41,297 nucleotides of DNA, taken from the sequence record MZ936314.1, one strand, 5' to 3'. The notes below the pieces were generated by a model. That model was not told the origin of the DNA and searched no databases. It worked only from the letters and a program-made list of their open reading frames with translations. Below are positions 1 through 41,297 of this stretch, in pieces. Positions within the stretch are counted from its first letter, which is position 1. Every line of letters starts with the position of its first letter. The DNA comes from Acinetobacter phage APK86. A program made the position numbers and the translations under genes.

Positions 1-383
1 TCTCCCACCTAACCCGCCCCGCTTACCCCGTGTACCACCTCTACAGAGGAATTTCTAGGAACTCTCTTATCGAGAGTCCTTATCATCCTTCCTCATCTTA
101 TAGTATGGGTAGTTCAGACCTACATATAGTAGTATGAAGAACAGTATCAATAGTACTATGAGTATTACATTCATAACGGTATTCCTTATCAACCTTATGG
201 AATGCATCTTATCAATTATCTTATCAGTTGTCTACACCTTTCTTAATATATTTATATATAACGTCACTCTTCGAGTGTACAGTGCTAGGAATATCACTTA
301 GCAGTACTTATCAACTACACTTATCAACATATATAGGAAGGTTCTAGGTTCTTTCTCTGAGCGTCTGTATTGGTTCGGTAGCT
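1..383. repeat. Left direct terminal repeat (DTR) of the phage genome; its 383 bp are identical to 40915..41297
   Basis: Direct comparison: bases 1..383 are reproduced exactly at 40915..41297. T7-like phages carry direct terminal repeats of a few hundred bp. The repeat contains the short palindrome ACTCTC-TTATC-GAGAGT at about 65..85. Confidence 0.9.
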
Positions 384-815
384 TGCCTCTATATCGTTCT
401 ACTCTTGCCTCTATTGTCTTTCTACCTACTGCCTCTATGTTCTTTCAGTTCATGCCTCTATTGTTTTGCCTCTATATCTCTAAACATAGTTATATCTTAG
501 TGCTTACCTCTTATCATCCTTATCATAGCTCTTATCACTATTCTTATATCTATATTCTTATTACTTTCTTATATAGTTCTTATCTATATGTTCTTATCAG
601 TACTTATATAGATAGTTCTATAGTTATATTCTTATATTAATATTTATAAGAAATTTATTGTAGTTCTTATTCTATTCTATTCTAGTAGTGTAACTTCAAA
701 TATTATCTATATATATCAATAGCTTAATCTACCCTGAAAATAAGCTTATAAGAGTATAGAAGTACTAATATTGATTAATTTATGATCACATGAATAAATT
801 ATTTATAGAAAGTGC

Positions 816-844
816 TTGACGTATAAATCCTAACGTATTACTAT
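816..844 (+). promoter_or_regulatory. Host sigma70-type early promoter: TTGACG, 17-bp spacer, TACTAT
   Basis: TTGACG at 816-821, a 17-nt spacer, and TACTAT at 839-844. It lies in a non-coding AT-rich leader about 85 nt upstream of the first ORF (930). Confidence 0.55.
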
Positions 845-929
845 GCACTCATACCAAGCGATGATGAGTCCTTGAGTTACTCTTTAAAGTATTTATTCAT
901 TAGTTCTTATCAGTGTATCAATCAATACA

Positions 930-1148
930 GTGGTGAACACTATGAGACAATTAGCAGATCATATCAATAATACATACCTATCGAAAGATGTACACGCTGA
1001 TGGTAAGTTATGGGTTATATTTAATCATGATGGTAAAGACTACCAACGAGAGGTTAAGTTCAAACCGTTTAGTAATTTCCCAATCGAGTACGTTAATTTC
1101 AAGGGTAAGCAGTACCAAGTGAATACTGTTAAGAGTGCATCGGCTTAA
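930..1148 (+). CDS. Early hypothetical protein (72 aa)
   Basis: ORF directly downstream of the sigma70-like promoter. It has an ATG start and sits in the position of the first early gene of a T7-like phage. Confidence 0.5.
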   Translation: MVNTMRQLADHINNTYLSKDVHADGKLWVIFNHDGKDYQREVKFKPFSNFPIEYVNFKGKQYQVNTVKSASA

Positions 1149-1196
1149 GGCTGATACACTGATAAGAATTAAATTGAATAAATATGAAATTAAGTG

Positions 1197-1225
1197 TTGA
1201 CAACGGAATCAAACATGATTAAGAT
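1197..1225 (+). promoter_or_regulatory. Host sigma70-type early promoter: TTGACA, 17-bp spacer, TAAGAT
   Basis: Consensus -35 TTGACA at 1197-1202, a 17-nt spacer, and TAAGAT at 1220-1225. A roughly 400-nt non-coding leader follows before the next ORF (1642). Confidence 0.55.
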
Positions 1226-1641
1226 GGCAACCATAGCAAATAAGCTAGGCTAGAGACAGAAGCTTCTAAGAGGTAGACGTTGAAGGTGAATCGTAAGGCA
1301 GTAGCAAGCCGTTAATGATGTAATGTGCTACATAGGTGGTGTAAGGTAGACCGGAACAAATTACCTGAGCGGTGAATCCCGTTATCGAGCCGATATTCGA
1401 TAGATGTACTAAGTCCTTTAAGGATAAACTTATTACTTGTGTAGTAAGCTCTTATCGAACTAGGCTTTAAGGCGTTAAGTCTTTTGATTAAATCCACTAT
1501 CTATCTTATGCTTGAGCAATATGTAAGTCTCATTAAGACCTTGATAGATAGTTAAGGATTTATATAGTTGTATTGGTATAGGGTCTCGTACTCACAACCG
1601 ATACAACGCTTATAAATCTTTCTAACCACAACTACCGTAAG

Positions 1642-2160
1642 GTGAACACTATGAATCTATTAATCACTGTTGAAGATATTAACAAAGCAATCGCATCTAT
1701 CTCTAAGCGTGGTAAGCAATTAGACAACGACATACACGTTGCTGGTGTTAGTTGTCTTAAACACTGTGATGCACACGGTGATAGCACTTTGTTGGATAAG
1801 CTAGTTCAAGCTATGCCTAAAGGTTCACGTAAAGCAGCGTTCTGTGAGTGGGCTTTAGCGTATGGTAATGTTCGTATGCTTGACCGTGAGAATAAAGCTG
1901 ATAAGAGCGCTATCGAACAAGGTCGATTGTTCGCTAAGGATAAATCTAAAACTTATGATGAGGCAGGTGCCATTGCTAACCATTGGGTAGATTTTAAACC
2001 TGAACCAGACCTGTTAATGACTTTCGACGTACATGCTCAAGTGGCAGCGCTTATTAGCAAGTACAATAAAGCGATTAACAAAGGCGTGGATATTGAAGGT
2101 AAAGCGGATGCAGCCAAAGAGTTGCGTACATTGTTAAACCAATTGGAAGTTGAGGTGTAA
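1642..2160 (+). CDS. Early hypothetical protein (172 aa)
   Basis: Long ORF. GGTG..ATG context. I recognise no motif. Confidence 0.6.
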   Translation: MNTMNLLITVEDINKAIASISKRGKQLDNDIHVAGVSCLKHCDAHGDSTLLDKLVQAMPKGSRKAAFCEWALAYGNVRMLDRENKADKSAIEQGRLFAKDKSKTYDEAGAIANHWVDFKPEPDLLMTFDVHAQVAALISKYNKAINKGVDIEGKADAAKELRTLLNQLEVEV

Positions 2161-2536
2161 CATGGAACCTAGTATTAAACAACTACAAGACACTATCGCA
2201 CAACTTAAAGAAGCGTTAGTGAATTGGAACTACGTTGTATCACAAGATGGATGTACAGTCCAATTACCTATCACCAAGTTGAGTGTAAACGCTTTGCGTG
2301 GTCTATGCTCTACATTCTTTGGGGATTATCCTAATTGGTTTGTTGATGAAATGTGGGACCAGTTAAAGAATCCAGAAGGTACGTGGTTATACCCTGTCGG
2401 AGGTCGGGAAGAATTCTATACTTATCTTAACCGATGGGCTAACCCTAAGCGTAAGGCGTTAGCTGAACGTTGTATCCCTTACTTACAAGCTAAACTCGAA
2501 GCTGCATTGCTTAAGGAAGGTGACGCATGTTCTTAG
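2150..2536 (+). CDS. Early hypothetical protein (128 aa)
   Basis: ORF overlapping the stop of the upstream gene, which suggests translational coupling. No motif recognised. Confidence 0.55.
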   Translation: MRCNMEPSIKQLQDTIAQLKEALVNWNYVVSQDGCTVQLPITKLSVNALRGLCSTFFGDYPNWFVDEMWDQLKNPEGTWLYPVGGREEFYTYLNRWANPKRKALAERCIPYLQAKLEAALLKEGDACS

Positions 2537-2640
2537 GATTACCTTTTCACTTCTGGTACGGTGTATGTTTAGCTACACTTGTTGTTGTATTGGCTGAAAT
2601 TGCAGCACGACAAAAGGGTAAACACTATGACAATACTTGA
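2527..2640 (+). CDS. Small hydrophobic protein (37 aa, MFLGLPFHFWYGVCLATLVVVLAEIAARQKGKHYDNT)
   Basis: Hand-translated. The ATG at 2527 overlaps the upstream stop at 2534-2536. It encodes a single predicted transmembrane helix. The ORF is below the 60-aa cut-off of the supplied track. Confidence 0.3.
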   Translation: MFLGLPFHFWYGVCLATLVVVLAEIAARQKGKHYDNT

Positions 2641-2713
2641 GCAAGTCTTTGTATTCTCTTTATGTATAGCTGCTGGATGCATCCTCTCTTATTTTATCTG
2701 TAAGGATCGTTAA
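2627..2713 (+). CDS. Small hydrophobic protein (28 aa, MTILEQVFVFSLCIAAGCILSYFICKDR)
   Basis: Hand-translated. Its stop at 2711-2713 lies 1 nt before the ATG of the next gene (2715), which suggests coupling. It has a single TM-like segment. Confidence 0.3.
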   Translation: MTILEQVFVFSLCIAAGCILSYFICKDR

Positions 2714-2714
2714 T

Positions 2715-3311
2715 ATGTCACATATAATCTATGGTATCGAACCTATCATGACTGTAATTGCACAGTGTCTTGAAGAAACCTTGTTATTACAACAAGGGCA
2801 GTACCCTATACACTATTCAGCTAATGCGGAAGAAGTCCCTAGTACGGGTAAACAAGTGCATGCCATGTGGTTATGTGCCCATAACTTTGGTTCACCTTTC
2901 CTTGTGTATAGCGGTGCTAACGATGCAGATAAGTTATATTTAAGCCCACAAGTAAACTTACTGTATCGTGCTGTACATGATCATGATCACGCATTTGCTT
3001 ACGAGCTTGGTCGTGGTACAACTAAGTACGAAGACGAACGTTATCTTAACTGCCTAATGGCTAAACGATGTTATGAGTTTGCTTTAGCTAATAAAGATGT
3101 TGTGTTAGCTATGCAAGTGTTCTTTATAATGTACCATGATACTGTGGGGCAGGTAGAGTACTTTAAAGAGAAAGGTACTTTCTGTGAAGATCAGCGTGCT
3201 GAAACAACACGAAGACTAGATGAGTGTGCAGGTTATCGTGCATTAAAACAAGGGCGTAATCGTGTTGCTAAAGCGTATATGTTAGGTTATATGGGGCAAT
3301 GTGGGTTATGA
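2715..3311 (+). CDS. Early hypothetical protein (198 aa)
   Basis: Long ORF. It contains an HDHDH stretch but no motif I can assign. Confidence 0.6.
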   Translation: MSHIIYGIEPIMTVIAQCLEETLLLQQGQYPIHYSANAEEVPSTGKQVHAMWLCAHNFGSPFLVYSGANDADKLYLSPQVNLLYRAVHDHDHAFAYELGRGTTKYEDERYLNCLMAKRCYEFALANKDVVLAMQVFFIMYHDTVGQVEYFKEKGTFCEDQRAETTRRLDECAGYRALKQGRNRVAKAYMLGYMGQCGL

Positions 3312-3409
3312 AAGGCGTACTTACAACTGGTTTATTCTGCTTAACTTATGTGGTATTGTCTGCATACGAGTGGTTAGTTACTACTAGCAAGGAAGAACAT
3401 GATCTCTAA
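3308..3409 (+). CDS. Small hydrophobic protein (33 aa, MKGVLTTGLFCLTYVVLSAYEWLVTTSKEEHDL)
   Basis: ATGA start/stop overlap with the upstream gene, and overlap with the next small ORF. TM-like segment. Confidence 0.3.
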   Translation: MKGVLTTGLFCLTYVVLSAYEWLVTTSKEEHDL

Positions 3410-3569
3410 TATTATTGTTGGGCTATTTCTGCTACATTACTTCTTAGGTGCAGCCTTCTGCTTTGCTGCTTGGGTGTTACCTATATCAAGTACAGCAAAA
3501 TTCTACACATTCTTATACTTAATTCTAGCTATTCCTGTGTTTGCATGGTTAGCTAACAAATACGCATAG
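3399..3569 (+). CDS. Small membrane protein (56 aa, two hydrophobic segments)
   Basis: AGGAAG ribosome-binding site 4 nt upstream of the ATG at 3399. Hand-translated to MISNIIVGLFLLHYFLGAAFCFAAWVLPISSTAKFYTFLYLILAIPVFAWLANKYA. Better supported than the minus-strand ORF 3503..3730 that overlaps it. Confidence 0.4.
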   Translation: MISNIIVGLFLLHYFLGAAFCFAAWVLPISSTAKFYTFLYLILAIPVFAWLANKYA

Positions 3570-3577
3570 GTGATATT

Positions 3578-3976
3578 ATGGACGTAAGACTTCAACAAGT
3601 TATTGAACAGTACAAAGATAAGACCACACCGATTCGCTTGTTCTATATGGATGATGACGGTACTGATTGGTTGGAAGAAAGTGGTTGTATAGGTTATGTT
3701 ATTTATCCACAAGGTGCGGTATCTGCCCATGACTTTGAATTAGTAGGCGCTGGGACTGTACTGCATAATGCAATCGGTAAGGTTGTTGATGTGCAGACTG
3801 GACGTATTCTATATCAGCATGGGAGCTACCAGAATCCGAACTTAAAAGTAGTGGGTAGTCATCTACGGGGTTGGGAAATCAGACATCCTGACGGACGTAT
3901 GGTAGCGTTCTATCGCACAAAAGGACCAGCTACCCGCTTAGCTAACTACCTAAACGGTGTGACTAACTCAATCTAG
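3578..3976 (+). CDS. Hypothetical protein (132 aa)
   Basis: ORF with a GGTG..ATG context. No motif recognised. Confidence 0.55.
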   Translation: MDVRLQQVIEQYKDKTTPIRLFYMDDDGTDWLEESGCIGYVIYPQGAVSAHDFELVGAGTVLHNAIGKVVDVQTGRILYQHGSYQNPNLKVVGSHLRGWEIRHPDGRMVAFYRTKGPATRLANYLNGVTNSI

Positions 3977-4046
3977 TATATTTATAGCAGCATTCTATAT
4001 GGATGCTGTTAGTAAGTATTCTCAACAACTCTAAAGGAGTTAAACA

Positions 4047-4526
4047 ATGACTAAACGTAACGCTTATCCTGTTGGTAAATTTGATAATGTAGAGTGGAAT
4101 GGTAATCCTATCTATAATCACAAAGTGGAGCAGGTACTCCGTGCTGTGTTAGTACCTGATGCTGGTGTTAATAATGTTAATGCATTGAGTGGCGGGTTTA
4201 CTTACAACCAACAACCTACGGACCATGTTCGTGTAGGTAAAAGTACTGTGCGTGGTTGGTGCTTTGAACCTACAACAAACAGCTTCTTAATTCGCTTAGG
4301 TATTAAACCGAGTGCTCTGTTACTACGATTAGCTCAACAACATCTTAATGGTGTGATGTTGCTACGTGAACAAGGTGATGATCTATTTATCCCATTCGCT
4401 GCGTTGTATCAAGCTGCATACCTAGCAGTATTTAAACCTAAGTTACTTAATAAAGAACTCAATGAGTATGTTAGCAAACACGGTACACCTAAACATTTCG
4501 CTGTAGAGGTAAAAGGAGCTAAATAA
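4047..4526 (+). CDS. Hypothetical protein (159 aa)
   Basis: AAAGGAG ribosome-binding site upstream of the ATG. Confidence 0.6.
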   Translation: MTKRNAYPVGKFDNVEWNGNPIYNHKVEQVLRAVLVPDAGVNNVNALSGGFTYNQQPTDHVRVGKSTVRGWCFEPTTNSFLIRLGIKPSALLLRLAQQHLNGVMLLREQGDDLFIPFAALYQAAYLAVFKPKLLNKELNEYVSKHGTPKHFAVEVKGAK

Positions 4527-4527
4527 G

Positions 4528-4929
4528 ATGACTACTAAAAACAAATATCCTGATTTCTGTGTTGCTAACTATTCACCTGAACACTTTGAGGCTACTAAGA
4601 AAGTGTTAGCGGATTGCGGTATTGAGTTACGTTACTTAATGCCACAGGAAGATTATAAACCCCAGTATGACCCTGATAACCCTAAAGGTATTCGAGTTAA
4701 AGGTAAAGTTGCTACTGTGGCTGTTACTGATGATGGTTTTGAACAGGCTAAGGCAGGGACTCCACTTACAATCAAAACTCGAAACATCTATCGACATGTA
4801 GGTAAACTAAACATCTTTGATAGTGCTGAACTTAAAACGTTGGTTAAATACACACCGAAAGGTATAAAGACATCACTGTTTAAGAGGTTTTTAATTACCA
4901 TTAAGGCTATCATCAATCACTTTCGTTAA
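4528..4929 (+). CDS. Hypothetical protein (133 aa)
   Basis: AAAGGAG ribosome-binding site. Packed 1 nt after the upstream stop. Confidence 0.6.
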   Translation: MTTKNKYPDFCVANYSPEHFEATKKVLADCGIELRYLMPQEDYKPQYDPDNPKGIRVKGKVATVAVTDDGFEQAKAGTPLTIKTRNIYRHVGKLNIFDSAELKTLVKYTPKGIKTSLFKRFLITIKAIINHFR

Positions 4930-4939
4930 TAGGTAGAAT

Positions 4940-5107
4940 ATGTTAATTAAAGGTTATAGTGTTACACAAGCTTATGTTGATGAGCTTCAAGAACTAACTA
5001 ACTATGAGCAGCGCAAGCGTGAACAACGTGAGCGTAAGAATATTGTCAAAGAGCGTAAGTTAGATCGTCGCTCTAAGCGGGAGGCTAAACGAAATGCGTG
5101 GGCATAG
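4940..5107 (+). CDS. Small highly basic protein (55 aa, rich in R, K, E and Q)
   Basis: Hand-translated to MLIKGYSVTQAYVDELQELTNYEQRKREQRERKNIVKERKLDRRSKREAKRNAWA. It fills the otherwise empty 4930..5093 gap and overlaps the next ORF start. Confidence 0.35.
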   Translation: MLIKGYSVTQAYVDELQELTNYEQRKREQRERKNIVKERKLDRRSKREAKRNAWA

Positions 5108-5300
5108 CTATACAGTGGGTGATCGGGTTTACCGTACACTGCCAAGCTCTAATCTACCGAAAGGTACTAAAGGTACTGTTGGACATGGTCGTATGTATTC
5201 CAAGACTGAAGGTCAACTGGTGAAGGTAAACTTTGATAATGGAAGTATATGGTATTGTTCAGATAAATTTATTAAACCTTTAGTGAGGGTAGTCGGATGA
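5094..5300 (+). CDS. Small protein, paralog 1 of a tandem triplet (68 aa)
   Basis: It shares the pattern VG-RV....G.-GTV(G)........V.F..G with the two ORFs that follow. Confidence 0.55.
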   Translation: MRGHSYTVGDRVYRTLPSSNLPKGTKGTVGHGRMYSKTEGQLVKVNFDNGSIWYCSDKFIKPLVRVVG

Positions 5301-5500
5301 AATTCGGTAAAGTTAAAGTAGGTATGCGTGTTCGTATTAAGAATAATCCTAATGGTAATCTTGCTGAACCAGAGAACTTAGGTGCGGTAGGTACAGTTAG
5401 TTATAAAGAACCAGCAACTTATACTGGTAAGTTAACAGTACTAATCAATTTTGGAAATAATGTTATTGATTGGGTTAATCACAAGAGCTTAAGAAGGTGA
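5297..5500 (+). CDS. Small protein, paralog 2 of a tandem triplet (67 aa)
   Basis: The same conserved pattern (KVGMRVRI...GAVGTV...LTVLINFGN). ATGA overlap with paralog 1. Confidence 0.55.
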   Translation: MKFGKVKVGMRVRIKNNPNGNLAEPENLGAVGTVSYKEPATYTGKLTVLINFGNNVIDWVNHKSLRR

Positions 5501-5507
5501 AAGACTA

Positions 5508-5732
5508 ATGAAAGTTAAGAACTGTAAAGTAGGTCAACGTGTTGAAATTAAACACTTAATTGGTTTTGATAGCAACCACTTCAATAAAGGTGATACAGGC
5601 GTTATCAGCCGTATCGACGACACAGGCGATGTTGAGCTACATGTGTATGTACAATTTGATGGTAGCGACGAGACTTGTGAACGCTTCACATACCCTAGTC
5701 AACTACGTAAGGTGAAAGGAGATGCTTCATAG
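5508..5732 (+). CDS. Small protein, paralog 3 of a tandem triplet (74 aa)
   Basis: KVGQRVEI...GDTGVI...VQFDG pattern. Confidence 0.55.
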   Translation: MKVKNCKVGQRVEIKHLIGFDSNHFNKGDTGVISRIDDTGDVELHVYVQFDGSDETCERFTYPSQLRKVKGDAS

Positions 5733-6522
5733 CAGCGAATGGCTGGATCAAGCTAAGGCTGTACCATTAGGACAGAAGCGTCGTGTATATCATGGTGCAG
5801 AATGTACTAAAGCAATGGATGTTTACAACAACTTAGACAGTTGGTCATGTTGGTGTCACCGTTGTCATGAAGGTGGTAAGGTCTGGAAGACACACTTAGC
5901 TAGGGAGACGCTAGTTCAGGCACCTGCCATTAGGCACTTCTTGAACTATAAGCAGCTATGTACGCTTACAGAATTAGCGGAGAAGCACGAAAGCAAGTAC
6001 AGTCGTATGGTTGTACTACTTCAAAGCAAAGGTGTCTCTACGACGATTCTACAGCCATATAGACCTATGTATAATTTAGAGGATGATCGGTTAGTGTTTA
6101 GCTTTGAAGGTGTTGACATTGGTAGAGATTGTACTGGTGTCTCACCTATGAAATGGTACAAATACTATAAAGAGAATCCTAAGAGCTTTGTGTACTTGCA
6201 AGGCAAAAATCAATTCGATACACGAGAGCCTGTGGCTGTTACTGAGGATTTGTTTTCAAGTATGAAGATAAAACATTACTCAGGTTGCAGTGCGATGTGT
6301 TTACTAGGAACTAATTTTGAAGATGAAAAGCTTAACTTCTTGTCATCCCGTAAGCCAGTTCTTGCATTGGATGGCGATCTTGCAGGACAAACTGCTGAAA
6401 GGCTTATTAGTAATCGTCTTAGTCTTTTTGGTGTACCTTACTTGCGGGTCAGTATTCCTTTAGGTCTTGACCCTAAAGATTTAAAACCTAACGAAATCAA
6501 ACAATTATTTGGAGACATCTAA
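5722..6522 (+). CDS. DNA primase (zinc ribbon plus TOPRIM domain)
   Basis: Zinc-ribbon motif CWCHRCHEGG near the N-terminus. A TOPRIM-like acidic motif LALDGDLAG lies near the C-terminus. It occupies the position of the separate primase gene of phiKMV-like phages. Confidence 0.7.
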   Translation: MLHSSEWLDQAKAVPLGQKRRVYHGAECTKAMDVYNNLDSWSCWCHRCHEGGKVWKTHLARETLVQAPAIRHFLNYKQLCTLTELAEKHESKYSRMVVLLQSKGVSTTILQPYRPMYNLEDDRLVFSFEGVDIGRDCTGVSPMKWYKYYKENPKSFVYLQGKNQFDTREPVAVTEDLFSSMKIKHYSGCSAMCLLGTNFEDEKLNFLSSRKPVLALDGDLAGQTAERLISNRLSLFGVPYLRVSIPLGLDPKDLKPNEIKQLFGDI

Positions 6523-6833
6523 TGGGTGATAATTATCACTATATTAAGTTTAATATAAACACCCGCAGTGAATGGGTACTAGCTATTCAACATGCTGAGA
6601 ATAACGGGTTTCCCGTAGATAATCGACATATACATAAACTTGATAGGTATAACGGTGGTTGTGGTGTAGTCAATGTACATTTGAATAAGGATAGGACGGG
6701 TTTAAACTGCGCCTACCGTGAATATTGCGGGCCGAATACGTTAAATGTTACATCTATAGAACAATTCAAACATGCTGTGAATTGCTTCTGTCACGATGGT
6801 TATTTAAATGATGAAAACTTAGGAGAAATCTAA
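6522..6833 (+). CDS. Hypothetical protein (103 aa)
   Basis: ATGA-coupled ORF. Confidence 0.5.
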   Translation: MGDNYHYIKFNINTRSEWVLAIQHAENNGFPVDNRHIHKLDRYNGGCGVVNVHLNKDRTGLNCAYREYCGPNTLNVTSIEQFKHAVNCFCHDGYLNDENLGEI

Positions 6834-7153
6834 TGTTATATAACGGTATTAATGTGAACGTAAACCCTGAACAGCACGCGGTAATTACCCAATTCCTGAA
6901 TGAATGTGGTTTACCAAACACATTCACGTGGCTAACCGAACAACATTCTGCGGAAAGTAATATCGAAATTTGGTGGCATACGGCTGATGCTAAGAAATCC
7001 TTCTCAGGTACAGACGGTCCAAGTCTGTATGGGAATGGCAGTCGTAACGTCGTGACAGAAGGTAGCTACGATGCTAAATCTCCTGATGATTTTATTAACG
7101 CCTTCAACCACTGGAAAGAACATGGTGTACTTGATTCGGAGGTATTTAAGTAA
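6833..7153 (+). CDS. Hypothetical protein (106 aa)
   Basis: Coupled ORF (TAATG overlap). Confidence 0.5.
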   Translation: MLYNGINVNVNPEQHAVITQFLNECGLPNTFTWLTEQHSAESNIEIWWHTADAKKSFSGTDGPSLYGNGSRNVVTEGSYDAKSPDDFINAFNHWKEHGVLDSEVFK

Positions 7154-7380
7154 TGGCTATCCTTAAGGTTATACCTCGAACATCTGCGGAATGTAACCAG
7201 TTAATATCCATATTACATTCAAATAATCTAGGACCAGCAAGTACGTCTACTAAGACGATTAGCCCGAATGTCGTATGTTGTATCTGGACCCTATCTAAAT
7301 TGTATTGTTTTAATAGACGAGATTATGGTTGGGCTGATACAACAATAACAGTAAACCAATTAGCTAGTAAGTTGAAATAA
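7153..7380 (+). CDS. Hypothetical protein (75 aa)
   Basis: Coupled ORF. Confidence 0.4.
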   Translation: MAILKVIPRTSAECNQLISILHSNNLGPASTSTKTISPNVVCCIWTLSKLYCFNRRDYGWADTTITVNQLASKLK

Positions 7381-7392
7381 TTAGGAAATTTT

Positions 7393-8691
7393 ATGTCTGA
7401 CCGTGAACCAATTGATCGGAATGTGTTACATGCACTAAGTGATAAGAAGCGTTTCGATCTTCTTTATACATCTGTACCTAAAGACATGTTAGACGCTAAC
7501 ACAGTCCGATTACTGGATTGGTTTGGTGTTTACTTTAAGGAGTATCCTGAGCATCAATATGTAGATTGGTCTGCATTTGATACGCTGGTGAAACTTAAAG
7601 GTAACATGACGAAAGAGCAAATCACTGCTATGGCTGCACTGACTACTTTGTTACGTAAGCCAGTGAGTGAGGATATTATCAAAAATACTTGTGATCAGCT
7701 TGAAGTACTACGGTATGAAGGTGAAGTAGGTATGATCCTGAAACGCTTTCAGAGTGGTGAGGAGTTCGACTTAGCAAGTGAGCTTGAGGTAGCTACCCAA
7801 ACACACAAACAACGCGTTACAACGCAAGTAGAAGCGCTATGGTGCGACACGGATATTGCAGAGTTAATCGACTTATCTGCTGATGATAGTGGTTATAAGT
7901 TCGATTGTTTACCAGACGTTATCTGTGATGATCTTAAGGGTGTAACTGCTGGTAAGAACATTGCATTAGCCATGCCTACCAACGCAGGTAAGACATCATT
8001 GTTCTGTGCGATTGCTAAGTCATTTGCAGTACAGCATAAGGACTTGGTAGAAGCTGGTGAGACAGAGTTCCAGCCTATCTTGTACTTGATTAATGAAGGT
8101 ACAGCAGAGGACATTATGCCTCGTGTATATAGTACGGTGCTTGGTGTTGATAGCAGTAAGCTGTTCGAAATGCGTAAAGAGTTAGGTGGTGACGGTTTAC
8201 GTGAAGCTTATAAGAAAGTAGTTGGACGTACTGATGCTATTCGATTAGTGAATATTCATGGTGCTACAACTGCTGATGTTAATAAGTTAATCAGTAAACA
8301 TAAACCATTCTGTGTAATCACAGACATGACTGGACGTATTCGCTGTGTAGGCGCTCAAGCTGCTAATGATGTGCAACAGTTAGAAACGGTATGGGATACG
8401 ATGCGACAGTTCGCAGCGATTCATAAAATGATTCATATCGGAAGTATTCAGGTGAGTGCTGAGGGTATGGATATGTTATTCCCACCACTATCTGCATTAC
8501 AGAATAGTAAAACAGGTGTACAAACTACACTTGACTTAGCCATTTTTGGTGGTGCTTGGATGCAACCTACAGAGGATATTGAGTACCAACGTGGTATCAG
8601 TACACCGAAGAATAAACTTAAACGTGCAGGTAAGAAATCATATCTCAAGGCTGAGACATTCTTTAACCCTGACTTGAACACTTGGAAATAA
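7393..8691 (+). CDS. DNA helicase (DnaB/T7 gp4 helicase-like)
   Basis: Walker A motif AMPTNAGKTS. 432 aa. Located between the primase and ligase genes. Confidence 0.75.
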   Translation: MSDREPIDRNVLHALSDKKRFDLLYTSVPKDMLDANTVRLLDWFGVYFKEYPEHQYVDWSAFDTLVKLKGNMTKEQITAMAALTTLLRKPVSEDIIKNTCDQLEVLRYEGEVGMILKRFQSGEEFDLASELEVATQTHKQRVTTQVEALWCDTDIAELIDLSADDSGYKFDCLPDVICDDLKGVTAGKNIALAMPTNAGKTSLFCAIAKSFAVQHKDLVEAGETEFQPILYLINEGTAEDIMPRVYSTVLGVDSSKLFEMRKELGGDGLREAYKKVVGRTDAIRLVNIHGATTADVNKLISKHKPFCVITDMTGRIRCVGAQAANDVQQLETVWDTMRQFAAIHKMIHIGSIQVSAEGMDMLFPPLSALQNSKTGVQTTLDLAIFGGAWMQPTEDIEYQRGISTPKNKLKRAGKKSYLKAETFFNPDLNTWK

Positions 8692-8693
8692 TT

Positions 8694-9431
8694 ATGAATA
8701 GATTTAAAGTTGGTGATCTAGTTCGATGCTGTAACTCTTTCGGTTGTGAAACTGTAAGTAATGGTAGAGTTTACAAAGTCACGATAGTCCGAGATAATAC
8801 AATCGGATTAGATAATGGGTTCGGTACATTCTACAATGCAAATCGTTTTGTACTATTTAAAGCAGGTAAACAAGAGGTTAAGGAAATGAAACAAGAACAA
8901 CGAGTTATCGCTACACGTTTAACAGGTGGTTCTGACCTAGTTATCGGTGAAGTATACATTGGTAATTGGAATCAGTTTGCAGACATAGTACAGATTGGTG
9001 ATCAAAATTATGCTGCAAAGTACTTCTCGTTAGAGGTTCCACTTACACCTGAAAAAGTATTCGAAGCTATCCGAGCAGGTGAAACCTTAGAGCATTTCAA
9101 TCAGATTCGACAGGATTGGCAGCGAATTGAAAATCCTCGCTGTTTAAGTTATGGCGGTATTGAGAGTGGTATTTTCCGTATCGCTAAGCAATATATTGAT
9201 TTCTTTGGACATAAAGTACCTGCACCTATTAAGGATGGACGTAAACATACTGGTGATTTCTATGGCGTAAGCTTTAGTAAGAACAGCGTATACCAGTGTG
9301 CGCCTCAGCACGCAGTGCGTAATATTGAGGCTGGTACTGCTTTCTATTGGACTAATGAGCAAGATGCGGATATTGTTCGTAAGCTTATTCGTCAACCGTT
9401 CGCTAACAAGACAGAGGTTCCAAACGTATGA
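8694..9431 (+). CDS. Hypothetical protein (245 aa)
   Basis: The ATG at 8694 is preferred over the in-frame TTG at 8682. No motif recognised. Confidence 0.55.
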   Translation: MNRFKVGDLVRCCNSFGCETVSNGRVYKVTIVRDNTIGLDNGFGTFYNANRFVLFKAGKQEVKEMKQEQRVIATRLTGGSDLVIGEVYIGNWNQFADIVQIGDQNYAAKYFSLEVPLTPEKVFEAIRAGETLEHFNQIRQDWQRIENPRCLSYGGIESGIFRIAKQYIDFFGHKVPAPIKDGRKHTGDFYGVSFSKNSVYQCAPQHAVRNIEAGTAFYWTNEQDADIVRKLIRQPFANKTEVPNV

Positions 9432-10408
9432 GTCATGCCTTAATTGAAGAGTACTTAGCTAAGACTAAGAACCCTGTACAACTTGTCAAGCATTTTGATG
9501 AAGTACCTGAGAGTAAGATTGAATACCCTTTAATTGGTCAGGTTAAATATGACGGTGTTTATATTCTTATCATTATTCATAATGGGCTATCTAAAGCTTA
9601 CAGTCGAACAGGTAAGGAATATTATTCTGAACTGTACTCCACAACATACTTTAAGAGTCTAGTTGGTTTAGAGGACGGTGTTTACATAGGTGAGCTGGTT
9701 GCGCCTACAATCACGTTAGAGGAACTTTCGGGTCTAGTAAGTACCAACCGTAAGGCAGAGTGGGGAACAGCCGATATAGAGGCAATGGAGCGATCCTACG
9801 TGATGTTACACGACTACTTGCACTTTGATGAGTTCTTAGCTGGTGGTTCTGTTCGCTACTATACTGACCGTTATGCAGATTTAGCACGCATCTTAGAAAT
9901 TGCCCAATGTAGTCTATACCTTATAGACAATACAATCATTAGTTCTAAAGAAGATGCTGAGCAATACGCTGATGAGCAGATTAAGTTAGGTCACGAAGGT
10001 GCTGTATTTAAGCAGGACCTTGATTGGATAGCAGGTCATAAAGGTTATCGGACAATGAAGATTGTTCGTGGTCTTCATCTTGATCTACTTTGCGTAGGAG
10101 TTGAGTATGGTAAAGGTAAACGTGAAGGTCAAATTGCTAAGCTTAAACTCTCTTATAAGAATCATATTTTCTCCGCTGACTTGGGTAAAGGATGGACTGA
10201 CGAGAAACGTATCAAACTCACTCAAGACTACGAGTACTATGAGCAAGCCATTAAAGACAATGACTTCTCAACAACGTACAAGAAACACCTAACACCTATC
10301 AACCAGATTTGGGAAGTCAAAGCGCTTCAAGAATCAAGTACAGGTAAAGCATTACGATTACCTAAAGTGGTTCGAGTACGTGAAGATAAGGAAGAACCTG
10401 ATGCTTGA
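9428..10408 (+). CDS. ATP-dependent DNA ligase
   Basis: Adenylation motif I KYDG (GQVKYDGVYI). 326 aa. Confidence 0.8.
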   Translation: MSHALIEEYLAKTKNPVQLVKHFDEVPESKIEYPLIGQVKYDGVYILIIIHNGLSKAYSRTGKEYYSELYSTTYFKSLVGLEDGVYIGELVAPTITLEELSGLVSTNRKAEWGTADIEAMERSYVMLHDYLHFDEFLAGGSVRYYTDRYADLARILEIAQCSLYLIDNTIISSKEDAEQYADEQIKLGHEGAVFKQDLDWIAGHKGYRTMKIVRGLHLDLLCVGVEYGKGKREGQIAKLKLSYKNHIFSADLGKGWTDEKRIKLTQDYEYYEQAIKDNDFSTTYKKHLTPINQIWEVKALQESSTGKALRLPKVVRVREDKEEPDA

Positions 10409-10520
10409 ATGGTGGAATGCTCTTGAAGGTTGGCAACAAACACTACTGTTTATATCTATAGTACTGTTCCTAATTAGTCGTTAATTGGGTATTGTAAGTA
10501 ACTGATTTAGTAATTAGTTA

Positions 10521-10543
10521 TTTGAAGTTACACTAATAGAAGG
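10521..10543 (+). promoter_or_regulatory. Putative phage RNA-polymerase promoter (TTTGAAGTTACACTAATAGAAGG)
   Basis: A 23-nt motif with 22 of 23 matches to the four identical copies downstream of the RNA polymerase gene. It ends in ...ATAGAAGGAGA, reminiscent of T7-type promoters (...TATAGGGAGA). It lies in an AT-rich intergenic island about 115 nt upstream of the DNA polymerase gene. Confidence 0.5.
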
Positions 10544-10657
10544 AGATATAAATATGATATTAAATATTATAAATATAACTATAATAATATACATAAGTAA
10601 TATTATAGTATTCTTATTTATACTTCTTCTTATAAATATACTTAAAGGTAGATATGC

Positions 10658-11518
10658 ATGAAACATAATTGGATTATTCTGGATTTTGAGGTGGAGAACT
10701 ATGAGTACTGTGGTGCTTTAGCAAGTCCGCATTGCCCTGAGAACTATGTAGTAGCTGCTGGTTGGGCGTGTGATAATGGTTTAGTTAAATCTGAATATTA
10801 TACGGAACCTGATCAATGGGTAGCATCTACAGCATTTGATGAAGACTTATTAAACTCTAAGGTATTAGTAGCACATAACTTATCTTTTGAGTTACATTGG
10901 TTACTTGCAACTAAGTTTGAACTTATTAAAAAATTCTTAAATAACGGTGGTCGTGTATTCTGTACGCAATATGCAGAGTTTTTAATTACACATCAAACTG
11001 AAATGTATCCTAAGCTTGAAGATTGCTCTGTTAAGTACGGTGGTACTAAAAAGATTGATGCGGTTAAGTTACTTTGGGAACAAGGTTATAAGACTTCTGA
11101 AATCGACCAAGCATTGTTAATGGAATACTTAGCGGATGAGCATAGCGGTGACGTAGCAAATACACGTCGAGTATGTTTTGCTCAGGTAGCGTACATGCAA
11201 GAAGTCGGTATGTACGAAATGGCTAAGATGCGTATGGATAGTTTATTATTCAATGCTATCGCAACGTATAACGGCTTGTATGTGAACATGGATGTAGCTA
11301 AGAAGAACATGGATGAGCAGTACAAACGTATTGCAGAGTTACAAGAGGATGTTCGTAGTTATCTACCTAAAGATTTACCTGATGAGTTAGAGTTCTCTTT
11401 CACTTCTGGTTATCACATGAGTGCGTTCTTATTTGGCGGTACGATTACCTACGATAAGAAAGTTCCTTACGATCCTCCTAAGTTTGTTAAAGGAGAATAC
11501 TATGTATTTGGAGAATGA
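10658..11518 (+). CDS. DNA polymerase I family, N-terminal fragment (3'-5' exonuclease region) of a split gene
   Basis: Begins with the exo I-like motif ILDFEVEN. 286 aa. It continues in 11932..13392 after an inserted HNH gene. Confidence 0.7.
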   Translation: MKHNWIILDFEVENYEYCGALASPHCPENYVVAAGWACDNGLVKSEYYTEPDQWVASTAFDEDLLNSKVLVAHNLSFELHWLLATKFELIKKFLNNGGRVFCTQYAEFLITHQTEMYPKLEDCSVKYGGTKKIDAVKLLWEQGYKTSEIDQALLMEYLADEHSGDVANTRRVCFAQVAYMQEVGMYEMAKMRMDSLLFNAIATYNGLYVNMDVAKKNMDEQYKRIAELQEDVRSYLPKDLPDELEFSFTSGYHMSAFLFGGTITYDKKVPYDPPKFVKGEYYVFGE

Positions 11519-11939
11519 GTTCAAGTTAGAAGGCGAACAGCTACGTTCGCTACGCTCAGGTAAGATCGTTAACGGTTACTTAAATAACGTCGGGTATCTA
11601 GTAGTCGCTGTAGGTAAGAAAAAGTATCTGTACCATAGAGTGAAGTTCTATCTAGCACATGGTTACTTACCAAAAGTTGTAGATCATATTAATGGTCAAC
11701 GCACAGATAATCGCCTAACCAACTTACGTGCAGCTACTTACTCATTAAACAACCACAATACGCATAACCGTAAGAATGCTACAGGTGTCAAAGGTGTATA
11801 TCTTAAACACAGATATGGAAAGACACGCTACCGTGCTAAAATTGTAGTGCAAGGTAAGGGTATTGAATTAGGGTTATTTGATGTATTAGCTGACGCAAAA
11901 GCAGCCTATGATAAAGCAGCAGAGAAATATTATGGTTAA
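11502..11939 (+). CDS. HNH homing endonuclease with AP2-like DNA-binding domain, inserted within the DNA polymerase gene
   Basis: AGGAG ribosome-binding site, then ATG at 11502. HNH motif VDHINGQRTDNRLTNLR. Downstream AP2-type segment GVKGVYLKH...YRAKI. It overlaps both polymerase fragments. Confidence 0.75.
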   Translation: MYLENEFKLEGEQLRSLRSGKIVNGYLNNVGYLVVAVGKKKYLYHRVKFYLAHGYLPKVVDHINGQRTDNRLTNLRAATYSLNNHNTHNRKNATGVKGVYLKHRYGKTRYRAKIVVQGKGIELGLFDVLADAKAAYDKAAEKYYG

Positions 11940-13392
11940 AATTAAATATGATCCAGAGAACCCACTAACACCAGAACAGATTGAAGATTTAGAATCTAAG
12001 TACGGGAAGTTACAACGCTACAAAGCTGGGAAGTTTAAAGGTCTACCTAAGATACAACGCTTAGATACAGATCAGCCTCTCCTTAAATGGGGCAAAGGAA
12101 CATACCGCTTTGAAGGTTTGGTAAACTTCAATGAACTACCTAAGCATGTATCTGAACAGTTCACAGGTGATCGTGCAGAGTTCAAAGGTAAGCGTGTACA
12201 TGCAGCTTGTGGTACTCCTGTGTATTCAACAGGTGATGATGCTTTAGACTTAGTAGCTAACTTCACAGAAGCAGCACAGCCATTACGTGACATGAAGAAG
12301 TTAATCAAAGATACCACGACATATTATCTTGTTGAAGATGATAAGGGTAAGCAGTCTGGTATGCTTCAATATGTTGAACCCAACGGAATCATCCATCACC
12401 AACTAAACAACTGTGCAACCGTTACAGGTCGCTTATCAGGTTCTCGACCGAATATGCAGAACATTCCCCGAGATGGGACATCTAAAGTTAAACAGATGTT
12501 CGAATCGCGTTTCGGTAAAGAAGGACGTATTGTTGAGGTCGATTACTCAGCACTTGAGGTCGTAACATTAGCTAGTATCTCGGGAGATAAGAACTTACTT
12601 CAACAGTTGATTGATGGTACAGATATGCACTGCTATCGTTTAGCAGGTGCTTTAGGAGAAGATTATGAAACTGTGTTTGAGAAGTGTCATGATAAGTCTC
12701 ATCCTGAACACAAGAAATATAAACAACTACGTACCGATATTAAGCCTCGTGCCTTCGCTAACCAATACGGGGCTTCCGCTATGGGTATTAGCTTCTCAAC
12801 AGGATGTTCACTTGAAGAGGCTGAGCAATTTAAAGAGACAGAGCGTAAGTTATTTCCAGAGTCTTCCACATACGCTGAACGAGTTGTACGTCCACAAGTC
12901 GAACAAAACGGACTCACAGTCCCGATGGAATCAGAACTCGTTAACGGTGTATGGAAACACTTCCGACGTGGATTCTTTAAAGCTAACAGTGGAACCTGCT
13001 ATAGCTTCCGTCAATTTCCCAAATACGTTAAAGGCGTAGGTGAGAAATATGATTATAAAGATACACAGCTTGCGAACTATTGGTGTCAAGGCGAAGCGTC
13101 ATTTATTGTGCAAGTCGCATGCGGTCGGGTTATTAGAGAACTTATTGCTCGGAACTTCGCTGGCGGTTTGGTGTTACCTATCAATACTGTGCATGATGCT
13201 ATATATCTCGATTGTGCGACCGAATCTTTAGCGAATGAATACGGTAAACTCGTACAGGAAATTATGGAATCGACACCTAAGTATATGGCTGAGATTATCC
13301 CAGCATTGAAAGAGTGGCGATATGATACAACACCGTTCCCAGCAGCAGCCGAGTACGGAATTAACATGATGGATAAGGTAGATGTTACTTAA
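11932..13392 (+). CDS. DNA polymerase I family, C-terminal fragment (polymerase domain)
   Basis: Pol A motif A-like DYSALEVV. 486-494 aa. The ATG at 11932 overlaps the HNH stop (ATGgTTAA). An alternative start at 11908 cannot be excluded. Confidence 0.7.
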   Translation: MVKIKYDPENPLTPEQIEDLESKYGKLQRYKAGKFKGLPKIQRLDTDQPLLKWGKGTYRFEGLVNFNELPKHVSEQFTGDRAEFKGKRVHAACGTPVYSTGDDALDLVANFTEAAQPLRDMKKLIKDTTTYYLVEDDKGKQSGMLQYVEPNGIIHHQLNNCATVTGRLSGSRPNMQNIPRDGTSKVKQMFESRFGKEGRIVEVDYSALEVVTLASISGDKNLLQQLIDGTDMHCYRLAGALGEDYETVFEKCHDKSHPEHKKYKQLRTDIKPRAFANQYGASAMGISFSTGCSLEEAEQFKETERKLFPESSTYAERVVRPQVEQNGLTVPMESELVNGVWKHFRRGFFKANSGTCYSFRQFPKYVKGVGEKYDYKDTQLANYWCQGEASFIVQVACGRVIRELIARNFAGGLVLPINTVHDAIYLDCATESLANEYGKLVQEIMESTPKYMAEIIPALKEWRYDTTPFPAAAEYGINMMDKVDVT

Positions 13393-13524
13393 TGAAGACA
13401 TAGAATTGGTAAGAATACCTCAACGAAGTAAATATAGACGATATGAATCAGTTCCAGTGACTAGACCAGTGGACTGCATCACGATTACACTTGACGATCT
13501 TTATGAAATTTTAGGAGTATCAGT

Positions 13525-14415
13525 ATGAACGCATTATTAGCACAAGCAGCAGCAGCAATCGAAGCAGGTAAAGTACAATTAGACATGACTGAAACTACAG
13601 CAGGTGGTTTTGAGAAACGTCTGTTAGGTGAAGGTACAGCGATTGTACAATTCACACAATATATTGATCATGGTATTCAGAAACAGAAACCATTCAAAGG
13701 TCAACCTAAGAAACCAGCTAAGACTGCTTCTTTAGGATTCCACATCCTTGCTGGTATTGGTACTCTCCCTGATGGTACAAAAGAACCATACGTACAAGAC
13801 GGTAAGCTTGAAAAGATTCGTACACGTTTTGACGTTGTTTTACACCAAAACGAAAAATCTAACGCTGTTAAAATCTTCAACGCATTGAACTATGCTAAGG
13901 ATGCAACACACTTTGTACAGAAACTTGGTAGCATTTACTTATTATCAATTGGTATTGAGAAAGGTAAAGACGGTAAAGAATATAACACTTATGACTTCTC
14001 TCAACTACAGAAGCCAATTGCTAATGCAATGACTGGTGCTATGTATGAAGCAGGTAAGGATGGTGTAGCAGATACACCAGCAGAAGAATATCAATTGTTC
14101 TTGTGGGATGCACCTACTAAGGAGCAATGGGATTCAATCTACATTGAAGGTGAGTACGAGAAGAAAACTAAGGATGCAAATGGTAATGAAGTTATCGAGA
14201 AGAAAAGTAAGAACTTCATCCAAGAGAAAATCCGTAGTGCTACTAACTTTAAAGGTTCACCAATCGACCTATTGTTGATTAGTCAAGGTGAGGATTTACC
14301 AGCACTTGAGGCTGAGGTGGAAGACTCAGACCCTAATGACCAACATGTTGAGGAAGATAAGACAGATATTCCAGCAGTTCCCGTAGCAGACATCCCAGCA
14401 GTTCCAGCCGTTTAA
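13525..14415 (+). CDS. Hypothetical protein with an acidic, repeat-containing C-terminal tail (296 aa)
   Basis: AGGAG ribosome-binding site. The C-terminus reads ...EAEVEDSDPNDQHVEEDKTDIPAVPVADIPAVPAV. Confidence 0.6.
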   Translation: MNALLAQAAAAIEAGKVQLDMTETTAGGFEKRLLGEGTAIVQFTQYIDHGIQKQKPFKGQPKKPAKTASLGFHILAGIGTLPDGTKEPYVQDGKLEKIRTRFDVVLHQNEKSNAVKIFNALNYAKDATHFVQKLGSIYLLSIGIEKGKDGKEYNTYDFSQLQKPIANAMTGAMYEAGKDGVADTPAEEYQLFLWDAPTKEQWDSIYIEGEYEKKTKDANGNEVIEKKSKNFIQEKIRSATNFKGSPIDLLLISQGEDLPALEAEVEDSDPNDQHVEEDKTDIPAVPVADIPAVPAV

Positions 14416-14470
14416 GCCTACTTACAACTAAATATAAGCCTCCTTCGGGAGGCAACCTCTAGGAGATTAC

Positions 14471-14590
14471 ATGTACACTTATATTGAAGATGAAGACTTT
14501 CAACCAGCAACACCAATGAATTGCCCTAATTGTGGATTAGTAGCAACATATACTGGAACTTGTCATTACTGTGGGGAGAAGTGCGAATGA
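14471..14590 (+). CDS. Zinc-ribbon microprotein (39 aa, CPNCG...CHYCG)
   Basis: AGGAG then ATG at 14471. Hand-translated to MYTYIEDEDFQPATPMNCPNCGLVATYTGTCHYCGEKCE, with two CxxC pairs. Confidence 0.4.
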   Translation: MYTYIEDEDFQPATPMNCPNCGLVATYTGTCHYCGEKCE

Positions 14591-14622
14591 GTTTAGATGT
14601 TAATAAATATTAGGATTTCCAT

Positions 14623-15579
14623 ATGAATAATATCCTATCACGCTTTGGCGTAACCTCCGACAGTATCTCTAAAGTGGATACATACAAAGCAGGTCATCAA
14701 GGAGATGTGTTATTACATGATGGAGATAGCGACTGTTATTACGTATGCACTCAGTATCGTAAGATGCAAACTATTCTTAATAACTTCGAGATTGCTATTC
14801 AGGAAAAGATGTTCTTAACAGGGGCTACAACCGCACGAGTTCATTTAACTCCTACAGGTTGTGCTAAGAACGGACGGCATTTACTGAACACAGTTAAACC
14901 GTATCAAGGGAACCGAGAAGGTAAACAAAAACCTGCTAACTTAGAAGAATTACGCAATATTGCACCTGATTATTTCAAAGATCATCCTACGATCAAGGTG
15001 TTTAGTCATTATGACATTGAAGCCGATGACGCTTTAATGATTGACCATTATCACTATCAGAATGGTATCTTAGTAAGTGCGGATAAGGATTTACAAATAT
15101 CTCCACACAAATCCTATAACATGGATGAAGGTAAATTTGAAACACTACTTAAAGGTGATCGTTTTGGATGGATTGCTAAGAAAGAGTGGTTGACACCAAG
15201 TTTAAAACCTGCATCTAAAATCGTTGGTAAGGGTACTCGTTTCTTTTTAGCACAGATGATTATGGGAGATGTCGCGGATAATGTTAAAGGGTTGATTAAA
15301 CTAAACGGAAAATCCTGTGGAGGAGCAGCGGCTTTAGCCTTACTTAAAGATGTTAAGGAGGAGGTGGTCGCGGTTAATTTGGTATTAGATGCATATAGAG
15401 CCATAGATCAAAACCCGATACCAGAAGCCGAGGCGCTTTGGTTGCTACGTAATAGGGAAGATAGTGCTTATAAATATCTAATGGAACATGAATTATCTAA
15501 AGATAACTTACACTTCTTAGAAGATTGTTATCACGAACGAATTTGGAGGAGAGAACCTGATGAAGACTCCTTGTATTGA
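14623..15579 (+). CDS. 5'-3' exonuclease (FEN/T7 gp6-like)
   Basis: Acidic catalytic-cluster motif YDIEADDAL. 318 aa. Position matches the exonuclease of T7- and phiKMV-like phages. Confidence 0.7.
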   Translation: MNNILSRFGVTSDSISKVDTYKAGHQGDVLLHDGDSDCYYVCTQYRKMQTILNNFEIAIQEKMFLTGATTARVHLTPTGCAKNGRHLLNTVKPYQGNREGKQKPANLEELRNIAPDYFKDHPTIKVFSHYDIEADDALMIDHYHYQNGILVSADKDLQISPHKSYNMDEGKFETLLKGDRFGWIAKKEWLTPSLKPASKIVGKGTRFFLAQMIMGDVADNVKGLIKLNGKSCGGAAALALLKDVKEEVVAVNLVLDAYRAIDQNPIPEAEALWLLRNREDSAYKYLMEHELSKDNLHFLEDCYHERIWRREPDEDSLY

Positions 15580-15997
15580 TCATGGAAGACGTGGTAATCG
15601 GGATGGTTATACTATGTGTAAAGTTACTGGTGTAACTCGTTTAATGCACCGTGTAGTATATTGTGACCATAATAAAGTACCTTATGATAGTATTAAGGGT
15701 CTACTGATTAGACATAAATGCGATAACCCTAGATGTATTAATCCAGAGCATTTGGAAACAGGTACTGCACAAGATAATTCGAATGATATGGTATCTCGTA
15801 ATAGACAGGCAAAAGGATTAAAGCACGGTATGACTAAGTTGACCGTAGAGCAGGTTAAATATATTCGTGCGAACTATAAAGCGTGGTGTCCTGAGAACGG
15901 TGCTAAAGCTTTAGGTTTAAAGTTTAACGTTTCTCCAACGGCGATACGTTTAGTACATAAAGGATTGAACTGGAAGTGTATTGGAGAGTACGCATGA
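15560..15997 (+). CDS. HNH endonuclease (HNH_3-type)
   Basis: Motif ...LLIRHKCDNPRCINPEHLETGTAQDN. Confidence 0.7.
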   Translation: MKTPCIDHGRRGNRDGYTMCKVTGVTRLMHRVVYCDHNKVPYDSIKGLLIRHKCDNPRCINPEHLETGTAQDNSNDMVSRNRQAKGLKHGMTKLTVEQVKYIRANYKAWCPENGAKALGLKFNVSPTAIRLVHKGLNWKCIGEYA

Positions 15998-16434
15998 CAG
16001 CACGTAAGATTTCCAGAGGTCAACTAAGACCTATCGCTATGAAGCTCTATAAAGAGCAAGGTGAGAAGTGTTTACTATGTCACAAGCCGATTGACTTTAC
16101 TAAGATGGGTAGAGATTCAGATTACGCAGTAGATCATGACCATGTGACAGGTTTAATACGAGGTACACTTCATCGTTCTTGTAACGCTGGTGAAGGTAAG
16201 GTAATTAATGCGGTAGGTTCTTGGGGCAGTAAGTCTAAAGAGCATGCAGCAATCCGAGAGTGGTTGCAGAACCTACTTAATTATTATGCTTATTGTGATG
16301 CACATCCAACGACTATGATTTACCCAAGTCACAAAACAGCCGATGAGAAGAAAGAAGCTCAGCGTGTGAAGCGAAATGCAGCAGCACGAAAAGCACGAGC
16401 AGTAGTTAAACAACGTAAACAGAAAGGTGATTAA
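15994..16434 (+). CDS. Endonuclease VII-like Holliday-junction resolvase
   Basis: CLLCHK...DHDHVTGLIRGTLHRSCN matches the T4 endonuclease VII zinc/HNH signature. The ATG at 15994 (ATGA overlap, GGAGAG ribosome-binding site) is preferred over the GTG at 15976. Confidence 0.65.
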   Translation: MTARKISRGQLRPIAMKLYKEQGEKCLLCHKPIDFTKMGRDSDYAVDHDHVTGLIRGTLHRSCNAGEGKVINAVGSWGSKSKEHAAIREWLQNLLNYYAYCDAHPTTMIYPSHKTADEKKEAQRVKRNAAARKARAVVKQRKQKGD

Positions 16435-16437
16435 TTT

Positions 16438-17373
16438 ATGTCTAAAGTAGTATTCAGCAGTTTAAAAGAATGGAAACAACGTGCCCTTCGTATGCACTTT
16501 CAAGGTCTAACTAGCTCAGAGATTTCTACAGAGTTAGGTATTTCTGATCGAACTATTCGCGATAATATCCAGAAGTTAGCTCATCGTGTTGACAAGAGTG
16601 TAGCATTGAAGCCACGTAAGCCTACAATCTTTGTAATTGGTGATACTCAGGTTAAACAAGGTATTAGTCTTGACTATATCCACTGGATTGCAAACTATAT
16701 CAAACTTAAACAACCTGACATTATTGTACAGATTGGTGATCACTACGATATGGCATCGTTAAGCACATATGATAAAGGGCAACTTAGTGCAGAAGGTCGT
16801 CGATTCGTATTAGATATTGAGGCAGGTGATGAAGCACTAGGCATTATTGAAGATTATATCCGATCTGTTAAAGGTTATAACCCACGTAAGGTTGTGGTGT
16901 TAGGTAATCATGAAGATCGTATTGATCGTTTTGTTAAGACTCATCCAGAGTTTGAAGGTCTGATTGGTACAGATAAATTAGCCTTTCACGATTATGGTTG
17001 GGAAGTTATCCCGTTCTTAAAACCACATAACATTTGTGGTATCCACTTTGTACACTACGTGATTAACGTGAACACGGGTAAGCCACTAGGCGGTAATCTT
17101 GATCTACGTCTTAAGACAGTTGGTGAATCTTTCGTAATGGGACATCAACAAATGTATGCTTATGCAGAACGTCAATTACCTATGACAGGTCGTAAGCAGT
17201 TTGCAGCAGTGGTTGGTGCATGTTATGTACATGATGAACCTTATAAAGGTTGGCAAGGTAATCACCACTTCCGAGGCTGTTTAATGCTGTATGGTTGTGC
17301 TGATGGTTATGCTATGCAGAAGAAAGTTGAACTTGAACATATGCGCGAAATTTACGAAGGAGAGCATGCTTAA
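16438..17373 (+). CDS. Helix-turn-helix domain fused to a calcineurin-like metallophosphoesterase
   Basis: N-terminal LTSSEISTELGISDRTIRDNIQ (sigma region 4/LuxR-like HTH). Metallophosphatase motifs follow: GDTQ, GDHYD, GNHE. Confidence 0.65.
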   Translation: MSKVVFSSLKEWKQRALRMHFQGLTSSEISTELGISDRTIRDNIQKLAHRVDKSVALKPRKPTIFVIGDTQVKQGISLDYIHWIANYIKLKQPDIIVQIGDHYDMASLSTYDKGQLSAEGRRFVLDIEAGDEALGIIEDYIRSVKGYNPRKVVVLGNHEDRIDRFVKTHPEFEGLIGTDKLAFHDYGWEVIPFLKPHNICGIHFVHYVINVNTGKPLGGNLDLRLKTVGESFVMGHQQMYAYAERQLPMTGRKQFAAVVGACYVHDEPYKGWQGNHHFRGCLMLYGCADGYAMQKKVELEHMREIYEGEHA

Positions 17374-18023
17374 TGAGTTATAAAGTCGGGTTAATTGGAC
17401 TTGCTGGGGCAGGTAAAGATACAGTAGCAGTTATCTTACAAGAGGCTTTAAAAGAAAGAGGTCAAGTGTTTGAAATTGATCGTTACGCAGGATTACTTAA
17501 GGAAACGGCGAAAGCTGTCTTCGGAGATAACTTTGATGATCGTGATGTGAAAGAAGTTATGGTCCCATTTAACGATAAACTCAAACGTAAGGCTAGTTAC
17601 GAACTATTATACCTTAGTGGGAAACTGAATCTTAATGTAATGCAGTGTTCCTTATATGCGGACTTATGCTTAGAACACTTTGCACACTTAGACGAAATTA
17701 GTCCTCGCCTATTCCAACAACTATTAGGTACAGAAGTAGGGCGTGCTATTGATCCTGATATTTGGGTTAATTATCTTAAGAATCAAGACCGTAACCTAAT
17801 CATCCCTGATGTTCGTTTTGGTAATGAAGATGTGGACTTCAATATTCTAATTACCCGACACCCTGTACCAAAAGGTAAACTACATGCATCTGAGGTATTC
17901 GCTGCTGAATTACAGCTATCTGATAACCCTTATGATTACGTAGATTATGTAATTCATAATGATGGTTCTATTGAAGACCTCAAACGTAAAGTTCAACAGT
18001 TAGTAAACAAAATTAAAGTTTAG
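17373..18023 (+). CDS. P-loop kinase, deoxynucleoside monophosphate kinase-like
   Basis: Walker A motif GLIGLAGAGKDT, of the T4 gp1 dNMP kinase type. 216 aa. Confidence 0.55.
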   Translation: MSYKVGLIGLAGAGKDTVAVILQEALKERGQVFEIDRYAGLLKETAKAVFGDNFDDRDVKEVMVPFNDKLKRKASYELLYLSGKLNLNVMQCSLYADLCLEHFAHLDEISPRLFQQLLGTEVGRAIDPDIWVNYLKNQDRNLIIPDVRFGNEDVDFNILITRHPVPKGKLHASEVFAAELQLSDNPYDYVDYVIHNDGSIEDLKRKVQQLVNKIKV

Positions 18024-18031
18024 GAGATATA

Positions 18032-20449
18032 ATGTCTGATCTATACCAACGCCAAGTAGCTCTTGAAGAATCATACAGTCACGATAGTATCATTGCTGGT
18101 CAGAAGCAAGTACTAGATGCATATCAGCAAGGACGTGCTGCGGACGTAGGTACAGGTCGTATCCTATTAGCTAAAGCCTTTGAAGTTGGTGTAGAAGCTT
18201 TAAATGCAGCTAAGAAACAAAAGATTCGCGGTATTGGCGGGAAATACTTAAAATTACTTTCTATCGCTGATCCCGAAGTTTTAGTAATGGCTGCATTACG
18301 TGATATTATTAATGCATGTGCTGTACCTGAACCAGTGTCTATGCAGAAAGTACTTACGGGTATTGGTCGTATGATTGAGTCAGAATCTATGTTGGTATTT
18401 ATGCAAGAGTTAAACCCTGCATATACTGACAAGACTATCCAGTATTTAGACAACACAGGTACAAAATCAGTTACCCACCGTTATCGTACATTCTTAGCAG
18501 GTTCTAAGTCTATTCAACTAGATTGGGAACAGTGGTCACAAGAGGAGCGTATAGGTGTAGCTAAGTTGTTGGTAAGTTGTTTATATGACGCTACAGGATT
18601 ATTCCAATGGGCTAAACTGGATAGCGGTATGTATCACATTAAAGCTTCTGAACCCTTAGCGAAACACTTTCAGGATGCAGCGAGTGCAGCGAGAGCAGTT
18701 GTTAAATACCCTCCTATGTTGATCAAACCTATGGATTGGGAAGGACAGTATAACGGTGGGTATTTAACTGAATGGTTTAAACATAACTCACCTATGTGTG
18801 GTATTCGCTTTATTAAGAAAGAGCACAAGCATTGGGTTATTGATAACTTAAACAATGGTGCAGAGCTAGTTAAGGCTGCAATGAATAAAGCACAGTCTGT
18901 ACCTTACAGGATCAATAAAGACATCTTAGCAATCTTACGTAAAGCAGTTGCTATGCGTGTAGGTATTTTAGGTTTACCAAGTTATCAACCTGCACCTAAA
19001 CCTGCATTTCCGTTTACTGAGGATTGGTTAAAGTCCGAGGCTACTCAGGAAGAATTAGATCAATTCCAATTCTGGAAAGGTTTAATGAGTTCATGGTATA
19101 CACAAGAAGCTAAACGTGTTGGTCGACAACACGGTATCTTAAGTCGTATTCAAGAACTGGTTAAATATCAGGACGAAGAACGTTTGTACTTTCCAACGTT
19201 TATTGATTGGCGAGGTCGTCTTTACTTCCGTAGTAGTATTAACCCACAATCGAATGATTGTATTAAAGGTTGTCTTGAGTTTGCAGAGGGTAAACCTCTC
19301 GGTAAAACAGGACTTAAATGGTTAAAGATTCATGTTGCAAACTGCTGTGGTTATGATAAACATGATCCTGATTTAAAGGAGAAATGGTGCGATGACAACT
19401 GGAACTACATTCAGAATTTTATCAATAACCCCCTTGATGTTGATGCCCCCGAACCTGACACAGCATTTACGCTACTACAAGCAGGCTTGGCATTACAATC
19501 TGCGTTGGAACTGGAAGACCCTACGACCTACGTATGTCATGTCCCTGTCGCTATGGATGCAACTTGTTCAGGTCTTCAACACTTATCTGCGCTCACTAGA
19601 GACGAAGTAGGTGGACTTTACACGAACTTATTAGACAACGGTGAAGACCAGAAGTCTGATATTTATATGCGTGTAGCGCACATAGCAGATGAGTCTAAAC
19701 TAGAATTAGCTGATTCTCCTGCTGTACGTCAGTATTGGGTGGATAAACCCATTAGTCGTAATATGGCGAAGAAACCTGTGATGACTTACGTATACGGTTC
19801 GAAGTTATTATCAACTATTCAAGGCTTAGCTAATGATATGTATGAAGCAGGTATGGATGAGATTCAGTTAGATGGTAAGACAGTCTTTACTTACAACCGA
19901 TTAGCTAAACCAGTTGGTAAGGCATTACGTAAAGGTGTCGAAGATACTGTACCTAAATCTGCTGAGATGATGAACTACTTGCAGAACGTTGTACGTAAAA
20001 ATAAAGCTGATGCTATGCGTTGGTTTAGTCCAGTAGGTGTTCCTGTTGTGAATTGGGCAGAAGGTATGGTGACTAAACTTGTAGCAATTCGTTCGATGGG
20101 AATCTCCAGAATTGCTTATAATTATCCAGATAACCAATATAATACCTTAAGAGCAGCTAACGGTATTGTACCTAACTTTGTACATAGTATGGATAGCAGT
20201 CACTTATGTTTAACTATCTTAGATTTCGATGGTCAAGTTCTACCAATTCACGACTCATTCGCAACCCATCCTAGTGATGTGGAAGCTATGCATGTGTCAT
20301 TACGTAAGACATTCATTGAAATGTATACACAATTCAGTATTGAAGACTTCTTAAAGTTTAACAATATTGATATTGAAGAGTACACACCACCACTTACAGG
20401 TAACTTAGAGTTATCGGAAATTTCTAAATCCCGTTATATGTTTGGTTAA
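18032..20449 (+). CDS. T7-like single-subunit DNA-dependent RNA polymerase
   Basis: Motifs DWRGRLYF, MDATCSGLQH and HDSFATH correspond to the T7 RNA polymerase motifs DWRGRVY, DGSCSGIQH and HDSFGT. 805 aa. Its position at the end of the replication block is phiKMV-like. Confidence 0.9.
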   Translation: MSDLYQRQVALEESYSHDSIIAGQKQVLDAYQQGRAADVGTGRILLAKAFEVGVEALNAAKKQKIRGIGGKYLKLLSIADPEVLVMAALRDIINACAVPEPVSMQKVLTGIGRMIESESMLVFMQELNPAYTDKTIQYLDNTGTKSVTHRYRTFLAGSKSIQLDWEQWSQEERIGVAKLLVSCLYDATGLFQWAKLDSGMYHIKASEPLAKHFQDAASAARAVVKYPPMLIKPMDWEGQYNGGYLTEWFKHNSPMCGIRFIKKEHKHWVIDNLNNGAELVKAAMNKAQSVPYRINKDILAILRKAVAMRVGILGLPSYQPAPKPAFPFTEDWLKSEATQEELDQFQFWKGLMSSWYTQEAKRVGRQHGILSRIQELVKYQDEERLYFPTFIDWRGRLYFRSSINPQSNDCIKGCLEFAEGKPLGKTGLKWLKIHVANCCGYDKHDPDLKEKWCDDNWNYIQNFINNPLDVDAPEPDTAFTLLQAGLALQSALELEDPTTYVCHVPVAMDATCSGLQHLSALTRDEVGGLYTNLLDNGEDQKSDIYMRVAHIADESKLELADSPAVRQYWVDKPISRNMAKKPVMTYVYGSKLLSTIQGLANDMYEAGMDEIQLDGKTVFTYNRLAKPVGKALRKGVEDTVPKSAEMMNYLQNVVRKNKADAMRWFSPVGVPVVNWAEGMVTKLVAIRSMGISRIAYNYPDNQYNTLRAANGIVPNFVHSMDSSHLCLTILDFDGQVLPIHDSFATHPSDVEAMHVSLRKTFIEMYTQFSIEDFLKFNNIDIEEYTPPLTGNLELSEISKSRYMFG

Positions 20450-20455
20450 TACTAA

Positions 20456-20498
20456 GCCCATGTGCCTTGAGCATGTGGGCTTTTTTTTTTTTTTTTTT
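20456..20498 (+). terminator. Rho-independent terminator after the RNA polymerase gene
   Basis: 10-bp stem GCCCATGTGC/GCATGTGGGC with loop CTTGA, followed by an 18-T run. Confidence 0.8.
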
Positions 20499-20518
20499 GA
20501 AGTTACACTTATAGAAGG
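20496..20518 (+). promoter_or_regulatory. Putative phage promoter, copy 1 of a tandem pair (TTTGAAGTTACACTTATAGAAGG)
   Basis: A 23-nt motif repeated 34 bp downstream and again at +439 bp. It immediately follows the terminator T-run. Confidence 0.5.
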
Positions 20519-20529
20519 GAAGAACCTTA

Positions 20530-20552
20530 TTTGAAGTTACACTTATAGAAGG
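20530..20552 (+). promoter_or_regulatory. Putative phage promoter, copy 2 of a tandem pair
   Basis: Identical 23-mer. It ends ...AGAAGGAGAGAAGGAATG, which overlaps the ribosome-binding site of the 65-aa ORF. Confidence 0.5.
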
Positions 20553-20561
20553 AGAGAAGGA

Positions 20562-20759
20562 ATGAGTGCAAGAGACATTCCATTATTCACTCAAGAGCAA
20601 TATGATTACTTAGATAAGTATTGTTTTGCAGAGAATACAGAACTACTTACACCAGAGGAATTAATCTATAAAACTGGTCAACGTAGTGTAATGTATAAGA
20701 TACAAACATTAATTAACCAACAAGGTCCTACATTGGTCCGTAATAATACATTCATTTAA
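20562..20759 (+). CDS. Small protein (65 aa), duplicated copy A. Its C-terminus was altered by the duplication junction.
   Basis: Identical to 21001..21198 for the first 60 residues, then NNTFI* versus KEIKR*. Confidence 0.45.
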   Translation: MSARDIPLFTQEQYDYLDKYCFAENTELLTPEELIYKTGQRSVMYKIQTLINQQGPTLVRNNTFI

Positions 20760-20934
20760 ATGTATAAACAATTTAGTATTTAAGATTTTTTAAAATTTAA
20801 AAATATTAAAATTAAAAAATAAACACCACCAATTATATGTAAATTAAATTTATTGGAAATTTTTAAATCCCTTTATATTTTTTGTTAATAATAAGCCCAT
20901 GTGTTTTGAGTATTTTGGTTTTTTTTTTTTTTTT

Positions 20935-20957
20935 TTTGAAGTTACACTTATAGAAGG
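20935..20957 (+). promoter_or_regulatory. Putative phage promoter (duplicate of 20496..20518)
   Basis: Identical 23-mer. Confidence 0.45.
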
Positions 20958-20968
20958 GAAGAACCTTA

Positions 20969-20991
20969 TTTGAAGTTACACTTATAGAAGG
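20969..20991 (+). promoter_or_regulatory. Putative phage promoter (duplicate of 20530..20552)
   Basis: Identical 23-mer. Confidence 0.45.
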
Positions 20992-21000
20992 AGAGAAGGA

Positions 21001-21198
21001 ATGAGTGCAAGAGACATTCCATTATTCACTCAAGAGCAATATGATTACTTAGATAAGTATTGTTTTGCAGAGAATACAGAACTACTTACACCAGAGGAAT
21101 TAATCTATAAAACTGGTCAACGTAGTGTAATGTATAAGATACAAACATTAATTAACCAACAAGGTCCTACATTGGTCCGTAAGGAGATTAAACGATGA
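21001..21198 (+). CDS. Small protein (65 aa), copy B, probably the ancestral copy
   Basis: ATGA overlap with the downstream gene at 21195. Confidence 0.55.
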   Translation: MSARDIPLFTQEQYDYLDKYCFAENTELLTPEELIYKTGQRSVMYKIQTLINQQGPTLVRKEIKR

Positions 21199-21446
21199 GC
21201 TGGTTAAGTAAGGCTTTAGGTAGTGTTATGAGTATATTTGGTATTGGTGGACAAGATGACCTCGGAAAGAAGTATGAGGAAGAAATGCGTCGTCAAGCAG
21301 AAGCTCAGAAACTACAACAAGCTAACGAACAGAAAGAAGTAACACAATTTGATGATACAGGAGGTACTACCTTCACAGGTGCAGATGGTCCTCGTAAGAA
21401 ACGACCTACAGGTGGTTATTCAAGCTTAGGGATTAATGCTTATTAG
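21195..21446 (+). CDS. Hypothetical protein (83 aa), first gene of the late region
   Basis: Translationally coupled ORF. Confidence 0.5.
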   Translation: MSWLSKALGSVMSIFGIGGQDDLGKKYEEEMRRQAEAQKLQQANEQKEVTQFDDTGGTTFTGADGPRKKRPTGGYSSLGINAY

Positions 21447-21454
21447 GAGGTTTT

Positions 21455-23011
21455 ATGAAGTCCAAAGGAAATGATTTTACAAAGACTATTCGAGCTTTGT
21501 ATGATGAATACACGGACGATTCTTTAAAAACAAGATTAGAAATGTATGCACTTTGGACTCTACCTAGCGTGTTCCCGACAGGTGAGATTACGGTAGATAA
21601 TGGAAATGCTGAGATTGAGCATGACTACCAAAGTGTAGGTGCATATCTAGTGAATCGGTTAGCGTCGCGTTTAGCGAGTACGTTATTTCCCGTAAGCACA
21701 TCTTTCTTTAGAATCGAACCTAGTCAAGAGTTGAAAGACTTAGTTGATAAACGTGGTACGAGTACCCTTATCGACTTAGAGAACAAAGCTTGTCGTCGTT
21801 TATTCTTTAACGCATCTTATGCGCAGATTGTGCAAGCACTGCGTTTACTTATTATCACTGGTGAAGTTTTATTACTTCGTAGAGATAATCGCCTACGTGT
21901 TTTTAGTTTAAAGAATTATGCGTTATTACGCAACAATGTAGGAGAAGTACTTGAGATCATCACACGAGAACCTAAACGTTATCGGGAATTAGATGCTGAA
22001 ACTCAGGAACTACTACAAGATCGTAACGAGGACGAGACCCTTGATCTTTATACTAGAATCCGTAAGCGTAATATCAATGGGGTAATCTCATGGAAGATTA
22101 CACAAGAAATAGATGGTGTACGTTTACCAAACTATGAAATCTATCGAGATAAGCTATGCCCATATATTCCTGTAACATGGAGTTATATGAATGGTGATGC
22201 TTATGGTCGTGGTTACGTAGAAGAGTACGCAGGTGACTTTGCTAAGTTATCTGAACTCTCACAAGGTTTAACAGAGTACCAGATTGAATCATTAATTATC
22301 CGTCATGTGTATAATGCACAGGGTGGTTTTGATGTAGAATCTGCTGTGAACTCACGTAACGGTGATTGGATTAGTGGTAACGTTAATGCTGTACAGAACT
22401 ATGAATCTGGATCATTCCAAAAGATGAATGAGATTCGGTTAGGTTTAGAAGCTATTATGCAACGTCTAAACGTAGCGTTCATGTACACAGGTAATATGCG
22501 AGAAGGTGATCGTGTCACAGCCTACGAGATTGCCCGTAATGCTGATGAAGCAGAGCAAGTTCTTGGTGGTGTGTACTCGCAACTATCTCAGAATATGCAT
22601 TTACCTTTAGCATATCTATTACTATATGAAGTTCGTAAAGACTTTATTCAGGCGATTGATAGACAAGAGATCGAATTAAATATTCTAACTGGTTTACAAG
22701 CATTATCACGTAGTTCAGAGAACCAAGCTTTATTAGTAGCAGCGAATGAGATTGCTACAGTTGCCCAAGTATTCTCACAAGTAAGTAAACGATTTAATCT
22801 TGATGCTATTGTAGACAAGATTCTACTTTCTAATGGTATTGATATTTCAGAGATTACATACAGTGAAGAAGAAATGAGAGCTAAGGCTATGGAAGAACAA
22901 CGTGCAGCAGAGGCACAGCGACAACAAGTAATACAACAAGCTGGCGCACAGTTAGGTGGTAATCAATTAGAAAATACACAGGCTGCTCAATTGGCAGCAG
23001 GTATTCAATAG
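21455..23011 (+). CDS. Portal (head-tail connector) protein
   Basis: 518 aa, in the first large position of the late region. The size and position match the T7 gp8 equivalent. AGGAGG ribosome-binding site. Confidence 0.7.
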   Translation: MKSKGNDFTKTIRALYDEYTDDSLKTRLEMYALWTLPSVFPTGEITVDNGNAEIEHDYQSVGAYLVNRLASRLASTLFPVSTSFFRIEPSQELKDLVDKRGTSTLIDLENKACRRLFFNASYAQIVQALRLLIITGEVLLLRRDNRLRVFSLKNYALLRNNVGEVLEIITREPKRYRELDAETQELLQDRNEDETLDLYTRIRKRNINGVISWKITQEIDGVRLPNYEIYRDKLCPYIPVTWSYMNGDAYGRGYVEEYAGDFAKLSELSQGLTEYQIESLIIRHVYNAQGGFDVESAVNSRNGDWISGNVNAVQNYESGSFQKMNEIRLGLEAIMQRLNVAFMYTGNMREGDRVTAYEIARNADEAEQVLGGVYSQLSQNMHLPLAYLLLYEVRKDFIQAIDRQEIELNILTGLQALSRSSENQALLVAANEIATVAQVFSQVSKRFNLDAIVDKILLSNGIDISEITYSEEEMRAKAMEEQRAAEAQRQQVIQQAGAQLGGNQLENTQAAQLAAGIQ

Positions 23012-23019
23012 GAGTATTT

Positions 23020-23880
23020 ATGAGTGAATTTAATACAGGTGGTCAAGGAAACCCTCAAGAAAATACACCACAAGGTGGACAAGGTAATCCAACACCACAA
23101 GAATTTAATCAAGGTGGACAAGGTAACTTCCAACAGCAATTTAACCCTAACTTTAATCAGGGTCAATTCGGGTTCCAACAGAACCAAGCTTATCAAACAC
23201 CACAAGTTAATCCGACACCTGCACCAGTTGAAGATAAAACGACTACTCAACCAGCTAAGGTATACACACCAGAAGATTTCGCAGGTGATAGTCCGTTGGA
23301 TGTTAGCATTAAGGTTGTATCGGCTAATGCTGGATTAAGTGAAGAAGCGTTCGGAGCAGCTATTAAGAATGCTGTACAGTACGGTAATGCTGACTTAATT
23401 GATATTGCAACATTAACTAAGGGTTTAGAACCTAATATTGCAGCGCAGGTGGTAGCCACGGCTCGTGCAGCTTATCAACATGCTACACAACTTAAAGCAC
23501 AAATCACACAGAAAGCACATACTGCTGCTGGCGGTGCTGAGCAGTGGCAAGAAGCTATTAACAGTTTTAACACATCCGCACCTCAAGATGTACGTGGTTA
23601 TGCCATTTACCTTGAGAGTATCGGTAAGCAAGATGAAGCTATCCAAGTTATTATGAACCATGTTCGAGGTACTGGTCTAGTTAATTCTAACAACGGTGCA
23701 TTGATCAATGGCAGTGCTGGTGGTACAGGCGGTAAAGCTATGTCACACCAAGAGTTCTTGGTCGAGTGGGGTAAATTAGATCGTCAATATGGACATCAAT
23801 TATACTCAAATAAAGAAGCACAATTAAAGATTGCTGATTTACAGCGTCGTCGTGCTTTAGGCAAACAACTAGGTATTTAA
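23020..23880 (+). CDS. Capsid assembly (scaffolding) protein
   Basis: 286 aa with a Q/N/G-rich low-complexity N-terminus. It sits between the portal and major capsid genes, like T7 gp9. Confidence 0.65.
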   Translation: MSEFNTGGQGNPQENTPQGGQGNPTPQEFNQGGQGNFQQQFNPNFNQGQFGFQQNQAYQTPQVNPTPAPVEDKTTTQPAKVYTPEDFAGDSPLDVSIKVVSANAGLSEEAFGAAIKNAVQYGNADLIDIATLTKGLEPNIAAQVVATARAAYQHATQLKAQITQKAHTAAGGAEQWQEAINSFNTSAPQDVRGYAIYLESIGKQDEAIQVIMNHVRGTGLVNSNNGALINGSAGGTGGKAMSHQEFLVEWGKLDRQYGHQLYSNKEAQLKIADLQRRRALGKQLGI

Positions 23881-23895
23881 TAGGAGATTTATAAT

Positions 23896-24927
23896 ATGGC
23901 TGGTGCTAATTACTTCGCAGATGGTTCAACACGATTTCATTGGGGTGGTGATGAATCTAATATCGACCAACATTTAGAAATTTATGAAGGTACGGTAGAT
24001 ACTCAGTTCGAGTATACACAAATTTTCAAATCATTGTCAACACAGAAATCTGTGGCTGAACGTTCTAACCAAATCCGTATTGACCGTTTAGGTGCTTCTC
24101 AAGCATTATACCGTCAATCTGGTGAAGACATTCTGGATCAACGTGTTAAGTCTGATAAACTTAACGTAGTTGTAGAGGCTATGCTTTACATCCGTAACCC
24201 TGTCGATAAGATGGATGAATGGACTTCACCTAGCTTCTGGACTGAGATGGGACGTAACAACGGTACTACTTTTGGCTTAGAGTACGACCAAGCACATATC
24301 ATCCGCTTACAGAAAGCCCCAGCTTGGACAGCACCAGCGCACTTGAAAGAGCATGGTGAGTTCCACGACGGCTTCTTCGTCCCTGTAACAATCAAAGGTG
24401 GTGATAACTTAACTGATGCTGAGTTAGAGCAAAATGCTTCTGCACTTGTTAAAGCTCATGCTAAGGCTCGTGATACATTAGCTAAACGTCGTGTACCTTT
24501 ACAGGACATGGTTACTTTAGTTGACGTAGATACGTTCTCAGCGTTGTTACATCATCCTAAGTTAATCAACAAGGATTACACAGCAGAAAACGGTGACTTT
24601 GCTAACCGTCGTGTGGTTAAAGTGAATGGTATCCCTGTAGTAGAGAATACTGCATTCCCTACAGCAGCTATTACTGGTCACGGTTTGTCTACCACTGAAA
24701 ATGGTAACGCATTCGACGTAACTGCGGAAGAGATTAAAGGTCGTATGATCATCTTCTCTAAAGCGTTATCTCTTGTGACTGTAACTGCTCAGGAATGGAC
24801 TGTTGAACCGTGGTATGACCCACGTTCTAAGTCTAAGATTCTTGACTGCTACTCTATGTTCACTGTAGATGTACGTCGTCCAGACACAGTTGGTGTTGTT
24901 CGTATTACTGAACAAGTTACACCTTAA
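23896..24927 (+). CDS. Major capsid protein
   Basis: 343 aa, the T7 gp10 size class, followed by a terminator. Strong ribosome-binding site TAGGAGATT. Confidence 0.75.
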   Translation: MAGANYFADGSTRFHWGGDESNIDQHLEIYEGTVDTQFEYTQIFKSLSTQKSVAERSNQIRIDRLGASQALYRQSGEDILDQRVKSDKLNVVVEAMLYIRNPVDKMDEWTSPSFWTEMGRNNGTTFGLEYDQAHIIRLQKAPAWTAPAHLKEHGEFHDGFFVPVTIKGGDNLTDAELEQNASALVKAHAKARDTLAKRRVPLQDMVTLVDVDTFSALLHHPKLINKDYTAENGDFANRRVVKVNGIPVVENTAFPTAAITGHGLSTTENGNAFDVTAEEIKGRMIIFSKALSLVTVTAQEWTVEPWYDPRSKSKILDCYSMFTVDVRRPDTVGVVRITEQVTP

Positions 24928-24939
24928 TAATAATAACAT

Positions 24940-24968
24940 GGAGGGCTTAACGGCTCTCCTTTCTATTT
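24940..24968 (+). terminator. Rho-independent terminator downstream of the major capsid gene
   Basis: Stem GGAGGGC/GCTCTCC with G·U pairs and loop TTAAC, followed by TTTCTATTT. Equivalent to T7 T-phi. Confidence 0.5.
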
Positions 24969-24982
24969 AGGAGATTCAAACT

Positions 24983-25168
24983 ATGGCAGGTGCATTATGT
25001 GAACCAATCGTATCTTTAGCTTTAACTCAAACTTCTGAGGATACAGCTATCGCAGATACACAAGCACAGATGGCTGCGTTATTAGAGCAGGTGCGTGCAT
25101 TACAGGCTAAGGTAGAAGAACAGGATAAAGCCCCAACACGTTCTAAGACAGCAACTAAAGCTGAGTAA
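24983..25168 (+). CDS. Small protein (61 aa) with an MAGA..PIVS.A.T N-terminus and a coiled-coil-like tail
   Basis: Its N-terminal motif is shared with the next ORF. Confidence 0.5.
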   Translation: MAGALCEPIVSLALTQTSEDTAIADTQAQMAALLEQVRALQAKVEEQDKAPTRSKTATKAE

Positions 25169-25179
25169 TAGGAGGTGAT

Positions 25180-25473
25180 ATGGCTGGTGCTATTAGTCCA
25201 CCGATTGTTTCAGAAGCTATTACAGGTGGTTCATCTGATCCACAGTTGGGTGCTATTCAAGCTTCTATTGATGAAATAAAGACTGCGGTTGCAGCAGTTA
25301 AAACGGTTGTGGATTCGAACAAGACAGAGATTGCTACAGTTAAGACTAACGTAGGAACTATTAATACGAATACCAATACAATCAAAACAGATGTCAGCAC
25401 TGTTAAGACTGACACAGCAACAATTAAGGCTGATGTAGCTGTTATTAAAACTAACACTACACCTGCTGGGTAA
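25180..25473 (+). CDS. Small protein (97 aa) sharing the paralogous N-terminus, with six heptad repeats of T[IV]KT[DN]xx
   Basis: MAGAISPPIVSEAIT... then TVKTNVG/TINTNTN/TIKTDVS/TVKTDTA/TIKADVA/VIKTNTT. Confidence 0.5.
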   Translation: MAGAISPPIVSEAITGGSSDPQLGAIQASIDEIKTAVAAVKTVVDSNKTEIATVKTNVGTINTNTNTIKTDVSTVKTDTATIKADVAVIKTNTTPAG

Positions 25474-25492
25474 ACTCGAAAGGGTTTACTTT
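25470..25492 (+). terminator. Hairpin with a GAAA tetraloop (GTAAACTC-GAAA-GGGTTTAC) followed by TTT; weak terminator or RNA-stability element
   Basis: 8-bp stem including one G·U pair. It overlaps the stop codon of the 97-aa ORF. Confidence 0.3.
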
Positions 25493-25613
25493 AAGATATG
25501 ATATTCAAACAATGATGATTGCAATAACCTTGCAGTGTGGGTACAAGCGTAATGGCTGGCTACGCATAATATCATATCTTAAAGTAAATCAACATAACAA
25601 GGAGGATGTACTT

Positions 25614-26174
25614 ATGACTCTACTTGAAGCTGTAAATGCTATCCTACCTTATTTAGGACAGCATGTTATTACGCGTGTAGAAGATTCACGGAACCCTACA
25701 GTATCTCGTATCGTTGCAGCTATTGATCGACAACGTAAGAGTGTACTTGCAGAGGGTCATTGGTTTAACGAAGTTCCTAATAAGGTACTATTGTTAAATA
25801 CAGACAAGACAATTGATGCACCACTTAATACATTAGCTATCTACGGTAATACCAAACGTGTAGCTAAACGTGGTCCTAAACTTTATGATATTGATAATGA
25901 CACACGGTACTTTACTGGACCTGTCACAGTTAAGGTTATCTATGATTATCCGTTTGATGAGCTACCAGAGTACGCTGCACAGTACATTACGTATTTAGCA
26001 GGTATTGAAGTGTATGTTTCTGATTATGGTTTAGAGAACTCTATACAACTTATGACAGAACGTAAAGAAGCTAACCGTTTACTACTAGTTCAAGAGAATA
26101 TGCGTAATCGTAAATGGAATAGTAATGATGCAGCTATGCGTCGTAGTCGCTTCCAACGATATTTAAGACGATAG
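25614..26174 (+). CDS. Tail tubular protein A
   Basis: 186 aa counted from the ATG at 25614, which follows an AGGAGG ribosome-binding site. The supplied track starts at 25512. Size and position correspond to T7 gp11. Confidence 0.65.
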   Translation: MTLLEAVNAILPYLGQHVITRVEDSRNPTVSRIVAAIDRQRKSVLAEGHWFNEVPNKVLLLNTDKTIDAPLNTLAIYGNTKRVAKRGPKLYDIDNDTRYFTGPVTVKVIYDYPFDELPEYAAQYITYLAGIEVYVSDYGLENSIQLMTERKEANRLLLVQENMRNRKWNSNDAAMRRSRFQRYLRR

Positions 26175-26182
26175 GAGTTATT

Positions 26183-28474
26183 ATGATTCTTGAGGGAGTG
26201 TACCCGTCATTCTTGAAAGGTGTATCACAGCAAACACCTCAAGAGCGTAGTGACGGACAATTAGGCGCACAGCTTAATTTATTATCTGATGCTGTAACAG
26301 GTTTACGTAGACGTGGTGGGGTTAAATTCCAAACCAAGTTAGCAGGTATTCCTAATAGTAGCTATATACGTTTAATTGACATCAATGGTGTTAATTACAT
26401 TATGATCGTAGATACGGTTACAGGTACTTTAAAGATTTATAATTTTGAGGGTTCCTTACTTAAAGCACATCAAACAGATTATCTTAAAGCCTCCAATGGT
26501 AAGGCTAGTATCCGTAGTACAGTGTCACGTAATAATTGCTTTGTATTAAACACCGAACAAGTTATTACTAAGACACTTATAGGTGGTACTAACCCAACAC
26601 CTAATCCAAGTACTATGGGCTATATCAGTATTCGTTCTGGTCAGTTCTCTAAGATGTACTCAGTAGACATTAAGTCTGGGACATACTCTGTAAGTTTACA
26701 AGTATCTACGCACGGTACAGATGCAGCATTAGCGTCTCCTGAATATGTTGCTACGAAGTTTATGGAAAACATAACAGCAGACACAACATTAAATAGTCGT
26801 TATGATGTTGTACGTGAGGGCAGTACGGTTGCATTAAAAGCTAAGTCTGCTACAGATACTAACTTATTAGTAATAGAATCTGGTACAGGTAGTACTTATA
26901 TTCAAACTAGTAATTCTAGTCGTGTACAAGGTAAGCAAGACATTATTGCTAATTTACCTAATATCTTAGATAAATATATTATTGCAGTAGGTACAGTCGG
27001 TAATTCGGCTTACTATCAATATAACGCGGAATCTAGCACTTGGAAAGAGTGTGGTGTATATGAAGCACCTTATAAGTTCACTAACGAACCTATTTACTGG
27101 TACTTTGATGATACCGACACTATCCAAGTTAAAAGCTTAGATATTCAACCACGTACAGCAGGTGATGACGATAATAACCCATTACCTAAGTTTGTGGATT
27201 TTGGTATTACAGGTATTAGTGCATACCAATCACGTTTAGTACTACTTAGTGGTTCATATGTTAATATGAGTGCTACAGCAGACTTTAATGTCTATATGCG
27301 TACTACTGTAGAGGAATTACAGGATGATGATCCAATTGAGGTGTCCAGTACTGCTTTGAGTGCTGCACAGTTTGAATATGCTGTTCCGTACAATAAAGAT
27401 TTAGTTTTATTGGCTCAGAATCAACAAGCTGTTATCCCAGCCAATAGTACCGTACTTACACCTAAGACGGCTGTAATCTACCCAAGTTCAAAAGCTAACA
27501 TTAGTATGGCTAGTGAACCACAGGTCGTATCCCGTAGTTTGTATTATACATATCAACGTGGTACAGATTACTATCAAGTTGGTGAGATGATTCCTAATGC
27601 TTACTCAGATGCGCAGTACTATGCACAGAACTTAGCAGACCATATCCCATTATACGCTACAGGTGTTTGTACTTCGATCACAGGTAGTACTACAGATAAT
27701 ATGGCAGTGTTCAGTTCAGATCAGAAAGAGTTACTTGTACATCAATACTTGTGGGCAGGTGAGGATCGACCATTAATGAGTTTCCATAAATGGGCACTAC
27801 CTTATGATGTGCTTCACGTACAATTCCTACAAGAGTACTTAGTATTGTTTATGGATGTTGGTGACGATTTAGTGGTGGGTACTATTAATGTACAGTTAAA
27901 CCAACTAGACAATAAACCTATGCCATTTTTAGATATTTATCAATACGTAGATATTGTGGACGGTGAGGGAACATTACCAGAGTTCTTACCTGATGGTGAG
28001 CTAGTGGCTGCTGTATACAGTTCTGAGACCATGCGTCACGCTATGGTCCAATATGAAATCGAAGGTACTAAGATTAAGTGTCAATTCAATGGACGTATTT
28101 ATCTAGGTGTACCTTATGAAAGTTCACTCACACTAACACCGCCTTTTGTTAAAGATGATAAAGGTCGAGTAGTTGCTGGTAGTAACAGTACAGTTGTCGA
28201 TCTTACAATGACATTCAAAGGTACAGGTGAGTTTGAGTACCATGTTTCTGATGCTTATGGTGATGTGTTTGATGGCGAAACGTCTGCACAAGCTTGGTCA
28301 GAAGCACAACTAGGGTATACGCGAGTAAACACAGTAAGTGATGTTAAGTTCCCATGTGGTACGCTATTAAGTTCAACAGAATTTAGTCTTAGGACCACAG
28401 GTACGACGGAACTAAATATTATTAGCACTGGTTATAATATTCGTATACCTAATAGAGGACGGAGACGTTTATAA
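26183..28474 (+). CDS. Tail tubular protein B
   Basis: 763 aa. The T7 gp12 equivalent, judged by size and position. Confidence 0.65.
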   Translation: MILEGVYPSFLKGVSQQTPQERSDGQLGAQLNLLSDAVTGLRRRGGVKFQTKLAGIPNSSYIRLIDINGVNYIMIVDTVTGTLKIYNFEGSLLKAHQTDYLKASNGKASIRSTVSRNNCFVLNTEQVITKTLIGGTNPTPNPSTMGYISIRSGQFSKMYSVDIKSGTYSVSLQVSTHGTDAALASPEYVATKFMENITADTTLNSRYDVVREGSTVALKAKSATDTNLLVIESGTGSTYIQTSNSSRVQGKQDIIANLPNILDKYIIAVGTVGNSAYYQYNAESSTWKECGVYEAPYKFTNEPIYWYFDDTDTIQVKSLDIQPRTAGDDDNNPLPKFVDFGITGISAYQSRLVLLSGSYVNMSATADFNVYMRTTVEELQDDDPIEVSSTALSAAQFEYAVPYNKDLVLLAQNQQAVIPANSTVLTPKTAVIYPSSKANISMASEPQVVSRSLYYTYQRGTDYYQVGEMIPNAYSDAQYYAQNLADHIPLYATGVCTSITGSTTDNMAVFSSDQKELLVHQYLWAGEDRPLMSFHKWALPYDVLHVQFLQEYLVLFMDVGDDLVVGTINVQLNQLDNKPMPFLDIYQYVDIVDGEGTLPEFLPDGELVAAVYSSETMRHAMVQYEIEGTKIKCQFNGRIYLGVPYESSLTLTPPFVKDDKGRVVAGSNSTVVDLTMTFKGTGEFEYHVSDAYGDVFDGETSAQAWSEAQLGYTRVNTVSDVKFPCGTLLSSTEFSLRTTGTTELNIISTGYNIRIPNRGRRRL

Positions 28475-29148
28475 TGGCTATGAATATGCAAGGTGGTATG
28501 CAGGGTGCCCAAACAGGTGCATCTATCGGGAGTAACTTCGGTCCTTACGGTGCAGCCTATGGTGGTATTATCGGAGGTGTGTTAGGGTTATTAACCCCTG
28601 ATAAGGATTTGTCAGCCTTAAAAGCATACAATAAACAAGTGGTAACTAACTTAGGTTCTACGTTATTCGATATGGATCGTCAACGTAACGTGGAGAACTT
28701 ACGAACATCTCAAGCTCTTGACTCTTATCGGACACAGGGTCAAGTAGCTGCTTCTCAATTTAACGCAGCATTCGGTGCAGCAGATATTATTGGTGCAAGT
28801 GCAGATGCTCTTAAGAGTACTTTAGACCGTCAAGTTCAACAAGCGACACGTCAAGTATGGTTAGATTGGGAAGTTGGTGTGGATAACTATAACACTCAAA
28901 TTAATGAGGTTGTAAACCGTGCAGCAGGTTCTTTACGTCGTAGTAAAGTGGAGACAGCTAAAGTAGATTATGCAGGGATGTTTAAACAGGGTATGGATAT
29001 GTACCAACAATACAAAGGTGGTTCTAAAGGGACTACTAATACAATGAGTTCCACAGGTGGTGGTTTATCTGGATTATCTGATTTCGGATCATTCGGTAAA
29101 TCTGGTTCTGCTATAGGCACAAGTTCAGCAGGATCATTAACAGCGTAA
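28474..29148 (+). CDS. Internal virion protein A
   Basis: 224 aa, Gly/Ser/Gln-rich. First of three internal virion (core) proteins by position. Confidence 0.55.
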   Translation: MAMNMQGGMQGAQTGASIGSNFGPYGAAYGGIIGGVLGLLTPDKDLSALKAYNKQVVTNLGSTLFDMDRQRNVENLRTSQALDSYRTQGQVAASQFNAAFGAADIIGASADALKSTLDRQVQQATRQVWLDWEVGVDNYNTQINEVVNRAAGSLRRSKVETAKVDYAGMFKQGMDMYQQYKGGSKGTTNTMSSTGGGLSGLSDFGSFGKSGSAIGTSSAGSLTA

Positions 29149-29160
29149 TATGGAGGGTAT

Positions 29161-32046
29161 ATGGCTACTCAAATTCAGATGCCAAATGTACGTGATGTAC
29201 AAGTAAGTAATTTACAAGCTATCGAACGTCCAGCAGAAGGTAATGCATTGAGTAGCTTTATGCAAGACATATTACCCGCTGCGGACAAAGCTTTACAAAC
29301 ATATAATAAGGAGAATGCTGATCGTCTTATTGCATTAGGTCGTAGTGATCAAATGAATGACGTACAGCGAGAAGTGAATTGGCTTGATGGTAAATACTAT
29401 AATCAGGGTAAAGAGTACCAGAAATTAGTAGCTACACAAGCACAGCAACTTCAACAGTTCAATGCACGTATTAAAGAGATGGCAGACAATGGTGCAAGCT
29501 CAGATGAGATGTACCAAGTAGGTAAAGAGTACTTAACTCAATACACGGACGCTATTTATAACAGTGATCTCGATGCTGACTTTAAAGAACACCTTTATAA
29601 GGAAGGTTTAAAAGAGAACGCTGTTTATCAGAAAACTATCAAGGACACACAACAACGTGTTGCTATAGATAAAGCTTATCAGAGTACATTAACATTACAG
29701 GCTAACTATGTAAACACATTACGCACTACAGAGTTAAGTGGTGATGAATTAGATGTACTTACGTATTCGTATGTGAATCGTTCTGTAGCTGCTAAGATGA
29801 CTGCTGATCCTAATCTAACATTAGAAGAAGCTACTAAGTCAGCACAGGATGAAATCGCAAGTGCGTTTAAGTTTATCGGGCAGCAAATTGATCCTACAGC
29901 ACAAGGTGCAGATCAAGTGGTAAATAAACTACGTGGTATGGTAGATCATGCTTATACTAAGGGATATGTCGATTTAGATACTCTTACAAGTATACGTAAG
30001 ATTGCTGATGATATTCATGTAGGTATTACTAATTACAATGATACTATGGCTGATCGTCAGGTAACAGAGTATATTGCTAGTGTTGAAGTAGGTGAAATTC
30101 CTTTAGATTCTGATGATTATAATGAGCAGATACATGCTATTTATAGTAACCCTAATTTGAGTGAGGATAAGAAAACAGCTTTGACTCGTCAATTAACTAA
30201 CTCTTATGTAACTCAACATAATAAGGTTATGAATGCGGATATTGATATTAACACTATTGATCAATTCCCTGACATGATTGACTTTATTGCAAGTACAGGT
30301 AAGGGTGAAGATACGTTTGTAAACCTTTGGACACAGAAGCATCTACGAGAAGCTAATGGTGATGTTTTGCAAGGTGGTATGGCTATGATTAACCATGCCT
30401 TCTCAGGTAAGACAGATGTACCAGAATTAGCTAAGAAAGGTGCTGAGTATGCTAGTTCCCAATTTACAGGTTTTATGGGTATGACTCAAGCTGAGGCTGA
30501 GAAAGACCCTTACTATAAGAACCGTGAGCAAGTATTTAATACAATGGCAGGTATGTACCGCAATTATTCACAAACAAACCCAGCACGTGCTGCACAGTTG
30601 CTTGCAGGTGTTCCAGAAGAATATCGTGGAGCAGTAGAGCAGTTATGGCGTAATGGTGGACGTATGACTGATGCTCGTGAATTAGTGCGTAATCCAGTTA
30701 ATCGTCAAGTTCGTTACGAGAACATTGATAAAGCGACAACTGCATTGACAGCCGATACAACTAAATTAGATAAATGGTTTAGTCGTGGTCATGGTGGTGG
30801 TTTCTGGAATAGTCAGAAATCTGCTGTCAAAGATTCACAACTCAATGCTATTATAGTTGCTGCTAAAGCTGGTAAGTTCCAGTTAGCACCGAGTACTACT
30901 ACAGCTAGTCCTGAACTTCTTATGGCTAACATGGAGGCTTTAGGTATGCTACAGAAATCACCTAAAGGTTATGCGAGTACTGTATTAACACCTAATGCTG
31001 CTAATGTGGTGAAAGGTATGAAGTCAGATAATGGTGTTCCTTTAAGTTCTGATCTGTTAGGTGTAGTGGTAGATAAGTATCGTCAAGAAATTGCTAAGAG
31101 CCTTAAGACTAGACCAGAGGATATTGTTGTATCTTCTGATGAGGGTGGTACAGGTTTATATTTCCAAGCTTATGACAAAGAAGGTAAGTTAGTAAATGTG
31201 TCAGGTGTTGCAGGTATGCAAGGGGCACAGATTACAATGAACCGTCTACGTAATGATATGGCTAAGGAATATAGTAATCGTGGTAGTAAGCAATTAGCTG
31301 CTACTAAGACTTACTCAGGTGGTTTAGTTACTGGACCTTCAAATACGTTATATGGTGAGAATATGCGTCGCTACGGTGGTGCTATGTCTGGTGGTCGTGC
31401 TAGACCTGTTACTATCAATAGTAATGGTAGTCTAGGTACATTCCCACTTAAGCGTATTGGTGGTGGTACAAGTACCGTTCGTATTCCAGCTAACATGGCA
31501 GGTATGTTCAATGGTAATATCGGATTAGCTAAACAGTTAGTAAGTAACTTCAATACATTCGAATCTTTCGCAACTCAACAATCCTTTGTTAAAGGTGTAG
31601 GTGGTGCAAGTTCGGGTAATGTATATGGACATGGTATTCGCATGGATAAGCACCCTAAATGGAAGGCTAAGTTTGATGCAGTAGCAGGTGATCCACAAGG
31701 TATTATGAAAGTTGAAGCAGACTTCTTCAATGAGTACTTTAATGGTATGGGCAATCGTCTAGCTAAAGTCGGTGTACCTATTCCTACAGCAGCCCCTTAC
31801 CCGCCACAGTATAAACAATCTGTTATGCTGTTAGCAGATGCATGGTGGCATGGTGGTGGTGGTGCAGCAGATACTATTACACGAGCTATGAACGCACCTA
31901 CTTATGCAGATGGATTACGCATTCTTAAAAGTATGCGTATCTATTCAGCAGGTGGTGATACACAAGACAAACGAGAGAAACATCAACGTAACCGTTTCTA
32001 CCGAGACGCATTACGTCAACATTTTACAGCACAAGGTAAACGATAG
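29161..32046 (+). CDS. Internal virion protein B
   Basis: 961 aa, by position and size, like phiKMV gp35 or T7 gp15. Confidence 0.55.
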   Translation: MATQIQMPNVRDVQVSNLQAIERPAEGNALSSFMQDILPAADKALQTYNKENADRLIALGRSDQMNDVQREVNWLDGKYYNQGKEYQKLVATQAQQLQQFNARIKEMADNGASSDEMYQVGKEYLTQYTDAIYNSDLDADFKEHLYKEGLKENAVYQKTIKDTQQRVAIDKAYQSTLTLQANYVNTLRTTELSGDELDVLTYSYVNRSVAAKMTADPNLTLEEATKSAQDEIASAFKFIGQQIDPTAQGADQVVNKLRGMVDHAYTKGYVDLDTLTSIRKIADDIHVGITNYNDTMADRQVTEYIASVEVGEIPLDSDDYNEQIHAIYSNPNLSEDKKTALTRQLTNSYVTQHNKVMNADIDINTIDQFPDMIDFIASTGKGEDTFVNLWTQKHLREANGDVLQGGMAMINHAFSGKTDVPELAKKGAEYASSQFTGFMGMTQAEAEKDPYYKNREQVFNTMAGMYRNYSQTNPARAAQLLAGVPEEYRGAVEQLWRNGGRMTDARELVRNPVNRQVRYENIDKATTALTADTTKLDKWFSRGHGGGFWNSQKSAVKDSQLNAIIVAAKAGKFQLAPSTTTASPELLMANMEALGMLQKSPKGYASTVLTPNAANVVKGMKSDNGVPLSSDLLGVVVDKYRQEIAKSLKTRPEDIVVSSDEGGTGLYFQAYDKEGKLVNVSGVAGMQGAQITMNRLRNDMAKEYSNRGSKQLAATKTYSGGLVTGPSNTLYGENMRRYGGAMSGGRARPVTINSNGSLGTFPLKRIGGGTSTVRIPANMAGMFNGNIGLAKQLVSNFNTFESFATQQSFVKGVGGASSGNVYGHGIRMDKHPKWKAKFDAVAGDPQGIMKVEADFFNEYFNGMGNRLAKVGVPIPTAAPYPPQYKQSVMLLADAWWHGGGGAADTITRAMNAPTYADGLRILKSMRIYSAGGDTQDKREKHQRNRFYRDALRQHFTAQGKR

Positions 32047-32055
32047 GAGGATATT

Positions 32056-35000
32056 ATGGCTGGACTTTTTACAGGAACGCAAGAATCTAAATTGTTACCA
32101 GAGGTTCAGCCTGAACTACCTATTGTTCCTGCTGGTAATGTACCTAAAATTAAACATGTTATAAACACACAGCCACAAGGTCAAGCTGATGAAGTTGACC
32201 TTACTACCGAGACTCAGCAGTTAGAGAGCTTAGAGCGAGAAACACCTCCATCTATATTGGATACAGCTATCGCAGGATTTGCGCCTACTGGACGAGATTG
32301 GTTACGTAGTGGTATGGATAAATTAAGATATGACCGTGACCCTAACTTTACACCTGACGAATTTACAGATCAGTTCTTTAAAGATTGGGGTATGCAGCAT
32401 GCAGACGAAGCGGAATACCTTAACAAAGCAGTAAACTATGAAGATTGGAAAAGTCGTACAGAACGTATCGTGTCTAAACGTGAAGATGCTAAAGCATTAG
32501 CAGAGAACCCTATTACAGGTATCGCAGCTAGTCTTATTGACATTGACTTACCCTTAGCAGCTATCCCTTATTTAGGTTGGGCAGCTAAAGGTTCACGTAT
32601 GGCTCAGATGGGTGTACGTGCAGCACAGGCAGCTACAGCAGCAGGTGCAGCTTATGGTGTAAACGTAGCATTAGCGGATCAATCTATTCGATCTGAGGAC
32701 GAACGTTTTATGGATTCCATTACGTTCGGTCTAGGTGCTGGTTTACGTGCTATTAAACCTACACAACATCTTGATGATGCTATCAGTGCTGAACTTAAAA
32801 GTTTAGGTTCTACAGATCATCTTATTGAACCACATGTACAACAATCTTTAGAGGCTGCTAAAGAGGATATTATTAAATCTACATCTATGCCTATTAGTAC
32901 ACCGAGTGGTGCACCTTCCGATATAATTAAAAAACATGGTTGGTTAGCAGAGTTATCTAGTTCTTATGATAAGCTTTACTATTTGACTCAAGGCGATAAC
33001 TCAACACTGGTTAATCGTTTATTAACAGGTGTACATAATAATGGTGATGATGTAGCTACAGCACAAGCAGCTTACTTAAATAACTACTCATGGCGTTTAG
33101 CTGGTTTAGAGAAAGACTTAAGTGATGCTGTAGCTGAAATTACATTGGTTAAACCTAACCCTATTACTCGAAATAATGGGTCATATGGTAGAGCCACACA
33201 AGAAACAATGGAGAAGTTCCAAGAGTCTATGCAACGCTTAGACGCTAAAGTCTTAGAATTAACAGAGCAATTAGGTCAAGTACCTTCTGATGCAACTATC
33301 AAGCAACTTATTAATACTATCGAACCACATCCAAGTATGCAACGTGTTATGCGAACCTATATTGATTCGGGATTTGCTACACGCGTATTAGATGATGCTA
33401 AAGCGGTAGGATTCTTAGAAGCAGAAGGTGCGGATCAGATTGTACGTCGTAGTACTTATATGCCTGTACGTCATAGTTATGATCGTATATTAGATGCAGT
33501 CGAGAATCGTAAGCTAGGTTCATGGGATGATATTGCTCATTTCTATGGCAAGCAGATTACCCGCATCTATCCTGAATTGTTAAACCCTAAAGGCAACTTC
33601 AAATTAACTGAGAAGCAGGTTGGTCAGCACTTCTTACAAACACAACGTGACGCTGCTCGGAATTTATCTGAGGTAGCAACCACAGGTATGACTAAAGAAC
33701 AGATTCATGATGTACTTACCCGTGCAGGTTTAAGTAACGAGGATGCTAGTGGTGTAACTGCTCGTATGTTTGAAGCTTCTAAAGATGCACAAGGTCAGCC
33801 TAAGAACCTACGTAAGCGTATGGATTGGGATTGGAATATGACGTATAAGTCTAGTACTGGTAAAACATTCGGTATGAAAGACCTAACAGATTCTAGTACC
33901 TTTGGTAATCTTGAAGAGTATGCCCGTCGTATGGCTGCTCGTAACGGTCTAGCACAGTACGGTATTAAGTCTGAGGCAGAGTTGGATAACTTACTAACTT
34001 CATACTTAGATAAACTACCTAAAGGGCAAGACCCACAGAAAGCACGTAAGTTCTTTCAAGCGGTACGTGATGACTTATTAGGGCGTCCTATCGGAGAGGC
34101 TGCACCAGAAGCTTTACGCACATCTCAAGCAGTAGCAGATATGATGCTATTAGCTAACTCAGGCTTATACGGTATTATCGACGTAGCAACTCAGGTCTAT
34201 AAGACTGGTGTAGTACGTAGTTTTCCACATATCTACCGTGGTCTAAAGACTGCTGTTAAAGGTATGAAAGGGTTTAGTACTACTGAGGCTAAGACGTTGG
34301 AGGACATATTTACAGGTAAACTTATTGCACCTTCACGATGGAAGAACTTCATGAGTCACTACTCAGATGGTTATTCCGTATCTAACGGTATACATGAGGC
34401 TGCTCAGTACTACAGCCAGAGTACACGTTTCCTAAACTTATCTGAGTATCTTAAACGATTCCAGATTGGTATGTTAATGGGTGTGTATGGTGATGTACTA
34501 CGTGGTGTTGCTAATGGTAATGCTCGTGATATTAAATACATGAAGACTAAGATGAAGGTATCTGATGAACTGCTTAGCGCTATCCAAACTGAATGGAAAG
34601 CTAAGGGTGGTAATATCGACTCTTGGTCTAACGCTACTCGTGTTGCTCTTGAACAGAAGATTTTCAACGAGTCTGATAACCTAGCATTCAACATCCAGAA
34701 GGGTGAGATACCTAGTATCCTTGAGCATAGTACAATGGGTAAGGTTGTCTTCCCATATATGCGTTATGCATTCGCTATGCAACAGAAGGTATTACGTCGT
34801 ACATTAAACCGTGATGGTGCAGTAGGTCTTGCTTTACTCATGGCAGCACAAATGCCAGCAGCTATGTTAGTAGGTGCAGCAATTAACGTGCGTAATGGTA
34901 AAGAACCTGATGAAGACCTTGCTAAGATGACAGTTAAGACTATGAGTGCTTTAGGTTCTTGGAACTACCCATTAGAGATGCTTATTGGAGGTGTAGATCA

Positions 35001-35154
35001 AAGCTCAGTAACAGCTTTAGCTCCGTTAGGTAAGACATGGAATTTTGTGAGTGAATTGGCTACAGGAGAGCCAGACTTAATTACGCTAAAGAAAAACAGT
35101 ATTGCTAACTCAGCAGTATTGTTAGATGCTTTGGCACTAGCTTTTGAGGATTGA
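32056..35154 (+). CDS. Internal virion protein C
   Basis: 1032 aa, by position and size, like T7 gp16 or phiKMV gp36. Confidence 0.55.
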   Translation: MAGLFTGTQESKLLPEVQPELPIVPAGNVPKIKHVINTQPQGQADEVDLTTETQQLESLERETPPSILDTAIAGFAPTGRDWLRSGMDKLRYDRDPNFTPDEFTDQFFKDWGMQHADEAEYLNKAVNYEDWKSRTERIVSKREDAKALAENPITGIAASLIDIDLPLAAIPYLGWAAKGSRMAQMGVRAAQAATAAGAAYGVNVALADQSIRSEDERFMDSITFGLGAGLRAIKPTQHLDDAISAELKSLGSTDHLIEPHVQQSLEAAKEDIIKSTSMPISTPSGAPSDIIKKHGWLAELSSSYDKLYYLTQGDNSTLVNRLLTGVHNNGDDVATAQAAYLNNYSWRLAGLEKDLSDAVAEITLVKPNPITRNNGSYGRATQETMEKFQESMQRLDAKVLELTEQLGQVPSDATIKQLINTIEPHPSMQRVMRTYIDSGFATRVLDDAKAVGFLEAEGADQIVRRSTYMPVRHSYDRILDAVENRKLGSWDDIAHFYGKQITRIYPELLNPKGNFKLTEKQVGQHFLQTQRDAARNLSEVATTGMTKEQIHDVLTRAGLSNEDASGVTARMFEASKDAQGQPKNLRKRMDWDWNMTYKSSTGKTFGMKDLTDSSTFGNLEEYARRMAARNGLAQYGIKSEAELDNLLTSYLDKLPKGQDPQKARKFFQAVRDDLLGRPIGEAAPEALRTSQAVADMMLLANSGLYGIIDVATQVYKTGVVRSFPHIYRGLKTAVKGMKGFSTTEAKTLEDIFTGKLIAPSRWKNFMSHYSDGYSVSNGIHEAAQYYSQSTRFLNLSEYLKRFQIGMLMGVYGDVLRGVANGNARDIKYMKTKMKVSDELLSAIQTEWKAKGGNIDSWSNATRVALEQKIFNESDNLAFNIQKGEIPSILEHSTMGKVVFPYMRYAFAMQQKVLRRTLNRDGAVGLALLMAAQMPAAMLVGAAINVRNGKEPDEDLAKMTVKTMSALGSWNYPLEMLIGGVDQSSVTALAPLGKTWNFVSELATGEPDLITLKKNSIANSAVLLDALALAFED

Positions 35155-35159
35155 TAATT

Positions 35160-37322
35160 ATGAACATACTACGATCATTTACAGAGACGGTGGTGACTAC
35201 ACCTACAGATACTTTCCCTATCAGTTTTGAATATGATGAGAAATATGATGCTGTACACGTCTTTCTTGATGACGTAGCAGTTGAAGATTTGGGGTACATT
35301 GTATCCCAAGTCAACGCTGTTACTTTAAAGATTGAACCAGCCATTCCATCTGGTACTGTACGTATAGAACGTGAGACCGATATTGATAAGATGTTGTATA
35401 TCTTTGATGCAGGTGCATTGTTTATTGATCAAAACGTGGATGCGGATTTTAGACAAATCGTACACTCTCAACAAGAGGTACGAGACGGTTTTATTAAATT
35501 ACGTGGTGATGTGCTACCACTAGTACACGGTTTAGAAGAAGCCCTTAAAGCCGTTAATGAAGCTGCTAGTGCTGCTAAAGACGCTGCGGACGCTGCTGTT
35601 GAAGCTGCCGAAGATGCTTCTGATGCGCTCGCTAAAATCAGTGGTGCTATAATCGCTATAGACAATATTCAGGATTTACTTGCCCTAGCTAACCCTAAGC
35701 AAGGTCAAGTTGTACATGTACGATCATATCATGCTGGATGGGCTATGGTTGAACCTTATCGACCTTTAGGTGGTGGTACATTCTACTACGACACTACTAA
35801 AGCAAGTGTTAATAACGGTGTGTATATCTTTAATGGTTGGGTACGACTCATTGCTGGCTCTACGTTATCTGTACATGATGCTGGTGCTAGAGGGGATAAG
35901 ACTACAAGCGATTCAGTAGCGATTAATAAGTTGATGCAATCTCTATGGGATTTAGGTTTACATTCAAACGGGCAGTTGAATCCAGATTCATTCACTATTA
36001 CTTTTGAAGGTAATTTAGAGTATTACTTAGACGAACCTATCTTACAAGCTCCGAACACTACACTACGAGGTAATGGGTGTACTCTGTGGGGTAATGCTCG
36101 TACTAACAATGGTATTCATACCGCTTATTGGGTTAATGGTGTATTGACAGATTTAACGCCTAAACCGCTAGAAACACAAATGCTATTCCGTACACATATC
36201 GAAGGGTTCTTATTTAAAGAGTTTAAGTACTCCATGAACTTACGAGGTATGACCTTTGGTTGTTCAGTTGTGGATTGTTCTACACGGGGTGGTATTCGAC
36301 ACATCAACTCTATTGAACATTACTTCCTACATGTGGTGCGTAATAAAGCTGAGGCTTGTGAGTTAGGTTACTACTTCTCAACATTCAGCGGTATGCTACA
36401 GTTCCAAACTGTATCAGCATCTAACTGTACACTAGGCTTCCATTTCGCTTCTGCTGCACAAGCAGTACGTATCAGTAACATTGCTGCTGAGCAGTGTACT
36501 AATGGTATATTTATTGAAGGTTCTGGTAATACAGGTGGTATTTCAATTCGAAGCTCTTACTTTGAAGGTATCTCAGGTAAGGCGGTTGAATTATCGACTA
36601 ATACATATGGCTCATGCCGTATTGGGGATAGCTTTGTAAATATCACAGGTACGTTAGCTAAAGAAACTGGTAACTGTAAATTCATCATTGAGGACGATAA
36701 CTGGTTGCAGTCTTATGGTGTATTGTTGGATGCATCTACATCTACTACATCAAGATCGAAGACCATTCAGAACCCAGTTCAACATAACGGGGGTAGTTCT
36801 GCACCTAACTCACCTAATGGTACAAATCTAGATAAGAACTTGTTTAACGGTGGTTCTTGTCGTTTATGGGCGTGTAATACTCATGAGCAGATTATCGCTC
36901 AGAAGGACACTAACTCAGGTAATACAGTTGCGTTGCACAGACACTACTTCTCTGCAATCCCATATCAGTATTATGGTCATCAAGGCACACCTCCTAGTAA
37001 TGTAGTACCATTCTGCTCGCACACTGCTAATGGTGGTAGTGCTGTTACAAATATTGTGATTACTACATCTATTACAGCCAATAATTTTAGTACAGGTATG
37101 TTTAACTTAGAGTTAACACACGGTGGTACTAATATTACTACGCTAGGTGGTAGATTCTACGGTACTAATATGGTTAAGGACGTAGCTATTACGAACGGTA
37201 GTGCCAACACTACACTAACAGTTAGTGGTGCCAACGTTGGTGGGGTACTTGTAATTACTGTTGGAAACTTAACAGGCGATTCTTCTAATTACCGTTGTCG
37301 AGGACTTATTAAACTTATTTAA
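35160..37322 (+). CDS. Tailspike; probable polysaccharide depolymerase with a right-handed beta-helix
   Basis: About 720 aa. The N-terminal ~130 aa is adaptor-like. The remainder is rich in G, N, T and S with short repeats, typical of pectate-lyase-fold tailspikes. It is the last virion gene before the lysis cassette. The ATG at 35160 is preferred over the TTG at 35151. Confidence 0.65.
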   Translation: MNILRSFTETVVTTPTDTFPISFEYDEKYDAVHVFLDDVAVEDLGYIVSQVNAVTLKIEPAIPSGTVRIERETDIDKMLYIFDAGALFIDQNVDADFRQIVHSQQEVRDGFIKLRGDVLPLVHGLEEALKAVNEAASAAKDAADAAVEAAEDASDALAKISGAIIAIDNIQDLLALANPKQGQVVHVRSYHAGWAMVEPYRPLGGGTFYYDTTKASVNNGVYIFNGWVRLIAGSTLSVHDAGARGDKTTSDSVAINKLMQSLWDLGLHSNGQLNPDSFTITFEGNLEYYLDEPILQAPNTTLRGNGCTLWGNARTNNGIHTAYWVNGVLTDLTPKPLETQMLFRTHIEGFLFKEFKYSMNLRGMTFGCSVVDCSTRGGIRHINSIEHYFLHVVRNKAEACELGYYFSTFSGMLQFQTVSASNCTLGFHFASAAQAVRISNIAAEQCTNGIFIEGSGNTGGISIRSSYFEGISGKAVELSTNTYGSCRIGDSFVNITGTLAKETGNCKFIIEDDNWLQSYGVLLDASTSTTSRSKTIQNPVQHNGGSSAPNSPNGTNLDKNLFNGGSCRLWACNTHEQIIAQKDTNSGNTVALHRHYFSAIPYQYYGHQGTPPSNVVPFCSHTANGGSAVTNIVITTSITANNFSTGMFNLELTHGGTNITTLGGRFYGTNMVKDVAITNGSANTTLTVSGANVGGVLVITVGNLTGDSSNYRCRGLIKLI

Positions 37323-37335
37323 AGGAGAGTTAAAA

Positions 37336-37671
37336 TTGAACATCATAGATCAGGTCTATGCAGTTCTGATCTATGTATGGTCAGGCTTAGATAAATTGAT
37401 TGTGGGTGCTGCTGCTACATCTTTTGTAGTGGCACTGCTACGAACTAAGAAAGAGGATAATAAGTTCTCTTTTATTGAAGCATTACTTTGCGGTATCTTT
37501 ACAGCTATCGCATTAGTAGGTATGAGCTTCTTAGGAGCATTAACAGGTATCATTGTACCTGAAACATTAACTGCTGGTGCTGCTCACGTAGTAGCTGGCT
37601 TTATTGGTTGGTACGGTACAGTGCGAACTATGAAATATTTAGAAGGAAAGGTTTCAAATGATTCTGACTAA
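37336..37671 (+). CDS. Holin
   Basis: 111 aa with 2-3 hydrophobic helices and a charged C-terminus. TTG start 6 nt after an AAGGAGAG ribosome-binding site. It overlaps the endolysin start. Confidence 0.6.
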   Translation: MNIIDQVYAVLIYVWSGLDKLIVGAAATSFVVALLRTKKEDNKFSFIEALLCGIFTAIALVGMSFLGALTGIIVPETLTAGAAHVVAGFIGWYGTVRTMKYLEGKVSNDSD

Positions 37672-38215
37672 AGACGGTTTTAATATTATCCGTAATGAAT
37701 TATTCGGAGGTAAGTTAGATCAGGCTCAGGTAGATGCAATAATCTTTATTGTGACTTACTGTACCCAATACGATTTAACTTATCCAGAGGCAGCTTATTT
37801 ATTAGCTACCGTTTACCATGAGACGGGTTTACCGAGTGGTTATCGAACTATGCAGCCGATTAAAGAAGCTGGTTCTGATAGCTACCTTCGATCTAAGAAG
37901 TACTATCCGTATATTGGCTATGGTTATGTACAACTAACTTGGAAGGAGAACTACGAACGTATTGGTAAACTTATTGGAGTTGATCTGATTAAGAATCCTG
38001 AGAAAGCGCTAGAACCTTTAATTGCTATTCAGATTGCTATAAAAGGCATGTTGTATGGTTGGTTCACAGGTGTTGGATTCCGACGTAAACGTCCAGTTAG
38101 TAAGTACAACAAACAACAGTACGTAGCTGCTCGTAATATCATTAATGGGAAAGATAAGGCTGAACTTATAGCGAAGTACGCTATTATCTTTGAACGTGCT
38201 CTGCGGAGCTTATAG
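37658..38215 (+). CDS. Endolysin (lysozyme-like, GH19/chitinase-fold)
   Basis: 185 aa. From memory it closely resembles the 185-aa endolysins of Acinetobacter podophages of the LysAB2 type. It directly follows the holin. Confidence 0.65.
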   Translation: MILTKDGFNIIRNELFGGKLDQAQVDAIIFIVTYCTQYDLTYPEAAYLLATVYHETGLPSGYRTMQPIKEAGSDSYLRSKKYYPYIGYGYVQLTWKENYERIGKLIGVDLIKNPEKALEPLIAIQIAIKGMLYGWFTGVGFRRKRPVSKYNKQQYVAARNIINGKDKAELIAKYAIIFERALRSL

Positions 38216-38273
38216 GAGGATTTATGGACGGTTATGGTCTAAGTGTTGAAGGTTATGACGTTTAGGAGGGTTT

Positions 38274-38582
38274 ATGGCAGGTAAGAAAACAGGGGCTAGT
38301 GTTAGCCGTCTGTGCTTATTGCATGAGTTATTGGTAGATATGTTCATTAAAGATATTAAAGATGCTATCGAAGGTGATTACCCTTTAGCATCTGCTGATA
38401 AGAACGTTATCGTTACGTTCCTAAAGAATGAAAGTATCACAGCCACACCTGATGCAGATGGTATGGAGAAACTAAAAGAAGATTTGAAGGACCTATCAGA
38501 AGCACAACGTGCAAAGGTAGATGCTTTAGTAACGCAAGTTGAATCAGGTCAATTCGATGATCTGTTAGGACCTATACAATAA
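38274..38582 (+). CDS. Terminase small subunit
   Basis: 102 aa, immediately upstream of the large terminase. Ribosome-binding site TAGGAGGG. Confidence 0.55.
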   Translation: MAGKKTGASVSRLCLLHELLVDMFIKDIKDAIEGDYPLASADKNVIVTFLKNESITATPDADGMEKLKEDLKDLSEAQRAKVDALVTQVESGQFDDLLGPIQ

Positions 38583-38591
38583 GGAGTTGTT

Positions 38592-40529
38592 ATGATTGAT
38601 GCGACGTTCCGAGAACGCTTTAAAAGATTACGGGCACATGTTGCCCAACACAATGATAGACCAGAGTTAATCCCTAAAGAAGATCGTGAAATGTTCGCAT
38701 TAATGTTTGCAGGGTTATTCCTGAGTTTTCGAGACTTTGCTGAGTTAGGTATGGCTTATCTCGGGTTTAAGATGTCGGAGATTCAGGAGGACATTGCAGA
38801 CTACATGCAACATGGTTATAAGTACCGTATGGTGCAGGCACAACGTGGGCAGGCTAAGAGTACCTTAGCTGCTTTATACTGTATCTGGCGTCTTATACAG
38901 CGTCCTAAAGACCGCTGTTTGATTGTATCTGCTGGTGGTGATCAGGCTGACTCTATCGCGCTGATTATTACACGTATCATTAACCAATGGGATATTTTAT
39001 GTTGGATGCGTCCAGATACGACCAGAGGTGACAGGGATAGTGCTAAGAATTATGATATTCACTGTGACCTTAAAGGTATTGATAAATCCGCTTCTGTATC
39101 TTCTGTAGGTATCTCTGCACAGCTAGCAGGTAAACGTGCTGACTTTTTGTTAGCAGACGATATTGAGGTTATGCGTAACTCTATGACTCAAACAGAGCGT
39201 GAGAAGTTAGCATTACAAACTCGTGAGTTCTCAGCTATCTGTATTCATGGTGACATTATGTATTTAGGTACACCGCAGACTAAAGACTCTATTTATCGTG
39301 AACTACCTCGTCGTGGTTTTAGTGTTCGAGTTTGGACAGGTCGTTACCCTACAAATGAAGAATTAGAACGTTATGGTTCAGGTACAGAGATTGCACCTAT
39401 GATCATGAAACGTTTATTAGAAAATCCAGAGCTACAAACTGGCGGTGGTATCGAAGGTAATAGAGGACAACCTACTGACCCTAACCACATCGGTGAAGAA
39501 ACCCTACAATCTAAAGAGTTAGATTACGGTCCAGAAGGTTTTGCATTACAGTATATGTTAGATACAACATTATCTGATGAGATGCGTACCAAGATTAAAC
39601 TATCAGACATTCCTGTTGTGGGTACAGGTACAGATTCCGCACCAGAGGTGGTTCAGTACAAGTGTGATCCAACTACAGCGTATAAAGAATTAACACCAGC
39701 GATGACAGCCTTTCGTATGTATTGGGGTATTGGTTCTGAGAAGTCAGTACCGTTTGAACACAAGGTTATGATTATCGACCCTGCTGGTTCAGGTGGGGAT
39801 GAGATTGCATTCGCTACAGGTGCAGCTACTAACTCCTATATATATCTACTATCAGTAGGTGGTTTTAAGGGTGGTACAAAAGAAGAAAACTTAAATAAAG
39901 TTATCATGAAGATGGTTACGTCTGGCATTAAAGATTTAGATATCGAACGTAACATGGGTCATGGTACTGTTACTCAGTTAGTTGTAGCTCAAATTGAGAA
40001 GTTGCGTTTAAAGGCTTCTAAAGGCTCACAGGATGAAGATTTCCTTGAACTACTACAATCCTATGGGGTTACCCATTCAGAGCTTAACAGCGCGCTCTCA
40101 GGCGTTGCTGTGAATGATTATTTCGTTACTACTCAGAAAGAGCGTCGTATCATTGATACTATCTCTCCTGTGACTCGTCGTCATAAATTAGTAGTGACCA
40201 GCTCAGCTATTCAAGAAGATTGGGAATACTGTTTACAACACCCTATGGAAAAGCGTAATCAATATAGCTGTTTCTATCAATTAGGTAACATTACTTATGA
40301 TAGAGGTAGTCTGGTACATGATGACCGAGCTGACTGTGTACAACGGTTAGTAGAACGTCTATCACCCTTCCTAGCTAAAGATGATGAGGCTGGTGCAGTT
40401 AAACGTCGTGAGGAGGAGATTGCAGAGTGGCGACGTAATCCTATGGGTTATACACATGGTAAGTTCGCTAACACAGGTATGCGTAGAGGTTCGGGAACTA
40501 CTAAGAAGTTCGGAGGTCGCCGTAAATGA
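38592..40529 (+). CDS. Terminase large subunit
   Basis: 645 aa. It is the last large gene of the genome, as in phiKMV- and Friuna-like phages. Walker B-like motif LLADDIEV. Confidence 0.7.
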   Translation: MIDATFRERFKRLRAHVAQHNDRPELIPKEDREMFALMFAGLFLSFRDFAELGMAYLGFKMSEIQEDIADYMQHGYKYRMVQAQRGQAKSTLAALYCIWRLIQRPKDRCLIVSAGGDQADSIALIITRIINQWDILCWMRPDTTRGDRDSAKNYDIHCDLKGIDKSASVSSVGISAQLAGKRADFLLADDIEVMRNSMTQTEREKLALQTREFSAICIHGDIMYLGTPQTKDSIYRELPRRGFSVRVWTGRYPTNEELERYGSGTEIAPMIMKRLLENPELQTGGGIEGNRGQPTDPNHIGEETLQSKELDYGPEGFALQYMLDTTLSDEMRTKIKLSDIPVVGTGTDSAPEVVQYKCDPTTAYKELTPAMTAFRMYWGIGSEKSVPFEHKVMIIDPAGSGGDEIAFATGAATNSYIYLLSVGGFKGGTKEENLNKVIMKMVTSGIKDLDIERNMGHGTVTQLVVAQIEKLRLKASKGSQDEDFLELLQSYGVTHSELNSALSGVAVNDYFVTTQKERRIIDTISPVTRRHKLVVTSSAIQEDWEYCLQHPMEKRNQYSCFYQLGNITYDRGSLVHDDRADCVQRLVERLSPFLAKDDEAGAVKRREEEIAEWRRNPMGYTHGKFANTGMRRGSGTTKKFGGRRK

Positions 40530-40619
40530 CAGAGCAAGAAATTAAAGAAAGGCTATCTAAACATTGGTTAGTCATTAACACTGCTAAGCAGTTAGTACTA
40601 CTCGTAAAGGAGAAATTAA

Positions 40620-40823
40620 GTGAAAGTAAATCTATCAGCACTAAAGAAGATCAAGCACAGTGATGCAGTAAATGTAATTGGTACTCTAGGAACCATTGTA
40701 GAGAGCGCTAAGGCGGTTAATTCTGTTCAGGAGTACAAAGGTAAGGATAAGGTTAATAAAGGGCTATCAGGAGCTTCTAAAGCGCTAGATATTGCTGCTG
40801 TTATTCTTAACATTCTAAAGTAG
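40620..40823 (+). CDS. Hypothetical protein (67 aa, GTG start)
   Basis: AAGGAG ribosome-binding site 7 nt upstream of the GTG. No TM segment or lipobox. Confidence 0.35.
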   Translation: MKVNLSALKKIKHSDAVNVIGTLGTIVESAKAVNSVQEYKGKDKVNKGLSGASKALDIAAVILNILK

Positions 40824-40914
40824 TTTACTAAGGACTGTTAGTGACTTATGTGGGAAAGGTTCTCTTGCAAGTTATAGTTAAATCCAAAATTTGACATATA
40901 TTTGTGAAAGGGTC

Positions 40915-41297
40915 TCTCCCACCTAACCCGCCCCGCTTACCCCGTGTACCACCTCTACAGAGGAATTTCTAGGAACTCTCTTATCGAGAGTCCTTATCAT
41001 CCTTCCTCATCTTATAGTATGGGTAGTTCAGACCTACATATAGTAGTATGAAGAACAGTATCAATAGTACTATGAGTATTACATTCATAACGGTATTCCT
41101 TATCAACCTTATGGAATGCATCTTATCAATTATCTTATCAGTTGTCTACACCTTTCTTAATATATTTATATATAACGTCACTCTTCGAGTGTACAGTGCT
41201 AGGAATATCACTTAGCAGTACTTATCAACTACACTTATCAACATATATAGGAAGGTTCTAGGTTCTTTCTCTGAGCGTCTGTATTGGTTCGGTAGCT
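40915..41297. repeat. Right direct terminal repeat (identical to 1..383)
   Basis: Exact 383-bp identity with the left end. Confidence 0.9.

Follow-up and report, generated by a model that had tools for sequence, protein, structure and literature searches.

The window, i.e. the whole 41,297-nt stretch of DNA analyzed in this work (phage APK86), is almost certainly the complete linear genome of a virulent Acinetobacter podophage of the genus Friunavirus, with a direct terminal repeat of 383 bp at both ends. The phage is an ordinary member of this well-studied genus, which is placed in the order Autographivirales, family Autoscriptoviridae and subfamily Beijerinckvirinae. Its host, morphology and lytic lifestyle are those that we infer here.

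Identity and taxonomic position

A BLAST comparison with viral genomes had been proposed as a check of the original prediction and its outcome supports the Friunavirus identity: 165–169 Acinetobacter phage records match the window in megablast with 90–95% nucleotide identity, all nucleotide matches are to Acinetobacter phages, and the annotated records among the matches examined are classified as Friunavirus. The predicted AT-rich composition typical of the genus was also found, the G + C content of 39.2% lying inside the range of 39.05–39.40% reported for Friunavirus genomes (PMC8092837). Neither tRNA genes nor Rfam matches were found in the window.

The full genome comparison took in five relatives, and the genome-wide similarity to the window was 88.4% for APK87, 86.0% for Dino, 83.1% for Fri1 and 82.3% for AS12. 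With the species line set at 95%, the phage falls inside the genus yet below that line, since the closest tested genomes reach 88% (APK87) and 86% (Dino), and judging by these similarities it probably represents a new species. A relative more than 95% similar could exist, although the megablast summaries make this unlikely within the searched collection.

The RNA polymerase gene ends the DNA-metabolism block, between the dNMP kinase gene and the structural block, and is not early, exactly as had been claimed; its position in the relatives, chosen beforehand as a refuting test, is about 18–21 kb, likewise not early, and gave no refutation. The polymerase is 98.9% identical to that of Abp1, whereas the identity drops to about 35% for the KP34-type, 31–32% for the phiKMV-type and 26–28% for the T7 enzymes. 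That the window might represent Phikmvvirus or a T7-type (Studiervirinae-like) phage is next to inconceivable: a single-subunit RNA polymerase, one-strand coding, direct repeats at the ends, and tail and internal virion proteins of the T7 kind would fit, but they are shared order-wide, while the polymerase gene lies at 18–20 kb instead of about 3 kb, its product shows 96–99% identity within Friunavirus against the low values above, and the nucleotide matches are confined to Acinetobacter phages. It has been reported that Fri1-like phages differ from phiKMV in having the terminase after the lysis genes and dNMP kinase before the RNA polymerase gene, and in lacking Rz/Rz1 (PMC5537680); the first two of these traits, unlike phiKMV, are seen in the window. 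T7-type or Phikmvvirus membership is thus refuted by the nucleotide matches, genome similarities and polymerase identities. The label "phiKMV-type" given originally holds for the organization of the genome but not for its lineage, the window belonging to Beijerinckvirinae and phiKMV to Krylovirinae, both within Autoscriptoviridae.

Gene content of the Friunavirus genome

All plus-strand ORFs with a homologue are colinear with AS12 and APK87 (Table 1). Along the genome, primase is followed by helicase, ligase, DNA polymerase, RNA polymerase, the structural genes, tailspike, holin, GH19 endolysin and terminase, colinear with Friunavirus phages, and the separate primase and helicase genes, the tailspike-holin-endolysin-terminase succession and the lysozyme-like endolysin of 185 aa (Glyco_hydro_19 score of 30 bits against a cut-off of 25.5) are all as predicted. 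Coding on one strand was also borne out: the credible genes are all on the plus strand, and the eight longest minus-strand ORFs have no PHROG family match. Integrase, excisionase and repressor families were found in none of the ORFs (Pfam, PHROG), in agreement with the claimed absence of integrase and repressor; the lack of lysogeny genes supports a strictly lytic lifestyle.

Table 1 Features of the APK86 genome
Feature	Coordinates	Strand	Basis
Left direct terminal repeat	1..383	+	exact identity with 40915-41297; boundaries match annotated APK87, AS12 and Fri1 repeats
Early non-coding region, AT-rich, further CTTATCA boxes	384..929	.	no ORF with a homologue
Putative leftward-facing site resembling phage RNA polymerase promoter (TTTGAAGTTACACTACTAGAATA)	678..700	-	three mismatches to forward motif
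Early gene block, about 16 small ORFs of unknown function	930..5732	+	each with PHROG of unknown function and AS12/APK87 homologues
DNA primase (Toprim domain)	5722..6522	+	Pfam Toprim_2; 95% identical to AS12 and APK87 primases
DnaB-like replicative helicase	7393..8691	+	Pfam AAA_25 weak, below curated cut-off; 99% identical to annotated AS12 helicase
ATP-dependent DNA ligase	9428..10408	+	PHROG 114; Pfam DNA_ligase_A_M
Phage RNA polymerase promoter upstream of DNA polymerase gene	10518..10546	+	motif family; AS12 homologue annotated as promoter
DNA polymerase A N-terminal (exonuclease) fragment, 286 aa	10658..11518	+	PHROG DNA polymerase
HNH homing endonuclease (HNH_3 and AP2-like domain), inserted in polymerase gene	11502..11939	+	Pfam HNH_3 E = 9e-12; PHROG 99
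DNA polymerase A C-terminal (polymerase) fragment	11932..13392	+	Pfam DNA_pol_A E = 8e-33
5'-3' exonuclease	14623..15579	+	PHROG 107; 88% identical to AS12 exonuclease
Second HNH endonuclease	15560..15997	+	PHROG 59 and 6254, HNH
Endonuclease VII, metallo-phosphoesterase, dNMP kinase	15994..18023	+	PHROGs 423, 221, 139
Single-subunit T7-type RNA polymerase, 805 aa	18032..20449	+	Pfam RNA_pol E = 9.6e-76; RPOL_N
Tandem duplication, 2 x 439 bp	20305..21182	+	TRF: 2.0 copies
Intrinsic terminator after RNA polymerase gene	20454..20499	+	12-bp stem then U run; AS12 homologous site annotated terminator
Tandem pair of phage RNA polymerase promoters, first set	20493..20555	+	promoter motif
Chimeric copy of 65-aa ORF	20562..20759	+	PHROG 5394
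Degenerate part of copy 2: RNA polymerase 3'-end remnant and destroyed terminator	20744..20919	+	33 changes vs copy 1
Second, duplicated phage promoter pair	20932..20994	+	promoter motif
Intact 65-aa ORF and 83-aa ORF of unknown function	21001..21446	+	98-100% identical to AS12 gp30 and gp31
Structural block	21455..35154	+	Pfam Head-tail_con, Tube, Phage_nozzle, T7_gp14; PHROG scaffold, major head, internal virion proteins
Predicted tailspike capsule depolymerase, 720 aa, APK87 (K87) type	35160..37322	+	pectate-lyase-like domain
Holin	37336..37671	+	Pfam Phage_holin_3_1; 100% identical to APK87 holin
Endolysin, 185 aa, glycoside hydrolase family 19 (lysozyme-like)	37658..38215	+	Pfam Glyco_hydro_19; 98.4% identical to APK87 endolysin
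Small terminase subunit	38274..38582	+	Pfam DNA_Packaging_2
Large terminase subunit	38592..40529	+	Pfam Terminase-T7_RNaseH-like
Two small ORFs, 45 and 67 aa, before right repeat	40526..40823	+	PHROGs 8403 and 6687
Right direct terminal repeat	40915..41297	+	exact identity with 1-383

Terminal repeats

The identical ends noticed in the original prediction are exact, the prefix of the window equalling its suffix over precisely 383 bp, an identity for which chance cannot account. The left repeat starts with TCTCCCACCTAACC, finishes with GGTTCGGTAGCT and contains six CTTATCA boxes, all in the same orientation, this motif being enriched. To the base, the ends are those annotated in APK87, AS12 and Fri1, in which the start and end motifs are found at position 1 and at the end of repeats of 381, 338 and 378 bp, respectively; the interiors differ by insertions and deletions. 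Read coverage revealed the repeats of AS11 and AS12, which Sanger sequencing confirmed (PMC5537680), that of AbpL (400 bp) has been found by sequencing of the DNA ends (PMC12960631) and repeats of 381–417 bp have been reported for eight APK phages (PMC8092837).

Some public Friunavirus assemblies (e.g. MD-2021b, Dino) are circular or permuted in their deposited form and contain the repeat only once, in collapsed form, so that the 383 bp might be an overlap produced by cutting open a circular or circularly permuted assembly. We regard such an artefact as very improbable: an arbitrary cut would miss the genus-conserved TCTCCCACC... start and ...GGTTCGGTAGCT end, bases which are experimentally verified in AS12 and annotated in Fri1 and APK87, and the length falls inside the published range of 338–417 bp and is not that of a typical k-mer overlap. 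Because the ends match the genus-conserved bases and those of AS12 are Sanger-verified, the repeat is, as judged from the sequence, a genuine physical terminus of the genome rather than an overlap left by assembly.

Transcription signals and the 439-bp duplication

Between the left repeat and the first early genes the DNA is very poor in G + C (24% at 456–859). By analogy with T7 and phiKMV this region presumably holds the early promoters for the host polymerase; a scan for sigma-70 promoters gave a result not above chance. Of the two ORFs that lie in the repeat and the adjoining spacer, neither matches a PHROG family. The leftward site has the same sequence in APK87, AS12, MD-2021b and Dino, and its Fri1 version is changed in step with the forward promoters of Fri1.

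The forward promoter motif of the window, TTTGAAGTTACACT(T/A)ATAG, occurs five times against none expected. Primer extension on AS11 and AS12 has borne it out, and the AS12 homologues of both the promoter upstream of the DNA polymerase gene and the first tandem pair were confirmed by this method (PMC5537680). The terminator after the RNA polymerase gene has a folding energy of -18.4 kcal/mol (z = -5.1).

Each 439-bp unit of the tandem duplication comprises the RNA polymerase 3' end, the terminator, two promoters and the 5' part of the 65-aa ORF. The duplication is private to this phage, its junction being found in none of the 156 matching phage records. All 33 differences between the copies fall within 176 nt and include no insertions or deletions, the remaining 263 nt of the unit being identical; 32 of them are G/C to A/T changes in copy 2, where G + C drops to 12–16%. 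The chimeric ORF consists of 61 native residues followed by four residues and a stop from the degenerate remnant.

The duplication may be an artefact. There is a substantial possibility, somewhat short of an even chance, that the genome is right except for 20305–21182 (or at least the degenerate half of copy 2), which would then have arisen in sequencing, library preparation or assembly; the real genome would measure about 40,858 bp and have only one terminator and one pair of promoters. Besides the absence of the junction from all related records, the 33 differences lie beside a run of about 20 T, the G/C-to-A/T skew is seen nowhere else in the genome, and isolated G/C bases are preferentially lost, which resembles base-calling decay after a homopolymer more than evolution. 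Moreover, T7-like phages recombine actively, and a perfect direct repeat of 263 bp is expected to be unstable in them. A real duplication is favoured, on the other hand, by the CGTAAG present at both boundary sites, as expected of illegitimate recombination, and by the variable promoter copy number in the genus, SWH-Ab-3 having three tandem promoters; we are also unaware of any standard way in which an assembler would attach the error-laden tail of a read to the 65-aa ORF in the form of a tandem copy.

Genes interrupted or replaced by HNH endonucleases

The N-terminal fragment of DNA polymerase is 97.5% identical to residues 1–284 of the intact APK87 polymerase and the C-terminal one 94.7% identical to residues 307–778. 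The start of the intervening HNH gene overlaps the stop of the former and its stop overlaps the start of the latter (ATGGTTAA), a junction common to 22 records, Fri1 included, at 98–99%. Since a free-standing HNH homing endonuclease gene separates its exonuclease domain from its polymerase domain, DNA polymerase is produced in the form of two polypeptides. The second HNH gene occupies the place of the tRNA nucleotidyltransferase gene of AS12, APK87 and Fri1, as has likewise been described for APK32 and APK48 (PMC8092837); both the split and the replacement are already published for the genus. The split polymerase, the second HNH gene and the 439-bp duplication had not been mentioned in the earlier description of this DNA.

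Virion proteins, predicted host range and presumed course of infection

The structural block encodes the portal, scaffold and major capsid proteins, two small proteins, tail tubular proteins A and B and internal virion proteins A, B and C, 95–99% identical to those of AS12 and APK87. The tailspike shows 98.9% amino acid and 96.9% nucleotide identity to APK87_gp48, and apart from APK87 its gene is covered to at most 24% in any record. It has been shown that APK87 infected a K87 strain only (PMC8092837); from the 98.9% protein identity to this K87-specific depolymerase it follows that the tailspike is predicted to target strains with the K87 capsule.

By analogy with T7 and phiKMV biology and with the work on AS11 and AS12, the left end would enter the cell first and host RNA polymerase would transcribe the small early genes. 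The phage RNA polymerase would then read the promoters that precede the DNA polymerase gene and those that follow its own gene, and this would drive the genes for replication as well as those for virion structure, lysis and packaging. Terminase would cut concatemers to leave the repeat at both ends of each virion DNA, the depolymerase would digest the K87-type capsule and set the host range, and holin and the GH19 endolysin would lyse the cell.

Comparison with known phages

The closest genome among those compared is APK87 (vB_AbaP_APK87, MN604239, Friunavirus), with the same gene order. Its 381-bp repeat starts and ends with the same bases as in the window, but the interiors are only about 78% identical. 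In APK87 the DNA polymerase gene is unbroken and preceded by an HNH gene, whereas that of the window is split by a different HNH gene; APK87 also has the tRNA nucleotidyltransferase gene at the site of the second HNH gene, about 1 kb more early genes and a single copy of the 439-bp unit.

Fri1 (KR149290), which gives the genus its name, has a 378-bp repeat with ends as in the window, a similarly HNH-interrupted DNA polymerase gene (junction 98.6% identical), a dNMP kinase gene ahead of the RNA polymerase gene, and tailspike, holin, endolysin and terminase in the order seen in the window. It differs in the receptor-binding part of the tailspike, in the promoter variant GTTG(C/T)ACT, in keeping the nucleotidyltransferase gene and in lacking the 439-bp duplication. 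AS11 and AS12 (vB_AbaP, KY268296 and KY268295) are the experimentally best-described relatives, with three rightward promoters mapped by primer extension, of the same motif as in the window, and a terminator after the RNA polymerase gene, as here; AS12 has a 338-bp repeat, an intact DNA polymerase gene and a tailspike with 44% identity to that of the window in the N-terminal part only.

Pseudomonas phage phiKMV and its relatives (Phikmvvirus, Krylovirinae) share with the window the RNA polymerase gene ending the DNA-metabolism block beside the structural genes, one-strand coding, terminal repeats and the family Autoscriptoviridae, but belong to another subfamily, with RNA polymerases 31–32% identical and no nucleotide-level match. 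Escherichia phage T7 has homologues of the portal, tail tube, nozzle, gp14-like internal protein and terminase of the window. It also has a single-subunit RNA polymerase, a CACT(T)ATAG-type promoter core, direct terminal repeats and a phage promoter pair just after the polymerase gene. T7, however, carries its RNA polymerase gene in the early region (about 3 kb) and has primase and helicase joined in one protein, gp4, whereas the window encodes these two separately; the RNA polymerases are 26–28% identical.

Genome ends

The window (41,297 bp, 39.2% G+C) had been described in the original prediction as a complete phiKMV-type podovirus genome with 383-bp direct terminal repeats. Its first 383 bases are identical to its last 383, and no other prefix length matches the suffix. 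In an alignment of six repeat copies, taken from both ends of the window, of vB_AbaP_APK87 (APK87; MN604239) and of AS12 (KY268295), all six share the start TCTCCCACCTAACC and the stop GGTTCGGTAGCT. The interiors vary by several insertions/deletions, giving repeats of 383 bp in the window and of 381 and 338 bp in APK87 and AS12, respectively. The same end motifs occur at position 1 and at 378 of Fri1 (KR149290), the namesake of the genus Friunavirus. They also bound the repeat in MD-2021b (OV298668.1) and Dino (OZ038330.1), two of several public Friunavirus assemblies deposited in circular or permuted form with a single collapsed repeat copy. The ends of the Dino record fall within the large terminase gene. 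Since the product of an assembly overlap would not land on bases conserved at the ends throughout the genus, this source of the repeat was rejected and we take the 383-bp repeat to be the physical end of the genome.

Repeats of this kind have been documented in related phages. Those of AS11 (KY268296) and AS12 were recognised from read coverage and confirmed by Sanger sequencing from outward-facing primers (PMC5537680), the 400-bp repeat of AbpL was found via sequencing of the DNA ends (PMC12960631), and the repeats of eight APK phages span 381-417 bp (PMC8092837). The conserved motifs TCTCCCACCTAACC and GGTTCGGTAGCT offer a quality-control aid by which the many permuted public Friunavirus assemblies could be re-oriented.

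Features of the APK86 genome (empty cells: no value reported)
Feature	Coordinates	Strand	Remarks
Terminal repeat, left copy	1-383	+	left end begins TCTCCCACC, right end ...GGTAGCT
Leftward-facing promoter-like site	678-700	-	resembles phage RNA polymerase promoter, TTTGAAGTTACACTACTAGAATA
Primase gene	5722-6522		Toprim
Helicase gene	7393-8691
DNA polymerase A, exonuclease fragment	10658-11518
Free-standing HNH_3 ORF	11502-11939	+	between polymerase fragments; start overlaps upstream stop
DNA polymerase A, polymerase fragment	11932-13392
Second HNH endonuclease gene	15560-15997	+	between 5'-3' exonuclease and endonuclease VII genes
T7-type RNA polymerase gene	18032-20449	+	Pfam RNA_pol, E = 9.6e-76
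Tandem duplication, copy 1	20305-20743	+	439 bp; after RNA polymerase gene
Strong terminator	20454-20499	+	after RNA polymerase gene; -18.4 kcal/mol, z = -5.1
Tandem duplication, copy 2	20744-21182	+	439 bp
Altered stretch of copy 2	20744-20919		176 nt
Tailspike gene	35160-37322
Holin gene	37336-37671
Endolysin gene	37658-38215		185 aa; Pfam Glyco_hydro_19
Terminase small subunit gene	38274-38582
Terminase large subunit gene	38592-40529
Terminal repeat, right copy	40915-41297

Taxonomic position

Megablast searches with the two halves of the window returned 165 and 169 phage records, all of them Acinetobacter phages; identity was 90-95% for almost every one, and in 131 records the match extended over 80% or more of the left 25 kb. 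No record combined at least 99% identity with full coverage in the searches with the two halves, and none combined at least 95% identity with full coverage in the megablast summaries (records to August 2025). Genome-wide similarity to the window, calculated in the VIRIDIC style, was 88.4% for APK87, 86.0% for Dino, 83.1% for Fri1, 82.3% for AS12 and 80.8% for MD-2021b. These values (80.8-88.4%) fall within the genus range, set by ICTV for tailed phages at more than about 70% nucleotide similarity genome-wide, and below the species line, which stands at 95% genome-wide similarity to every named species. Even APK87, the closest of the five genomes for which a full comparison was made, stays under that line at 88.4%, and the window probably represents a new species within Friunavirus. 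MD-2021b was considered as the same genome and rejected, being 80.8% similar and having a different tailspike.

The format is that of the genus: a linear molecule of about 40-42 kb with about 39% G+C and repeats of about 340-420 bp. The gene order is also the Friunavirus one, running from the early genes through primase, helicase, ligase, DNA polymerase, exonuclease, endonuclease VII, phosphoesterase, dNMP kinase and RNA polymerase to the structural genes, tailspike, holin, endolysin and the small and large terminase subunits. In a gene-by-gene comparison the map was fully colinear with the annotated APK87 and AS12 genomes, most proteins being 85-100% identical. The genome carries its own single-subunit T7-type RNA polymerase and has its genes on one strand, as expected of the order Autographivirales (formerly the family Autographiviridae). 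One-strand coding was borne out by the family searches, in which forward ORFs matched phage protein families and minus-strand ORFs did not; the eight longest minus-strand ORFs had no family match, nor did two ORFs in the repeat and the adjoining spacer. No tRNA genes were found in the window.

The features listed in the original prediction were all present where it had placed them, including the separate primase and helicase genes, the order of genes at the right end and the 185-aa endolysin. The RNA polymerase gene does lie outside the early region: it follows the DNA-metabolism genes, with the dNMP kinase gene on one side and the portal region on the other, and adjoins the structural genes. 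The term phiKMV-type thus holds as a description of layout and fails as a statement of membership. In current taxonomy Friunavirus belongs to Autographivirales, Autoscriptoviridae, subfamily Beijerinckvirinae, and phiKMV is placed in the same family but in the subfamily Krylovirinae. The RNA polymerase protein is 96-99% identical to its Friunavirus counterparts, about 35% to KP34-type, 31-32% to phiKMV-type and 26-28% to T7-type enzymes. Membership in Phikmvvirus or Krylovirinae was rejected, as no Pseudomonas phage appeared among the nucleotide matches and the polymerase is only 31-32% identical to those of the Phikmvvirus phage phipa2 and of SPCG. In SPCG, a phage of the phiKMV type, the RNA polymerase gene occupies a similar position (18.2-20.6 kb). 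Three differences from phiKMV have been described (PMC5537680): the terminase genes follow the lysis genes, the RNA polymerase gene is preceded by a dNMP kinase gene, and Rz/Rz1 are lacking. The window shows the first two.

The claim of a complete genome is correct, the window being a complete Friunavirus genome with genuine terminal repeats, and it is an ordinary one. Few groups of therapeutic Acinetobacter phages have been sampled as heavily as Friunavirus, and the main features of this genome have all been published, so the genome call carries little weight for basic biology.

Lifestyle and predicted host

The absence of an integrase or repressor gene was upheld: nothing in the window matched the integration/excision or transcription-regulation family categories. 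The lack of lysogeny genes, together with the known biology of the genus, supports a lytic lifestyle. From the genome we infer an Acinetobacter host, podovirus morphology and a lytic cycle.

The tailspike shares 98.9% of its amino acids and 96.9% of its nucleotides with APK87_gp48. APK87 was the sole other record in the phage collection searched to cover the full K87-type depolymerase gene, every other record covering at most the conserved N-terminal 24%. The exact tailspike protein was not on record in a protein look-up. APK87 infected only the K87 strain when 56 capsule types were tested (PMC8092837). Because of this match and this specificity, K87-capsule A. baumannii is the predicted host. 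The window would then be only the second Friunavirus genome with a K87-type depolymerase in the collection searched, which would make it useful for capsule-typed phage cocktails.

Homing endonucleases and the split DNA polymerase gene

The DNA polymerase A gene is in two pieces. The exonuclease fragment matches residues 1-284 of the unbroken APK87 enzyme and the polymerase fragment residues 307-778; compared with the intact APK87 allele, some 22 residues around the insertion are different. The stop of the HNH_3 ORF between them overlaps the start of the downstream fragment (ATGGTTAA). A group I intron or an intein was rejected, as no Rfam family matched anywhere in the window at E up to 1; moreover, the HNH ORF fills the whole gap and the overlapping stop/start signals leave no space for an intron core. 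The Fri1 record carries the annotation 'gene interrupted by HNH family endonuclease', and the polymerase/HNH junction is common to 22 records at 98-99% identity, including Fri1, phiAB1 and Abp1. The second HNH gene occupies the site at which most relatives have a tRNA nucleotidyltransferase gene, a replacement described for APK32 and APK48 (PMC8092837). Neither HNH arrangement is new. Across the genome, private substitutions cluster most densely next to the second HNH gene (15200-15500), which suggests a recombination tract.

Transcription signals and left-end motifs

A 29-nt motif, TT(A/T)TTTGAAGTTACACT(T/A)ATAGAAGG, occurs at 10518, 20493, 20527, 20932 and 20966, with none expected by chance. 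AS12 has three homologous sites whose annotation as phage RNA polymerase promoters has been confirmed by primer extension (PMC5537680). In the related phage SWH-Ab-3 (IMGVR_UViG_2974614842_000001) three late promoter motifs stand in tandem (7038-7136) instead of the two seen in other relatives, so natural variation in the number of promoters downstream of the RNA polymerase gene does occur in the genus.

The leftward-facing promoter-like site lies about 300 bp inward of the left repeat, in a stretch of about 56 nt without variation across six genomes. The A-to-G change seen in the forward promoters of Fri1 is also present at the Fri1 copy of the site. The AS11/AS12 paper reported only rightward promoters (PMC5537680), and a search of published work for antisense promoters, or for a map of transcription starts, in Friunavirus returned nothing relevant. 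The site, read from 700 to 678, may be an undescribed antisense or end-directed phage promoter present throughout the genus. A sigma-70 promoter scan of positions 1-1700 gave 10 sites against 8.2 expected, and the same interval held no terminators.

There are 31 occurrences of the heptamer CTTATCA in the genome, where about 8 would be expected. The first 912 nt contain eleven of them in one orientation (79-912), and each copy of the terminal repeat holds six, those at the right end spanning 40993-41240. The boxes are kept in APK87 and AS12. Some of them read TTATCAACA, which is one mismatch from the DnaA-box consensus.

Tandem duplication downstream of the RNA polymerase gene

Each 439-bp unit of the tandem duplication runs from 145 nt before the stop codon of the RNA polymerase gene, via the terminator and both promoters, into a 65-aa ORF homologous to AS12 gp30. 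Copy 1 has the normal sequence and is almost identical to AS12. Copy 2 departs from it at 33 positions, every one within its first 176 nt; the two align without insertions/deletions and agree throughout the other 263 nt. Thirty-two of the 33 changes replace G/C by A/T (Fisher p of about 1e-14), so that 32 of 60 G/C positions are altered, and none of the 116 A/T sites has changed to G/C. Loss affected isolated G/C bases more often (23/32) than clustered ones (9/28). Nowhere in the genome is the AT content higher than in the altered stretch, where G+C is 12% over 150 nt, and the terminator in copy 2 is destroyed (-1.7 kcal/mol). Had the duplication been clean, the 65-aa ORF would run on in frame into the last 47 codons of the RNA polymerase gene; an early G-to-T change in copy 2 creates a stop codon. 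The chimeric 65-aa ORF was not on record in an exact-protein look-up.

The duplication is private to this record. With a junction-spanning query all alignments in 156 records stopped at the copy boundary. Neither the degenerate copy nor the junction had a match in IMG/VR, a result that adds little to the test on 156 records because only 11 Friunavirus contigs are held there, all from isolates.

The duplication with its altered second copy could be a sequencing or assembly artefact adjoining a long T run, or a genuine if unusual event. Ordinary AT-biased decay was rejected, given that no A/T site changed in the opposite direction, that the adjoining 263 nt are unchanged and that private substitutions elsewhere in the window are balanced (216 A/T to G/C vs 148 G/C to A/T). 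A diversity-generating retroelement was rejected as well, since the changes hit both A and T and the genome is without a reverse transcriptase. We regard it as rather unlikely that the duplication is real and that copy 2 was remodelled in one direction, with the terminator lost, the fusion of the 65-aa ORF to the polymerase stopped early and an element of 12-16% G+C left between the promoter pairs. If such remodelling did take place, the sharply bounded, one-directional substitutions would be a sign of a mutational or selective process that acts locally in a T7-like phage and has so far gone unrecognised. For the control of transcription and replication in Friunavirus, the mutated duplication and the conserved leftward promoter-like site offer minor leads. 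In T7 the primary replication origin directly follows the polymerase gene and has tandem promoters together with an AT-rich stretch; the AT-rich element between the promoter pairs of the window would, if real, recall that layout.

Follow-up and report, generated by a model that had tools for sequence, protein, structure and literature searches.

A 23-nucleotide motif (TTTGAAGTTACACTWATAGAAGG) in the genome of Acinetobacter phage APK86 is very probably the promoter for the phage's own T7-type single-subunit RNA polymerase, whose gene occupies positions 18032–20449. Such promoters are already known from predictions in phiAB1, from mapping in AS11 and AS12 and from annotations in GenBank. The window, i.e. 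the whole stretch of 41,297 bp analyzed here, is the complete genome of a Friunavirus podophage with terminal repeats of 383 bp and a phiKMV-like gene layout, and its best whole-region relatives are 90–96% identical. The first-pass annotation of this DNA had read the motif as a phage promoter and proposed that a tandem pair behind the terminator of the polymerase gene launches late transcription, and both proposals are supported by the annotation of relatives, by primer extension, by conservation and by co-variation with the polymerase.

Motif copies and their neighbourhood

The motif is present on the plus strand at positions 10521, 20496, 20530, 20935 and 20969 with 0 mismatches, while 100 shuffles returned 0 matches and none are expected by chance. 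A weight matrix derived from the motif copies of relatives scored these five sites at 44.9–46.0 bits and the next-best plus-strand match at −9.9. Scanning with up to 5 mismatches and with the weight matrix yielded five forward sites and one reverse site only, and no extra weak promoter copies in the late region. All forward copies contain (T/A)ATA followed by GAAGG, i.e. an A/T-rich segment from −4 to −1 and a purine start, and the motif is devoid of dyad symmetry or a stem. The copies do not share one common ending as stated earlier, because only three of the five (10521, 20530 and 20969) end in GAAGGAGA, while those at 20496 and 20935 end in GAAGGGAAG. The GGAG of the former three doubles as a Shine-Dalgarno sequence with an ATG 14–15 nt past the predicted start, and the conserved GGAGA beyond +3 reflects a ribosome-binding site rather than recognition by the polymerase.

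The middle promoter (TTTGAAGTTACACTAATAGAAGG, 10521–10543, plus strand) has its predicted start at G 10539. While it had been placed immediately upstream of the DNA polymerase gene, the sequence reveals an intervening hydrophobic ORF of 35 codons (10554–10661, plus strand) directly 3′ of the promoter, whose stop codon overlaps the ATG of the DNA polymerase gene (ATGA) and whose homologue is annotated as APK127v_21; in the predicted transcript, GGAG occupies +4 to +7 and serves as the Shine-Dalgarno sequence of this ORF. Behind the RNA polymerase gene lies an intrinsic terminator with a 12-bp stem and 18 T (20454–20498, plus strand), which is likewise annotated in phiAB1 and AS12. It merges into the late promoter P1 (20496–20518, plus strand, predicted start G 20514) such that the final three T of its run also count as bases 1–3 of P1; in each pair, the TTT that opens the first promoter is the tail of the terminator T-run. 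The late promoter P2 (20530–20552, plus strand, predicted start G 20548) is spaced 34 bp from P1, and its predicted leader of 14 nt contains GGAG and ends at the ATG at 20562. All three promoters match the motif exactly, are kept in relatives, are annotated in phiAB1 and AS12 and agree with primer extension in AS11 and AS12.

In the GenBank records of phiAB1 (HQ186308) and AS12 (KY268295), phage promoters are annotated at these same three sites, and the sites at 10521 and 20530 match the AS12 promoters base for base. Both phages belong to the same genus as APK86, are 95–96% identical to it in the polymerase region and share the layout of a terminator followed by a tandem pair; APK86 differs from them in a second copy of the pair, obtained via a 439-bp duplication, and in a T-run of 18 T instead of 8–13. 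For AS11 and AS12, three phage promoters were predicted and, judging by the text of the study, backed by primer extension with RNA isolated during infection, which taken alone does not prove dependence on the phage polymerase and leaves room for RNA processing (Popova et al. 2017, Viruses 9:188, PMC5537680). We further asked whether the motif is missing from the equivalent intergenic regions of relatives, which the first-pass annotation had named as evidence against its reading. The motif occupies the same two loci in each of the 19 relatives examined, namely one copy 5′ of the DNA polymerase module and the tandem pair after the polymerase terminator, the latter being replaced by a triple in SWH-Ab-3. 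Our literature search found neither in vitro transcription from the motif by a purified Friunavirus polymerase nor a cappable-seq study of any Acinetobacter podophage, and a search of papers for the literal motif string gave no relevant match. The strand-specific RNA-seq paper on phiAbp1 mentions neither promoters nor antisense RNA (PMC6469957). We also considered the five 'phage-specific promoters' of Acibel007 for comparison, which are uninformative as they have a different motif (CTGTACTCACA) and stem from a different genus. A scan of the whole window against Rfam returned 0 families above threshold.

The first-pass annotation described the promoters of phiKMV-type phages as few and poorly defined, a remark that is out of date (PMC10914365). 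ONT-cappable-seq of Pseudomonas phage LUZ19 revealed few phage promoters, two of which immediately follow the polymerase gene on its downstream side (Putzeys et al. 2024, microLife 5:uqae002, PMC10914365). This tandem pair after the polymerase gene is the layout of the window as well, although the LUZ19 motif (GgtTATGTCACacACAnnGG) is unrelated to that of Friunavirus and the remaining forward promoter of LUZ19 lies within the structural region rather than before the DNA polymerase module.

Proposed promoter recognition by the phage RNA polymerase

The presumed reader of the motif, a single-subunit polymerase of 805 aa (18032–20449, plus strand), matches T7 RNA polymerase structures with E = 4e-68, and a look-up of its exact protein sequence returned no entry on record. 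Among the relatives of the phage, two promoter types occur, called A-type (GTTACACT) and G-type (GTTG[C/T]ACT; GTTGTACT), and the change of −9 from A to G and of −8 from C to T is accompanied by the polymerase substitutions S692N, R693N and N/S697R. Only three of the 72 variable polymerase columns are perfectly tied to the promoter type, and these are residues 692, 693 and 697, which align to F755, R756 and approximately T763 of T7 RNA polymerase and which in APK86 (S692, R693 and N697) fall in the specificity loop. The polymerase may thus bind the motif partly through this loop, as is shown here only by co-variation. R756 and Q758 of the T7 enzyme reportedly contact −9 and −8, a finding ascribed to Cheetham and colleagues in 1999 and Rong and colleagues in 1998. 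The two natural specificity classes indicate which residues govern recognition of −9/−8, which is modestly useful, and A-type and G-type promoters together with their polymerases would constitute a natural, ready-made orthogonal pair.

The similarity to T7 includes discrimination of promoters at −8/−9 and loop residues aligned with T7 R756, as well as a TATA melting segment followed by G. The upstream recognition sequence differs, T7 possesses 17 promoters compared to three to four in the window, and the polymerase gene of the window is situated at the end of the middle region, unlike in T7. The analogy drawn earlier to the T7 sequence TATAGGGAGA holds only in part: TATAG is common to both, but the SP6 core ACACTATAGAAG is closer, and the GGAGA mainly represents a ribosome-binding site. 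The SP6 promoter (ATTTAGGTGACACTATAGAAG, Zindervirus) has ATTT...ACACT...ATAGAAG and initiation at GAAG in common with the Friunavirus motif; the core of the ten SP6 promoters in NC_004831 resembles ACACT(T)ATAGAAG, and they contain the same TATAGAAG as the Friunavirus forward copies. Positions −15 to −10 differ, ungapped identity amounts to 13/28, and SP6 employs about ten or more promoters and encodes its polymerase as an early gene. Because one more base separates the ACACT block from TATAG than in SP6, transcription could start at the A at −1 instead of the G.

Since primer extension is blind to the difference between primary and processed 5′ ends and the motif adjoins a terminator hairpin, the motif might instead mark a place where RNA is processed, or where another phage protein binds, with the 5′ ends mapped in relatives being cleavage products. 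We consider this very improbable, because −9 and −8 co-vary with residues of the polymerase specificity loop and with nothing else in the polymerase, the core is like that of SP6 promoters, the motif has neither dyad symmetry nor a stem, and the tandem layout matches transcription start sites of LUZ19 obtained by ONT-cappable-seq, which enriches primary transcripts (PMC10914365). Recognition by the host enzyme is even harder to credit and deserves hardly any weight: the look-alikes of sigma-70 hexamers within the motif, TTGAAG and TATAGA, are just 7 nt apart, and a consensus scan for sigma-70-like hexamer pairs with 16–18 nt spacing found none that overlaps any copy, while clear host-type promoters (TTGACA-17-TAAGAT and similar) exist elsewhere at 816, 1197 and 1541.

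With the motif read as a promoter for the phage polymerase, transcription of APK86 would proceed as follows. Host polymerase reads the early genes from the sigma-70 promoters near the left end. The phage polymerase, once made, is expected to bind −18 to −5 (TTTGAAGTTACACT), and we infer that, like SP6 polymerase, it melts the WATA segment (−4 to −1) and initiates with the G of ATAGAAG. The site at 10521 would drive the block from the DNA polymerase to the RNA polymerase gene, and since this block includes the polymerase's own gene, a positive feedback loop may result. Directly past the terminator of the block, the tandem pair at 20496/20530 would launch the late transcript of structural, lysis and packaging genes, which is predicted to undergo attenuation at the terminator that follows the capsid gene (24940–24959).

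The 439-bp tandem duplication

The unit 20305–20743 of the window recurs at 20744–21182 (plus strand) with a period of 439 bp, although the authenticity of this second unit is doubtful. Its first part (20744–20919) is a degenerate copy of the 3′ end of the polymerase gene and the terminator in which the hairpin is destroyed, and no terminator was detected in the second unit. By contrast, P1 (20935), P2 (20969) and an ORF of 65 aa (21001–21198) are exact copies. The pair 20935/20969 is a copy of the pair 20496/20530 because of this duplication, and therefore three independent forward sites remain, namely 10521 and one tandem pair. The five occurrences in the first-pass annotation stand as to all coordinates and the 0 mismatches to TTTGAAGTTACACTWATAGAAGG, whereas the four identical 23-mers cannot be counted as separate occurrences.

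The second pair is a by-product of the duplication, and the duplication is probably not a genuine feature of the lineage. We moderately favour the explanation that the second pair and the entire second unit arose as an artefact of assembly or sequencing, so that APK86 would really possess three forward promoters as its relatives do. The duplication is absent in about 160 related phage records, its junction was not found in IMG/VR or a metagenome collection, and the variant 65-aa protein that it creates has no exact match on record. The pattern of divergence points in the same direction: the diverged 175 bp of the second unit contain 32 substitutions and 0 indels, while the adjoining 263 bp show 0 differences between the units. 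Thirty-one of the 32 substitutions turn G/C into A/T, such that 31 of 59 G/C but only 1 of 127 A/T positions are changed, transitions and transversions are about equally frequent (10 C>T, 9 G>T, 6 C>A and 6 G>A), and 28 of the 32 new bases are identical to an adjacent base. Moreover, the diverged patch is located between the strong hairpin with its 18-T homopolymer and the unit junction, a typical source of trouble for sequencing by synthesis. On the other hand, 32 systematic errors in the consensus would be unusual for a deep phage assembly, the short CGTAA microhomology at the unit junction would equally be given by illegitimate recombination, and SWH-Ab-3 has a natural third promoter copy, therefore promoter amplification does occur at this locus.

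Two biological sources of the biased substitutions were considered and rejected. A diversity-generating retroelement does not fit since G/C positions rather than A are altered, with both A and T as the outcome, and the annotations of the related genomes inspected contain no reverse transcriptase; cytosine deamination alone does not explain that 15 of the 32 changes are transversions. For annotation, three forward phage promoters are due in APK86, and the 439-bp duplication calls for a check ahead of any use of the sequence, e.g. in the engineering of therapeutic phages against A. baumannii.

A promoter-like site on the minus strand

A sixth copy of the motif was overlooked in the earlier inventory. 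This promoter-like site (TTTGAAGTTACACTACTAGAATA, 700–678, minus strand), detected by motif scan with 3 mismatches, is flanked by the terminal repeat on one side and the host promoters on the other. It equals the promoter from −18 to −5 and from +1 to +3, while −4 to −1 read ACTA, and its weight-matrix score of 17.3 bits, compared to about 45 for the forward sites, makes it the sole other positive site. The site is kept in 18 of 18 left ends, and in all 18 its −9 base is that of the forward promoter type (6 G-type, 12 A-type). In an alignment of 15 genomes covering ±160 nt around the site, −9 is the only one of 100 variable columns that is perfectly tied to the type. The site has AATAG in AS11 and in one further phage, which fully matches the start region of the middle promoter. 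No annotation of the site was found in the Friunavirus records and papers checked, and those on phiAB1 and AS12 list three rightward promoters only and leave the minus-strand site unmentioned.

An antisense promoter in LUZ19, P001, is located in the early region, gives transcripts towards or through the genome end and is kept across the genus (PMC10914365). The site at 700–678 has the same position and orientation, although it deviates from consensus at −4 to −1. Judged from sequence comparison, we lean slightly towards reading the site as a fourth promoter that points leftward, or at least as a place where the phage RNA polymerase binds, and as the counterpart of P001. As a conserved antisense element, the site suggests that Friunavirus and Phikmvvirus have a four-promoter layout in common despite unrelated motifs.

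If active, the site would start transcription at G 682 and direct it leftward into the terminal repeat. Such transcripts would span the repeat-laden left end of the genome, which is purine-rich and contains 12 GATAAG and 5 ATAGAGGCA repeats, as well as the terminal repeat, and in concatemers would run on into the neighbouring genome's right end. A leftward promoter might then shield the early genes from late read-through, or aid replication or packaging at the genome end. As a separate observation, the strand skews of the genome flip at 700–678.

Promoter motif and its conservation

The 23-base motif is real and sharply defined. We found the 23-mer TTTGAAGTTACACTWATAGAAGG on the + strand at 10521, 20496, 20530, 20935 and 20969, while none of 100 shuffled controls contained any match to it. 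Scored with a weight matrix derived from 55 sites of relatives, the five sites reach 44.9–46.0 of a possible 46.0 bits, and the next best + strand position in the window reaches −9.9 bits. The five sites named in the first-pass annotation thus exist, but they were over-counted, as the four identical copies are two counted twice, and a sixth copy with three mismatches on the minus strand (700-678) was overlooked. Likewise, the GAAGGAGA ending ascribed to every copy is present in only three of the five. In these three, GGAG lies 7–8 nt upstream of an ATG and hence also serves as a ribosome-binding site. In each pair, the TTT of the first promoter is also part of the terminator T-run. The 10521 site does not directly precede the DNA polymerase gene as had been described. 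Directly after it comes an AT-rich ORF of 35 codons with a very hydrophobic product (10554-10661, MILNIINITIIIYISNIIVFLFILLLINILKGRYA), which overlaps the DNA polymerase start codon and has an annotated homologue in APK127v. No sigma-70-like hexamer pair overlaps any copy of the motif; good host-type promoters are found at other left-end positions (816, 1197 and 1541).

The window belongs to the genus Friunavirus (Autographiviridae, Beijerinckvirinae; Acinetobacter baumannii podophages), with about 160 matching records in megablast. Identity is 95–96% in the polymerase region to phiAB1, AS12, APK09 and others, and about 90% to relatives in the early region. All large ORFs are carried by the + strand, and the T7-type RNA polymerase gene (18032-20449, +, 805 aa) lies just 5′ of the structural genes. 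In the DNA polymerase (10658-13392), an HNH endonuclease ORF (11421-11939) separates the exonuclease portion (10658-11518) from the polymerase portion (11908-13392). The same split is seen in phiAB1 (gp18-20), whereas AS12 has one unbroken gene.

In the GenBank record of phiAB1, 'putative bacteriophage specific promoters' are listed at three sites, of which one precedes the DNA polymerase module and two lie after the polymerase-gene terminator. The AS12 record labels the same three sites 'phage RNA polymerase promoter'. Reading of these loci showed that they carry the motif sequence of the window; the 10521 and 20530 sites are identical to their AS12 counterparts, downstream bases included. 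Using MEME, Popova et al. 2017 (PMC5537680) obtained exactly three rightward matches per genome in AS11 and AS12; primer extension on RNA of infected cells confirmed these promoters. Far from being absent from relatives, the motif is kept at the same two loci in 19/19 relatives examined (17 IMG/VR loci, phiAB1 and AS12 among them, plus APK127v fetched separately). Together with the co-variation with the polymerase described below, these annotations, the published analysis and the conservation bear out the promoter interpretation, which is already published and annotated. Three points deserve attention beyond this: the questionable 439-bp duplication, the conservation of the antisense site and the tracking of promoter type by certain polymerase residues.

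By sequence, the closest classical promoter is that of SP6, not that of T7, to whose initiation region the end of the motif had been likened. Comparison with ten ATTTAGGTGACACTATAGAAG sites located in the SP6 genome shows ATTT, ACACT and ATAGAAG in common. ACACT lies one base further upstream in the Friunavirus motif than in SP6, so that the start position is uncertain by ±1.

Co-variation of promoter type and polymerase

The promoters of relatives fall into two classes, A-type (GTTACACT), to which the window belongs, and G-type (GTTGCACT, GTTGTACT or ATTGTACT; also written GTTG[C/T]ACT). Numbered with the G of ATAG as +1, the G-type differs from the A-type by an A-to-G change at −9, which is often joined by C to T at −8 and sometimes by G to A at −12. 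Only three of the 72 variable columns of the 805-aa polymerase separate both types perfectly, namely 692 (S in A-type, N in G-type), 693 (R or N, respectively) and 697 (N or S in A-type, R in G-type). A phmmer alignment to T7 RNA polymerase (1aro) pairs G690-I-S-R693-I-A with G753-Q-F-R756-L-Q, which places the three residues at T7 positions 755, 756 and about 763 in the specificity loop. In T7 RNA polymerase, R756 and Q758 reportedly read −9 and −8. If so, the type-tracking residues are placed where the changes at −9 and −8 would be sensed. This co-variation points to the phage polymerase as the reader of the motif and to a transcription start at or adjoining the G of ATAG. The A-type and G-type combinations (S692/R693/N697 and N692/N693/R697) could serve as an orthogonal polymerase/promoter pair.

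Proposed transcription programme and the doubtful 439-bp duplication

In the programme we propose, the host polymerase would start at the left-end promoters and proceed rightward; the gene for the phage polymerase forms the end of the middle block, and no terminator was detected before 20454 within the window. From the 10521 site, the newly made polymerase would re-transcribe the block from DNA polymerase to RNA polymerase, its own gene included, which we infer to constitute a feedback loop. The terminator at 20454-20498 would close this unit, and the tandem pair (20496 and 20530) would restart transcription at once into the 65-aa ORF and the portal, scaffold and capsid genes. The placement of the pair after the polymerase-gene terminator, as noted in the first-pass annotation, holds: it lies immediately 3′ of this terminator, in the same order as in phiAB1. 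A second terminator (24940-24959) follows the capsid gene; its hairpin sequence is listed for AS11 in supplementary Table S3 of Popova et al. (PMC5537680). The weight-matrix scan of the window revealed no further promoter downstream of the tandem pairs. Hence, the remaining 16 kb would be reached by read-through, as likewise proposed for phiKMV-type phages (PMC10914365).

A perfect inverted repeat of 21 bp, enclosing 62 nt (25485-25588; RNA fold −41 kcal/mol, z = −7.0), lies in the gap that precedes the gene for tail tubular protein A, the true start of which is likely 25615. Among 16 relatives, both arms keep their outer 18 bp, and the interior is variable in sequence and ranges from 37 to 112 nt. 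The repeat may represent an RNase III-type processing hairpin of the late transcript.

The second promoter pair (20935 and 20969) stems from a tandem duplication with a period of 439 bp, in which 20305-20743 is repeated at 20744-21182. The unit covers the polymerase 3′ end, the terminator, the promoter pair and the 65-aa ORF, and its duplication yields a variant ORF (20562-20759) ending in NNTFI. The final 263 bp of both units, comprising the T-run, both promoters and most of the 65-codon ORF, are identical, while the opening 175 bp (polymerase gene 3′ end and terminator) show 32 differences and no indels. At 31 of the 32, G or C in the first unit is A or T in the second (10 C>T, 9 G>T, 6 C>A and 6 G>A), so that 31/59 G/C but only 1/127 A/T positions are changed, and 28/32 substitutions yield a base identical to one of its neighbours. 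Only the first unit retains an intact terminator hairpin, and the G/C-depleted patch is flanked by the unit junction on one side and by a strong hairpin with an 18-T run on the other. Such a spectrum beside 263 unchanged bases is unlike the natural divergence of a duplicate. The duplication moreover appears unique to the window among about 160 relatives. Every match listed in searches spanning it was pieced from at least two segments over a correspondingly shorter record stretch (about 3,550–3,600 record bases for a 4,001-base query, about 430–450 for a 571-base query), and the junction sequence was not found in IMG/VR or the metagenome collection. We thus consider an assembly or sequencing artefact somewhat the better explanation of the second unit. 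Copy number at the late-promoter locus can vary naturally, as SWH-Ab-3 (IMG/VR copy L007, 12455-12550) has three tandem late-promoter copies instead of two.

The minus-strand site at the left end

The leftward, promoter-like site at 700-678 reads ATAATA-TTTGAAGTTACACT-ACTA-GAATAGAATAGAATAAGAAC on its own strand. It equals the promoter from −18 to −5 and from +1 to +3, deviates only at −4 to −1 and scores 17.3 bits; apart from it and the five forward sites, no position in the genome has a positive score. Positioned after the terminal repeat and ahead of the first host promoter, the site forms the core of the best-conserved non-coding block of the left end in 15 aligned genomes and is kept in 18/18 Friunavirus left ends. 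Its start region is ACTA in most genomes; Abp1, SWH-Ab-3 and a third genome have CATA, and AS11 shares AATA with one further genome. In the AATA form, the site fully matches the AATAG of the middle promoter. The −9 base is G in 6/6 G-type and A in 12/12 A-type genomes, and among 100 variable ungapped columns of the alignment (±160 nt) this column is the only one perfectly linked to type. As haplotype blocks neighbouring the site are shuffled between promoter types, the match at −9 would be hard to explain by linkage alone, which suggests that the same phage polymerase reads this site.

We found no annotation of the site in the Friunavirus records and papers checked: Popova et al. (PMC5537680) report rightward promoters only, and the phiAbp1 RNA-seq paper (PMC6469957) mentions neither promoters nor antisense RNA. 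The site resembles the antisense promoter P001 of LUZ19. ONT-cappable-seq of that phage identified four phage promoters, a set conserved in 15 other Phikmvvirus species (PMC10914365). Two of them directly follow the polymerase gene, a third lies in the structural region and the fourth is antisense, in the early region. Transcripts from the antisense promoter reach the right end of the genome, and the authors of that study suggest that it blocks read-through into early genes (PMC10914365). By analogy, the Friunavirus site is probably a new candidate antisense promoter of the LUZ19 kind.

Over 1-700, where the + strand is pyrimidine-rich, both GC and AT skew are inverted, with the flip at about 650-750. 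On its minus strand, this region has 12 GATAAG repeats and, at 384-475, five ATAGAGGCA repeats, which begin immediately after the 383-bp terminal repeat (bases 1-383, identical to 40915-41297). Both repeat families may be packaging or replication signals.

Follow-up and report, generated by a model that had tools for sequence, protein, structure and literature searches.

The window (the whole 41,297-nucleotide stretch of DNA analyzed, from Acinetobacter phage APK86, record MZ936314.1) carries a gene encoding a T7-like single-subunit RNA polymerase of 805 amino acids at positions 18032–20449, which, like all the features described below, lies on the + strand. The gene was identified from the list of open reading frames (ORFs) and from the RNA polymerase annotation found in all the relatives, whose products match PF00940. 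Its stop codon (20447–20449) is followed by an intrinsic terminator (20454–20498), detected by RNA folding and by a terminator scan and consisting of a 12-bp stem, a 5-nt loop, and a run of 18 T residues (T18, 20481–20498). The energy of its fold (−18.4 kcal/mol, z = −5.6) is as expected of an intrinsic terminator, and a terminator is annotated at the corresponding place in phiAB1 and AS12. Two promoters of the phage RNA polymerase (20499–20552; 20-mers at 20499–20518 and 20533–20552) and an ORF of 65 amino acids (copy A, 20562–20759) come next, and both the promoter pair and the ORF occur again further along, at 20938–20991 (20-mers at 20938–20957 and 20972–20991) and 21001–21198 (copy B), respectively. 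The promoters were recognized as exact 20-mer matches, of which 0 are expected by chance, and the annotations of phiAB1 and AS12 place phage promoters at the corresponding sites. The stop codon of ORF copy B overlaps the start codon of an 83-amino acid gene (ATGA), the first gene 3' of the array (21195–21446; phrog_4893), which is annotated as encoding a structural protein in phiAB1.

These elements belong to a tandem array of two direct copies arranged head to tail with nothing intervening, as is the case in microhomology-mediated tandem duplications. Tandem Repeats Finder (TRF) gave a period of 439 and 2.0 copies over positions 20305–21182, with 92% matches and 0% indels; self-BLAST aligned 20305–20743 with 20744–21182, and a separate repeat search was concordant. 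The 439-bp tandem duplication proposed in an earlier note on this sequence is therefore upheld together with its period, but its limits have to be moved from 20302–20740 and 20741–21179 to 20305–20743 (unit A) and 20744–21182 (unit B). The anatomy attributed there to unit A, which comprises the 3'-terminal 145 nt of the RNA polymerase gene together with the terminator, both promoter 20-mers, and the 65-amino acid ORF, was likewise recovered from the ORF list, the RNA fold, and the 20-mer matches. Unit A is the copy in the ancestral state, since its left part differs from six outgroup genomes at only 1–2 of 176 positions, and the left part of unit B is derived, as established by TRF, the ungapped comparison, the outgroups, and self-BLAST. 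Both parental breakpoints carry the hexamer CGTAAG in identical codon phase: read from the sequence, it forms codons R-K of the RNA polymerase in the left parental copy (20303–20308) and codons R-K of the 65-amino acid ORF in the right one (21178–21183). The microhomology previously described as CGTAA is thus present, but it is longer than was thought, and the distance between its two copies predicts a period of 436 and not the 439 found. The junction itself (20739–20749), as defined by the ungapped comparison at an offset of 439 and by the sequence, reads CGTAA-TAA-TAC, and might correspond either to a microhomology switch with three extra bases (a TAA/AAT triplet) or to a blunt joint. The array rests on one record, obtained by a single short-read assembly.

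The two units differ by 33 substitutions and 0 indels, all of which lie within the 176 bp that separate the junction from the T-run, i.e., in the relic of the polymerase 3' end and terminator stem (20744–20919; the changed sites span 20308–20480 in the coordinates of unit A). The changes consist of G>T (10), C>T (10), C>A (6), and G>A (6), plus one T>A, and the GC content of the relic has dropped from 34.1% to 15.9%. As many as 32 of the 60 G/C sites (53%) were changed, vs. 1 of the 116 A/T sites (Fisher's p = 2e-17). The compositional bias, the loss of which upon recounting had been named beforehand as a possible refutation, therefore stands; it is nearly strict (32 out of 33) and not strict as initially claimed, and the "roughly four dozen" changes in about 195 bp reported in the earlier note proved upon recounting to be 33 in 176 bp. 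All 33 are derived in unit B, the six outgroups agreeing with unit A at every one of these positions. G and C were equally affected (16 of 30 each), and transitions and transversions are both present among the G/C changes (16:16), as expected if one strand were synthesized while both dGTP and dCTP were scarce.

The changes depend on the surrounding sequence. Isolated G/C sites were changed in 23 cases out of 32 and clustered ones in 9 out of 28 (p = 0.004). The new base is that of an adjacent A/T at 15 of the 19 informative sites (p = 0.0096), that of the 5' neighbor at 21 of the 33 changes, and that of the local majority at 18 of 24 sites, and the new bases occur in nine runs (TTATTTT-AAAAAAAAA-TT-AA-TTTTTT-A-TTTTTT; permutation p = 0.0035). 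No gradient was detected along the tract, where 60%, 60%, and 44% of the G/C sites were changed. The tract, whose start lies at most 3 nt from the junction, runs into the T-run, where it ends; no change affects the last G/C sites preceding the junction, and the 33 differences in 176 bp contrast with 0 in the next 263 bp, an identical block which includes the T-run and contains 82 G/C sites. The fact that the tract is bounded by the junction and the T-run suggests that the hypermutation belongs with the duplication event, or else with an artefact, and not with later evolution.

Among the consequences of these changes is the destruction of the terminator in unit B (20893–20937), where the stem has gone while the T-run is kept as T19 (T18 plus one C>T), in agreement with what the earlier note had claimed. 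The fold of the relic amounts to only −1.7 kcal/mol (z = +0.4) vs. −18.4 kcal/mol in unit A, 123 of 200 shuffled sequences fold as well, and the terminator scan of the array gave no match in unit B, which does not qualify as an intrinsic terminator. The T-runs of the array are the only homopolymers of at least 10 nt in the genome. The 245 bp following the T-run show 100% identity between the units, and the same source was also right about this identity and about the different C-termini of the two ORFs (…NNTFI and …KEIKR). Copy A has a chimeric C-terminus (…VRNNTFI), as read from the ORF list and the sequence: its TAA stop codon arose from a G>T change (GAA to TAA at 20757), without which the ORF would continue in frame through the last ~47 polymerase codons, so that this copy was cut short by a stop codon made by the hypermutation. 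The exact protein encoded by copy A is absent from the public protein records searched. Copy B has the ancestral form (…VRKEIKR; phrog_5394, E = 1.5e-40), and a protein identical to its product is present in many Friunavirus genomes, as a single copy in all 10 places listed. In the sequence as deposited, the number of consecutive phage promoters in the late-gene region has therefore risen from two to four, the two pairs are not separated by any working terminator, and the small ORF is now in two copies.

In the relatives examined, the locus is spanned by a single copy. Among ~156 Friunavirus records, the ORF 3' end occurred twice in just one, which is scrambled and labeled UNVERIFIED, and the junction pattern was absent from all the public collections scanned. 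The comparison with related phage genomes suggested in the earlier note thus showed that the duplication is private to the APK86 genome among ~156 relatives, and it must therefore be recent, not old. The sequences of the relatives suggest that the locus is slippage-prone, since both the length of the T-run (8 to 28 nt) and the number of promoters vary. AB_SZL2 (PP965502.1), which carries three promoter copies at the same locus, resembles APK86, which carries four, in having extra phage promoter copies just 3' of the polymerase terminator, but in AB_SZL2 a 34-nt intergenic unit is triplicated, without any ORF duplication, polymerase fragment, or hypermutated tract. In the lineage as a whole, the per-site GC>AT and AT>GC rates are equal (0.98% each) and the transition to transversion ratio is 265:86. 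Outside the array, perfect 383-bp terminal repeats are present, and the polymerase, portal, scaffold, and capsid ORFs around it are intact, with lengths as in the relatives.

Since the tract is so dense and so directional, we compared it with the known forms of hypermutation and duplication. None of the standard hypermutation families tested (deaminases, RIP, and diversity-generating retroelements) accounts for it. Editing by APOBEC- or DddA-like cytosine deaminases and RIP share with the tract a dense directional loss of G/C, and RIP also shares the link to duplicated sequence. Deaminases require C>T and G>A changes only, however, whereas transversions (10 G>T and 6 C>A) make up 16 of the 32 changes at G/C sites, and RIP requires both copies to be mutated, with C>T at CpA; here transversions account for half of the changes, the mutations are restricted to unit B, no dinucleotide motif is apparent, and the organism is a bacteriophage. 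Diversity-generating retroelements target adenines, whereas 32 of the 33 ancestral bases changed are G or C; no reverse transcriptase gene is annotated in the feature tables of the relatives examined. Quasi-palindromic or ectopic templating was also rejected, as the self-complementarity of the relic is no better than that of shuffled sequences (z = +0.78), and no donor longer than 11 nt covering at least two changes was found elsewhere in the genome. Imbalance of the dNTP pools combined with dislocation mutagenesis, known from retroviral G-to-A hypermutants and from "hypermutagenic PCR", fits the tract in part: it also gives dense one-way changes, copying of the neighboring base, and a preference for isolated target bases, but here G and C are both affected, transitions and transversions are both present, only 176 bp of a dsDNA phage are concerned and not the whole genome, and the 53% of sites replaced is far above what has been reported. 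Microhomology-mediated tandem duplication by slipped-strand mispairing or template switching is known from T7-like phages and bacteria. The present array resembles it in being a strain-private head-to-tail repeat at a slippage-prone site with a 6-nt CGTAAG at both breakpoints, and differs from it in having a period of 439 instead of 436 and three extra nucleotides at the joint, while 33 one-directional substitutions in the 176 nt next to the joint occur here and not in ordinary slippage duplications.

The earlier note had attributed the contrast between the two halves either to directional mutational pressure on a non-coding relic or to selection or gene conversion acting on the promoter-ORF half. 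The slow AT-biased decay of an older duplication, the other half being kept identical by selection or gene conversion, would be in line with the non-coding nature of the relic, with its GC content (15.9% is within the range for neutral sites under AT bias), and with the possible advantage of losing an internal terminator, but we consider it highly improbable. Neutral pseudogene decay is clock-like and gives two-way changes and indels, whereas the relic has 0 indels and a GC>AT to AT>GC ratio of 32:0 vs. 121:192 in the background (Fisher's p = 7e-13), although a fall to 16% GC would be expected to involve ~15.6 AT>GC changes (P = 5e-8). The divergence at A/T sites (1/116) equals the genome background of ~1%, the transition to transversion ratio is 1:1 and not 3:1 (p = 0.0017), the mutated tract starts exactly at the junction, and, one scrambled record aside, the ~156 relatives lack the second ORF 3' end. 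With a recent duplication, neither selection nor gene conversion needs to be invoked, and a de Bruijn assembler also duplicates a collapsed repeat identically by construction. It is also unlikely, though less so, that a real duplication was hypermutated by base damage or by an enzyme acting on G:C pairs, for instance by oxidation and deamination or by glycosylase-generated abasic sites, either where single strands are exposed or within an R-loop behind the terminator. Bypass would then insert A opposite the lesions, so that those on the + strand give T and those on the − strand give A. G and C alone are affected, a replacement of about 50% of the sites is typical of enzymatic hyperediting (APOBEC, ADAR) and not of polymerase errors, C>T and G>T, together with the complementary changes, classically result from deamination and 8-oxoG, and the new bases fall into strand-like runs. 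A local richness in A or T would account for these runs just as well, however; lesions on two strands could not be fixed within one replication round, and damage would hardly end precisely where the two units join, the protection of clustered G/C sites fits a constraint on polymerase extension better than base chemistry, and we know of no enzyme attacking both G and C while leaving A and T.

A more serious rival, which we regard as a possible but not the likelier origin of the array, is an artefact of the library, the sequencing, or the assembly: the phage would have a single unit, and a rare chimeric damaged library molecule or a few aberrant reads would have looped the SPAdes graph (repeat-relic-repeat), the assembler crossing the loop once and duplicating the collapsed 263-bp repeat identically on both sides. 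The genome was obtained using MiSeq, Nextera, and SPAdes 3.13 with default settings, with Sanger checks at the termini only and hence no verification of internal regions, and the paper describing it makes no mention of the duplicated region (PMC10219094). SPAdes is able to thread a low-coverage loop into a contig, so that the variant could be rare; a collapsed graph node would by construction render the 263-bp part perfectly identical and the two T-runs equally long (18, and 18 plus one C>T), and neither the ~156 relatives nor the other collections searched contain the rearrangement. Illumina sequence-specific errors are triggered by inverted repeats and GGC, and copy the preceding base in 49–61% of cases (PMC3141275); here, 21 of the 33 new bases copy the 5' neighbor. 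The relic adjoins the inverted repeat of the terminator, with its GGC/GCC, and the only long homopolymer of the genome, and here too there are no indels. Dephasing, which ignores base identity, was nevertheless rejected, as at-risk A/T sites were spared (1/37 changed) vs. 16–20 of 42 at-risk G/C sites. The tract also differs from such errors in showing neither directionality nor gradient, in returning abruptly to perfect sequence at both ends, even directly past T19, and in constituting one coherent haplotype of 33 changes on a novel junction, which would have to be read consistently from both sides. As the parental flanks share just 6 nt, the junction can be built only from reads that physically contain it. 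Library PCR polymerases do not reach an error rate of 19%, and the ORF lengths around the array give no sign of poor assembly.

The explanation we find best, in which we place about even confidence, is a real and very recent rearrangement, private to the phage stock and possibly to a subpopulation of it, which apparently arose in one aberrant replication event. On this reading the molecule would exist in vivo, the duplication and the hypermutation would be a single event, and the mechanism would operate at the level of the polymerase. The growing strand would have left its template at or near CGTAAG at the 3' end of the 65-amino acid ORF and re-annealed ~436 nt upstream, at the CGTAAG of the RNA polymerase gene, with three bases being added at the joint. 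The next 176 nt, as far as the T18 run, would then have been copied at very low fidelity with avoidance of G and C, about half of the G/C positions, chiefly the isolated ones, being filled by A or T, usually the base of the neighbor, before normal copying restarted at the T-run; misincorporation or transient misalignment ("dislocation") under a shortage of dGTP and dCTP would give such a pattern. Recombination should rapidly remove a 263-bp perfect direct repeat from a T7-like phage unless selection maintains it or it is very recent, which weighs against this reading. Two observations also sit uneasily with it: slippage-prone synthesis should leave indels, of which 0 were seen in 176 bp, and the period is 439 and not the 436 predicted by the microhomology. 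Proofreading T7-like DNA polymerases would moreover be expected to stall rather than to misincorporate in this way, and no polymerase or condition known to us would replace as many as 53% of the G/C sites in one pass.

A more unusual reading, to which we give little credence as it stands, is that the tract might have been left behind by DNA synthesis on an RNA template or by synthesis in a cell starved of nucleotides. In the former case, a nascent minus strand that had just copied the T-run would slip via its oligo(dA) end onto the U-tail of an mRNA, namely the terminated RNA polymerase transcript, the 3' end of which would lie exactly at the T-run; 176 nt of RNA would be copied with very low fidelity, and a return to DNA at the CGTAAG of the small ORF would yield the tandem duplication. 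Both limits of the tract would thus be explained together, by the transcript 3' end and by the microhomology joint. As a weaker variant, the patch might have been made in a host whose dCTP and dGTP pools had been destroyed by a nucleotide-depletion defence system, such as the bacterial dCTP deaminases and dGTPases (bioRxiv 10.1101/2021.04.26.441389).

If the array is an artefact, the case would still be of practical use, by showing that a phage genome deposited as "complete" after default SPAdes assembly may hold a spurious loop whose errors bear a strongly non-random signature and which is located beside the only long homopolymer of the genome. If RNA-templated or nucleotide-starved synthesis is the true cause, the tract would be the natural record of a type of replication accident which, to our knowledge, has not been described in dsDNA phages. 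If the molecule is real, it would provide a natural construct for studying promoter dosage and terminator read-through at the early-to-late boundary. It would also constitute a localized burst of hypermutation in a dsDNA phage, converting more than half of the G/C sites into A/T over 176 bp and linked both to a duplication junction and to the T-run of a terminator, and would thus point to an unrecognized low-fidelity mode of synthesis during template switching in T7-like replication.

A single long-period array was detected in the window by Tandem Repeats Finder (20305-21182, period 439, 2.0 copies, 0 indels). It consists of unit A (20305-20743) and unit B (20744-21182). The ungapped comparison at an offset of 439 gave 33 differences, all located within 20308-20480 in unit A coordinates: the differing stretch starts 3 nt past the junction and ends at the base preceding the T-run (20481-20498 in unit A). 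The next 263 bp, which comprise the T-run, two promoters, and a 65-aa ORF up to the junction, are identical between the units and include 82 G/C sites. The sharp boundary described in an earlier note was recovered, as were the 245 identical bases past the T-run, while the note's count of four dozen changes in 195 bp was too high. The motif CGTAAG is present at both parental breakpoints, at 20303-20308 in the polymerase gene and at 21178-21183 in the ORF, and its codon phase (Arg-Lys) is the same at both. With a switch at this motif, a period of 436 would be expected versus the 439 observed, and the joint reads CGTAA-TAA-TAC, corresponding either to three extra bases or to a blunt joint. The junction is also spanned by the left arm (20726-20751) of an inverted repeat of 26 nt (85% complementary), the right arm of which lies within the portal gene (21918-21943); at the end of unit B, the corresponding arm (21165-21182) pairs over 18 nt only, and this repeat is probably due to chance.

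The unit A state is shared by all six outgroup genomes at the 33 positions, and every change was therefore derived in unit B, in a 176-bp tract (20744-20919) corresponding to the 3' end of the polymerase gene and the terminator stem. The changes are 10 G>T, 10 C>T, 6 C>A, 6 G>A, and 1 T>A. The directional bias noticed earlier was borne out: 32 of the 60 G/C sites were changed, versus 1 of the 116 A/T sites (Fisher p = 2e-17), which lowered the GC content of the tract from 34.1% to 15.9%. G and C were affected equally (16/30 each), with a transition:transversion ratio of 16:16. Isolated G/C sites were changed more often (23/32) than clustered ones (9/28; p = 0.004). The new base is the flanking A/T at 15 of the 19 sites where only one choice was allowed (p = 0.0096), it matches the local A/T majority at 18 of 24 sites, and the new bases, taken in order, fall into 9 runs (permutation p = 0.0035). 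Neither a gradient along the tract nor any indel in the offset-439 comparison was found. By these features, the process is G/C-specific and context-dependent; it lengthens homopolymers and leaves no indels. The preference for isolated sites (p = 0.004) and the neighbor copying (p = 0.0096) speak against context-free random replacement of G/C.

The terminator of unit A folds at -18.4 kcal/mol (z -5.6), and its counterpart in unit B at -1.7 kcal/mol, which is no better than shuffled sequences; the latter was missed by the terminator scan. The phage promoter 20-mer GAAGTTACACTTATAGAAGG occurs in five copies in the genome, with none expected by chance: four in the array and one at 10524. This fifth copy (10518-10546) shows one mismatch in the 20-mer and a 29-nt similarity to the array promoters. 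It lies upstream of the DNA polymerase region and is conserved at the corresponding position in phiAB1, APK87, and APK2. In the annotations of phiAB1 and AS12, these elements are called terminator and phage promoters. A search for host-type promoters in the AT-rich tract yielded only three weak matches on the minus strand, fewer than in shuffled sequences. The 65-aa ORF belongs to phrog_5394 and the next ORF (83 aa) to phrog_4893, both of which are conserved phage families of unknown function. Copy B of the ORF (21001-21198) is identical to a protein present in many relatives and retains the ATGA overlap with the next gene. With an unmutated joint, copy A (20562-20759) would continue in frame into the final ~47 codons of the polymerase gene (18032-20449); a G>T substitution at 20757 turns GAA into TAA and ends it after five codons, giving the C-terminus ...VRNNTFI.

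The window is the complete linear genome of an Acinetobacter Friunavirus (phiAB1-like, Autographiviridae/Beijerinckvirinae), with a GC content of 39.2% and perfect direct terminal repeats of 383 bp (1-383 and 40915-41297). Just inside the left repeat, a region (382-684) shows dense short tandem repeats with periods of 22-24, 11, 9, 8, and 5. Identity to the window is 92-95% for the closest genomes of the phage collection. Its right half is covered to 99% by one record only, APK87, and the APK86 tailspike is almost identical to that of APK87 (PMC10219094). In the related records listed, a 3,001-bp query spans ~2,550-2,600 bp, which corresponds to one unit. With a junction-spanning query, ~156 records matched only the first 44 nt, that is, the normal end of the ORF. 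Among these records, PBAB08 (MG366114.1) alone matched in two places, and it was rejected as a similar duplication, being an UNVERIFIED entry with a scrambled ORF, where the second match lies in an unrelated region. At 2380-2500, this record has unrelated sequence in place of the small ORF; ON531987.1 likewise has a low-quality appearance, its RNA polymerase and portal genes being broken into fragments. Viral, metagenome, and genome contig collections contained no exact match to the patterns of the mutated tract or of the mutated and unmutated junctions. The ORF-B protein is frequent in an index of 153 billion gene positions, with a single copy in every place shown; the chimeric ORF-A protein was not found there, and neither was the window's own polymerase. 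No similar event was detected elsewhere in the window or in five whole relatives, and the literature searched contained no specific report on Friunavirus duplications or on phage GC-to-AT hypermutation.

It is highly improbable that the tract is the non-coding half of an older duplication worn by AT-biased mutation pressure. The background was defined as the window-private substitutions polarized against five whole genomes (n = 351), where the per-site rates are equal (GC>AT 0.98%, AT>GC 0.98%) and the Ts:Tv ratio is 265:86. The GC>AT:AT>GC counts are 32:0 in the tract versus 121:192 in the background (p = 7e-13), and the Ts:Tv ratios also differ (p = 0.0017); an ordinary diverged paralogue pair in phiAB1 gave 8:8:7. 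Decay to 16% GC would be expected to include ~15.6 AT>GC changes, whereas none was observed (P = 5e-8), and the divergence at A/T sites in the tract (1/116) is at the background level. Any other 176-bp stretch of the window contains at most 8 private GC>AT changes. The densest private-substitution cluster outside the tract (17441-17700, ~22-23 per 176 bp) is mixed, with only 5-8 GC>AT changes. It is situated in a 216-aa ORF (17373-18023) with the position and length of the relatives' dNMP kinase gene, and is more suggestive of a recombination mosaic patch than of hypermutation. The background spectrum and the lack of AT>GC changes and indels therefore led to the rejection of neutral AT-biased decay, whether or not gene conversion is assumed. 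The earlier note had the anatomy right, but its causal reading was not upheld: given the differences from the background and the absence from relatives, slow mutation pressure is rejected, and selection or gene conversion acting on the identical half is unnecessary. Deaminases, RIP, and DGR were rejected on the substitution spectrum, and a variant of the event based on damage or an enzyme is unlikely. Acquisition from a more AT-rich homologue was likewise rejected: at all 33 differing sites the phage's own sequence is the ancestral one, there are no further differences, and no match to the tract was found in viral, metagenome, or genome contigs. Quasi-palindrome or ectopic templating was also rejected, as the tract is less structured than its ancestor (z +0.78 vs -2.94), and no donor for the new bases was found elsewhere in the genome.

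A sequencing, library, or assembly artefact is a less probable explanation, but one that carries some weight. The genome was obtained from Nextera libraries on a MiSeq and assembled with SPAdes 3.13 under default parameters; Sanger checking concerned only the physical termini, and the duplication region is absent from the paper's discussion (PMC10219094). Inverted repeats with GGC/GCC and long homopolymers are known triggers of Illumina sequence-specific errors; in 49-61% of cases, the wrong base repeats the preceding one (PMC3141275). The tract adjoins both a terminator inverted repeat with GGC/GCC and the genome's only long homopolymer, and 21 of the 33 new bases copy their 5' neighbor. Dephasing is independent of base identity, whereas 1/37 of the at-risk A/T positions were changed versus 16-20/42 of the G/C ones. 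The perfect sequence also returns at once on both sides of the tract, even past the T19 run of unit B. Signal superposition or dephasing after the homopolymer is thus disfavored by the sparing of A/T positions and the lack of a gradient. With only 6 nt in common with either parent, the junction must be physically present in the reads. Little can be concluded from the 263-bp identity and the matching T-run lengths, since an assembler reproduces a collapsed graph node without differences. The sequenced sample probably did contain a DNA molecule of this sequence; it may have been the majority genotype, a rare aberrant genome looped into the contig by SPAdes, or a damaged chimeric library fragment.

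A single event in vivo is given roughly even chances, and one replication accident fits the data best. A template switch at or near CGTAAG would have been followed by 176 nt of G/C-avoiding, misalignment-prone synthesis, normal copying being restored at the T-run. A shortage of dGTP and dCTP during the synthesis of one strand would yield all four substitution classes, the copying of neighbors, and the protection of G/C clusters. Such nucleotide pools can arise in infected bacteria through nucleotide-depleting defence systems (bioRxiv 10.1101/2021.04.26.441389), and a defence of this kind would be one speculative source of the shortage. In a more speculative variant, the nascent minus strand would slip off the T-run, continue on the U-tail of the terminated polymerase mRNA by low-fidelity copying of the RNA, and return to DNA at the microhomology, which would explain both tract boundaries at once. 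The main weaknesses of the one-accident mechanism are the lack of indels and a period 3 nt off the microhomology prediction. In addition, we know of no polymerase replacing 53% of G/C sites in one pass, and a T7-like phage would not be expected to maintain a 263-bp direct repeat stably.

The intergenic region downstream of the polymerase gene is a variable spot in Friunaviruses. Among the records examined, T-run length varied between 8 and 28 nt. In AB_SZL2 (PP965502.1, 1280-1405), the run is T28, the promoter unit is present in triplicate, and the terminator stem carries a G>A substitution; in Abgy2021-6-2 (OR770644.1, 1280-1370), the run is T20, and a second run, T13, separates the promoters. 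In APK86, on the basis of one short-read assembly, the feature is truly present in the sequence and extreme in statistical terms: it combines a known kind of rearrangement with a hypermutation signature unmatched among the families tested.
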